This document shows positions 1 through 51,788 of a DNA stretch of 51,788 bases, piece by piece (the stretch's first letter is position 1; each line of letters starts with the position of its first letter). Location of the stretch: contig JAQGDQ010002423.1 in NCBI GenBank assembly GCA_030141605.1, positions 1 through 51,788 of the forward strand. The letters run 5' to 3'. The position numbers and the translations under genes are program-made. The notes beneath the pieces were generated by a model. The model made no database searches and had not been told where the DNA came from. It saw only the letters and a list, made by a program, of their open reading frames with translations. The stretch comes from Tubiluchus corallicola (taxonomy: Eukaryota; Animalia; Priapulida).

Positions 1-101
1 GTCAGAGGAACTGTAGTAAGTTGCAGAAGATATGTATTTTTGCTTCTTAGTTTCTAAGTATTGGTTATTCAAGCACTATCTTATAAACTGTGTAAGTTTA
101 A

Positions 102-129
102 AATACCGGGGGTTGTAACCCCCGGTATT
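102..129. repeat. Perfect 13-bp-stem hairpin inside the IS left end
   Basis: AATACCGGGGGTT-GT-AACCCCCGGTATT. Confidence 0.7.
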
Positions 130-161
130 ACTTTGTTTAGTTTTAAAAACTTTATACAGCA

Positions 162-1358
162 ATGAAAAAAGAAGATTTATTAAATGATGATTTTCTGGGC
201 TAATTTAAATCAGGAGAAGAGCTCAGCGATTTTTTAAAAGACCTTCAGAAGCGAGGCATCAAAAAGATGTTGGAAGGAGAGCTTTATGGTCATTTGGGCT
301 ATGGTAAGAACCAAAAATCGGATAATCAAAACTCTTGAAATGGCTATACCGAAAAGAAAGTTCGTACCACACTGGGCGAATCACACATCCAGGTTCCCCG
401 AGACCGTGATGCTTCGTTTAAGCCTATGATTGTTCCCAAGAGAGGTAATATGGTCGATGGGTTAGAAAACATCATTGTTTCGTTTTACGCCAAAGGGATG
501 AGCAATAGCGATATTGAAGAGCAAATTCGCGAACTTTATGGCTTTGAAGTTTCTACATCTGCCATATCAAGGATTACCGATGCCGTTACCAATGATATTG
601 TAGTCTGGCAAAACCGTCCTCTGGAAACGGTTTATTTAATCGTTTGGCTGGATGGTATTGTATTCAAAGTACGTGAGAACTCCAAAGTTATCAATAAAAC
701 TGTTTACATTGCCGTAGGACTTCGCAGAGATGGTAAGAAAGAGGTTCTTGGCCTGTTTCTAGGCAAGAGTGAATCCGCTGCTTTTTGGATAAGTGTACTT
801 ACAGATATGAAAGCCTGTGGAGTTAATGACATCCTGATTACAGCAACAGACAACCTGAATGGTTTTACCGATACCATTCGTACTGTTTTTCCTGAATCAA
901 CAACACAAATCTGTGTTGTTCATCAAATCTGTAATGCAAGCAGATATGTTGTTTGGAAAGATAAAAAAGCATTTACAAGTGGTATGAAGCAAATCTATAA
1001 TGCCCCGACCAAAGATGCTGCAAAAGCTGTCCTGAACGATTTTGTCTCTCAGTGGGAAGAGAAGTATTCTTACGCAATCAAAAGCTGGAAAGACAACTGG
1101 GACGAACTGACTGTCTTTTTCGAGTTTCCTCTGGAAATCAGAAAAATAGTTTACACAACCAACCTGATTGAGAATTTGAATGGAAAAATCAGAAAATACA
1201 CAAAAAATAAACTTTCGTTTCCATCTGATCAGGCCGTAATAAAATCGGTATATTTGGCAACAAGAGAAGCAACCAAAAAATGGTCAATGCCAATCCAAAA
1301 CTGGGGAATTGTTCTGAATCAGTTTTTAATCTTATTTGAAAAGAGGGTTCAGCTATAA
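162..1358 (+). pseudogene. IS256-family (Mutator) DDE transposase, interrupted by two nonsense codons
   Basis: ATG at 162 is in frame with the 426-1358 ORF, with in-frame stops TAA 201-203 and TGA 336-338. Typical motifs are WQNRPL, vWLDGI, TDNLNG, QICVVH and YTTNLIE. Confidence 0.9.
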
Positions 1359-1410
1359 AAAGCTAAACCCTTGGGGTTTTTATTTACACAGTTTTGAAAC
1401 AGTGTCACGA

Positions 1411-3192
1411 TTACTGCCCACCTACATTTTGTAAGATTGGATAACCTCCATTGGCTTCGGGGTCTATTTTCCAAACATCTGTAAAATCCCAATTTTCATA
1501 GGTGGCCTCCTTCTTCATATCATTCGTAGTCTTACCCTCTCCGTTGCCTCCGTAAGAAGTATCCTGTCCTGTGGCTTCTGTGTCCCAGTAGCAGTTACTG
1601 TAAGTAACACCTTGAGTAGTGCCAAGTCCCACTAGGCCGCCAACACTTTTATCAGTAATTCCTTCATTTACCAATCCCGTAGCATAACAGTTTATTGTTG
1701 TGCCTTTGCCTCCACTATGAAGCGCCATGTTCTGTCCCACTAAGCCACCGCAATCTTTGCTACCTCTTAATGGGTGCCCTTTTTTAGCGTTAGTGTCGCC
1801 TGTAGCGTAGCAGTTGGATATATTGCCATTAAGGCTTACTCCCACCAGACCGCCGACAGAATTATAATCAGCTGTTACATTACCTGTAGCGTAACTATTG
1901 GATATATTACCTTCATAACTAAACCCCACCAGACCACCAACATAAGCAGGAGCAACATTAGGATCCGATTCTTTATTCATTACATTACTCGTAGCGTAGC
2001 TGTTGGATATACTACCACCAGAGTAAAGATACCCCACCAAACCGCCAACGTAACCTATCTCTGCCGTTACATCACCATCACCATCACCATCAACCGTAAC
2101 GTAACTACCCGATACACTGCCTTCTTTATTCCTCCCTACCAGACCGCCGACCACCTTCTTCCCTGTTACGCCATTGCTTGATATTGCTATTCCCACATTT
2201 CTTATCTTTACATCATTTCCTTCTATATAACCAAATAAGCCTACATTCTCTGTCTCTCTACGATTTATGAAAAAGCTACTTATTACATTATCATTACCTT
2301 CAAAACTGCCTGTAAACGGATTATTATTGTCAGGTGAATCTAAACTTTCATAACTACCTATAGGCTCAAAACCTTCTTTAGGAAGTGATTCAGGGAAACT
2401 TCCTCCATCCGTTGGTTCTGGAAGGGCTACATTGTTCTCTAAGCTATAATTACCTTCTAAATCATACTTCATACCCTGTAAGTCTTGCCAGCTTTTAATA
2501 GCGTATTGCTCCTTAGTAATGGTATAAGCAAACACATCATTATCTGTACCTATAGTTAAAGTAATGCTAACCTCTTCATCATTTATAGATTTCCAATCAT
2601 CTACAGATAAAGGATTTTCTATTTTGCCTATATTGTCTGTTACTGTTACTGTTTGTGCTGTTCCAGCATCTTTCTCTCCTATTTTCAGCGAATAAGTATA
2701 TGTTCCATCTGGCAAATTGCTTATTTCAAACAAATCTTCTTTTTCAAAATCACCTGCTCCTATACGGTTCTCTTTATTGTAATAGCTTAGGGCTTGGAAA
2801 GTAGGTTGTCCTACAGTTACTGCTACTGTATAGTCCTTATAATCACTTCCATTTTCTGCTACAACTGTATAGAGTACATCTCCACTAAAATCATTTTTCG
2901 TTTCGCCACTTATTTGAGGTTCACCATCTATATTTGCTTTTGCTCCTTCGGATACTTCAAAGATGGTTGTCAAGCTTAATACATCAGTGCCACTGGGTAA
3001 TTCTACTGAAATAGTGTTTTCTCCTATTTCCACTTGTTCATTTTCTATATCAAATGAATAGCTCTGAAAATCTTTGCCTGTATGTGAAACATGCTCATCT
3101 TTCTTTTTTCAGGAGGTGAAAACTAAAAGAAACAAAAATAAAAAAGATAAAAATATTCTTCCTAATTTAAATAGAAAAACTTCCTTTAACAA
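1411..3192 (-). pseudogene. GLUG-motif (filamentous haemagglutinin-like) surface lipoprotein; lipobox Cys codon replaced by TGA
   Basis: Many VGGLVG...NSYATG repeats and a C-terminal WDFTDVW...NGGYPIL. The upstream in-frame reading from TTG 3192 gives a signal peptide ending FLLVFTS*KKKDE, with TGA at 3111-3109. The remaining ORF is 1411-3033. Confidence 0.75.
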
Positions 3193-3409
3193 TAATCCTA
3201 TTTAATTTATAATCCTAAAAAAACAATATTTTTATGCAAAAGTAACTGTTTTTTTTAAATTTAGCAAGAAAAAAGAAAAGTTGTCATTTCTTTGCTAAAT
3301 GTCTTTTCTAAGTGTGTCTAAAAAAAGAGAAATAAATCACAATTAAAATAAGAAAACTATCTTGATTTGTTTTACTGCTAATTTCTAATACATTGCCAAA
3401 AATAGTTTG

Positions 3410-3635
3410 TTAGATAGAGAGTTCAAATGGCGTTCTATTTGTTATAGAACGTCCAAGTGTAATTTCATCTGCATATTCGAGTTCATTGCCTATAGATATG
3501 CCTCTGGCTATTGTAGATATGCTTACATCAAACTTATTTAGTTTTTTGTATAAGTAAAAGTTGGTAGTATCTCCTTCCATTGTTGTACTAAGAGCAAGGA
3601 TAATTTCGTCTATCTTGCCCTGTGATACTTTTTCT
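3410..3635 (-). CDS. recR: Recombination mediator RecR, C-terminal part (5' part lies in the N gap)
   Basis: Manual translation: [23 protein letters not shown]...[31 protein letters not shown]. Confidence 0.9.
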
Positions 3636-4403
3636 NNNNNNNNNNNNNNNNNNNNNNNNNNNNNNNNNNNNNNNNNNNNNNNNNNNNNNNNNNNNNNNNN
3701 NNNNNNNNNNNNNNNNNNNNNNNNNNNNNNNNNNNNNNNNNNNNNNNNNNNNNNNNNNNNNNNNNNNNNNNNNNNNNNNNNNNNNNNNNNNNNNNNNNNN
3801 NNNNNNNNNNNNNNNNNNNNNNNNNNNNNNNNNNNNNNNNNNNNNNNNNNNNNNNNNNNNNNNNNNNNNNNNNNNNNNNNNNNNNNNNNNNNNNNNNNNN
3901 NNNNNNNNNNNNNNNNNNNNNNNNNNNNNNNNNNNNNNNNNNNNNNNNNNNNNNNNNNNNNNNNNNNNNNNNNNNNNNNNNNNNNNNNNNNNNNNNNNNN
4001 NNNNNNNNNNNNNNNNNNNNNNNNNNNNNNNNNNNNNNNNNNNNNNNNNNNNNNNNNNNNNNNNNNNNNNNNNNNNNNNNNNNNNNNNNNNNNNNNNNNN
4101 NNNNNNNNNNNNNNNNNNNNNNNNNNNNNNNNNNNNNNNNNNNNNNNNNNNNNNNNNNNNNNNNNNNNNNNNNNNNNNNNNNNNNNNNNNNNNNNNNNNN
4201 NNNNNNNNNNNNNNNNNNNNNNNNNNNNNNNNNNNNNNNNNNNNNNNNNNNNNNNNNNNNNNNNNNNNNNNNNNNNNNNNNNNNNNNNNNNNNNNNNNNN
4301 NNNNNNNNNNNNNNNNNNNNNNNNNNNNNNNNNNNNNNNNNNNNNNNNNNNNNNNNNNNNNNNNNNNNNNNNNNNNNNNNNNNNNNNNNNNNNNNNNNNN
4401 NNN
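3636..4403. other. Assembly gap (run of N)
   Basis: Continuous N characters. Confidence 1.
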
Positions 4404-6765
4404 TCTGCTTTTTTTCCTGTTGAGTTTGTAGTTGTTTTAAAGCTTGTAGTTGTTTTTCAATGTTTGGTAAATCCTGCTCCATTTGGGAAATAGTAGATGC
4501 TACTTCTTTTTGTGCTGTTTTTACTATTTGGGTAAGGTAAGGTAGGCTTTGTTTTACTTTATTTAAGTCTTGTTGTATAGTATTAAGGTTGGAGGTATCT
4601 TTTGTTTTTTCTTTCAGCTGCTTGTATTCTGCTATTAGTTGGTTGCTATATTCCTTTGCTTTGTCCCCAGTTATAGCTTCTATTCTGCGTATGCCTGCCG
4701 CTATGGAGCTTTCTGATGTTATTTTGAATAGGCTTATCTCAGAAGTATTTTTCACGTGTATGCCGCCACACAACTCTATAGAGTCTCCAAATTTTATAGT
4801 TCTTACTTTTTCACCATACTTTTCGCCAAAAAAGGCAATAGCTCCCATCTCTTGGGCTTCTTGCATAGTGGCTTTTCTTTTTTCTTCGAGGGGGATATTT
4901 GCAAGTATAAGTTGATTGATTTTAAGTTCTACTTTTTGTAGTTCTTCTGCTGTAAGTTTTTGAAAGTGGCTAAAATCAAATCTCAAATAATTGGGATGCA
5001 CCAACGATCCTTTTTGTTCTATATGTGTTCCAAGAGTTTCCCTTAGTATGTGGTGGAGTAGGTGAGTGGCTGTATGATTATTAGCAGAGTTTTGTCTACT
5101 GCAAATGTTTACTACAGCTTCGAAAGTTGCTGTAAGGTTTGTGGGCAATTGTCCTGCGTGATGTATTATCAGATTATTCTCTTTGGTAGTATTAACTATT
5201 TTTATCTTTTCATTATTGTATTGTATGTATCCTGTGTCACCTACCTGTCCTCCTCCTTCAGGGTAAAAAGGAGACTGGTTAAAGACTAAATGATATATAT
5301 TTTTGTTTTTCTGTGTTACTTTTCGATGGCGGACTATTTTTATAGGATAGGTAGTGTGGTCATAACCTTTGAACTGGGTTGATTCATCTGTTTTTATTAT
5401 TGTTGTCCAGTCAGTAGTTTCTGTTTTGGAGTCGTCCTTTGAGCGTTGTTTTTGTTTTTGCATTTCAGTTTTAAACTGTTCCCTGTCTACCGTCATTCCT
5501 TGTTCTTTTAGTATAAGCTCTGTAAGGTCTAAAGGAAAACCATAAGTATCATAAAGTTCAAAGGCTACTTTACCATTTATTTGAGTGATGTTATTGTCTT
5601 TGTTTTTTTCTATTATCTGGTTGAGAAGTTTTATCCCTATTTCAAGCGTATGAAGAAATGTGGTCTCTTCTTCTTTGATTACTTTAGTAATAAGTGTTTG
5701 TTGGGTTTTGAGTTCAGGGTATGCTTCTCCCATAGTATTTATAAGTGTAGGTACAACACTGTAAATAAAGGGCTGATTGAGATGCAAAAAGTTGTAACCA
5801 TAACGAATAGCTCTACGTAATATACGCCTGATAACATAGCCTGCTTTGTTGTTGGAAGGCAACTGCCCATCGGCAATAGAGAAAGTTACAGCTCTTAGAT
5901 GGTCTGCAATAACGCGCATTGCTATATCTGTTTTTCCATCTTTTCCGTAGGAAATGTTTGCTATTTGAGCTATTTGAGAGATAAGAGGTTGAAATATATC
6001 TGTATCGTAATTAGAGGTTTTTTGTTGTAGTGCACTGGTCAATCGTTCAAAGCCCATACCTGTATCTACATTTTTTTGTGGTAGAGGTTCAAGTGTTTTA
6101 TCTGCTTTGCGGTTGTATTGTATAAACACGAGATTCCATATTTCTATCACCTCTGGATGGTCTTTATTTACGAGTGTTGCTCCATCTATCTTTTTTCGTT
6201 CTTTTTCGCTTCTTATATCTATATGTATCTCTGAGCAAGGTCCACAGGGGCCTGTATCTCCCATTTCCCAAAAGTTATCTTTTTTAGAGCCATTGAGTAC
6301 TCTTTCTTTGGGCAAATACTTTTTCCACTGCTGAAAGGCTTCTTCATCTTTCCCTAAATTTTCTTTGGGGCTTCCTTCAAAAATAGTGGCGTACAATCTA
6401 TTTTTGTCCATTTTAAGTCTATCTACTAAAAACTCCCAAGCCCATTCTATAGCTTCTTTTTTGAAGTAATCGCCAAACGACCAATTACCTAGCATCTCAA
6501 ACATTGTATGATGGTAGGTGTCGTGTCCTACTTCCTCCAAGTCGTTGTGTTTTCCCGATACTCTAAGGCACTTTTGCGAATTAGCAACTCTAAGATGCTT
6601 GGGGGTGGTATTGCCAAGAAATAAATCTTTGAATTGGTTCATTCCCGCATTGATAAACATTAGGCTAGGGTCATCTTTTACAATTATGGGAGCAGAATGC
6701 TGTATATTATGTTGTTTTTCTTTAAAGAAATTTAAAAATGCTTGCCTTATCTCGTTTGCTTTCAT
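4404..6765 (-). CDS. alaS: Alanine--tRNA ligase (3' end in gap)
   Basis: Motifs [46 protein letters not shown] and ELCGGIHV. Confidence 0.97.
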
Positions 6766-6793
6766 TGTAATATTCTTGTTTCATATACTATTT

Positions 6794-6955
6794 TAAGGAA
6801 CTACACGCAGTTTAATGATATTTCAATACATTAGCTATTGCGAGCTTTTGCAGTTTTCTTTGTGCTAAGAATAACGATAGCAAGGTGCAACAGAGTTTAC
6901 TAAGCACATATATCTACTATGATTACCTTGGTGTATATTTGCATATAGTTGCCTA
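6794..6955. mobile_element. About 160-bp MITE-like element
   Basis: Degenerate terminal inverted repeats TAAGGAACTACACGCA and TGCATATAGTTGCCTA. A related copy in the opposite orientation lies at 51226-51388. Confidence 0.5.
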
Positions 6956-7092
6956 AAAAAATGCATAATTTTTTTTCTTATGGAGAGCAAAGATACAAAA
7001 TAAAGAGGTTTTGTCATTATTATTTCTGTTGTATAATTTTATTAAATTATCTTTGAATATCTTTAAAAGATTCGAATTTTTAAAAGTATTTT

Positions 7093-7968
7093 ATGTTGCG
7101 GTTTATATTCATATTTATTTTCCTCTACGGAGTAGTGAAAAGTAATTTTGCACAGGATTTTTTTGATACTACAGCTCCTCAGTCTTATAGAGACAAACAA
7201 CTGAAAGAAAAAGGTTTTAATAAAGTGGATGAGAATGGAATGAAACAAGGTGTATGGAAGAAATATTATGGGAATGGCAGCCTGAAATATGAAGCTAACT
7301 TTGTGGATGATAAGCCAGTGGGCGAAGTGAAACGATATTACCCTAATGGCTTCATAAGAGTGAAACTTTATTATCCAACAACAGATGCCAGTGCTTTGTC
7401 AGGCAGACAGGATTCAGTGAGAGCTGTTTTGTATGATGAAAAGGGAAAGAAAACAGCAGAAGGAGTGTATGTGAATAATAAAAAAGAAAATGAGTGGAGG
7501 TATTTTTCCGAAAACGGACTTTTGGTATCAACAGAGGTGTATAAAAATGGTTATAAAAATGGTTGGGAGAAAAAATATTTTAAGAATGGTAAAATATACG
7601 AAGAAACAATGTGGGTAAAGGATATGAAAAATGGCAAAGAAAGGAAGTTTTATTTTTCAGGAAAAGTGCAAATGGAGGCGAATTATGAAAATGATATGTT
7701 AACGGGACGTTTTAGCAATTTTTTTGAGGATGGAATTTTAAAAATAGAAGGACATTATGTAAATGATAAAAGGAATGGAGAATGGAAGTTTTTTAAAAAT
7801 AATGGAGAGTTGGACTATATAATGATATATAATGATGGAACGGTTGTAAATATTGAAGAGCTGGAAGAACGTCAACGTAAAGAGTTTGAAGAATACGAAA
7901 AGAACAAACACTTGCTAAAAGATCCTGAAAAATATAGAGAGAATGTAGATGGGTATTTGTCTAAGTAA
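7093..7968 (+). CDS. Secreted MORN/YwqK-like repeat protein
   Basis: Signal peptide followed by repeated G.W..YY.NG.L..E..Y units. Confidence 0.85.
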   Translation: MLRFIFIFIFLYGVVKSNFAQDFFDTTAPQSYRDKQLKEKGFNKVDENGMKQGVWKKYYGNGSLKYEANFVDDKPVGEVKRYYPNGFIRVKLYYPTTDASALSGRQDSVRAVLYDEKGKKTAEGVYVNNKKENEWRYFSENGLLVSTEVYKNGYKNGWEKKYFKNGKIYEETMWVKDMKNGKERKFYFSGKVQMEANYENDMLTGRFSNFFEDGILKIEGHYVNDKRNGEWKFFKNNGELDYIMIYNDGTVVNIEELEERQRKEFEEYEKNKHLLKDPEKYRENVDGYLSK

Positions 7969-8208
7969 TAGTTTTTTGTTTAAGTAAAAGCTAATATTTA
8001 GGAATTAAAATTTTTCACTTAAGATAATAATGCGAAAGTTTTTTCAGGCACTATCCTAAATTTTTCGTAAAGCATCTTTTGGGTTACTTTAATTGTGTTG
8101 TTAAAGATAGAAATAAATTGGTTAAGTATAATTTCCCAGTTATAAACTGGGCTTGTCCATTTTTGAGTTGCTTGCCTATATTAAAGAATAGAGACTTTAC
8201 ACAAAATC

Positions 8209-9297
8209 CTAGACAATGGGCTTTTTTTCACTGGGAACTAAACCTAATTTATTTATTATTTCGTGGGTAAGTTCTAAGTTTTCATGAACTTTGAGAACTT
8301 CTTGATAATCCCATAACTTTAATTTTCCTTGTAAATCTTTAATGATTTCTGCTTGTTCTTCTATCTTTCCTAATTGGTCTTTATCAGATACAGCAACAAT
8401 TCCTTGCACAGAAGGATTATTTAATGACTTCAATAGGTTTATAAGTAAACTATCTATACTTCCACTTGTTTGCACTTCAAATACATAAGTTATCGTTCCC
8501 ATATTCCCTATTTTAGTATCCCATATAGTGTCTACTCTTGAACCAGTTGCTATTTTCTTTTCTATTTCTGCATTGAAGCCTAAGAAAAATCCTATTTCTT
8601 TTAATTTATCTCTAATATCGTTGTGTATAAATTCTTTTTTATCTGTTAGTATGTCTTCTTTTTGTTTGATGTTGGATTGTATGTTACTTAGGTTGGTCTC
8701 CATTTGTAGTTCATCCCATATAAAGTAATCTACTGCCAAGTGCGAACAATCTTCAAAGCCCATTTTTTTCATTTCTTGAGCTATTTCATTACTGACATTA
8801 CATATATTGTTGTATTTTTTGCCATCAAGTTGATAGTCGTATCTTGGTAAGTTTTCTACTTCTAGATAATTTAAAGCAACTAAGGCTCTTCTGTTCCAAA
8901 TAGCAAATTTTTCAGGATACATTTTACATAGTAATTCACTTATCATAGCAGGTCCCATACCTTTTATATTTTTGCGAAAATTATCCCATCTTTTTTCTAT
9001 GGGGTCATCTTCCCATATTAAATTGGCTAATTGTGCCTTTATTTTATCTAGATCATTATCAGTTAATAGACTGTTTATAACATATTGTTTGTTGCCCCAG
9101 AATGACATTGCCCAAAGCGATGATATATATTCGCTGAATGTTTCTTCATCTATTGATAATAGTTTTTCTTTGGTGAATGATTGATAATAAGCGATTATAT
9201 TTCTTCTTTCTTGCAGGTCTTCGTTAGCTTTGGTTGTGTTTTTTGATAAGTTCTTTTTGAATTTTTTTAAATGTTTTTGTAATAGTTTTTTATTCAT
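8209..9297 (-). CDS. Hypothetical protein with a putative C-terminal PD-(D/E)XK-like nuclease domain
   Basis: 362-aa ORF with C-terminal H...E...RVDTIW...YVFEVQ spacing typical of the restriction-endonuclease fold. Confidence 0.55.
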   Translation of the reverse strand: MNKKLLQKHLKKFKKNLSKNTTKANEDLQERRNIIAYYQSFTKEKLLSIDEETFSEYISSLWAMSFWGNKQYVINSLLTDNDLDKIKAQLANLIWEDDPIEKRWDNFRKNIKGMGPAMISELLCKMYPEKFAIWNRRALVALNYLEVENLPRYDYQLDGKKYNNICNVSNEIAQEMKKMGFEDCSHLAVDYFIWDELQMETNLSNIQSNIKQKEDILTDKKEFIHNDIRDKLKEIGFFLGFNAEIEKKIATGSRVDTIWDTKIGNMGTITYVFEVQTSGSIDSLLINLLKSLNNPSVQGIVAVSDKDQLGKIEEQAEIIKDLQGKLKLWDYQEVLKVHENLELTHEIINKLGLVPSEKKPIV

Positions 9298-9322
9298 TGT
9301 CTTAAGTCTTAAAATTGTAAGT

Positions 9323-10063
9323 TTAAAGTTTATTTTCTTTAATTAACCTATTTGCATTTTTCAAGTCTTCTGGGGTATCTATTTCAATACCCATATATTG
9401 TGTGATGATACACTTTATATTTAGCCCATTTTCCAAAAGGCGTAGAGGTTCTAACTTTTCGGTACTTTCTAAAAGGCTTACATCCATATGATAAAAATCT
9501 AATAGAGCTTTTCGCCTGAAAGCATAAATACCAATATGTTCATAAAACTTTACACCTGTATTTTTATCTCTTGGATAAGGTATAGGTGAGCGTGAAAAAT
9601 AAAGAGCAAATTGTTGAAGGTCTGTTACTACTTTTACGTAATTGGGGTCATTTATTTGTTTTTCGTCTGTCATTACCTGCATCAAAGTAGCTACATCTAC
9701 TTTATCAGCATCTTTTCCTTCGAAGGCTTTTAACAAGTCTTGTAGAGCTTTTTTGTTGGTAAAAGGCTCATCTCCCTGTATATTGACAATAACATCGGCT
9801 TCTATATTTTCTGTTGCCTCTGCTATGCGGTCGGTGCCGCATTCGTGTTGTTTTTGGCTCATTATGGCTTTTCCTCCATTACTGACTATTTCATCATATA
9901 TTTGAGGGCTATCGGTTACCACATATACCTCATCAAACAAATGTGTTTTTAGGCTATTTTCATAGGTAGTGCGTATTACTGTTTTGTCTCCCAGTTTTGC
10001 CATCAACTTAGCAGGGAAGCGTGTGGCTTCATAGCGGGCAGGTATAAGGGCTACTATTTTCAT
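9323..10063 (-). CDS. kdsB: 3-deoxy-manno-octulosonate cytidylyltransferase
   Basis: Motifs IPARYEATRFPAK, NIQGDEP, ALYFSRSPIPY and HIGIYAFR. Confidence 0.95.
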   Translation of the reverse strand: MKIVALIPARYEATRFPAKLMAKLGDKTVIRTTYENSLKTHLFDEVYVVTDSPQIYDEIVSNGGKAIMSQKQHECGTDRIAEATENIEADVIVNIQGDEPFTNKKALQDLLKAFEGKDADKVDVATLMQVMTDEKQINDPNYVKVVTDLQQFALYFSRSPIPYPRDKNTGVKFYEHIGIYAFRRKALLDFYHMDVSLLESTEKLEPLRLLENGLNIKCIITQYMGIEIDTPEDLKNANRLIKENKL

Positions 10064-10066
10064 TTG

Positions 10067-11257
10067 CTAAACAACGGATTTTAGAACTTCAAACATTTTT
10101 TCTGCTCTTTGCTTTACTTCTTCTTCTGTCCAAGAGAGTTTAATAAGGCAAGATATATTTTTGCTCATAATGTCATCCGATTGACTTAAATTTAAATTGT
10201 TGTAATCTATTTTACTCAACAACTGTGTAGGGTACTTAGCTAAGATTTTCATTTCTTTAAGGTGTTGCCACTTGCGTATATAGTGCCAGTTGTTGTCGTA
10301 CCAGTAGAATGCTCCATCAATACCAGCTTCAGCCAATTTTTTACTTGCTTGTCGTGTTTGCTCTTCAGTAGGTAAAAAGAATGACAAAAATGATGCGTTA
10401 TCACCCTTTTCATCAGGAATACGACGAAACTTTATTGCTGGAATTTCTTTGAGCTTATCTTTCAATATCTTTTTATTTCTTCTTTGTATTTCAAGTATCT
10501 GTTGTGTTTTTCTTATCTGTGCCAATCCTACTGCAGCGTGCAGTTCGCTTATACGGTAATTGTAGCCAATGAAAGGATGTGTTTCTGCTCCACGGTCGTT
10601 GCCTATATGGTCGTGTCCGTGGTCAGAGTAGGCATCTGCCTTTGTATATAAATCTTTGTTGTTGGTTATTACTGCCCCGCCTTCTCCACAGGTAACAGTT
10701 TTTACAAAATCGAAAGAGTAGCAGCCCATATCTCCAAACGAACCTATTGTTTGTCCCTTATAGCTTGCTCCGTAAGCTTGGCAGGCATCTTCTATAAGTT
10801 TAAGATTATGCTTATCGCAAAGTTTTTTTATCTTGTCTATTTGTGCCATAGAACCGCACATATGTACAGGTATTACAGCCTTAGTTTTTGGGGTGATGGC
10901 TTTTTCTATGGCTTGTGGAGATAGGCAAAGTGTTTCATCAATATCGGCAAAAACAGGAGTTGCCCCTGCTGTGAGAACTGCCTCAAATGTAGCTACAAAA
11001 GTAAAAGGAGGAAGGATGACTTCATCTCCTGCTCCAATACCACAGCAAGCCAGAGCAATATTGAGTGCAGATGTTCCATTGGCACAAAGCTGAGTGTACT
11101 TTACATTGAGTGTTTTACATAATTCTTCTTCCAGCTCTTTGGCTTTCCAATGTCCATTTCTCGCTGCATCAAAATTATAACGCATTAGAATACCAGTTTC
11201 TAATACATCTAATACTTCTTTTTTTTCTTTATCATCAAATATTTCAAATCCGGGCAT
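10067..11257 (-). CDS. DegT/DnrJ/EryC1/StrS PLP aminotransferase, KdnA-like (8-amino-Kdo transaminase)
   Basis: IEDACQA and SFDFVKTVTCGEGG PLP motifs. The MPGFE.F...RYNFD..RN..WK N-terminus resembles KdnA, and the gene lies directly upstream of kdsB. Confidence 0.85.
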   Translation of the reverse strand: MPGFEIFDDKEKKEVLDVLETGILMRYNFDAARNGHWKAKELEEELCKTLNVKYTQLCANGTSALNIALACCGIGAGDEVILPPFTFVATFEAVLTAGATPVFADIDETLCLSPQAIEKAITPKTKAVIPVHMCGSMAQIDKIKKLCDKHNLKLIEDACQAYGASYKGQTIGSFGDMGCYSFDFVKTVTCGEGGAVITNNKDLYTKADAYSDHGHDHIGNDRGAETHPFIGYNYRISELHAAVGLAQIRKTQQILEIQRRNKKILKDKLKEIPAIKFRRIPDEKGDNASFLSFFLPTEEQTRQASKKLAEAGIDGAFYWYDNNWHYIRKWQHLKEMKILAKYPTQLLSKIDYNNLNLSQSDDIMSKNISCLIKLSWTEEEVKQRAEKMFEVLKSVV

Positions 11258-11551
11258 ATTATTGTTTTTTTATTATTTCAAACTACAAAGATATGAAAAT
11301 CGTGTCAAGTAGAATAATAATATATAAGCTGGTGGTAAATGGCTTGTTATACCAGCAAAAACAGATGTTTTCTAAGTTTTTAGGCTTTATGTATTTTGTT
11401 GTTGCAAGATTTAGGAATGACAATAATTAATTTATATGTTTTTTTTGTGTATTTATGTATTATTTTGTTATACTTGCATTTTATGATTCTAATATTTTTT
11501 AGTTTTTGTACAATTAACTTAATTTTTAATACACATTTAAAATTTTTAACA

Positions 11552-11935
11552 ATGAAAAGCTTAATTTATCTATGTTTTGCCGTTTTTTTATTAAACGCAA
11601 CAACTTCTGCAAATGCACAAGACAAAAAACTAAAAAGACCTAAAGATATAAAAGAAAAAGAATTTGATAATTTTAAAAACACTTCTTTTAACATTTATGA
11701 AAAAACTCTTGACTATAAAGCAATAAAAGAAGGAGAAAAAAAACTAACGTTGGAGGAAATAGCAGAAGTAGAAGAACTGAAAAATGATATAGCAACATTA
11801 CAAGAAGAAGGAGAAAAATTGCTTACAAAAGCAAAAAGTTTAAGTGTTATGAAAGCCCCCAAAGCAACAAGTAACACATCTAAATCAATACAAGCATTAG
11901 CTGAAGCATCTAAAATAATTGCAAGTATTATTTAG
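11552..11935 (+). CDS. Small secreted hypothetical protein
   Basis: Probable start ATG 11552 (MKSLIYLCFAVFLLNATTSANAQ signal peptide). Confidence 0.75.
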   Translation: MKSLIYLCFAVFLLNATTSANAQDKKLKRPKDIKEKEFDNFKNTSFNIYEKTLDYKAIKEGEKKLTLEEIAEVEELKNDIATLQEEGEKLLTKAKSLSVMKAPKATSNTSKSIQALAEASKIIASII

Positions 11936-11975
11936 CAAAGATTGAGAGAGCAATCATTAAACTGCTCAACTATTG

Positions 11976-12007
11976 AAAAAGGGATGTAAACTTACATCCC
12001 TTTTTTT
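11976..12007 (+). terminator. Rho-independent terminator
   Basis: AAAAAGGGATGTAA-AC-TTACATCCCTTTTTTT. Confidence 0.85.
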
Positions 12008-12154
12008 GTGCTTTTTCTTGTACTTGAAGATAAGTTGAAGAATATTTTTTTGTGGCAGGGTTTATAAATTTACAAACTTTGCACAAAATATTTTATACCA
12101 AACTTCTTTTCTGTTAGTAAAAAACCTACATTATATATTCATTTTTCAATACCT

Positions 12155-14017
12155 TTGCAAGAAAAAAATGAAATGACTACACAGTACTCTGAAGATTCTA
12201 TTAAAACCCTTGACTGGAAGGAACATATTCGTCGTCGTCCGGGGATGTATATTGGCAAATTAGGCGATGGCACTTCGCCTGACGATGGTATTTACATCCT
12301 TCTTAAAGAAGTAATGGACAATTCTATTGACGAGTTTATGATGGGAGCAGGCAAGCAAATTTCTATCATTAGAAGCGATTACACAGTAACTATTAGAGAT
12401 GAAGGACGTGGTATACCATTAGGCAAGTTGGAGGATGTATCTTCTAAAATGAACACAGGGGCAAAATACGATTCTAAGGCTTTCAAAAAATCAGTAGGTT
12501 TAAATGGTGTAGGTATTAAAGCTGTGAATGCTTTGTCAAGTTATTTCAAAATACAATCTTTTCGAGACAAACAATCAAAAACCATAGAGTTTAAACGAGG
12601 TAGTATCACAACACAAACAAAAATAGAACCTACTGCACAAATCAATGGTACAGAAGTAACTTTTATTCCTGATGCTGATATATTTGGCAGCTATCATTTT
12701 ATAAATTCGTATATAGAAACTTTTGTAAAAAATTATACATATCTTAATAGGGGCCTAACTATCAAACTCGATGACATTAAATATAGTTCTACAAATGGTT
12801 TGAAAGATTTGCTCAACACCAAAATTACTGAACAAAATCTTTATCCCATCATCCATTTAGAAGGCGAAGACATAGAAATAGCACTTACGCACGGCAACCA
12901 TTACGGAGAAGAGTATTACACATTTGTCAATGGGCAGCATACTACGCAGGGGGGAACACATCTTGTAGCTTTTCGCGAGGCTTATATCAGAACTATTAGA
13001 GAGTTTTATAACAAAAATTTTGATGCTTCTGATATACGCACCTCTATTATAGTAGCTTTAAGTATTAAGGTAGAAGAGCCTGTGTTTGAATCGCAAACCA
13101 AAACGAAACTTGGCTCAAAAGATATTTCACCCAATGGACAAAGCGTCAAAAACTTTATAAACGACTTTGTAAAGACACAGTTAGACAATTACTTACATAA
13201 AAATTCAGACACAGCAGAAATACTTTTGAAACGCATACAAGATTCTGAAAAAGAACGTAAAGCCATTTTTGGAATTAAAAAACTTTCACGCGAACGAGCC
13301 AAGAAAGCGAGCCTGCACAATAAAAAACTGAGAGACAGTAGAGTCCATTACAACTCAAAGCACCCAAGGAAAAAAGAAACTGCTATATTTATCACCGAAG
13401 GAGACTCAGCTAGTGGCTCTATCACAAAGTCGCGCGATGTAAACACACAAGCTGTATTCAGCCTCAAAGGAAAACCTCTCAACTGCTATGGGCTTACAAA
13501 AAAAATAGTATATGAGAACGAAGAATTTAGCCTATTACAAGCAGCTCTCAACATAGAGGAAGGTATTGAAGAATTGCGTTACAACAACGTTATTATTGCT
13601 ACTGATGCTGATGTAGATGGTATGCACATACGATTGTTGTTGATTACTTTTTTCTTGCAGTTTTTCCCTGACCTTGTGCGTAATGGGCATTTGCATATAT
13701 TGCAAACACCACTTTTTCGAGTAAGGAACAAGACTAAGACGCACTATTGCTATACTGATGAAGAAAGAAAAAAGGCTATTGCTACATTAGGTAAAAATCC
13801 AGAAATAACTAGGTTTAAAGGACTAGGTGAAATATCCCCTGATGAGTTTAAGCATTTTATAGGTAAGGATATAAAGCTGGAGCCTGTAATACTGAATGGT
13901 ACTACTACTATAAATAAGCTATTAGAATTTTATATGGGTAAAAATACTCCTGATAGGCAAAAATTTATCATCAATAACCTACATATAGAACAAGATAAAG
14001 TACAGGAGGCGGTGTAA
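12155..14017 (+). CDS. parE: DNA topoisomerase IV subunit B (start possibly ATG 12173)
   Basis: Motifs [32 protein letters not shown] and RFKGLGE; Bacteroidota short ParE type. Confidence 0.92.
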
Positions 14018-14038
14018 AATACAATAAGGTTTAAAATT

Positions 14039-14163
14039 ATGAACTATAAAGTTTTTTGTGGAGATACGAATATTAGAAACGATAAAAAAAGAAAGTTGAT
14101 TTAACGTTTTTAGCTCCTCCATTCAATCAACAAAAAGAATATAATTTACATAAAATATTTTAA
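14039..14163 (+). pseudogene. Remnant of an N4/N6 DNA methyltransferase
   Basis: Frameshifted fragments MNYKVFCGD and VDLTFLAPPFNQQKEY resemble the GD and motif IV (DPPF) region of beta-class methylases. Confidence 0.4.
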
Positions 14164-14486
14164 CAATTACATTTTCAGAGCAAGAAAGTTTTAGTAAGGT
14201 GAAAAATGTGGATAAAACATCGGTCAAATTACGTTTTAGAATAATGACAGAAATAAGAACAGAAGGAAATATATTAAATCATAGAAAATACCCTCGAATT
14301 ACAGATAATACATTAAACTTCATTATACCTTTCCATAATGAAAACGAATAAAAAATAACTATCCAAAAAATGAATAATGTTTTTAATAACAATCCGTTTC
14401 CTTTCGAAATATTTAAACTTAAACATTTACACAATGGGTATTTTCTTGTTTTTCGAACTACTTTAAAATAATTTTTAAAGACACAA

Positions 14487-17033
14487 ATGACTTCAAGTAA
14501 CAACACAGAAAATACTAATGATTATACAGTAAAGCCTTTATCAGGCTTATATCAAGATTGGTTTTTGGATTATGCTTCTTATGTGATTTTGGAGCGTGCT
14601 GTTCCGCATATCAACGATGGGCTAAAACCTGTGCAGCGGCGGATACTTCACTCTATGAAACGCTTGGATGATGGAAGATATAACAAGGTTGCCAATGTTA
14701 TTGGTCATACGATGCAGTTTCACCCACACGGTGATGCTTCCATAGGCGATGCACTGGTTCAACTGGGACAGAAGGATTTGCTGATAGATACTCAAGGCAA
14801 CTGGGGTAATGTATTCACTGGCGATGGTGCTGCGGCTCCACGATATATAGAGGCTCGTCTTTCTAAGTTTGCTTTGGATGTAGTATTCAACCCTAAGACT
14901 ACGGAATGGCAGCTTTCTTACGATGGACGTAACAAAGAGCCAATTACTTTGCCGATGAAATTTCCTTTATTACTTGCACAAGGGGTAGAAGGTATTGCTG
15001 TGGGATTGGCTTCTAAGATATTGCCTCACAATTTTAATGAGTTGATAGATGCCTCTGTAAAGTATTTGCGAGCTAAGGATTTTGAGCTTTATCCTGATTT
15101 TCCTACGGGTGGCTTTATAGATGTAAGCCGATATAATGATGGGCTGCGGGGAGGAGCAGTGAAGATAAGGGCTAAAATAGAAAAACGTGATGCCAAAACA
15201 CTTGCTATTACTGAGTTGCCTTTCACCAAAACTACAACTAGTCTAATTGATAGCATTATCAAAGCTAATGATAAGAATAAAATAAAAATAAAAAAAATAG
15301 ATGATAACACTGCTGAAAATGTTGAAATTATTATACAACTTGCGGCAGGCGTATCGCCCGATGTTACAATAGATGCTCTTTATGCTTTTACTGATTGTGA
15401 GATATCTATATCGCCTAATGCTTGCGTGATACAGGAAGAAACACCTATTTTTTTAGGTGTAAGGGAAATGTTGAAGGAAACTGCGGATCATACTGTTTAT
15501 TTACTTAAAAGGGAATTGGAAATAAAACAAGGTGAGCTGGAAGAAGGACTTCATAATGCTTCTTTGGAAAAGATATTTATTGAAAATCGTATTTATCTTA
15601 CGATAGAAGATTGCGAAACGTGGGAAGAAATAATTACTACCATAGATAAGGGCTTAAAACCTTTTACTAAGAACTTGTTGCGCGAAGTTACAGAAGAGGA
15701 TATTACTCGCTTGACGGAAATAAAAATAAAACGTATTTCAAAGTTTGATGCTTTCAAAGCAGATAATCATATCAAAGGATTAAAAGAGGATATTAAGGAT
15801 GTGAAGGATAAGCTGGCACATCTTATAGAGTATGCTATAGACTATTATCAAAATATAAAGAAAAAGTACGGTAAAAACTATAAGAGAAAAACCCAAATAC
15901 AGAGTTTTGATACTATAGAGGTAACCAAGGTAGTGGCTGCTAACGAAAAACTATATATCAACAGGAAGGAAGGTTTTATTGGTACATCGTTGAAAAAGGA
16001 CGAATACGTATGCGATTGTTCTGATATAGATGATATTATCATTTTCTTTAAGAGTGGTAAATATATTATTACAAAAGTATCGGATAAGGTATTTGTAGGT
16101 AAGAATGTAGTGTGGCTCAATGTGTTTAAAAGGAATGATAAACGTACTATATACAATGCTATCTACTTGGATGGGGAAACTAATGTAACTTATATGAAGC
16201 GTTTTGCGGTAACGGGCATTACTCGTGATAAGGAATATGACCTTACACAAGGTAGCAAGGGGTCTAAGTTATTGCATTTTACAGCTAATCCTGATGGAGA
16301 GGCAGAAATAATAAAGGTAATATTGCAGCCTCGCCCTCGTCTTAAAAACCTGTTTATCAATGTTGATTTTAGCAATTTAGCTGTGAAGGGGAGAAATTCA
16401 CAAGGCAATATAGTAACGAAAAATTCTATTCATAAAATTAAGTTGAAGAAGAAGGGAGTATCCACTCTTGGGGGACAGAAGATATGGTTTGACCCTAAGG
16501 TAAAAAGATTGAATGTGGAGGAGAAAGGAGAATTTTTAGGAGAATTTTTTTCGGAAGATAAGATATTGGTTATTAATAAAGATGGAGAGTATCGTCTTAC
16601 AGATTTTGAATTGACCAACCATTTTAATGAAAAGATAGAAGTGATAGAAAAGTATGACTCTAATAAAACGTGGAGCGTTATATTCTTTGATGCAGAGCAA
16701 GGTTACTATTATGCTAAGCGTTTTCAAATAGAGAAAACAAGTGGAAACTTCAATTTTATTGGGGAAAATCCAAAATCCAAAATAAAATTGATAACAGCGG
16801 ATGAGCATCCTCAAATAAAAATAAAATATGACCCTAAGAGTACAAAGAAAGAGGATGAGTTGGTGGATATTAAGGAGTTCATAGGTGTGAAAAGCTATAA
16901 AGCGAAAGGCAAGCGGCTGACTATTTACAAGATAGCTAAAATAACAAAGCTTACGCACCTAAGAAATAAAAATCAACAAAGTATGAGTGATACGTTAAAA
17001 AGTATTTTTGATAAAGGTAATTTTAAAAAATGA
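14487..17033 (+). CDS. parC: DNA topoisomerase IV subunit A
   Basis: Motifs DGLKPVQRRIL, FHPHGDASI and AAPRYIEARL (catalytic Tyr). Confidence 0.92.
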   Translation: MTSSNNTENTNDYTVKPLSGLYQDWFLDYASYVILERAVPHINDGLKPVQRRILHSMKRLDDGRYNKVANVIGHTMQFHPHGDASIGDALVQLGQKDLLIDTQGNWGNVFTGDGAAAPRYIEARLSKFALDVVFNPKTTEWQLSYDGRNKEPITLPMKFPLLLAQGVEGIAVGLASKILPHNFNELIDASVKYLRAKDFELYPDFPTGGFIDVSRYNDGLRGGAVKIRAKIEKRDAKTLAITELPFTKTTTSLIDSIIKANDKNKIKIKKIDDNTAENVEIIIQLAAGVSPDVTIDALYAFTDCEISISPNACVIQEETPIFLGVREMLKETADHTVYLLKRELEIKQGELEEGLHNASLEKIFIENRIYLTIEDCETWEEIITTIDKGLKPFTKNLLREVTEEDITRLTEIKIKRISKFDAFKADNHIKGLKEDIKDVKDKLAHLIEYAIDYYQNIKKKYGKNYKRKTQIQSFDTIEVTKVVAANEKLYINRKEGFIGTSLKKDEYVCDCSDIDDIIIFFKSGKYIITKVSDKVFVGKNVVWLNVFKRNDKRTIYNAIYLDGETNVTYMKRFAVTGITRDKEYDLTQGSKGSKLLHFTANPDGEAEIIKVILQPRPRLKNLFINVDFSNLAVKGRNSQGNIVTKNSIHKIKLKKKGVSTLGGQKIWFDPKVKRLNVEEKGEFLGEFFSEDKILVINKDGEYRLTDFELTNHFNEKIEVIEKYDSNKTWSVIFFDAEQGYYYAKRFQIEKTSGNFNFIGENPKSKIKLITADEHPQIKIKYDPKSTKKEDELVDIKEFIGVKSYKAKGKRLTIYKIAKITKLTHLRNKNQQSMSDTLKSIFDKGNFKK

Positions 17034-17527
17034 AAATCTATCTTATAGGCTTTATGGGGTCAGGAAAAACAACCTTAGGGCGAAGAGTGGCCAAAAAACT
17101 TAATCTTCAATTTATAGATATGGATAGCTATATAGAAAGGAAAGAATATAGAGCTATTCCCGAAATTTTTAGTAAGGACGGAGAAGATATTTTTAGACAG
17201 ATAGAACACGATACTTTAAAAGAATTGCTAAAAAAAGACAATTGCATTATAGCCACAGGAGGGGGAAGCCCTTGTTATTTCAACAATATGAATTTGATGA
17301 ATAAAACGGGCATTACAATTTATTTAAAGTTGAGCGTAGAAACTCTTGCACAACGATTGAGAGATTCTACAACAAAACGTCCTTTAATTGAAAATAAAAC
17401 ACAAAAAGAACTTTCAGCATATATCAAAGAAACTTTACAAAAAAGAGAGCCTTATTATACACAAGCACAGCACATAATAAAAAATGATAATATTAAACCT
17501 CAAGATATTTTAAATGCTCTTCAATAG
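17030..17527 (+). CDS. aroK: Shikimate kinase
   Basis: GFMGSGKTT P-loop, ATGGG and RPL motifs. Confidence 0.95.
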   Translation: MKIYLIGFMGSGKTTLGRRVAKKLNLQFIDMDSYIERKEYRAIPEIFSKDGEDIFRQIEHDTLKELLKKDNCIIATGGGSPCYFNNMNLMNKTGITIYLKLSVETLAQRLRDSTTKRPLIENKTQKELSAYIKETLQKREPYYTQAQHIIKNDNIKPQDILNALQ

Positions 17528-18081
17528 AAAAATATTTCTGTTTGCTGTGTGTAAGCTTAATTTGTATCAAAATTTAGCAAACTTACTTATTCGCTATCAA
17601 AAGATAATGTATCTAAGGCAATACTATTAAATTTAGGCAACTATATGTTTATTTAACCTAATGTACTTTTGTTAATCTTGCCCTTGAGAGTAGGTATAAA
17701 GTTAAAGTGAAAAAAAGGTTTTATATTGTAAATGAATAATTGTTTTAGCAAGAGCATCTTCAATTTAAATGAAAAGAGTAATAATTCTACTATGTAGTCT
17801 AAATTTTTCAGTCTGTTTGTCCTATTCACAAAAAATAGAAGTATGTTCAATTTGCGAGGTCAAAACGATAAAAAGTGCAATAAAAAAAGCCAATGAAAAC
17901 GATACTATCATTGTGCATAAGGCAATTTATAAAGAAAGCAACATACTTATAAACAAACCTATAAAACTGATAGGTAAAGATTTTAAGTGTTCTTCAATAG
18001 AAGAACACTTTTGTTTGTTGTGTAGCAAGTTTTTTTGTATCGAAATTTAGCAAGCTTACCTATTCGTTATGAAAAGATAAT
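17501..18081 (+). repeat. Diverged direct repeat of about 105 bp (17501-17608 and 17977-18081)
   Basis: TCTTCAATAGAA...TTTGTATC(A/G)AAATTTAGCAA(A/G)CTTAC(T/C)TATTCG(C/T)TAT(C/G)AAAAGATAAT occurs twice. Confidence 0.8.
17769..18050 (+). pseudogene. nosD: N-terminal fragment of a NosD-like periplasmic protein
   Basis: Signal peptide plus IEVCSICEVKTIKSAI..A...DTIIV....YKE.NI.INKPI.LIG, after which the reading runs into a duplicated copy of the aroK 3' region. Confidence 0.6.
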
Positions 18082-18156
18082 TATTCGGGGCAGTGTTCTT
18101 GATATTCATTATAACTAGTAATAGTCTTCTCAGGTCTTCCATTTGAATCGTAGATA

Positions 18157-19695
18157 TCAATTCTCCCCCCCCCCATTTTTGAACATATCTGAAACACCCG
18201 TGATGTCGCAAGCACTACCTAAATCTAAATCTTCACTTATAGTCAGACTAGATAATTTACTCATATAAGTTACATCCAAATCTTTAATTTCAACCATAGT
18301 ACCTGAACAATCAAGATGCTCTAAATAATTGAATTTATTTAGTTCCACTAGATCCAAAGTAAGGGAACTATTCCTATTGACTTTTATGTGTTTTAAGTTC
18401 GGATTATTAGTTGTCTTCAATACTACTAATTCTGTTATATTATTGTGACTACACCTAAAGCTCGTTAAGTTTTCATTCTGTGTCACATCTAATCTTGTAA
18501 GCTCATTCCACTCACACCAAAGTGTGTCTAATCCCGGAAGATGACTTACGTTTAATTTACTTATACCAATGCTAGAACAAATAAGTCCTGTTAAATTCTT
18601 GTTTTGACTAATATCAAGGTTTTCTGGAAAATTCGTAGCATTAGTTAAATTTAAATGAGTTAATTTTATGTGCTTCGTTATATCGAAACCCTTCGAAAAA
18701 TCGTTAGAGCCGCCGCAACTTAGATCCGTCAAATTTAAATTATTGCTTATATCTAAGGCTTTAAGTTTATTGGAAGAGCAATATAACTGATGTAACTTTA
18801 TATTTTTGCTCAGATCTAATTCTTGTTTGTATCCATTGCGGTTGATGCTGTAGGAGCAGTTTAACAAAAGTAAATTTATATTTTTACTCACATCCAATGT
18901 ATCTAATTTTTGCTTTGCGCAATTGAAGTATGTTAAATTTGGAAAATATTCAATACCTTCTACAGATGTAATATGAGTACCACCGACATACAATACTTCT
19001 ATTTTTGTAAGATTTACTGCATCTTCATGTCTAATTTCAAGAGAATCATCATTAGCAAAAGCGTCAGGGATTATTCTTTTTAGGGTGTCTCTAAAAACTT
19101 CATCTGGCACCCAAAAGTAAAAAGAAAACTCACAATTTTTTGCAATTTGATCTTCATCAGGGTTGGTTTTATTACCGTTAATAGATACTTCTCCTCCTCG
19201 CAGCAAGTATGTTTTGAGAGAGCAATATTCCTCTAGATTGGTATTATTGTTGATAGAAAAATTTCCTCCTACAGAAATAAGGTTCTCTAAGCCCTGTAAA
19301 TTTTCTAAAGAACTATTATTCACAATATCAAAATTTCCTCCTACAGAAATAAGGTTCTCTAAGCTCTCTAAATTTTTTAAAGAACTATTCTTAATCTCAA
19401 GGTTTCCTTCTACAGATTCAATCGTTTGTAGTGGAGTTAAGTCTGTAATGCCAGTACCACTAATAGATAAGCTCCCTGTTATCCTATCACACCCCGTATT
19501 TTCAAAATCATTTACTTCTTGCTGACTTCTTAAGGTCACATTTTGACACTTTGGTTCTTCTGGTGTTGGTTCGTCTTTATCTTTTTTACAGCTTGCTACA
19601 ACAAAAGCAGAAAAAAGAAGAACAGAAAAAAGAAGAACAGAAAAAAGAAATAACAACGCTGATTGGTTTTTTTGTAAATTTTTCATAGCGTACAT
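18157..19695 (-). CDS. Leucine-rich-repeat surface lipoprotein (receptor-L-like and LDLSKN-type LRRs)
   Basis: Lipobox VVASC-KKDK and LRR units LDVSKNINL and LDISNNLNL. A G10 tract near the 3' end may truncate the protein. Confidence 0.85.
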   Translation of the reverse strand: MYAMKNLQKNQSALLFLFSVLLFSVLLFSAFVVASCKKDKDEPTPEEPKCQNVTLRSQQEVNDFENTGCDRITGSLSISGTGITDLTPLQTIESVEGNLEIKNSSLKNLESLENLISVGGNFDIVNNSSLENLQGLENLISVGGNFSINNNTNLEEYCSLKTYLLRGGEVSINGNKTNPDEDQIAKNCEFSFYFWVPDEVFRDTLKRIIPDAFANDDSLEIRHEDAVNLTKIEVLYVGGTHITSVEGIEYFPNLTYFNCAKQKLDTLDVSKNINLLLLNCSYSINRNGYKQELDLSKNIKLHQLYCSSNKLKALDISNNLNLTDLSCGGSNDFSKGFDITKHIKLTHLNLTNATNFPENLDISQNKNLTGLICSSIGISKLNVSHLPGLDTLWCEWNELTRLDVTQNENLTSFRCSHNNITELVVLKTTNNPNLKHIKVNRNSSLTLDLVELNKFNYLEHLDCSGTMVEIKDLDVTYMSKLSSLTISEDLDLGSACDITGVSDMFKNGGGEN

Positions 19696-19917
19696 CTTAT
19701 TATTATCAAAAAGCCGAAGGTAAAAAAATATTTTAAATATATCAATTTTTTTGAAAAAATATACTTTCTTACATTCTTTCCCTTGTAATCATATACTTTT
19801 TTTTAGTTTTGTTCCTAATATTAAGTTAGTTTTTACCTATAGTTTATAAGCTTTAATAAAACTAAAAGTACACTGCTTAAATTATTTATATGTCGTTACC
19901 TTATCAAAAATATAGTG

Positions 19918-22912
19918 TTATCTTCTTTTCTTTATTCTTCCTACTATCTTTTTTGCTCTTTTCTTTGTGTCGTATGCTATAGGTGTGGCTATGAATAGCG
20001 AAGAGTACGTTCCAACAACTACTCCTATAAGCAAAGCAAATATAAACCCTTGTATAATCTCGCCTCCAAATAGGAATATAGCAAGTAGTACTATAAGAGT
20101 ACTTAAAGAGGTACTAAATGTTCTTCTTAATGTACTGTTGAGTGCTTTATTTGTTATTTCTTGGGTATCTCTTTTGGGGTAAAGTTGCAAATATTCTCTT
20201 ATTCTGTCAAAAACTACTACTGTATCGTTAATAGAATATCCTGCTACTGTAAGTATGGCTGCTATAAATGCTTGATTAATTTCTAACGAGAAAGGCATAA
20301 TATTGTAAAGAAGCGAAAACAACCCCAGTACAATAATCGTGTCGTGAGCTAACGCTACAACTGCCCCAAGCCCATATTGCCAAGCCCTAAAACGCAGTAG
20401 TATGTATAAGAAGATGATGATAAGAGCAAAAATAATAGAAAGCACAGCTGCTTGTTTTATATCTTCGGCAATGGTAGGTCCTACCTTTTGTGAACTTATA
20501 ATATAATTATTTGCAAAGTTTTCTTGACTAACTTCTTGTCCTATGAAAGGAAGCAATCCTGCATAAAGCAATTTTTCTACTTCCTCATCTATCTCTGGAG
20601 TATCATCATTTATTTTGTATTTAGTAGTTATTTTAAGTCGTTTGTCATTGGTTGATGTTTTTACCTCTGGACTACTGTTGAACTGTGCTGTAAGTTCTTT
20701 TCTAACCTCTTCCGTAGTTACAGGGTTTTGAAATTCTACGGTATATCTTCTTCCTCCAAGAAAGTCAATACTTTGGTTCAAGCCATTGGTAAGTAGCGAA
20801 CCGATAGATATAAGTATAAGTATTCCAGAAAATGTATAAGCTAATTTTCTTTTCTTTATGAAATTAATATTTGTATTGGTCAATAAATTCTTAGTAATGT
20901 TAGAGATAAATGTAATTTTTTTATTTCCTTTTTTCAGCTTGTGTTCAAATATAAGGCGTGTGATAAATATAGCACAAAACAAAGAAGTACAGATACCTAT
21001 AATAAGCGTGGTTGCAAAACCTTTGATAGGTCCTGTTCCAAAATAATAAAGTATAATACCCGTAAGAAATGTGGTAATATTAGCATCGAAAATAGCTGAG
21101 TATGCATTTCTATATCCATCTGCAACAGCAAGTTTTATTCCCTTACCTGCCTTCAATTCTTCATTTATCCTTTCATATATTAGCACATTGGCATCTACTG
21201 ACATACCAATAGTAAGAATAATACCTGCGATACCGGGCAAGGTAAGCACAGCACCAAGCGAAGCAAGCACACCAAGTATGAAAAACATATTAACAATAAG
21301 AGCAATATTGGCAGTAAAACCAGCATTAGTGCTATAAAAGAGTAGCATATAAAAAAGTACTATGGCAAAAGCAATGATAAATGAGTTCATCCCTGCTTTG
21401 ATAGACTCTTTACCAAGTGTAGGTCCTACAGTTTCATCCTGTACTATGTTGATAGGAGCAGGTAATTTACCCGATTTAAGTATATTCGCAAGGTCTTGTG
21501 CTTCTTCTATGGTAAAATTGCCTGTAATTTGCGAAATACCATTAGGAATTTCTCCTTGTACTGTAGGAGACGAGTATACATAGCCATCCAACATTATGGC
21601 AATACTTTTATCTACATTGTTTTTAGTCAGTCTTGCCCAAATCTTAGCACCTTCGGTATTCATTTTCATTGTTATCTCAGGGTTTACACCTGTTTGGTCA
21701 AACTGCTGCGAGGCATCAGTAATATAATTACCTGTAAGAGCGGGCAATTGATTTCTATTGGTAACCTTAATAGCGTGTAACTTAAATACATCCTTAGTAT
21801 TTTTTATTGGCTTAGCTTCCCATACAAACTTTATGTTTCGGGGAAATAAATTACTAATTTGTTTTAAAGACAAATAATGATTTATGAGGGCAGTATCTTT
21901 GGCTTTGGTGAGTCCAATAGTGGAACTAGTGATGAGTTGCCCTTGGCTGTCTAAATTAGGATACAACTTAGAAAACAAAGGATATTCTTTTTCTGCATTT
22001 ATATCTACAGTGGTTTGTGTTGTTGTATCTTCTTCTATTTCACCAAGTAATTCTTCTATGTTTGAAGAGGTAGTAGCATCTGTTTTTTCAGTTTTTGTTT
22101 GTGCTTTCTGTTCTGTTTTAGGAACATTAGTAGCCAGTATTTCCTTTAGTTTTTCATTGGCTTGCTCAAGGGTAGGGTATATTTCAGTGTTGTCATAAGT
22201 CTCCCAGAATTCTAAATTAGCACTACCTTGTAATAGCTTTCTTACTCTTTGCGGGTCTTTGACACCTGGTAACTCAACCAATATTCTACCTGTTATTTCA
22301 GCTTTTTGTATATTGGGTTGAGCCACGCCAAAACGGTCTATTCTTGTTCTAAGTATATTAAAGGTATTGTCGATAGATGCTTGTATTTCTTCTCTCAATA
22401 CTTTTTCTACATCTTGGTTTGATGAATTGAAATTTATCCTATCCGAAAGTTCTCGAGTAGAAAAGATAGCCGCCAATTGTCCATTGGGAGCTATAGCTTC
22501 AAAAGCGTTGATAAATAGAGAGATAAAATCTTCCTGATGATTAGTAACACGATTTTCTTTAGCAAGAGTAAGAGCATAGTTGAAAGTGCTGTCTTTGTTA
22601 TAGTTGGAAAGTGCTTTTATAATCTCTTCTACCGATACTTCAAGCGTTACATTCATTCCACCTTTGAGGTCTAAACCAAGATTCAGTTCTTGCTCCTTGC
22701 ATTCGCGGTAGGTGTATTCTCTTAATCCAAGAAAATTATAAACAGTTTCATCAGAGATAGAATCTATATATTTATTATAAATGTCAGGGTCTCCCTGTGC
22801 GTAGGTTTCCCGCTTTTTCTATACTTTTAGTTTTGTAAGTAAAAGTGAGTTGGTAGATAGATATAAGGGCTACTATAATTGCTATTGAGATGATGGCTCC
22901 TTTGTTTCGCAT
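19918..22912 (-). CDS. secDF: Protein translocase subunit SecDF, with an apparent frameshift near 22810
   Basis: The true start MRNKGAI is at 22912. The frame changes near GAAAAAGCGGGAAACC and continues into LNLGLDLKGGMNV, followed by the SecD and SecF transmembrane motifs. Confidence 0.92.
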
Positions 22913-23286
22913 TGGTACTATATTATTATTTTATTAATACTGTGTATTTTTAGGATGCAAATATATTGTTTTTGTTTTAATATGTGAAATTGTTGAGAAT
23001 ATATTTTATAATTACAGTTGTTATTTCTTTAAGACAAGTATTTTTTCTAAAAACTTTCAACATAAGATGAAAAATAATTTTCAAGACCTATGAGAGACAA
23101 AACAAAAAGGGGTAAATTACAAATTGTATGAAAAAAGCAGGAAAGTCTTTATAAATAATAGGATACAGAAGCGAAAGGAAGGAAAAAAAATAAAAACAAA
23201 TGGGGTGGAAATTTAATTTTAATATATATGATAAGCTAAAATGCTATGGAAAGTTTAATTTTAATAGTGATTAAAACTATTCAAGG

Positions 23287-23865
23287 CTATTTAACAAGTT
23301 TTTCTATTAATTTTTGTTGATGTTGTATAGTATCCTTTTGAGACACGACCATATCTTCCAATTTCCCAATATAGCTATTCTTTTCTGATAACTGTTCTGA
23401 TTGATTTCCAATTTTATTTTGCAATTTTTTTATACGCTCCATAAAATCAGCATTATCATTGGTAGGCTTGTCTGAAGCAACAGAAACAGTATTATAATCA
23501 CCTATGCCACCATAGTTGATACCATCTACTACTATTTTATTAGTTGTATAGTTGTTAGTAATATATTTAATGATTTCTTGTTTCAATTTATCTGCCGATT
23601 TAGGAGTCAGAGGTTTGTCAAAGGTATCTATTTTACGCAAATCTACCAAGTATTTTTCTTCTTTACTTTTCAACATTTCTCCTTTACCTGTTAATAACCA
23701 TTCGGGATTTATGTCATAAAAAAGAAGAATCTTCTCTGCTATATCTGTCCTTATATTACTTTTTTTATCAATAAGCCCTTTCGAAAGACCAGTTTCTTTA
23801 TAAAATCTATATCTTGTAATCCCCTGATTTTCAAGATATTTTAAAATTCTTTTAGATGCCTTCAC
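23287..23865 (-). CDS. Phage CI-like HTH repressor
   Basis: N-terminal HTH (ILKYLENQGITRYRFYKETGLS...INPEWLLTGKGEML) and a C-terminal coiled coil; no S24 peptidase motif is seen. Confidence 0.8.
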   Translation of the reverse strand: MKASKRILKYLENQGITRYRFYKETGLSKGLIDKKSNIRTDIAEKILLFYDINPEWLLTGKGEMLKSKEEKYLVDLRKIDTFDKPLTPKSADKLKQEIIKYITNNYTTNKIVVDGINYGGIGDYNTVSVASDKPTNDNADFMERIKKLQNKIGNQSEQLSEKNSYIGKLEDMVVSQKDTIQHQQKLIEKLVK

Positions 23866-23870
23866 AAAAC

Positions 23871-23946
23871 AGGAGAAAAAAATATGTTAAATTATTTGTA
23901 TAGGAGAAAAAATACATCTATATTTGTTCTCATAATAACAAATATA
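23871..23946. promoter_or_regulatory. Opposed Bacteroidota sigma-A promoters with repeated putative operator
   Basis: Rightward TTTG (23895-98), 20-bp spacer, TATATTTG (23919-26). Leftward TATATTTG read as CAAATATA at 23939-46. AGGAGAAAAAA(A)TA occurs twice (about 23871 and 23902). Confidence 0.6.
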
Positions 23947-23958
23947 CAAATAAAAAAA

Positions 23959-24122
23959 ATGAAAATGAATTTAAAGTATCTGGTAAAAAAATCCATTAAG
24001 CGAAAAACATAGCCAAAGCCCTAGGCTGTTCATCTGTTTATGTAAACCAGATAAAAAGCGAAAAATCAAAAGGAGTGAGGCAAACAAGGCTATACCAGAA
24101 TATAATAGATGTGCAGCCATAG
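23959..24122 (+). pseudogene. Cro/Ner-like HTH remnant
   Basis: The fragment KNIAKALGCSSVYVNQIKS is not linked to an intact start (stop or frameshift near 23997-24012) and is divergent from the repressor. Confidence 0.5.
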
Positions 24123-24158
24123 ATAAAGTACTTGTAAAGCACAGCAAAAAGAACAAAA

Positions 24159-24386
24159 ATGCATAACCACAGCGGCATTACTATATATAAAGCTAAGATA
24201 CACCTAACTATAAGCAAGTTAGTAGAAATGGGAATAAGTAAAAATTACATCAAAAAAGCACTTTCGAAAGCCAAAGGTTACCCTAATAGTTACCCTGAAA
24301 GGTTACCCTCTTGGCATCGCATTAAAGAACTATATGGCAACCGTAAAACCGTATGGGTGTGTTATGAGACTATAACAGATATATGA
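24159..24386 (+). pseudogene. Probable N-terminal stub of the Mu-like transposase
   Basis: Its position right after Cro and the sequence SW..IK...NRKTVWVCYETI resemble the N-termini of Bacteroidota Mu-like transposases as I recall them. No DDE core follows. Confidence 0.4.
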
Positions 24387-24487
24387 CCTGCAAACCTACC
24401 TACTTGCAGCAAATGAAGATCTAGAAGAGAGAGGGCTAATGAACAAAACAATTTTATTAATAAAAACATTTTAAAAAAAGTAAAACT

Positions 24488-26050
24488 ATGGCAAAAAAAA
24501 GTTTAGAAAGACAAGTTTACATAACTGGAGAAGGAGGACGCAAATGGTTCTCGGACGACTGGATAAATATGCAAAACACACTACTTGAAATAAGCAACAA
24601 GCTGCTTGAAGGAGTAGGCAACTGTGTAGTAGCCGGCATAGAAGCAACAGGCACAGGACCCTACAACCTAAGCGAAGGCATAGCCTATATAGATGGTGAA
24701 TTCTGCTACTTCGAAGCCCTTACCAACACCACACTACCCATTTACCTAAGTAAAAGCGAAGTAGAGGTAAAAAAACGTGAATATGCTGGTGGAACGGCAC
24801 TAGCCATCTCACGTAGGTATGTAGCCAAGGTAAACACATCGTCCACAGGAGCTAATGAACTAGAAATAAACGCAAACAACTACCCCAGCCTACGACTAGC
24901 CAAGATAAATCCCAATGGAGAGCTTGTAGGCTTACCCAAGAGCGACAGCCCCACACTAAACAGTAGCAACACCTTAGCCACCAGTAAGGCGGTATACGAC
25001 AAGCTAAGTGACTTACCCAACGCCAAGAGCGACAGCCCCACACTTAACGACAGCAACACCTTAGCCACCAGTAAGGCGGTGAGGGATGCCACAAGGGGTA
25101 GTTCTTCCACACAGGTGAAAATAGGAGATAATGCAGAAGCCAGTGGCACCTATTCCACCGCACTGGGATATAGAGCAGAAGCCAGTGGCTACCGATCCAC
25201 CGCACTGGGATACTATGCAAATGCCACTGGCAACAATTCCACCGCACTGGGATACTATGCAAATGCCACTGGCAACAATTCCACCGCACTGGGATACTAT
25301 GCAAATGCCACTGGCAACAATTCCACCGCACTGGGATACCATGCAAAAGCCAGTGGCGAAGATTCCACCGCAGTGGGACGAAGTGCAAAAGCCCTTGGCA
25401 CCTCTTCCACCGCACTGGGATACTGGGCAACAGCCAGTGGCAGCTATTCCACCGCACTGGGATACAATGCAAATGTATCAACAGATAGCACTATGGTGCT
25501 TGGGGACTCTAATACCACTGTAAAACTAGGCAATGGTAATGTGGTAACTTCCGACGAGCGAGATAAGATAGACATAGCCGATAATGAGCTGGGACTGGAC
25601 TTTGTAAAGCAGATAAAAACCCGCAAATGGAGAGGCAACAATAGAGACCAATATTGGATAAGAGAAAAAGTAAAAGAAAAAAGAGAAGGAGCAGCAGAGG
25701 AAGAAGAAAGAGAAGTATTCAAAACAGACGAGAAAGGCGAGCGTGTGTACGATGCTAAGGAACACGCCAAGGGGAGCAAGGCAGGCAAGCGCTGGCACAG
25801 GGGGGTAGTATCCCAAGAGATGCTCAAGCTCATAGACCCTATGGTGTTTTCGGGTGTGAAGGACACAGAGGTGAACAACCCCGACATCAACCACCAAGAA
25901 ATGGGCTTTGCCTACGACCAACTCATCGCCCCTATGATAAAAGCCATACAAGAACTATCAACAAGAATGGAAGAAAAGCAAACCCAAGTACAACAACAGA
26001 AAACACAAATAGAGCAACTTCTTAACCGAATAGAACAATTGGAGAAGTAA
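24488..26050 (+). CDS. Tail fibre 1: baseplate-anchoring N-terminus, YadA-like (Hep_Hag) repeats, C-terminal S74-type intramolecular chaperone
   Basis: N-terminal GG.K...DD...MQN...C.V.G...EG..YIDGE, two SNTLATSKAV linkers, 8-9 A.G..STALGY repeats and SDERDK followed by a coiled coil. Confidence 0.85.
   Translation: MAKKSLERQVYITGEGGRKWFSDDWINMQNTLLEISNKLLEGVGNCVVAGIEATGTGPYNLSEGIAYIDGEFCYFEALTNTTLPIYLSKSEVEVKKREYAGGTALAISRRYVAKVNTSSTGANELEINANNYPSLRLAKINPNGELVGLPKSDSPTLNSSNTLATSKAVYDKLSDLPNAKSDSPTLNDSNTLATSKAVRDATRGSSSTQVKIGDNAEASGTYSTALGYRAEASGYRSTALGYYANATGNNSTALGYYANATGNNSTALGYYANATGNNSTALGYHAKASGEDSTAVGRSAKALGTSSTALGYWATASGSYSTALGYNANVSTDSTMVLGDSNTTVKLGNGNVVTSDERDKIDIADNELGLDFVKQIKTRKWRGNNRDQYWIREKVKEKREGAAEEEEREVFKTDEKGERVYDAKEHAKGSKAGKRWHRGVVSQEMLKLIDPMVFSGVKDTEVNNPDINHQEMGFAYDQLIAPMIKAIQELSTRMEEKQTQVQQQKTQIEQLLNRIEQLEK
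25130..25471 (+). repeat. 42-bp coding tandem repeat (YadA-like head), three copies identical
   Basis: TCCACCGCACTGGGATACTATGCAAATGCCACTGGCAACAAT and variants. Confidence 0.9.
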
Positions 26051-26058
26051 TTTAACAG

Positions 26059-26254
26059 TTAGTAATTCTGTGCAGCAGAAAAAGATGCCCTTCTTTGAAA
26101 TTTAGCAAGTTTTCAAACGAAATGTAGCGAAAAGGAATGGGCTTCTGTTTGAAGTGAGCGAATCAATGAGCGAACAAGCTCAGCCCATTTCAGTGCAACG
26201 AAGAGTAAGAAAACCCTTTAAAAGCAGTTATACTCTGCTGCGCAAAATTACTAA
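26059..26254. repeat. Long-hairpin element, type R copy 1, with about 21-bp imperfect terminal inverted repeats
   Basis: TTAGTAATTCTGTGCAGCAGA...TCTGCTGCGCAAAATTACTAA. The core 26136-26213 recurs at about 35468-35548. Confidence 0.75.
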
Positions 26255-26266
26255 GCTTTCTTTTTT

Positions 26267-26767
26267 TTAAGTATTTTTATTATTACTTATCTCAATCTTA
26301 GGTCTTACTATTGTTTGTGGGTATTCCTTTTTGTGTGGATCTTTGTAAGCTGTTTCGTACACCATATTGTACACCTTAATGTTTTCGGTGGTCATAGGCT
26401 CAAACTTACTACTCACACGTTGTAAGGATGAAAAATGCTCTCCGCCCCAGTCTTGCAGTTGGCTATGCACCTTGTCTATAATGTCCAGTTTGTTAAGTGC
26501 TTCTTCTCTTACGGCCTGTGGTGCTAAGTTGTGCCAGTCGTTGCCAGCTTGTAGGCCTATGCGTATCTGCACTTGCACAATGCCTTGTTGCACTTGTTCG
26601 CTCAGTCCTTGCCACTGCGTATCGTTAAAGTCTATTAGTGCAGCAGGCATTACTACGGTATGGTTTTCACTTAGGTTTTCAAACTGTCCTTCCTCCAAGG
26701 TTATATAATTGAGTTCTGGTACATTTTGCATCAATCTGTCTGAAACTTCTTTAAATAATTCTTTCAC
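26267..26767 (-). CDS. Tail terminator-like protein (Mu gp37-like)
   Basis: VPELNYI...GQ.E......V.MPAALIDF...W and LD..DKVH..LQ.W.G..FS.L.R pattern; position in the minus-strand morphogenesis operon. Confidence 0.7.
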   Translation of the reverse strand: MKELFKEVSDRLMQNVPELNYITLEEGQFENLSENHTVVMPAALIDFNDTQWQGLSEQVQQGIVQVQIRIGLQAGNDWHNLAPQAVREEALNKLDIIDKVHSQLQDWGGEHFSSLQRVSSKFEPMTTENIKVYNMVYETAYKDPHKKEYPQTIVRPKIEISNNKNT

Positions 26768-26901
26768 TGTTTTTTTACATTTTAGTATTATATTATAATT
26801 ATTGTACTGCCTCTAATTTGGCAATATCTTAGCTATACCTTAGGGGGCTAGCCAAAAACTCTTTTTTAAGCATTTCGTAAATTCTTCCTCCTCTACCAAT
26901 T

Positions 26902-27348
26902 TCATTGTATCTGGCTCGATTTATTTAGTATAAAAGCATCTAATAGATTTGTTACCTCTGCTATTTTTGCAGGCTCTACTTCGTGCAACCACCCAGTAAA
27001 TTCCGTAGCCACATTAATAATATCAGCCAGAGAAATATCAACTTCTAAATGCTGTATTGCAGCCGATAGCTTAGACATTATGCTTGCCTCCTTACTATTG
27101 GCATAGCGTTTTCCTGCTCCACGTTTGGCAATGGTGTTGTTCAACTCGCGAAGCTGAGCATAAAAATTACGCAGCATTTCGGGCTTAGAGATACTCATAG
27201 CACTACGTTCCAAATCCCACTGGTTTTTTTTCACCCACTTGTTTATAGTTTGTTCTGTTATTCCCATCCTATTTGCCAGCTCCTTCTCCGTGCATCGGGT
27301 GTGGGTATATATATAGTAGGCTAATTGTTTCTTTTCTTTTACATTCAT
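26902..27348 (-). CDS. Terminase small subunit-like HTH protein (DUF1804-like)
   Basis: Probable start ATG 27348. The sequence KKQLAYYIY...KELANRMGITEQTINKWV...W and KEA.I.SKL.AAI..LE is typical of this family. Confidence 0.75.
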   Translation of the reverse strand: MNVKEKKQLAYYIYTHTRCTEKELANRMGITEQTINKWVKKNQWDLERSAMSISKPEMLRNFYAQLRELNNTIAKRGAGKRYANSKEASIMSKLSAAIQHLEVDISLADIINVATEFTGWLHEVEPAKIAEVTNLLDAFILNKSSQIQ

Positions 27349-27508
27349 AGTATTCTCAAATTTATTTGTATTGCAAATATGATGTGTTTTCTCTTTTTTT
27401 TTGCAAAACACTCCGAGCTTGACAACAAACACTCCAAAGCTTGCAATGTTTCTTGCTTCTAATGGTTTTAACTATGATTTTTGTAACGCAATTTCTTAGA
27501 AAAGAACT

Positions 27509-28363
27509 ATGAAGAAGAACTACTCCTTTATACTTTCCGATGAAACGGTCAACTCTTATGGCTACCGTGTGCTTACCAGTGGTATCAATTTAAAGCATTT
27601 CAAACAAAACCCCATTATGCTCTACGACCACAATAGCCAGCTGATGCCCATAGGCCTATGGAAAAACATACGAGTAGAAAAAGCACAGCTAAAAGCCGAT
27701 GCCGTATTTGACGAAAAAGACAAATTGGCTCGAACTGTAAAAAGCAAAGTAGAACAAGGTATACTCGATGCTACCTCCATAGGTATTACAGTGCAAAAAA
27801 CCTCTAAGGAAAAAGAACATATGATAAAAGGGCAAAAAAGTGCCACCATTGTACAAAGTGTACTCAAAGAAGCCTTTATCGCAACTCTTCCTGCCAATAA
27901 AAACGCACTGAAACTACATTTCCACAATCCACAAATTACACTATCTGCAAACTGTAGTATACAACAACTGAACGATTTGTTAGAAGCTCATTTAGACAAA
28001 ACTGAATGGAACAGGTACACAGACAGCAGAAATACTAAGGTACAAAAGCCCAGTAAACTGCATATTAAACTTGGCGTAGAATCCGATAACGAGGTGCTGA
28101 ACCTTATAGAACAAAAAGACCAACAAATAGAGCAGCTCAGTAGCACTGTGGAAACCTATAAAGCCAAAGAAAAAGAACGGAAGGAGGCAAAAATGACAGC
28201 ACTGCTCAACCAAGCTATAAGCGAACGCAAAATTACAGAAGCTGAAAAAAACAACTGGAAAGCAATGTTTTTGCAAGACACTGAAACGGTAAAGCGAATG
28301 TATAAAGAAGAGTTTGGAACGAAAATGCCAGATAGGTTAATTGAGCGATTAAAGGAGAAATAG
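27509..28363 (+). CDS. Prohead protease/scaffold protein (HK97/Mu gpI-like)
   Basis: SDETVNSYGYRVLTSGI....F..NPIMLYDH...PIG.W, S.G and PAN.NA motifs, then a coiled-coil scaffold. Confidence 0.8.
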   Translation: MKKNYSFILSDETVNSYGYRVLTSGINLKHFKQNPIMLYDHNSQLMPIGLWKNIRVEKAQLKADAVFDEKDKLARTVKSKVEQGILDATSIGITVQKTSKEKEHMIKGQKSATIVQSVLKEAFIATLPANKNALKLHFHNPQITLSANCSIQQLNDLLEAHLDKTEWNRYTDSRNTKVQKPSKLHIKLGVESDNEVLNLIEQKDQQIEQLSSTVETYKAKEKERKEAKMTALLNQAISERKITEAEKNNWKAMFLQDTETVKRMYKEEFGTKMPDRLIERLKEK

Positions 28364-28631
28364 AACAACAATTAAAAAAAACGAAGGATTGTTTCCATCT
28401 ACAAAAATACAAGTTTCACAACCCTTGGCTTATTATAAAGGATAAATATAGTTATTTTTTTTAGTGTTTTTTTCTTTACACTTTTTTGCCTTGAACCAAC
28501 CGAGCGTTGTAAGTTTGCTACGTTCGGCGGGTTCTTTTTGACTAACAAAAAGAAAAAAGCTTTTGAAAAACAACAAACAAAATACCGCATAGCAGAAACA
28601 AACGCCCTTAAAGGCTAAAACTAAAAACTGC

Positions 28632-28799
28632 AAAATACTGCGTAGCAGAATACGATGCCGCCTAATAAAAATAGCGTTAAGCCCTTTGTAGCGAAGGAGA
28701 AAAAAGAGGATTTTCTGTTTGAGCCGCAGGCGAGTTTAAAATCTTCTCTCCGTAGCGAAGAAGGGTAGCGTAATTTTTATTCAGCGGGAGGTTTTTGCT
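28632..28799 (+). repeat. Long-hairpin element, type P copy 1
   Basis: 168 bp with 4 mismatches to 30803-30970 (manual alignment). Confidence 0.9.
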
Positions 28800-28921
28800 C
28801 ACAAACTTTGCTTTCAAAGGAGTTCGCGAGCTTGCTACACTCGGTTGCTTCTTTTTGACTGACAAAAAGAAGAAGAAAAAGAGCAAAAAACAATATTAAT
28901 AATTATTCAAAACAAAACATT

Positions 28922-30721
28922 ATGACAACCAATTCTTTCCAAGAAGGCAACGGAGTCTTCAACACAACTACACCTAACGCACCCAACAACGTGCATATAG
29001 GCGAAAACGACGTATTAAAACTAAAAGTAGGCGAAATATCCTACGACAACCAATACTTTAGCGTTTCCAACGAAGCCACCTCCCCCCAAGCCATATACTG
29101 CGACGACGTAAGCCTATGGATAGTAGATGACACTACCAACAAAGTATACCGTTACGACGCAGACAACATCTATACTGGCAACTCCTTTAGCGTATCTGCA
29201 GAAACCACCTCCCCCCAAGGAGGCTACTTCGACGGCAGCCATCACTGGATAATAAGCGGAGAGAACAAAGTCTACAAATACTCCTCAGGTCTTTACACTG
29301 GTACCTCCTTCGACCTAACCAACCAGACCACCTCTCCCCAAGGAGGCTACTTTGACGGCAGCCATCACTGGATAATAAGTGCCACCAACGTAGTATACAA
29401 ATACGACAGCTCAGGCAACTACACCAACACATCATTTGACACCTCCAATGAAACCAGCTCCGCCCAAGGCGGCTACTGGGACGGTGCAAACCATTGGATA
29501 ATAGGAGAAAACAGCCAATCAGTGCATCAATACGACACCTCAGGAACATACACAGGATTTAGCTTCACCACAGCCGGCGAGACCACCGATATACGCGACG
29601 GCTATTGGGATGGTAAAAATCATTGGGTATTAGACGACACACAAAAAGTAGTTTACAAATACAACGTCCCCTCAGAAGTAGAAATAGGCACAGACACCTT
29701 GATACACGGAGCAATGCAGTCGGAAAGCATAGTAGATGCCCTAGGCAGCAAAGGAAACCCCGGACAAGTTCTCACGGCAAAAGAGAAAGACACCTACCAA
29801 TGGACAGACGACCTAACAGACAACCTCAACAACATCAACGAACACAAGAACAAAACCGACAACCCACACCAAGTAACAAAAACCCAAGTAGGACTTGGTA
29901 ACTTACCCAATGCCAAAAGCGACAGCACTACACTAAACAGCAGCAACACATTGGCTACAAGTAAGGCAGTGAGGGATAAGTTAAGTAGTATACAACAAGG
30001 CAATGGCACATTCAACACTACTATACCTACCAACGCTAATGATGTACACATAGGACAAGGTGATGCAGTAGTGGTAAGAGACAATGGTAAGGTTGGCATA
30101 GGCACCACAACCCCACTGGAAAAGCTAACAGTAATTGATGGAAACATAAGAATACATGGGATAAACAATGGAATTGATTTGCAAACAGCATCAGGAATAA
30201 GGTCTTGGATAACTGTATGTAGTGGTGGCAGACTGCAAATTGGTGGTACAGGCAATAAACCCCCTGAAAAAGGAGCTATTACTATTAACGGTGGAAAAGT
30301 AGGCATAGGCACTGGCTCACCCAACCAAAAACTATCTGTAGACGGCAACGCCTCCAAATCAGGAGGAGGAAGCTGGGCTACATACTCCGACCAACGCCTT
30401 AAAAAGAACATACAACCCTTTACTGATGGGTTAGAGATTATTGAAAACATCAACCCCGTCAATTTCAAATACAACGGAAAAGCAGGCCACAAAGCCGATG
30501 GCAAAACCTACACAGGCATAGTAGCACAAGAGCTTTACGAACACGCCCCACATATGTTCGAAAAGGTAAAAACAAAACTCAACGACACCGACACCGAAGA
30601 CACCGAACTATATATCTATGATGGAGGAAACACACTACTATACACACTAGTAAATGCCACCAAACAACAACAAACACAGATAGAGCAACTTCTTAAAAGA
30701 ATAGAACAATTAGAGAAGTAG
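28922..30721 (+). CDS. Tail fibre/receptor-binding protein 2: beta-propeller-like repeats, collar, VGIGT repeats and S74 chaperone
   Basis: Five F...ETTSPQGGY.DG..HWII repeats, DNPHQVTKTQVGLGNLPN, SNTLATSKAV, KVGIGT..P and SDQRLKKNI. Confidence 0.85.
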   Translation: MTTNSFQEGNGVFNTTTPNAPNNVHIGENDVLKLKVGEISYDNQYFSVSNEATSPQAIYCDDVSLWIVDDTTNKVYRYDADNIYTGNSFSVSAETTSPQGGYFDGSHHWIISGENKVYKYSSGLYTGTSFDLTNQTTSPQGGYFDGSHHWIISATNVVYKYDSSGNYTNTSFDTSNETSSAQGGYWDGANHWIIGENSQSVHQYDTSGTYTGFSFTTAGETTDIRDGYWDGKNHWVLDDTQKVVYKYNVPSEVEIGTDTLIHGAMQSESIVDALGSKGNPGQVLTAKEKDTYQWTDDLTDNLNNINEHKNKTDNPHQVTKTQVGLGNLPNAKSDSTTLNSSNTLATSKAVRDKLSSIQQGNGTFNTTIPTNANDVHIGQGDAVVVRDNGKVGIGTTTPLEKLTVIDGNIRIHGINNGIDLQTASGIRSWITVCSGGRLQIGGTGNKPPEKGAITINGGKVGIGTGSPNQKLSVDGNASKSGGGSWATYSDQRLKKNIQPFTDGLEIIENINPVNFKYNGKAGHKADGKTYTGIVAQELYEHAPHMFEKVKTKLNDTDTEDTELYIYDGGNTLLYTLVNATKQQQTQIEQLLKRIEQLEK

Positions 30722-30802
30722 TAATGAATAACTAGTAATTAAAATTCTGCACAGCAGAATACAAACGCCCTTAAAGGCTTTTGATAGAAAAACAGCGAAA
30801 TT

Positions 30803-30970
30803 AAAATTCTGCGTAGCAGAACACGATGCCGCCTAATAAAAATAGCGTTAAGCCCTTTGTAGCGAAGGAGAAAAAAGAAGATTTTCTGTTTGAGCCGCAG
30901 GCGAGTTTAAAATCTTCTCTCCGTAGCGAAAAAGGGTAGCGTAATTTTTATTCAGCGGGAGGTTTTTGCT
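30803..30970 (+). repeat. Long-hairpin element, type P copy 2
   Basis: Direct repeat of 28632-28799. Confidence 0.9.
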
Positions 30971-31026
30971 TCTTTTTGACTGACAAAAAGAAGAAGAAAA
31001 AGAACATAAAAAAAGCATTTACAGGC

Positions 31027-31221
31027 TTTTGATAGAAAAACAGCGATGTTAAAATTCTGCGTAGCAGAATACGACCGCCCTATTTTAAATTTCGTAAAAC
31101 TTCAAACGCAGCGAAACGTAAAAATGGGCTTTGTTTGAGAGAGCGAATTACTGAGCGAACGAGTTTAGCACATTTTAGAGTAGCGAAGAGTAGAAGTTCA
31201 GAAATTTAAAATCAGGCTTGA
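31027..31221 (+). repeat. Long-hairpin element, type Q copy 1
   Basis: 195 bp with 6 mismatches to 32676-32870 (manual alignment). Confidence 0.9.
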
Positions 31222-31321
31222 TTTTTTGCTCGCTACACTCGGTTGGCTCTTTTTGACTGACAAAAAGAAGAAGAAAAAGAACATAAAATAACTATTAATA
31301 ACCATTAAAAACTAAAAAACT

Positions 31322-32548
31322 ATGGCAACAACACCAGTAACACAAGGCGATTTCCTTGACCAATTAGAAAGCAACTATACTATAAACAGCAATAGTAGTG
31401 GTGCTACTCTAATACCTGAAGAAACAATAGCAGATAGTGGAATTGAACACCCTATATTCTTATGGATAGAGGGTAATAAAATGTACCTATCAGTTAACAT
31501 CCAAGACTTTATAAGTGTGTGGGACATAAGCAACCCCACCAACCCCGTACGACTTCTGGACGAAGATTTTGGGATGGGAGTGTTTACAGGCTTATCAGGG
31601 AGTATTTGGAAAGATGGCAATACCATCTATGCAGCAGATTCTAGGCTTAGTAAAGTAACGGTATGGGATGTATCAGACCCTAAAAATCCTACTAGACAAA
31701 CCAATCAAGAAATAAGCCTACTCGTCCCAGGAGGAATATGGAAGGATGGAGATACTCTATATCTAACTGGTAAATATGAACATATGACTGTATGGGATGT
31801 ATCCAACCCCACCAACCCTGTAAGACAAACCAACCAAGAATTTGGACAAGGAGTATTTAACGCTGCAACTCGTATGTTCAAAGAAGGAAATAAATTGTAT
31901 ATAACAGACCACAACTTAAGCCGTGTAACCGTATGGGATTTATCCAACCCTACCAATCCTACAAGACTTACTGACGAAGAATTTGGAAGTGGAGTGTTAG
32001 ATGAACCAGTAGTAATAAGGATAGCAAATAGCAAAGCATACGTAGTAAGCCATGGGTCAGAATTGGTAAACGTATGGGACATAAGCAACCCTACCAATCC
32101 TATAAGACTTACTGACGAAGAATTTGGAAAGGGGGTGCTTATTAATCCTTTTGGCTTATGGATTAAAGGAGATAAAGCATACGTATCATCAAATGATACC
32201 TCAACAGGAGTAACCGTATGGGACTTAAACACAGGCAATCAGATAATAGATAACAATGCCAACAACATACTAGGCAAGCTACAAGTAGCAGATAAAAAAA
32301 TAAGAATAGAATACAGCTGCCAAAACAATGGAGAATACACCATAAAAGAAGTAATAGACGACAACACTATAGAAGTAAACGAACCCCTAGTGTCCGAAAC
32401 CTTCAACGGAAGAGTACTACACAGCAATAACAATGGCGAAATATGGGAACTGATAGACGACAACTACTACCTAAGAGAAAAACAGTGTGAAAATAATACA
32501 GAAAATACGGACGACACAGACGATTCAGAACATATAGGTGAATTATAG
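31322..32548 (+). CDS. LVIVD-type repeat beta-propeller protein, putative receptor-binding or accessory tail protein
   Basis: Six repeats of W..G..LY......VTVWD.SNPTNP.R.T.EEFG.GV; no signal peptide. Confidence 0.75.
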   Translation: MATTPVTQGDFLDQLESNYTINSNSSGATLIPEETIADSGIEHPIFLWIEGNKMYLSVNIQDFISVWDISNPTNPVRLLDEDFGMGVFTGLSGSIWKDGNTIYAADSRLSKVTVWDVSDPKNPTRQTNQEISLLVPGGIWKDGDTLYLTGKYEHMTVWDVSNPTNPVRQTNQEFGQGVFNAATRMFKEGNKLYITDHNLSRVTVWDLSNPTNPTRLTDEEFGSGVLDEPVVIRIANSKAYVVSHGSELVNVWDISNPTNPIRLTDEEFGKGVLINPFGLWIKGDKAYVSSNDTSTGVTVWDLNTGNQIIDNNANNILGKLQVADKKIRIEYSCQNNGEYTIKEVIDDNTIEVNEPLVSETFNGRVLHSNNNGEIWELIDDNYYLREKQCENNTENTDDTDDSEHIGEL

Positions 32549-32675
32549 GGAAATATAACACAGCAAACACCCCTAAAAGAAAAATTTGTCCCCCCACTAC
32601 ACCCTCCTCACGAAGGGTGGGGGAAGGCAAAAAAACTACTAATTCTACGCAGCAAAAACGAGAGCTCTTAAATGA

Positions 32676-32870
32676 TTTTGATAGAAAAACAGCGAAATTA
32701 AAATTCTGCGCAGCAGAATACAACCGCCCTATTTTAAATTTCGTAAAACTTCAAACGCAGCGAAACGTAAAAATGGGCTTTGTTTGAGAGAGCGAATTAT
32801 TGAGCGAACGAGTTTAGCCCATTTTAGAGTAGCGAAGAGTAGAAGTTCAGAAATTTAAAATCAGGCTTGA
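32676..32870 (+). repeat. Long-hairpin element, type Q copy 2
   Basis: Direct repeat of 31027-31221. Confidence 0.9.
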
Positions 32871-33099
32871 GTTTTGGTTCTTTGGGTCAAGCCAAAGAAC
32901 AAGAAAAAAAGCATTTACAGGCTTGATTTTTTGCTCACAAACTTTACTTTCAAAGGAGCTCACAAGTACTATTGAAAAGAAAAAATGATGAGTAAAGGAG
33001 ATAAAAAATTGTATCAAGACAAAAGGGCATAAGACAAAAGAACATAAGAGAAATATCAAGAACAAAAAACAATATTAATAATTAATTAAAACAAAAATT

Positions 33100-34023
33100 A
33101 TGACAACAACAGACAACAACACACCAGAAAAAAACACTACTCCACCCTCTATTGAGACAAGAGCAATAGACTCCAAAAGTGCAGAAGCAGGAGTAGTATT
33201 AACCTTAAACAAAGCAGGCGACACCTACATATTGCCCATAGACAAGCCCTCTGATTTGCCAGTAGGATTGATACTTAGATGCCTTGCCGATAAAGATTTC
33301 GCAACAGGCGATAAGGCAAAATTTCAAAACAAAGGCAAGCAATACGACCTTTGGGGCGACAGCTTTGTAGTAGGCGAATACATAGACCTTAAATACAACG
33401 GTGTAGGTTTCGACGTGTTCAACTACATTAGCCATAAGGACAGGACCGACAACCCCCACCAAATAAGCAAAGCCCAAATAGGACTAGACAACCTGCCCAA
33501 TGCCATTTCCGATGCTACAGACTTGGACGATAGCAACACACTGGCAACAAGTAAGGCAGTGTATGACCTACAAATAAGTTTTAAGGGGGTAATTGCTATG
33601 TGGTCAGGTCAAATATGCGATATACCCACAGGCTGGGCATTGTGCGATGGCAACAACAACACGCCCGACCTAAGTGGACGATTCATAGTAGGCTACGACA
33701 AAGACGATAACGACTATAGCAGCATAGGTAAAACCGCAGGAGCTAAAAGCGTAGCACTTACCACAAGCCAAATGCCCAGACACAATCACAGTATAAGCGA
33801 CCCAGGGCATAACCACAATGATGGTTCTTATAATAGATTATTAAGAGTAACAGGTACTTCGACTTCTCGAAATGTAGATTCTACCTCAGGAGAACCTGAC
33901 CTTATAAACAGTGGAACAATTAAACATAGAACAACAGGTATTTCCATTAGAGATACAGGCAGCGGATATTCTCACGAAAACCGCCCACCTTACTATGTAT
34001 TAGCTTATATTATGAAATTATAG
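33100..34023 (+). CDS. Short tail fibre with tail-collar domain
   Basis: DNPHQISKAQIGL, SNTLATSKAV, G.IAMWSG....IPTGWALCDG.N.TPDL.GRF.VG, MPRHNH and ENRPPYYVLAYIMKL. Confidence 0.88.
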   Translation: MTTTDNNTPEKNTTPPSIETRAIDSKSAEAGVVLTLNKAGDTYILPIDKPSDLPVGLILRCLADKDFATGDKAKFQNKGKQYDLWGDSFVVGEYIDLKYNGVGFDVFNYISHKDRTDNPHQISKAQIGLDNLPNAISDATDLDDSNTLATSKAVYDLQISFKGVIAMWSGQICDIPTGWALCDGNNNTPDLSGRFIVGYDKDDNDYSSIGKTAGAKSVALTTSQMPRHNHSISDPGHNHNDGSYNRLLRVTGTSTSRNVDSTSGEPDLINSGTIKHRTTGISIRDTGSGYSHENRPPYYVLAYIMKL

Positions 34024-35308
34024 GTTTTGTGAAAAAAAATTACACTTTTATCATTTTTGTTTTTCCATATATTTATAGCATAAAATACAAATAAAAACAA
34101 AAGTAAAAAAGCAAAAATATCATAATGTCGAATAAAATTGTAAAGGAGCTTACCAGTAGTATCGCTTCCTTCTACACCTAAGAAAAATACAAGAAAGAAG
34201 ATAAAGTAATAAAGAGGCTTCAGATTTATATTTATGGTTTTCCTATTTATGAGAAAGAAAGGAAGATAGACAAGCAGGAGTGTAACAAGATGAGCTGTCC
34301 AAGTAACAGAGGCAAACAAGTGCAAGAAAATAAAGATCATTGCAAAATAAGATAGGTTAAAATAGGAATCCCTTCTCTTTAACACAATGGTTGCAGCTAT
34401 TATTACAAGTACCATTAAAGATAAAATAATATTTGTAATAATATTGATATTGCTACTCTTTTGCAGTATATCAGGCGTTGCCTCAACAGTTCGTTCTGTT
34501 GAACATAACCCAGCTATTTTATGAAAAGTAGCTTTTAAAGCATGGTTGGTGTGAGTAAAACTAAATCCATCGTTTTGGAGCGAATGCAATACTTTATAGT
34601 AAGTTGTATTGTCTTCTATACTATTGTTTGCACCTCTGAAAAGAAAGGGGAGGACAAAACACAACAAGCCTACTAGTATTGTATATACAACTACTTTTCT
34701 TTTGAAATAGTAGAAAAATACAAAAACGACAAAAAAAATGGGAGTTACTTTTATTAAAGTTGCAATCACAAAAAATATATTACTAAGGTGTGGCTTCTTT
34801 TTAGACAGATAATAGACACCTATTAGGCATAACACAAACAATAGAAAATTGACTTGAAACATACTAAGGTTATTCCAATAAAACTTTAATGCTCCAATGC
34901 TCCAATGCTTGTTAGTATAAGAGGTATTTTAATTTTTTTTGCCTCCCAACCAATGTTGAGACAAATTTTATATAGCAATAAAACAGATAAGGGCAATAAA
35001 ACTAATGTATTAAACAACCAAAATAAAAATGCAGAAAATTTTAACGAAAAAATAGCTATTAGTTGAAAAATAAAAGCAGCAAAAGGTGGATAAATAAAAG
35101 GCCTTGCCCCTTCTATAGTTTTGTAAAGATTTTGTTGATTAAAGAAATCGTTGCCTGCTTGCCAGAAAACGTGATAATCAGAGCCAATATCTATTTTTTG
35201 AGATTGAACAAACCCTAATACAGCAAAAATAACAATATAGAAAATAGTTAAGCTAAGCCATAAAGGTTTTTTCTTAATAGCTTTAAATAATAGTTTTAAT
35301 TCTTTCAC
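34005..35308 (-). pseudogene. Glycosyltransferase family 87 (DUF2029) membrane protein split by an 8-bp duplication
   Basis: DY.VFWQAG, FIYPPF and IK..P motifs across two ORFs. Removing one AATGCTCC unit at 34888-34909 restores TSIGALKFYWNNLSMFQVN. Confidence 0.85.
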
Positions 35309-35448
35309 TGAATAGTTTTTTGAAATAAAACTGTAAATGTAGAAATAAAAAAAATAGAAGCAACTTTCTATTTTCTAAATTAAAAAACCGTCCACTTTAT
35401 TACACATCGGTTTATATAATGAAGTTGTAAGAAAAGCTAAAAACTGCA

Positions 35449-35650
35449 AAATTCTGTGCAGTAGAAAGAAATGGACTCCTGTTTGAAGTGAGCGAATCAA
35501 TGAGCGAACAAGCTTAGCCCATTTCAGCGTAACGAAGTGTAGGAAAACTACTAAATTTCAAAGAAGGCCTGATTTTGTGGTTCTTTTGCATCAAGGCAAC
35601 CGACCAAAGCGAGCTTACTATGTTCGGTTGTATCAAGACAAAAGAGCATA
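35449..35650 (+). repeat. Long-hairpin element, type R copy 2, plus REP-like tail
   Basis: Shares AATTCTGTGCAG(C/T)AGAAA and CTGTTTGAAGTGAGCGAATCAATGAGCGAACAAGCT.AGCCCATTTCAG with 26064-26213. Confidence 0.8.
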
Positions 35651-35673
35651 AGAAAAAGAAAGAATTTACAGAG

Positions 35674-35997
35674 GCTATACAAGCTGAAATATGAAAACTG
35701 TGGATAGTAGGAGAGCTATTCAAGAACAATGGGTTTTTAAAATTTGTCCACAATGCCGATAGCGATGTTTACAATGGCTCGATGGTGCATATACTCAACA
35801 GTGGGACAGCCAGCCCAATGGCTTGTAACCGCACCAATCTATCAGCTAGCCTCAACAAACGCACCAATATAGATGCAAGCTATACATTAGACGAATTTAC
35901 CTTCAACCCACACTTGCTCAGCGATGCAGATTTGGTGCTTAGTTACCACAGGCAACCCTCCGTCTTCCTACATATCAGGTACTACGGGCAGGTATAA
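35674..35997 (+). pseudogene. Major capsid protein, N-terminal remnant
   Basis: In-frame AIQAEI*KLWIVGELFKNNGFL...NAD..V..G.MVHI...G....NRT.L.A....RT..D..Y.LDEFT..P....AD...LSY. The start codon is lost, TGA sits at 35692-94 where Trp is expected, and only about 107 codons remain. Confidence 0.75.
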
Positions 35998-36048
35998 TAA
36001 AACAAGATACAGTATGATAAAAGCAATCAAATTAAAACAACCAATACG

Positions 36049-36492
36049 ATGAACCCACAGCAAGCAAAATATTTTAAAAACCACGACCAAAAAGAATTTT
36101 ATTTTACCTGCGATGGTTTGGCTTTTGTAAACGGACAAGCAGCTAATAGTCACGCCATAGAACTCAAAAAACGGGGCAAAAGTAAAAGCGTAGAACTTAG
36201 CCACTTCACCCATAAAGATTATGAAAACTATTTGCAATCGGAAGGGAAAAACCAACCAGTAGGAACAATCCAAAAATCAAACCCCTCAAAAACTATACAC
36301 GAAAAAGTGAAAAGCTATGTGAAAAAACTAAAAGAAACTAAATACGAAAATAGAGAAAAACTTTTAGAAAGCTACAATTTACTAGAGCTCACAACCATAG
36401 CCAAACAAATAGGTTTGCACCCTTATGCCAGTCAAAAAGATAATACCAAAGCTATTTTGAAAAAACTCAACACCACAGAGCGAAACTCTTAA
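36049..36492 (+). CDS. Phage hypothetical protein (between capsid and sheath genes)
   Basis: YF...FYFT.DG.AF.....A.SHA motif; syntenic position. Confidence 0.6.
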   Translation: MNPQQAKYFKNHDQKEFYFTCDGLAFVNGQAANSHAIELKKRGKSKSVELSHFTHKDYENYLQSEGKNQPVGTIQKSNPSKTIHEKVKSYVKKLKETKYENREKLLESYNLLELTTIAKQIGLHPYASQKDNTKAILKKLNTTERNS

Positions 36493-36599
36493 CGTTGAAC
36501 AATTCGGATAAAATAGCCAACAAATAAGGCATAAAAAAGCAAAACTAAAGAGAGTAATTATCCTTAAAGTATTAATTAAAAACAAAAAAAGTAATAATT

Positions 36600-37874
36600 A
36601 TGAAATTACCTGCAGTAAACATAAATGTATTAAACAACCAGCTCGGCTCTGTTACTCCCATAGAGGACGGAACAGCAGGCTTGGTAGTATCGGCAGAAAG
36701 CTCGAAACTACCTACGGGCATAGGACTAAACGAACCAAAACTTATATTTAGCCTCAAAGATGCCGAAGAACTTGGAATAGACGAGGCTTACGACAAAGAC
36801 AACGAAGTATCGGCATACTTTCACATCAAAGAATTCTATGAGCAAGCAGGCACAGGTGCTAAACTGTGGATAACACTTGCCAGCAGAGAAACTACAATGG
36901 GAGAGATAGCCGACAAATCTATTGCCAATGGAGTAGCTAAAACCTTATTAGAAACTGCTAATGGTGATATAAAAATAATGGCTATCACCCGCAACCCCAA
37001 CGATGCTTACTCACCTAGCTACAACAGTGGTTTAGACGATGATGTAAGTGCAGCAGTTCTTAAAGCTCACGAATTGGCACAAGAGTTTGCCGGTACTTCT
37101 AACAACGGAACAGGAACACCCACAGGCGAATACAGACCTGTACGCATATTGATAGAAGGACGCGATTACCAAGGCCAAGTTAGTAACCTTAACAACTTGC
37201 GCGAAGGAACACAAAACCGTGTAGCAGTTATATTAGGCAGTACCACTAATACCAGACCCATCAAAAACTCTGACGACGAAGTAGCCTACAAAGGAGCATC
37301 AGCTGGCTTGGCATTAGGTAAACTAGCTAAAATACCTGTACAACGAAATATTGGAAGAGTAAAAGATGGAGACCTATCCATTGTTAAAGCATCATTATCC
37401 AATGGCGAACTTATAGAAGAAATAGATATAGCAGAGCAAGGAGCCATACACGATAAGGGCTACATATTTATGAGAACTTATCAAGGCAAAGCAGGCTTCT
37501 ATTTCACAGACGACCCTGCGGCTACAGAAATTACCGACGATTACAGTAGCATAGCCAGAGGACGCGTGGTAGACAAAGCTATAGCCATTGCTTACAACAC
37601 CTATGTAAGCGAATTGCTCGATGAAGTGCAAGTCAGTGAAGACGGAACACTCAACCCTGCTCTTATAAAATCTTATCAAGCCAATATAGAAACAGCCATC
37701 GCTAGCCTTATGGTAGCAGAAGGTGAAGTATCAGACGTAGAGGCTGAAATAGATCCAAATCAAAATGTATTGTCAAACGACAAAATACAGATAAAACTGC
37801 TTATCACACCTGTGGGATATGCAAAAACAATAGAGGTAAATTTAGGTTTTAACAACCCAGCATTAACAAGTTAA
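36600..37874 (+). CDS. Contractile tail sheath protein (DUF2586-like)
   Basis: LP.VNI...N..LG, IKEFY..AG.G, PVQRNIGRVKDG, HDKGYI..R.Y.G.AG.Y.TDD, RVVDKA and P.GYA..I.V.LGF motifs. Confidence 0.88.
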   Translation: MKLPAVNINVLNNQLGSVTPIEDGTAGLVVSAESSKLPTGIGLNEPKLIFSLKDAEELGIDEAYDKDNEVSAYFHIKEFYEQAGTGAKLWITLASRETTMGEIADKSIANGVAKTLLETANGDIKIMAITRNPNDAYSPSYNSGLDDDVSAAVLKAHELAQEFAGTSNNGTGTPTGEYRPVRILIEGRDYQGQVSNLNNLREGTQNRVAVILGSTTNTRPIKNSDDEVAYKGASAGLALGKLAKIPVQRNIGRVKDGDLSIVKASLSNGELIEEIDIAEQGAIHDKGYIFMRTYQGKAGFYFTDDPAATEITDDYSSIARGRVVDKAIAIAYNTYVSELLDEVQVSEDGTLNPALIKSYQANIETAIASLMVAEGEVSDVEAEIDPNQNVLSNDKIQIKLLITPVGYAKTIEVNLGFNNPALTS

Positions 37875-37885
37875 ATTTTTAAAAT

Positions 37886-38302
37886 ATGGTAACATTCAAC
37901 TCAGCAGAATATTCTTGGACGAATATCAATATAGTAATGCTTGGCAGACCCATAATAGGGATACGAGGCGTTTCTTACACCACTAGTCAAGAAAAAGAAT
38001 ATATATATGGCGTAGGCAGTCGCCCTTTGGCTATACAAAAAGGCAACATAAGCTACAGTGGTGAAATCAAACTTTTACAATCAGAATTAGAAGCACTTAC
38101 ACGTGCCGCTGGAAAGAAAAAGGATCTTATAGACATACCTCCTTTTGATATTACAGTAGCATACAATGCACAAGGAACAATAGTAACAGATGTGCTAAAA
38201 TATGTGGAATTTACAGAAGTTTCTAAAGCTCTTAATCAAAATGATAAGTTTATGGAAGTTACACTACCCATAATCATATTAAACATTGAAAAGAACAAAT
38301 AA
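37886..38302 (+). CDS. Tail tube protein
   Basis: FNS.EYSW..I....G.....I.G..Y....EKE..YG.G..P..IQ.GN..Y.G.I.L.QSE and Q.DKFME..LP motifs; follows the sheath gene. Confidence 0.85.
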   Translation: MVTFNSAEYSWTNINIVMLGRPIIGIRGVSYTTSQEKEYIYGVGSRPLAIQKGNISYSGEIKLLQSELEALTRAAGKKKDLIDIPPFDITVAYNAQGTIVTDVLKYVEFTEVSKALNQNDKFMEVTLPIIILNIEKNK

Positions 38303-38316
38303 CAGTTTTTACACTC

Positions 38317-38355
38317 TTTAAACACTGTTTAAAAACCATTTAAACAGTGTTTAAA
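38317..38355. repeat. Perfect 17-bp inverted repeat between the tube and chaperone genes
   Basis: TTTAAACACTGTTTAAA-AACCA-TTTAAACAGTGTTTAAA. Confidence 0.8.
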
Positions 38356-38397
38356 ACACTTTTTATTATTATTCACAAACTAATATTGAAACAAGAA

Positions 38398-38703
38398 ATG
38401 ACCAATAATAAACAAGAAATAACCACTAATCAAATTAAAGAGTGGAAAAAAAAGCACGGCAATATCTTTCTATTAGAAGTAGAAGATAAGCAAGCTTACT
38501 TAAAAACACCATCGAGGCAAGTAATTTCATTAGCTACCTCACAGCACAAAAACGACCCTATTAAGTTTGCAGAAACCATTGTCAACAACTGTTGGTTAGG
38601 GGGCGATGATGACATACGTACACAGGACGACTATTTCCTTGGAGCAATAGCACAAATCAATGAAATTATACAAATAAAGCAAGCTAGTATAAAAAAGCTC
38701 TAG
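38398..38703 (+). CDS. Tail assembly chaperone (G-like)
   Basis: Start ATG 38398; QIKEWKKKHG and NNCWLGGD..I...DDYF motifs; lies between the tube and tape measure genes. Confidence 0.8.
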   Translation: MTNNKQEITTNQIKEWKKKHGNIFLLEVEDKQAYLKTPSRQVISLATSQHKNDPIKFAETIVNNCWLGGDDDIRTQDDYFLGAIAQINEIIQIKQASIKKL

Positions 38704-38876
38704 ACGAAGCGTCTGTAGACCCAACAGAAAATTGGATAAGCTATATGGACACACTATTAGCTTACCATTTGAAGATAGACGCTTCGCAGCTCAACGATGA
38801 GCAATGGGCAGAGAAAATACAGCAACTAAAACATATAAGAGAACAGGAGGCAAAAGCAAATGGCTACCATAAATAA
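38691..38876 (+). CDS. -1 frameshift extension of the tail assembly chaperone (GT-like)
   Basis: Slippery A AAA AAG at 38691-97 precedes the stop. The -1 frame is open: ALDEASVDPTENWISYMDTLLAYHLKIDASQLNDEQWAEKIQQLKHIREQEAK... Confidence 0.8.
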   Translation, partial: KKALDEASVDPTENWISYMDTLLAYHLKIDASQLNDEQWAEKIQQLKHIREQEAKANGYHK

Positions 38877-38888
38877 AATACTTAAATT

Positions 38889-40616
38889 ATGATACAAAAT
38901 GTAGCAATCAAGAAACTGATGACTGCCGGTGATAAAATGTTGAAATTTGGTAAAAACATCAAACAAACAAATAGCTCACTCAGCAGTTTTAATGACCTTT
39001 TTTCTGATGTTACTGATGGAGCAGTCGAATGTATGGCAAAATTTGACATACAAGCTCAAGCCGAAGCTCAGGTAATGCAGGGACTAGTATCTACCAACGA
39101 GGCCGTAGGACGCTCCTTCGAAGAATTGAAACAACAATCAATAGAACTCCAAAATAATTCATTGTTTGGAGACGAAGATATTTTACAAAATATCACTGCA
39201 AAACTGCTCACCTTTACCAATATAGCAGGCGAACAATTCGACCGCACCCAACAAGCCGCCTTAGACCTCTCTGCGCGGCTAGGGGGCGACCTCAAGTCAT
39301 CGTCTATACAACTGGGTGAAGCACTCAACAACCCTGCTGCTAACCTATCAAAACTCTCAGAACTTGGAATAGAATTTTCTGAAGAGCAAAAAAATATGAT
39401 AAAATCGTTACAAGAAACCAACAAAATGGCAGAGGCTCAAAATATTGTATTAGATGAATTGGAAGAGAAATTCGGAGGTAGCGCAGAAGCAGCAGCCAAA
39501 GCTGGTACAGGTCCCTTTAAGCAATTGTTCAATATCGTACAAGATATACAAGAAGAAATAGGAGGATTTATATTTAAGATTTTAGCCCCACTTATAGACT
39601 GGTTCAAACACCTTTTAAACAACTTAGACCCCGTTAAAGATGCGTTCAAAAACCTATATGAAGCAGTGAAACCTGTTTTTACTTCTCTGGGTGGTTTATT
39701 CAAATCCATATTTGGAGTAAACAAAGAAACAGACAGGACTAAAGAAACAATATCTTCTTTTGCTAAAATTCTCAACATACTTGCAGGAGTTGTAAGACCT
39801 ATAGCTAACGTTTTGTCTGGTTTGATAGATTTTATAGCTATTTTGGCAGCTTTTGTAGTTAAGGTGTTGTCTGCAATAAAGCCTTTGTTAATTGCTTATG
39901 GCCTATGGACAGTAGTTCAGTGGGCGTTGAATGTGGCTTTAGCTGCTAACTCCATAGGGTTGATTATTATAGGTATTGTTGCATTGATAGGTGCTATTAT
40001 GTGGGTAATAAAATCTACAGAAGGATGGGGAGAGCAATGGGAAGTATTAGGCAATATGTTGAGTATTACTTGGGACATTATCAAACTTTCGTTTCAAGCA
40101 GCTTGGCAGTTTATCAAGAACTACTTTTTTGATACAATAGACAAAATGCGTATCGCTTGGATAGAATTTAAAGACTTTTTTGGTTTTTCAGACGAAGAAG
40201 ACCTCAAATCCTTGCGTAAGTTTCAGGACCAAATAGAAGCACGTGCAGACGCATTCTCCAATATAACCGACGAAATAAGAGCCAAAAGTGATGAGCTAGC
40301 AGCAGCCAGTAAAATTACGGTGAGATTCAAAGACGACAAGGAAGATGAAAAAGCCGACACGTCAACTGACACGTCTAAAGAATTAGTAAAAAAATACAAT
40401 AATGGAGCACCTCCTGTTGCTAACAATGCAGTCACTAGCATCAATCAAGGCGGACACAAACCAACCAGCATCACAGTATCCAATCTTACACTTATAGGAG
40501 GCGATAGCAATATCAATGTAGCCAATGCACAGGAAGGAGCAGAAGAGTTGGAAGATGTGATTTTGCAGTCTCTTACAAGAGGCTTACAAAGTTTAACCAA
40601 TTTTGCACAACAGTAA
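38889..40616 (+). CDS. Tail tape measure protein (short, 575 aa)
   Basis: Helical Ala/Leu-rich protein with LLTFTNI...A.DL.A.LG.D.K....QLG.ALN.P and QWALN.A..AN.IG motifs plus hydrophobic segments. Confidence 0.88.
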   Translation: MIQNVAIKKLMTAGDKMLKFGKNIKQTNSSLSSFNDLFSDVTDGAVECMAKFDIQAQAEAQVMQGLVSTNEAVGRSFEELKQQSIELQNNSLFGDEDILQNITAKLLTFTNIAGEQFDRTQQAALDLSARLGGDLKSSSIQLGEALNNPAANLSKLSELGIEFSEEQKNMIKSLQETNKMAEAQNIVLDELEEKFGGSAEAAAKAGTGPFKQLFNIVQDIQEEIGGFIFKILAPLIDWFKHLLNNLDPVKDAFKNLYEAVKPVFTSLGGLFKSIFGVNKETDRTKETISSFAKILNILAGVVRPIANVLSGLIDFIAILAAFVVKVLSAIKPLLIAYGLWTVVQWALNVALAANSIGLIIIGIVALIGAIMWVIKSTEGWGEQWEVLGNMLSITWDIIKLSFQAAWQFIKNYFFDTIDKMRIAWIEFKDFFGFSDEEDLKSLRKFQDQIEARADAFSNITDEIRAKSDELAAASKITVRFKDDKEDEKADTSTDTSKELVKKYNNGAPPVANNAVTSINQGGHKPTSITVSNLTLIGGDSNINVANAQEGAEELEDVILQSLTRGLQSLTNFAQQ

Positions 40617-40632
40617 ATAAATAAACAATAAT

Positions 40633-41295
40633 ATGCCAGACGGAGAAAATAAAACATTTGAAACAAAACCTATCAACATCAAAAAACTGTTCGAAAAGGT
40701 TTATGGATATAGAGGTTTACCCTTTCCGTATCAGTCTAAACCTTTTGACGAATTAGGAGGAGGTCAAATAAATGATTACGCTCAGTTGGTGGGAGGAATT
40801 TTCAACCGCACCACCAAACTTGGCATCAAAGTATTTATGCCTTTTGCCATACAGTTTGACGATATAGATCCCGGTTTACCTTTTTACCAACTGCCTAATG
40901 AGCCTACCGTGCAAGTATCAACCAGCAAACGCATTGTAGAAACCGCATTGGTAGGCACCGACCCTAAGCAACCAAGCCGCGGAACGGTAAAGGAGCTTAT
41001 AGGCAACCAAGATTACGATATAACCATACAAGGTATTGCCATCAACGAACCCGAATATTACAAAATAAAAGGAATTAACGAATACCCTGGTGACACAATA
41101 GGTGTTCTTAACGATTTATACAACTTGAACAAAGCTCTTGAAATACACCACGCCTTGTTGCGTGATGTACTGGGAATACAACACATAGTTATTACAAGCA
41201 TATCATTCCCACGTATGGTGGGCGTACAAAATGCACAAGCCTACGAAATACAAGCACGTTCCGATAGCGAATTAGTACTAACAATAAAAAATTAA
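40633..41295 (+). CDS. Tail tube initiator-like protein (DUF6046-like)
   Basis: LPNEP.V.....K.IV.T......GTVKE.I...DY.I.I.G and Q.Y.I.A.SD motifs. Confidence 0.7.
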   Translation: MPDGENKTFETKPINIKKLFEKVYGYRGLPFPYQSKPFDELGGGQINDYAQLVGGIFNRTTKLGIKVFMPFAIQFDDIDPGLPFYQLPNEPTVQVSTSKRIVETALVGTDPKQPSRGTVKELIGNQDYDITIQGIAINEPEYYKIKGINEYPGDTIGVLNDLYNLNKALEIHHALLRDVLGIQHIVITSISFPRMVGVQNAQAYEIQARSDSELVLTIKN

Positions 41296-41301
41296 ATAAA
41301 A

Positions 41302-42387
41302 ATGCTTGCCCTCAAAGCAGATATACAAATAGGGAATGCTCAGTTCACACGCGTTAATAGTGTGGAAATAAAAAAGGTTACCAAGCAATTGGCCAATACC
41401 TGTACTATCAAACTACCTATTACTGAACATCTCAAACGCACCACCGAAGAAGGTAAAGAGGATATAACTACTTCAACAAATATAGCTCAAGCGTTCAAGC
41501 CGGGAGACCCCGTAAATGTACAGCTTGGCTATAACAATGACTTGCGAAATGAGTTCAAAGGCTTTGTAACTACCATAGACCCCCAAACACCCCTCAGCGT
41601 AGAATGCGAAGACTATACTTACTGGTTCAAACGAGCACAAGTACCAGCAAAAACCTATCGGAAAACAACACTTAAAGAAATCTTAAATGAAGTGCTAAAA
41701 GCTGTAAACGACAATGAGAATATAAAAGAATTAGAGATAAATATAGGTTTGGACGACAACATACCCGACATTACCCTCGAACCTTTTTACATAAAATCAG
41801 GAGAAACCGCAGCCTTTGTAATCAATAAATTTATTAAGGAATTCGGACTCTGTGCCTATTTTACACCCGACGACAAGCTCTTTGTAGGTCAAGCCTATGA
41901 GCAAGCAACAGGCAAGGTAATATACGCACTATCAGGCAGTCAACAAAATGTGATTAAAAACGAACTGAAATTTCGCACCTCAGAACAAACGCAAGTGCAA
42001 ATAGAAGCCGTAGGAATATCCAAAGACGATAAAAGAATAACAGTAACCCTACCAGAAGAACTAGAGGGAGTAGTAGGTAAACGACCCTTTTTCTATTACA
42101 ATATAGGCCCCTTAAATACTGAGGCTGAAAAAAAAGAAGCACAAAAACACCTCACCACCTATGCTCAAGAACAACTAAAAAAAATAAGATACGATGGCTA
42201 CGATGGAAGCATCACCACATTTCTAGAACCACCCGTAGAACCTAACTACGAAGCAGAGATAAGAGACTTAAAGTTCGAAGAACGTAAAGGCACTTATTTC
42301 GTAGATAGTGTAACAACTACCTTCGGAGAGCAAGGGGCAAGACGCAAAATAGAACTAGGGATTAAAATAAGCAAAAGCACCGTTTAA
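41302..42387 (+). CDS. Baseplate hub protein (P2 gpD/Mu gp44-like)
   Basis: V.SVEI....LA.TC.IKLP, F..GD.V.V.LGY, EF.GFV, ECED, YDGY.G..T.F and G.Y.V..V...F...GARR motifs. Confidence 0.8.
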   Translation: MLALKADIQIGNAQFTRVNSVEIKKVTKQLANTCTIKLPITEHLKRTTEEGKEDITTSTNIAQAFKPGDPVNVQLGYNNDLRNEFKGFVTTIDPQTPLSVECEDYTYWFKRAQVPAKTYRKTTLKEILNEVLKAVNDNENIKELEINIGLDDNIPDITLEPFYIKSGETAAFVINKFIKEFGLCAYFTPDDKLFVGQAYEQATGKVIYALSGSQQNVIKNELKFRTSEQTQVQIEAVGISKDDKRITVTLPEELEGVVGKRPFFYYNIGPLNTEAEKKEAQKHLTTYAQEQLKKIRYDGYDGSITTFLEPPVEPNYEAEIRDLKFEERKGTYFVDSVTTTFGEQGARRKIELGIKISKSTV

Positions 42388-42401
42388 ATATAATTTGAAA
42401 T

Positions 42402-43211
42402 ATGAGCAAGAAATTAGAACAACTTGGTGAAGCTATCAAACAAATAGTCGACGTACCAGTACAAATTATTACCGCCATTGTTACCGAAGTAGATGAAAAC
42501 AACTATACCTGTACTGTAACCGACCCGCAAGATAATGAACTTATAGATGTACAGCTAAGAGCCAACATAATAGATTTTGAAACAGACGAAGACAAGCGAG
42601 GTGCTGTAACCATACCTGCCATAGGTAGCAACGTACTTGTAGGCAAGGTAGGCAATAGTAATGAACGATTGTATATAGCACAATGTAGTGTAGTAGACAA
42701 GGTACTATATTTAGGAGATACTACCAAGCTCAATATCAACAACGAAACCATAGATGTAGAAGTAGGCGAATCAAAACTCAATATCAACAACGAAACCATA
42801 GATGTAGAAGTAGGCGAATCAAAACTCAATATCAACAACGAAACCATAGATGTAAAAGTAGGCGAGTCAACCCTAAATATAAAAGACGAAACCATAGATG
42901 TAAAAGTAGGCGAGTCAACCCTAAATATAAAAGACAAACTGTTTACCTTCAATGGCGGGAAAAATGGAGAGCTTATCAACATAGATGACCTTACGATTAA
43001 GCTCAACAATCTGGTTAGCGAAGTAAACGCTATAAAAGACGAATACGACAGTCATACCCACACTATACCTGCAAAGACCCCTATAACTACCTCAGCAGGG
43101 TCTGGAACTATTACCTCAAAGGTAACTACCTCTAAAACGAGTAAACCGGTGACTGATGATGCTAGTTCTTTTAGCAAAGAAAATTATAAGGACGGTAAAA
43201 TAACACATTAA
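42402..43211 (+). CDS. Baseplate spike protein (gpV/gp45-like) with an expanded beta-helix
   Basis: OB-fold-like P..GS.VLV, 16-aa repeats, FNGG.NG.L and a C-terminal HTH (HxH) tip motif. Confidence 0.75.
   Translation: MSKKLEQLGEAIKQIVDVPVQIITAIVTEVDENNYTCTVTDPQDNELIDVQLRANIIDFETDEDKRGAVTIPAIGSNVLVGKVGNSNERLYIAQCSVVDKVLYLGDTTKLNINNETIDVEVGESKLNINNETIDVEVGESKLNINNETIDVKVGESTLNIKDETIDVKVGESTLNIKDKLFTFNGGKNGELINIDDLTIKLNNLVSEVNAIKDEYDSHTHTIPAKTPITTSAGSGTITSKVTTSKTSKPVTDDASSFSKENYKDGKITH
42726..42935 (+). repeat. 48-bp coding tandem repeat, about 4.4 copies
   Basis: KLNINNETIDVEVGES twice, then KLNINNETIDVKVGES, TLNIKDETIDVKVGES and TLNIKD. Confidence 0.9.
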
Positions 43212-43223
43212 ACAACAAGCACT

Positions 43224-43529
43224 ATGAACCCACAAGATATAGCACTTATAACTGATGAAGAATCGCCCGACTATTTAGACTTACTAATAGAAAATGGCGA
43301 CTTCGTCATCAACAACGCCACTAACCAGCACCAACTGCTACTACTACTGGCACACAAAGGACATATAAAAGAATACCCAGTAGCAGGTGTAGGTATCAGA
43401 GATTATCTACTTAATGAAGGACTGGAAGGACTAGGAAAGAAATATTAAAAGTTCAAAGATGGTATGAGGATAGACATATTAGAACTGAAACAAGACGGAA
43501 AACTGGAAATTCAAGCACCGTATAAATAA
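43224..43529 (+). pseudogene. Baseplate sheath-initiator-like protein (gp25/gp46-like) with an in-frame stop
   Basis: DL.I.NGDF.I.....QH..LLL...KG..KEYP..GVGI..YL. TAA at 43446-48 is followed in frame by KFKDGMRIDILELKQDGKLEIQAPYK*. Confidence 0.65.
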
Positions 43530-43535
43530 TAAAAA

Positions 43536-43910
43536 ATGATAACAAAACTTGTAGTACACTGCACAGCTACTCCCAACGGACGGCATACTAGCGCGGAGGA
43601 AATAAACCATTGGCACAAGCAAAGGGGATGGCGCAAAATAGGCTACCATTATATTATCTACACCGATGGTATAATAGAAAAAGGAAGAGAGGAGGAAGAG
43701 CAGGGAGCTCATTGTAAAGGACATAACAAAAACTCCTTAGGCATAGCCCTGGTAGGCACTGATAGCTTCTCGCTCGCACAGCTTACCAACTTATTTAGGC
43801 TACTCACAGAACTCAAAAAGAAGCACAAACAAGCAACCATACACGGACACAATGAATTCAGCAATAAAACGTGTCCTGGTTTTAATCTTAAAAAGCTATT
43901 ATTACAATAA
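43536..43910 (+). CDS. N-acetylmuramoyl-L-alanine amidase (T7 lysozyme-like endolysin)
   Basis: Motifs VVHCTAT, IGYHY, GAHCKGHN..S.GI and HGHNEF..KTCPGF. Confidence 0.92.
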   Translation: MITKLVVHCTATPNGRHTSAEEINHWHKQRGWRKIGYHYIIYTDGIIEKGREEEEQGAHCKGHNKNSLGIALVGTDSFSLAQLTNLFRLLTELKKKHKQATIHGHNEFSNKTCPGFNLKKLLLQ

Positions 43911-44146
43911 TGAACAGCGAATTTCACCCCGTGGACTGGAGTAAACTTACAAACAAGGAAATGCTTATACTGCTCAACGACCGTGTAAATCGTTTAGAGG
44001 GTAAAATACATCGTCTCCCAGAAAGAGTAAAACTAGTAGAAGAAAAACAAAAGTCGCAAGGCAAATATATAGGAATCGTAGCAGGTATTATAGGTAGTAT
44101 TATTGCTAGCATAATTACCTTTAGCGACCTGTTTCGCTCTTCTTAG
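43910..44146 (+). CDS. Small membrane protein, holin-like candidate
   Basis: Coiled coil plus one C-terminal transmembrane helix; overlaps the endolysin stop. Confidence 0.55.
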   Translation: MNSEFHPVDWSKLTNKEMLILLNDRVNRLEGKIHRLPERVKLVEEKQKSQGKYIGIVAGIIGSIIASIITFSDLFRSS

Positions 44147-44228
44147 TGTGCTTTGCAGCAAAGAGATGATAATAACAAAGAAACGGTAAAAAACAGTTGG
44201 CTATCTATACCGTAAAATTAGTATAAAT

Positions 44229-44444
44229 ATGAAACTTTACAAACTTATTAATGTATATAGGTTAGTACCACGCTTAGCATCGGTACTATTTGGCTATACC
44301 TACTACCAATCTCTACAATGGTATCTCTTACTTGATACTCAAACAATAGAGCAAACTACTTTTATTACAGGCTTTACCGCCTGCATAGTAGGCTGGTTTA
44401 AATTCTATATGTCAGGCAACAAAACAAACGAAGATACACAATGA
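44229..44444 (+). CDS. Two-TM small protein, holin candidate
   Basis: Two hydrophobic segments; located in the lysis cluster. Confidence 0.55.
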   Translation: MKLYKLINVYRLVPRLASVLFGYTYYQSLQWYLLLDTQTIEQTTFITGFTACIVGWFKFYMSGNKTNEDTQ

Positions 44445-44608
44445 AAACATTATTACTAAAACTACTCATAGGCTTTGTGCTTGGTTTTGCAGCAGGCAAC
44501 CTGTTTTATGCAGCATTTTTGCAAAAGCCGCAAACGCAAGTCAGAAAACTAAAACAAAAAGGGAGAAACAATACACAACCTATAATTATTGAAACCCAAG
44601 AGAAATAA
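44441..44608 (+). CDS. Small N-terminally anchored membrane protein (55 aa)
   Basis: MKTLLLKLLIGFVLGFAAGNLFYAAFLQKPQ...; translationally coupled on both sides (ATGA and TAATG). Confidence 0.55.
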   Translation: MKTLLLKLLIGFVLGFAAGNLFYAAFLQKPQTQVRKLKQKGRNNTQPIIIETQEK

Positions 44609-44829
44609 TGGAAATACAAGCAAAACAAAACCATAGTCAAGCAGACATAGCTATTAAATACTATGGCAACATAGAACAAGGTATAGTGCAGCTAGCAAAA
44701 GACAATCACCTTGTTGTAGGAGAAGAATTACAAAAAGGCACTACACTTTCTTTACAAGAATCTGTAGACTTCGCCAACGAACGCGTGGTTGAAGCCCTAC
44801 GGAACGAAGAAGTAGCCTCAAACAATTAA
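44608..44829 (+). CDS. LysM-like tail protein X
   Basis: QS..DIAI.YYG..E.....LA..N pattern; lies before the baseplate J-like gene. Confidence 0.7.
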   Translation: MEIQAKQNHSQADIAIKYYGNIEQGIVQLAKDNHLVVGEELQKGTTLSLQESVDFANERVVEALRNEEVASNN

Positions 44830-44842
44830 AAAAATAATAAAT

Positions 44843-45646
44843 ATGGCACGTACAAGAGAAGAAATTCAAGAACAGATAGAAACAGAAATAAAAAAAAATC
44901 TACCCCAACTAAACAGCAACAGCCAAACGGCTATTTGGCGACTTTGGGTCTATATATACAGTGTAGTGATAGCTAGCTTTGAACTTATTCTAGACCAATT
45001 TAAAACTGAAATAGAAGCTCGCACAGAAGAACGTAGAGTAGGCACATTGCAATGGTACGTGCAGCTGGCAAAAAACTTTCAACTTGGCGATTCGCTGGTA
45101 ATTAACGAAGCAGGCAACTTGACTTACAAAACCATAGACCCCAATAAGCAAATAATAAGTGTGGCAGCAGCAATACAAGGACCTAATAAGCTAAAAATAT
45201 TAGTAGCCAAAGACAACGAAAGCAAAGAACTGGAAAAGCTGAGCAGCCAAGAACTTAGCTTATTTATTGCCTATATAGAAGAAGCTAAATTTGCAGGTAC
45301 AGACATACTCTCCGATAGCAAAAATGCAGACCTTATCTCCTTTGAAGTTGATATATACTACAACTTAGAAATATCCAAAGACAAAATACAGGAACGTATA
45401 GATGAGGCTTTAGACGGATTCAAAAAAAGCATAGCTTTTAATGGACAATGGGTACGTAACGACTTCTTATCTGCCATCAAAAACGTGGAAGGGGTAGAGG
45501 ATGTTAGCATTACACTAATACAAGTAAAGCCCGAAGGAGAACCTCTGCAAGACATTACCAACCAACGTACCTACGAAACAATGGCAGGCTATTTCAACTA
45601 CGAAAACAAAACATACAACTATCCAGAATTTAACCCCACATCTTAA
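44843..45646 (+). CDS. Baseplate wedge protein (J-like)
   Basis: MART..EI, S.TAIWRLW.Y, GTL.WY...A..FQ.GD, K.AG and Y...AGYF motifs. Confidence 0.8.
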   Translation: MARTREEIQEQIETEIKKNLPQLNSNSQTAIWRLWVYIYSVVIASFELILDQFKTEIEARTEERRVGTLQWYVQLAKNFQLGDSLVINEAGNLTYKTIDPNKQIISVAAAIQGPNKLKILVAKDNESKELEKLSSQELSLFIAYIEEAKFAGTDILSDSKNADLISFEVDIYYNLEISKDKIQERIDEALDGFKKSIAFNGQWVRNDFLSAIKNVEGVEDVSITLIQVKPEGEPLQDITNQRTYETMAGYFNYENKTYNYPEFNPTS

Positions 45647-45650
45647 AAAT

Positions 45651-46220
45651 ATGGCGTTTCTCAACATAAATATCAATAGCTACTTGAACAGTCTACTATA
45701 CCCCGCTGTTAAAAAGGCAAAGCAGGTATTGTGGCTACAATCACTATTTAGCCCAGTAAAACAACAAGCCGAAGAGTACCAATTATTTAGAGACACAGCT
45801 TGGTTCAATATAGGTGTTAATGCACAAACTTTGGTTTTTGAAAACTACCTCAACCGACTATATACTGAAAACTACGATGAGATAAATGACTTTAATAAAC
45901 CCATCACCGAACCCGGAACAAAGCGTATATTTATCAAAAACTTTGAAGGAATAGACTCTGATTTCATCTCTGATGAAGAGGAAGACTTAGATTTTGTGCT
46001 TACTAGTGCCGAAGGAGAAGATCCTGAAATATCTATCAATGTAACAGCCGAGGGAGAACTTGACCTCGCCCAATTAGGAGACTTTTCGGTACTTGTTTTA
46101 GACAATATAAGAAGTACACAACAGAAAATAGACGAATTGATGCCACAAATACAAGCCACAGTAGAAAAAGTGAAAGTAGCTAACAGACAAGGTGTACTAT
46201 TATTAGTAGCAGCATCGTAA
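45651..46220 (+). CDS. Baseplate wedge protein (gpI-like)
   Basis: WL..L..P and N.Q....E..LN..Y motifs; directly after the J-like gene. Confidence 0.65.
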   Translation: MAFLNININSYLNSLLYPAVKKAKQVLWLQSLFSPVKQQAEEYQLFRDTAWFNIGVNAQTLVFENYLNRLYTENYDEINDFNKPITEPGTKRIFIKNFEGIDSDFISDEEEDLDFVLTSAEGEDPEISINVTAEGELDLAQLGDFSVLVLDNIRSTQQKIDELMPQIQATVEKVKVANRQGVLLLVAAS

Positions 46221-46227
46221 AAAAAGA

Positions 46228-46341
46228 CCCCCAGCTTCAATCCTCTGACAAAGGTTAAAAATAAGCACGTTAAATGCGCTTTACTGGGGGCTTATAGCCT
46301 CTCTGAGCAGTCAACGTGCTTTTTACTTTTCTTTGTCAGAG
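46228..46341 (+). ncRNA. Putative structured RNA or cis-regulatory element with crossing helices
   Basis: Three perfect complementary pairs: 46228-34/46284-90, 46243-53/46331-41 and 46263-71/46313-21. Confidence 0.5.
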
Positions 46342-46694
46342 AACGCAAATATAAGCTAATTTAAACAAAACAAAAAAAATGTGTGAAAAAATTAAAACCA
46401 GATAACAAAAATCTAGCTATGAAAAGTGAAGAAATAAGGCTTTAAATACCATTAAAACAATATTTAAAGCCTTGTTTGATAATATACCCTGATTTGTTCC
46501 ATATTTTTACCCCTCATTTGTTTTGACGATAATATATCAAGATAAAAGAACAAATTTAAAGTGAATTAAAAGTTAAGAGTTAATTAAAAATAAACTAAGT
46601 TTAAAAACATTTTGTAGGAAATAATAAAATATTTATTTTTGCTATTCAAAGCTTATGTGAAGTGCATAGATACATTCCTCTTAAAAAAAACAAA

Positions 46695-47351
46695 ATGAAA
46701 AAACAACCACAAATAGCTATTATCCTTTCAGGTTGCGGAGTTTATGATGGGTCAGAAATACACGAAGTTGTTCTTACAATGCTTGCCGTAGATAAAAACA
46801 ATGCCCGATATACTTTATTTGCTCCTGATATACCGCAATATCATGTTGTCAATCATATTACAGGAGAAGAGCAACAAGAAACAAGAAATGTACTAGTAGA
46901 GGCATCCAGAATAGCACGAGGCAAGATAGAGCTATTATCGTGTTTTGACCCTAAAAAATATGATGCTCTGATACTACCGGGTGGTTTTGGGGCGGCTAAA
47001 AATTTGTCTAACTTTGCTTTTAAAGGGGAGGGTTTTAGCATATACAAAGAGGTAGAACAGGCCTTGAAGCAAATGGCACAGCTCAACAAACCCATTGGAG
47101 CATTGTGTATAGCACCTGTTATACTGGCTAAAATATTTGAAAAAGTAAGAGTAACTATAGGACAAGATGAAGATACAGCTGTAACTGTTGAAAAGTTAGG
47201 GGCTGTGCATACTCAAGCAACTCATAACGAGATAATCGTAGATGAAAAGCACAAAGTAGTAACTACACCTTGTTATATGCTGGATGTAAGTATCTCTCAA
47301 GTAAATGAAGGTATCAATAAACTTGTAGAACAAGTGTTGAAATTAATATAG
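46695..47351 (+). CDS. elbB: Glyoxalase ElbB (ES1/DJ-1 family)
   Basis: Motifs LSGCGVYDGSEIHE, ASRIARG, PGGFGAAKNL, CIAP and TTPCYM; probable start ATG 46695. Confidence 0.93.
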   Translation: MKKQPQIAIILSGCGVYDGSEIHEVVLTMLAVDKNNARYTLFAPDIPQYHVVNHITGEEQQETRNVLVEASRIARGKIELLSCFDPKKYDALILPGGFGAAKNLSNFAFKGEGFSIYKEVEQALKQMAQLNKPIGALCIAPVILAKIFEKVRVTIGQDEDTAVTVEKLGAVHTQATHNEIIVDEKHKVVTTPCYMLDVSISQVNEGINKLVEQVLKLI

Positions 47352-47537
47352 TTGTAACCTACCTCAGTATTCTTGTTATTTTCTTTCACAAAAAAGAAGA
47401 TGTCCGATTGTCGAGTTTACTGTTTGCTTTTTTTAAACAGGAAACGCTTTTAAAAGGATAGAACAATATTAAACAAGAGATAAGGAATATAAGAAGAAAC
47501 AAATATCTTATTTGCTACGAGGGGGGGGTAGTTATTT

Positions 47538-48788
47538 TTATTTGTCCCGTATCACTCCATCACCTTGTATTATCCACTTGTAACTTGTTAGTTCCTCTAA
47601 GGCCATCGGTCCCCGAGCATGTAGTTTCTGTGTACTGATGCCTATCTCTGCTCCCAATCCAAACTGCGCCCCATCAGTGAAAGCAGTAGATACGTTGGCA
47701 TAAACAGATGAGGCATCTACTAATTTCAAGAACTTATTAATGTTTTCACTATTTTCAGATATAATAGCCTCGCTGTGCATAGAGCTGTATTGGTTGATGT
47801 GGTCTATGGCTTCGTCTATATTTTCTACAGTTTTAATAGACATTTTATGCGATAAAAACTCTGTGCCAAAGGAGGATGTATTTGCCTTTTGTAGCAATTC
47901 GGTTGGATAATTGCCTTGTAGTGCTTTAAAAGAAAATTTGTCTGCATAGATAACCACATTGCTACTTTCCATTTCTTTTATTATTTGTGGTAGTTCGGCA
48001 AGACGTTTTTTGTGTATTACAAGGCAGTCCAAAGCATTGCACACACTTACTCTACGTGTTTTGGCATTCACTATTACTTTAGCTCCTTTTTTCAAATCAG
48101 CAAACTCGTCAAAATAGGTATGTACAATACCTGCTCCTGTTTCTATTACAGGTATAGAGGCATTTTCTCTCACAAAGTTGATAAGTCCTTGACTGCCTCT
48201 AGGTATAATTAAATCCACATAGCCGTGAGCATTTAATAAGTCAGCAGCAGCTTCACGTTCAGCAGGCAGCAGGGTAATAGTATCTTCGTTCAACTGATGT
48301 TTTTTCAATACTTCTTTTATAATCTTTGTTATAGCCATATTGCTATCGTGAGCATCGCTACCGCCTTTAAGCATACAAGCGTTACCTGATTTAAGGCATA
48401 GGGCAAACACATCTACTGTTACATTGGGACGTGCCTCGTATATGATACCTATCACACCAAAAGGCACAGTTTCTTTTGTTATTTGCAAGCCATTGGGTTG
48501 AGTTTTATTCATCAAGGTTTTGCCTAATGGAGAGGGTAGACTGGCTACATTGCGTGTGTCGTGAGCAATACTTTTTATGCGTTCGGTAGTCAATAACAAT
48601 CTATCGTATTTAGGATCATCTTCGTTCATACGTGCAAGGTCTTTTTTGTTTTCAGCAAGTATGTAAGGCGTTTTTTCTACTATGGCATTGGCTACATTGT
48701 TAAGAACGGCATTGATAGTTTTTGTGTCTAAAAGTAATATGCTTTTACTGGCTTTTTTTATGTTTTCAAAGGCTTGTTTGTTTTTCAT
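47538..48788 (-). CDS. proA: Gamma-glutamyl phosphate reductase
   Basis: Motifs [24 protein letters not shown] and [16 protein letters not shown]. Confidence 0.96.
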
Positions 48789-48902
48789 TGACGTTTGGGG
48801 TGTTTTGTATTTATATTAATTACAAATATAGAATTTTATTTTGTTAATAGTTTTTTCAAGTAAGCAGGGTATTTTCTTTTGCCTTAGTACGTCCTATTTC
48901 CT

Positions 48903-51128
48903 TTAATTTCTCTTAGCTTCATTTTCTATGTGAGCAAGTAGTTGTTGGGCTTGTTGGTGATTTAATTTCATCATTTTTTGTGCATAGACTTTGGCTTTGG
49001 GGTAGTTTTTTTGTCCTATAAATACAAAGGCGAGAGAATTGAGCAAGTCTATAGAATTAGGGTTTATTTCCAATCCTTTTAACAAGGCTTTTTCTGCTTC
49101 ATTGTATTTTTTTATAGTAAGATAACATACACCAAGGTTGTAATATACGCGTGGATAGTTTTCTAAAAGTGTTGCTGCTGTTTTAAAGGTGTTTATAGCT
49201 TGTTCATATTGTTTTTCTTCTCCATATAGCATTCCCAGCGAGTAATAGGCTTCTCCATTGTGTGGTTCTATTTCTATGATGGTTTTTAGTTGCTGTTTGG
49301 CTTCTGTATTTCGATTGGTTTTGTTGTATAATACTGATAGGTTCATACGTGCGGGTATAAATAGGCTGTCCATTGCTATGGCAGTTTTGTATGCTTTTTC
49401 TGCTTCTGGGTATTTACTTAGTTTTTCGTTGTAAATGCCTATGTTCATTTGCCCCGTCTGAAAGTCAGCATTGATGTTAAGATGTGTAAGATACTCTTGT
49501 TCTGCTTTTTTCCAATACTCCAAGTCTTCGTTGTTAAGATTGGATATGTTGATGGTTGTAAGCAGTTCTGCTGCTTTTATTCTTATGCTTTTTATACTGT
49601 CTTTAAGCATTGGAAGGGCAAAGGGTACTAAGTCGTTGAGAGGCAGTATGTCTAATGCTTGTAGGGCGTGTAGCCTTACGAGGGGATGCTCGTCTTGTAA
49701 GGTGTGGTTCACAATGGGAATATAGGTGCTGTCTATGTAGTTTCTAAGATATTCTAAGGCAGTAGCTCTAGTAATGGCTGGCTGTTGTTGGTCTAATATG
49801 TGTTTTCTTATTTCTTCTCCTGCATTGGGTTGGTAGGTGATAGCTGCTGATAGTACATCGGCATAATTATGACTGGGCTTTTTGCCGTACCATTTTTCTA
49901 TGGCATTGGCAGCCCATTGTGCCGTTTCTTGCTTTTTTGTGTGGCATTGGTTACAAGCGTTGGGCATCCCATATTTGGCGGATAGGTCAGGGCGTGGCAC
50001 TCTAAAACTGTGGTCTCTACGGTAGTCGTTTACCATATAGTACTTTCCATCCATATGACAATTAATACATAGTGAAGCATCGGTGTTTGCTTTGTGTTTG
50101 TGGTGTGTGGGACTGTCGTATCTTTCGGGTATGTGGCATTTGGCACACAGGTCGTTAGTGTTTTTTTCTAACAATGCATAAGTATGTGGATGATGGCAGT
50201 CTATACAAGTAACATTTGTGTGATACATTTTACTTTGCAAAAACGAACCATAGACATATACTTCAGAGAGTATTTGCCCATCGGGATAATAGAGGTTTTC
50301 TCTAAGGATGCTTGGGATATAATGATCCATAAACTTGCCTGTGAAGTCATAGTGTGGAGTAATTTGTGAGCGGAAGGAGTGACATCTGGCACAGTTATCT
50401 ACAAACTGTTTATTATCACCTTCTTTGAAAGTTACAGGGATACCCATTTGCGAAGAGGTTAATGTTCCTATATCCTTGTATTTATGAGCATTAGCTACGT
50501 GTATGGAGGAAGGACCGTGACAAGATTCACAAGCAACATTTATTTCATACCACGTGGTATTGTAACTTAAGTTGTGTGGGTCTAAGTTTTTTTTCAACTC
50601 TGTGGAGTGGCAATCAGCACACATCATATTCCAGTTCTGAGCCTGTTTTGTCCAATGTAGCCAATCGTGATGTTCTATTTTTCTTTCTTCCAGTTCGTAA
50701 AGGTGAAACCACTTATTGGAATCGCTGTCCCACGCAGCAGCAAGACACTGCAACTTTCCGTCAGGAAATTGAATAAGATATTGCTGTAATGGGGTGAAAC
50801 CAAAGGTGTAATCTATTTTATATTCTTCATAGTCGCCATATGTACCTACTGTTCTGACGTAATAGCTGGTATCTTGTTTATAAAAATAAAATGTGTCATT
50901 TCTGTATACAAAGCTGGAATTATTGAAATCGCCTATAACTGTTTTTTCATTGGCTGTTTCCATTGACCTGTAATGGTGTGAGGTAAGCCATTCTTCATAT
51001 TCTTTTTGATGACATTCTACACAACTTTTTGTTCCTGCATATTGTGGAGTGTTGTTTTGTGTTTCGTTGTTACAACTATTTGATAAAATAATAAGGATTA
51101 AAAAAAGGGGGAATAAATAAAGTTTCAT
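48903..51128 (-). CDS. Multiheme c-type cytochrome lipoprotein with HEAT and TPR repeats
   Basis: Lipobox LSNSC, eight CxxCH motifs, RRDHSFRVPRPDL and C-terminal TPRs. Confidence 0.9.
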   Translation of the reverse strand: MKLYLFPLFLILIILSNSCNNETQNNTPQYAGTKSCVECHQKEYEEWLTSHHYRSMETANEKTVIGDFNNSSFVYRNDTFYFYKQDTSYYVRTVGTYGDYEEYKIDYTFGFTPLQQYLIQFPDGKLQCLAAAWDSDSNKWFHLYELEERKIEHHDWLHWTKQAQNWNMMCADCHSTELKKNLDPHNLSYNTTWYEINVACESCHGPSSIHVANAHKYKDIGTLTSSQMGIPVTFKEGDNKQFVDNCARCHSFRSQITPHYDFTGKFMDHYIPSILRENLYYPDGQILSEVYVYGSFLQSKMYHTNVTCIDCHHPHTYALLEKNTNDLCAKCHIPERYDSPTHHKHKANTDASLCINCHMDGKYYMVNDYRRDHSFRVPRPDLSAKYGMPNACNQCHTKKQETAQWAANAIEKWYGKKPSHNYADVLSAAITYQPNAGEEIRKHILDQQQPAITRATALEYLRNYIDSTYIPIVNHTLQDEHPLVRLHALQALDILPLNDLVPFALPMLKDSIKSIRIKAAELLTTINISNLNNEDLEYWKKAEQEYLTHLNINADFQTGQMNIGIYNEKLSKYPEAEKAYKTAIAMDSLFIPARMNLSVLYNKTNRNTEAKQQLKTIIEIEPHNGEAYYSLGMLYGEEKQYEQAINTFKTAATLLENYPRVYYNLGVCYLTIKKYNEAEKALLKGLEINPNSIDLLNSLAFVFIGQKNYPKAKVYAQKMMKLNHQQAQQLLAHIENEAKRN

Positions 51129-51225
51129 AGATTATATCTGTATAATTAAATCAATGGCAAATGTATATAATTTTTCCTCAATTTTCTTGTGCTAAGAAGG
51201 TGAAAAAACAAGAATAAGAATAAAA

Positions 51226-51388
51226 AAGTAACTATATATATAAAATTGCACTACTTTTTTTACCTTAACTACCTATTGCACTATCCTTAGTATGCTTTGT
51301 TGTAGAAAGTTAATAATTAGCAAGGAACGCTAAAAAATAGCTGCCTGTCTGTACTATTAAATTAGCATAAAATTGCATATAGTTACCT
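51226..51388. mobile_element. About 160-bp MITE-like element (second copy)
   Basis: Ends AAGTAACTATATA and TGCATATAGTTACCT; patchy internal similarity to the reverse complement of 6794-6955. Confidence 0.45.
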
Positions 51389-51525
51389 GAAAAGATATTT
51401 TACCTTATTCATAAAAGAATAACTTATATTAGTTTATGGTTTTTTGCATAAACAGCATTTTTATCTAAATTTGTAAAATCATTACTTAACCGTAAAAAGA
51501 AATGTTATATCTATATTAGATTCTT

Positions 51526-51788
51526 ATGGTCAATAAACTTAGACACCTTACTAAGAAATTTCGAAAACTGTTTTATAAAAGAAAACTTAAAGCCTATAAC
51601 TTCGATACTGCAAAGTCTATTGGTATTGTAGCAAATGTTGAAACATCAGAAGATGCAGTCATTATTGAGAATTTTATAGATGAGCTAAAACAGCAAACAA
51701 AAACAAGAATAAAAGCATTAGGATATGTTAAAGGAAAAAAAGAATTGCCAGCAACAAGTAAAAACATAAAACTAATAACAGATAAAGA
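51526..51788 (+). CDS. Conserved Bacteroidota hypothetical protein (DUF6913-like), runs off the window
   Basis: Open frame from ATG 51526: ...KAYNFDTAKSIGIV...IKALGYV... Confidence 0.55.
   Translation, partial: MVNKLRHLTKKFRKLFYKRKLKAYNFDTAKSIGIVANVETSEDAVIIENFIDELKQQTKTRIKALGYVKGKKELPATSKNIKLITDK

Follow-up and report, generated by a model that had tools for sequence, protein, structure and literature searches.

Tailocins have been described mainly from Pseudomonadota and Bacillota. The contractile systems of Bacteroidota include Afp/PVC-type eCIS, which carry an Afp15-like AAA+ ATPase and effector cargo, and type iii T6SS; T6SS have a membrane complex, a two-part sheath and ClpV. The R-type syringacin of Pseudomonas syringae is, by its published account, a headless, contractile particle whose parent phage had a Mu-like tail, with tail and lysis genes kept (PMC4542187). 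The Winoviridae are described as having Mu-like structural genes and a MuA transposase, and their tabulated core set includes neck, capsid, portal/head morphogenesis, sheath and protein D (PMC8776804, Table 2). Hankyphage (Bacteroides phage p00), a transposable Bacteroidota prophage, is reported to form defective virions with packaged DNA (PMC12135933), unlike the headless locus described here.

The window analyzed here is a stretch of 51,788 nucleotides from a contig assembled for Tubiluchus corallicola. Its phage-derived locus has the order of the Winogradskyella phage Peternella_1 (NC_062754) and the Flavobacterium phage FPSV-S1: repressor (minus strand), small gene, transposase position, tail completion (minus) and TerS (minus), followed by protease, capsid, DUF2586 sheath, tube, tape measure, two hubs and baseplate. 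The window sheath is 24-28% identical to those of these two Winoviridae phages. One difference from Winoviridae is the deletion of the early block, neck, MuF, portal, adaptor and TerL. The locus is a collapsed Mu-like prophage related to the Winoviridae, and it is classed as derived from a relative of that family rather than as a member, with sheath and hub of the functional-phage core set present, neck and portal absent and the capsid gene dead.

The locus resembles the R-type syringacin in having a headless contractile tail with tail and lysis genes retained. It differs in phage family and phylum, and syringacin is mitomycin-inducible with proven particles and killing, whereas the window locus is known from its genes and its repressor lacks an S24 domain. 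The sheath and collar folds of pyocin R2 and diffocin match those of the window at just 11-15% identity, with separate ancestry. Afp/PVC-type eCIS and type iii T6SS share the sheath fold; in contrast, the window has a phage tape measure, a frameshifted chaperone and a lysis cassette, and no AAA+ ATPase, effector or membrane-complex gene was recognized among the locus proteins scanned. The initial annotation, which had called the locus neither eCIS nor T6SS and derived it from a Mu-like prophage, is supported on both points. We consider it likely (probability about 0.6) that the locus is a young, host-owned element resembling an R-type tailocin that would kill kin by puncture. Its origin likely lies in a phage family with no earlier report of yielding a tailocin.

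Tail and lysis genes

Table 1. Predicted features of the locus, in window positions.
Feature	Position	Strand	Basis or remark
Repressor, N-terminal HTH, no S24 peptidase domain	23287..23865	-	Same position as Peternella gp01
Cro-like remnant, two apparent frameshifts	23961..24162	+	Position only
75-aa frame at transposase position	24159..24386	+	Position only
Baseplate-anchored tail fibre (anchor domain, YadA-head repeats, S74-like chaperone)	24488..26050	+	Anchor profile E 1e-15
Five intergenic blocks of a palindrome-rich repeat family, bounding fibre and GT87 genes	26051..35660	.	
Tail terminator, Mu gp37/lambda gpU/pyocin collar fold	26267..26767	-	Predicted fold
Deletion junction (MuG, MuF, portal, adaptor, TerL lost)	26768..26901	.	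Gene order of relatives, assembly only
TerS-like HTH protein, open	26902..27348	-	
Head protease/scaffold, open, short scaffold part	27509..28363	+	Identical in run X1 from 27600
Fibre-like protein, S74 chaperone, no baseplate anchor	28922..30721	+	
LVIVD-repeat protein	31322..32548	+	
Collar-domain fibre protein, no baseplate anchor	33100..34023	+	
GT87 glycosyltransferase cargo, split by 8-base duplication	34005..35308	-	Split also in run X1
Major capsid protein remnant	35673..35997	+	Profiles; contigs of runs X1 and X2
Small conserved gene, precedes sheath in intact relatives	36049..36492	+	Profile E 1e-11
Contractile sheath (DUF2586)	36600..37874	+	Fold and profile
Tail tube	37886..38302	+	
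Tail chaperone, A6G run ahead of stop, open -1 frame	38398..38876	+	Sequence
Tape measure protein, 575 aa (family median 614)	38889..40616	+	Identical in run X1
DUF6046 tube initiator, hub, spike	40633..43211	+	
gp25-like baseplate gene, stop in window	43224..43529	+	Open in run X1
Amidase endolysin and three small holin candidates	43536..44608	+	
LysM-like protein, wedge J-like and wedge I-like genes	44608..46220	+	
Strong hairpin ending tail operon ahead of host elbB	46243..46341	.	z -5.0, 0/200 shuffles

The assembly was checked against runs X1 and X2, which represent one sample, possibly the source of the assembly, and so are not independent of it; no RNA run was among the matching runs listed. 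A run X1 contig was identical over 35718-37817, and one of run X2, covering 35479-36092, differed by one gap but no substitution. A shift in secDF was noted within 22600-27600 of the assembly.

The sheath matched no PDB entry by sequence; by fold, its model was closest to the pyocin R2 sheath (E 1.8e-11), and that of the terminator (pLDDT 91) to the Mu terminator (E 3.6e-6). These predicted folds, the check proposed for the gene identities, support both assignments. The locus holds a complete baseplate along with contractile sheath, tube and tape measure, a collar/terminator for the tail cap, and a lysis cassette of an amidase and candidate holins, the latter picked by size and hydropathy. Tail and lysis candidates are open, as had been claimed. 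The gp25-like gene (43224-43529), missing from the genes listed in that claim, carries a stop in the window; six additional letters at three places in run X1 reopen its frame, and an error of the assembly is the most likely cause of the stop. Homologs of the -1 product of the chaperone gene were found in 48 of 84 loci. Counting against domestication, the hub departs from 8 of 45 conserved columns and wedge I from 4 of 10, and 6 of 68 and 5 of 51 members, respectively, are equally bad. No convincing inverted repeats were found at the prophage ends, and Rfam gave 0 matches in 22900-46700.

Head genes and the pattern of loss

Profiles of related prophages searched against six frames of the window detected no remnant of TerL, portal, MuF, MuG or the DUF1320 adaptor, and the neck gene is likewise missing at the locus. 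A single deletion of about 5 kb explains this loss, since in intact relatives TerL, portal, MuF, MuG and the adaptor sit between terminator and TerS; the terminator, itself inside the head operon, outlives the deletion of its neighbors. The capsid remnant of about 108 codons has lost its start, has a stop at codon 7 and lacks its 3' two thirds, in a region covered by the contigs of runs X1 and X2. The description of the locus as headless with a capsid pseudogene therefore stands, and no virion could be formed from it. The intact head and packaging genes of a gene transfer agent are absent from the locus as well; a capsid stub and the TerS and protease frames are what remains. The protease/scaffold protein (284 aa) is shorter than about 65 of 66 family members (228-491, median 350) and has Phe at a Ser column that is 98% conserved in 43 homologs. 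This open frame had gone unmentioned in the initial annotation.

Head genes located elsewhere in the genome, or supplied by another prophage, would make the locus part of a split or helper-dependent particle. The head-gene search in the host covered the window, which leaves room for such an arrangement; nevertheless we regard it as highly improbable, given that the element's own capsid and protease remnants are in place, that the tail genes stand at single depth in run X1, and that no cognate terminase was found with the TerL profile in 26 of 27 genomes with headless loci. The profile matched in the remaining genome (G247, beside a second sheath hit) and in three of three controls.

The tail genes were all spared by four or more separate losses, which hit the early block, the head operon, the 3' part of the capsid gene and the right end. 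Of the read-supported point lesions, two fall within 2,014 bp of non-tail remnants, and the 15,815 bp of tail, fibre and lysis frames are free of them (P = 0.013, a test on two events, both in one gene). Counting the two Cro frameshifts, which were not read-checked and may be errors, gives P = 0.00016. The Cro and transposase stubs reported earlier proved to be positional guesses; the 75-aa frame had no similarity to transposases by phage tblastn, a 10-sequence profile, a longer-protein search, pairwise comparison or PHROGs. The reported absence of MuB was confirmed, with no MuB-like or other ATPase among the locus proteins, and the replication genes count among those lost.

Headless loci in other Bacteroidota and the age of this copy

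Loci that are headless with the terminator kept comprised 21 of 22 Chitinophaga loci, in two families, and occurred with variations in Roseivirga and others (28 Chitinophaga sheath matches yielded the 22 loci, six weaker or split matches being left out). Further Chitinophaga loci were headless in 19 of 20 cases. Among loci with at least 5 kb upstream, no head gene was present in 10 of 70 from genomes and 7 of 51 from metagenomes. On the sheath tree the headless state has to change nine times, with at least five of the changes forced by strong branches. The predicted terminator-kept, head-deleted design thus recurs independently, and the selective retention of the terminator that had been proposed is borne out in separate lineages.

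Per-gene median dN/dS was 0.065-0.20 in Chitinophaga A (15 loci), 0.05-0.23 in Chitinophaga B (6 loci) and 0.01-0.17 in Roseivirga (3 loci; phage-derived genes with usable pairs), for comparisons at dS up to 1.5. By these ratios, the predicted headless tail design is shown to be held by purifying selection in other Bacteroidota; fixation together with purifying selection was found in Chitinophaga A and Roseivirga. Tail distances in family A tracked host parE distances (14 genomes, Spearman 0.55, 0/2000 permutations), and co-divergence in family B was weak (6 genomes, 85/2000 permutations). One of the two Chitinophaga families retains a full-length Mu transposase and ATPase, and the family B transposase is 26% identical to that of Hankyphage. 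The capsid profile missed one of three controls and partly matched the genome of locus L013, which makes L013 uncertain as a headless case. The headless state is not always domestication: L033, an IS-flanked near-copy of the intact L034 in the same genome, is a clear decaying example.

No host relative carries the locus or is close enough to test it, the best SecDF match being 63% (protein database) and the best ParE match 74% (201 Bacteroidales genomes). A SecDF scan of genome contigs found no relative, and no orthologous locus was found; the closest sheath is 54% identical. Third-codon use in tail vs. same-strand host genes was 0.23 vs. 0.12 for C, 0.11 vs. 0.18 for G and 0.25 vs. 0.37 for T. 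The capsid stub, at 41-48% identity to relatives, is as near to them as several tail genes. Codon use that has not ameliorated and a stub so well preserved suggest a recent origin, and the open TerS and protease frames imply little time for decay. The copy in the window looks young and mid-way through domestication. The proposal that selection kept the tail is supported for the terminator and for the other lineages, whereas for the Tubiluchus corallicola contig copy itself domestication is no more than likely.

The same youth would fit an ordinary, recently grounded prophage in which a few large deletions missed the tail block and time was too short for point lesions. Besides unameliorated codon use, open TerS and protease frames and the lack of an orthologous locus, the broken GT87 cargo and the decaying L033 are consistent with it, as is the absence from the window of a gene of about 100 aa beside the terminator (phrog_17154), which Chitinophaga A and B, Roseivirga and locus L221 retain and which, at a guess, is a late activator. 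Incomplete prophages are also reported to lose terminase and portal preferentially and to gain tail fibres (PMC7744054). A grounded prophage nonetheless seems rather unlikely: the losses spared even the terminator and a displaced anchored fibre, the end state is that of lineages long under purifying selection, and lysis genes were kept, although the same account has them preferentially lost (PMC7744054).

We put slightly better than even odds on a wider reading, that Winoviridae-like Mu phages have repeatedly become headless tail weapons in Bacteroidota, with two old families in Chitinophaga, one maybe a mobile tailocin, and the window locus as a further, early, independent origin whose repeat-bounded fibre cassettes may vary target range. 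If so, Bacteroidota would have a third contractile weapon alongside T6SS and eCIS, and the recurring class would be a repeated natural test of the genes a tail needs once headless, testable now in culturable Chitinophaga strains. No description of a DUF2586-sheath or Chitinophaga tailocin was found in the literature searched, mostly below full-text level. PhageTAILor, by its preprint trained on 416 Bacteroidota genomes (10.64898/2026.08.24.746745), could already include some of these loci in its predictions.

Regulation, fibres and proposed mode of action

The repressor gene is open, as had been claimed, and encodes an N-terminal HTH but lacks the S24 domain found in six of eight other repressors scanned, which makes mitomycin induction doubtful here. 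Sigma-70 promoter and terminator scans gave matches at chance level. A Bacteroidota promoter pattern gave a weak signal (15 matches vs. 5.4 expected, one ahead of Cro).

By analogy to R-type tailocins, release of the repressor would turn the operons on. The 575-aa tape measure would guide the assembly of baseplate, tube and sheath, presumably into a tail of about 85 nm by rule of thumb, with the terminator as its cap, a part played by the collar in pyocin R2. Lysis of the producer would fall to amidase and holin. Binding to a surface glycan would be the task of the anchored fibre, on which extra fibre proteins may be docked, and contraction would push spike and tube through the target envelope. 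Membrane puncture is favored over toxin delivery because no effector gene was recognized.

The earlier count of four receptor-binding genes was overstated, as only the fibre at 24488 has the anchoring N-terminus and the LVIVD gene has no fibre motif. The anchored fibre is relocated, lying about 20 kb from wedge I rather than in its usual place behind it. The LVIVD gene had no match in 50,697 phage records, and atlas hits of its protein reached at most 0.80. Fibre genes had 2-5 times the run X1 depth of tail genes, a depth that is not copy number and to which other organisms may contribute, and in one run X1 contig a fibre linker is joined to the LVIVD gene, which means that shuffled fibre copies exist in the sample. 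These copies, and the weak resemblance of one fibre to the fibre adhesin bd2133 of Bdellovibrio (E 3e-4), would suit a domesticated tail used for attachment or host/prey contact instead of kin killing, its extra fibres belonging to a wider adhesin family of the organism. Such a role appears quite improbable, with endolysin and holin candidates within the tail operon, no fibre signal peptide evident on inspection, and neither an effector nor an Afp15-like ATPase or membrane complex recognized among the locus proteins scanned. Integron attC sites were considered for the intergenic repeat blocks and dismissed on inspection. One of the five folds better than its shuffles, and the depth of the blocks in run X1 was much higher.

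Organization of the phage-derived block

The gene order of the 23-kb block between the host genes secDF and elbB is that of Peternella_1, a Winogradskyella phage of the Winoviridae, minus large parts (Table). The tail operon is unbroken and closes with a strong hairpin, and the tail and lysis set is complete and open in a locus that lacks a head. The labels gp25, Mor and MAT follow common usage, as does the length rule for tape measures.

Profiles for TerL, portal/MuF, DUF1320 and MuG, built from 84 related loci, had no match within the locus; those for the terminator, TerS, protease and capsid did match, the last over the first third of its gene. The order in many intact relatives is terminator, MuG, MuF, portal, adaptor, TerL and TerS, whereas the terminator adjoins TerS here, which argues for a single deletion of about 5 kb that came close to the terminator without reaching it. 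The capsid stub runs for about 108 codons; its start is missing and codon 7 is a stop. The initial annotation was right that the locus is headless and largely right as a whole, but it required corrections; for example, it did not mention the head protease frame, which is open but short and has Phe at a Ser column conserved in 98% of 43 homologs.

The sheath and terminator identities were borne out by predicted folds. The terminator model (pLDDT 91) best matched the Mu terminator, followed in order by lambda gpU, T5 p142 and the diffocin and pyocin R2 collars, and the DUF2586 model (pLDDT 86) best matched the pyocin R2 and diffocin sheaths. Four genes had been called receptor-binding, of which only the fibre gene in the left part carries (E 1e-15) the N-terminal domain that 46 relatives have in the gene 3' of wedge I; the fibre gene has been relocated by about 20 kb. 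Its linker motif is common to two of the others, and the LVIVD repeat gene had nothing in common with it. The 75-aa frame could not be confirmed as a transposase stub. The S24 domain is absent from the window repressor and present in six of eight other repressors scanned, the two without it including one from an intact prophage.

Table. Features of the window and gene content of related headless loci
Feature	Position	Strand	Content or remark
Mutator-family (IS256-like) transposase	426-1358		310 aa; matches profile positions 92-377 only
Region of alanyl-tRNA synthetase frame	3001-5000		1051 aa; end very AT-rich (GC 17-21%), no Pfam match there
secDF frameshift	22780-22800		near 5' end, in G run; probably assembly error
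secDF (host)	end ~22912	minus
Block, left part			repressor, Cro-like remnant, 75-aa frame, fibre
Fibre gene	24488-26050
Block, next two genes		minus	tail terminator, TerS-like gene
Block, middle part			head protease, three fibre-like/repeat proteins, split GT87 (glycosyltransferase) gene, capsid stub
Palindrome-rich repeats	26051-35660		flank each fibre/cargo gene; absent from rest of window
Diverged GT87 copy	34542-34626		second X1 contig
Tail operon, first half			sheath, tube, chaperone, tape measure, DUF6046, hub, spike
Tail operon, second half			gp25-like, amidase, small membrane proteins, LysM-like, two wedges
Span of X1 contigs	35720-46640
Diverged elbB copy	46642-46788		second X1 contig
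elbB (host)	46662
Chitinophaga family A (L117-L129, L012, L024)			small gene, terminator (minus strand), lysis genes in 10/15, tail; amidase absent in five
Chitinophaga family B (L131-L136)			family A content plus repressor, 653-aa full-length Mu transposase, AAA protein
Roseivirga loci (L053, L054, L056; L142-L144)			S24 repressor, Gam-like gene, retained DUF1320 adaptor, Laminin-G fibre >1,200 aa
Ca. Azobacteroides	L040:5434-16350		headless: repressor, Gam-like gene, terminator, lysis genes, tail
Roseivirgaceae genome	L064:8782-11197		headless; two tandem sheath genes

Assembly check of the breaks

The breaks were checked in three runs of one sample containing window DNA, possibly the assembly's own source. 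Over 35720-46640, contigs of run X1 show a single substitution relative to the window plus six additional letters, all six within the gp25-like gene, where they restore the open frame; the sole apparent tail lesion is therefore most likely an assembly error. The secDF and Cro frameshifts look like errors of the same kind. The capsid truncation, GT87 duplication and protease change were all found in X1, and a contig of run X2 that has zero substituted letters shows the same stop codon and loss of the start in the capsid gene. The palindrome-rich repeats have far higher depth in X1, and a single X1 contig links the LVIVD gene with a fibre linker, hinting at shuffled fibre/cargo cassettes elsewhere in the sample. 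The diverged elbB and GT87 contigs suggest a sister lineage or paralogs within the sample.

Interpretation of the window copy

We consider the locus to be probably an R-type-tailocin-like killing element (probability about 0.6). By analogy with R-type tailocins, some signal would induce assembly of a capped contractile tail, lysis would free the particle from its producer, and the fibre would guide binding to a target killed by puncture. The locus would work in the manner of the syringacin and pyocin R2 and is a candidate for that kind, its particles and their killing being predicted. Two point lesions both lie in the non-tail remnants (2,014 bp) rather than in the frames for tail, fibre and lysis proteins (15,815 bp; P = 0.013), which is modest evidence because a single gene holds both.

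That the locus is an ordinary decaying prophage is the less likely reading, and several features count against domestication of this copy: third codon positions of the tail genes differ from those of same-strand host genes, the capsid stub has hardly drifted, the TerS and protease frames are still open, and hub and wedge I depart from conserved columns more often than most family members do. The related locus L033 became headless through plain decay, so the headless state alone can also arise without domestication. A small gene adjoining the terminator in Chitinophaga families A and B, Roseivirga and locus L221 was not found in the window; from its position it may be a late activator (PHROGs category, unknown). 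Compared with the killing element, a role in attachment without killing is improbable, and a split or helper-dependent particle very improbable. In genomes with headless loci, many of them incomplete, the TerL profile matched 1 of 27 (controls, 3/3) and the capsid profile 2 of 27 (controls, 2/3).

Best identities to other organisms (sheath, 54%; SecDF, 63%; ParE, 74% among 201 Bacteroidales genomes) reveal no close relative and point to a distant Bacteroidales lineage as host.

Recurrence of headless loci in Bacteroidota

The significance of the window locus lies mainly in the recurring headless class to which it led. Where 5 kb or more of sequence precedes the sheath, head genes were absent from 10 of 70 loci among the 80 best genome loci and from 7 of 51 among 80 metagenome loci. 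On a sheath tree built by a quick method, the headless state required nine changes, and strong branches force at least five of them; the window fell outside all other headless groups. Headless loci of families A and B, L013, L040, L221 and the window retain the terminator, which was undetected within the Roseivirga loci, L007, L033 and L064.

In a search of the genus, 24 of 103 Chitinophaga genomes had the sheath; the 22 loci examined comprised 15 of family A, six of family B and one intact prophage. Fourteen family A loci end in a protein of 750-800 aa, partly cut at the locus edge, and the single one scanned matched GH16. Family B may represent either a mobile tailocin or a regulatory block that was co-opted. 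In Roseivirga, headless loci occur in three of 36 genomes, all at the same host site; a fourth genome matches the sheath more weakly. Median dN/dS per gene, for pairs with dS of 0.05-1.5, was 0.065-0.20 in family A, 0.05-0.23 in family B and 0.01-0.17 in Roseivirga, and the family A locus, conserved in 15 genomes, is under purifying selection. Family A distances track host parE; several sister genomes have gaps. The case for a host-level function is much stronger for the Chitinophaga families than for the window, although killing is putative there too.

Literature on tailocins in Bacteroidota, Chitinophaga and Flavobacterium, Bacteroidetes phage tail-like bacteriocins, rhapidosomes with prophage, and DUF2586 yielded no description of a Bacteroidota DUF2586-sheath headless tail class; most subscription journals and the supplements of 10.64898/2026.08.24.746745 lay outside this search. 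Neither "Bacteroid" nor "Flavobact" occurs in the accessible part of PMC12090994. Two Microscilla mini-loci without tape measure or baseplate (L029, L030) are near-identical and consist of sheath, tube, chaperone and DUF6046 genes, followed by a DNA methylase.
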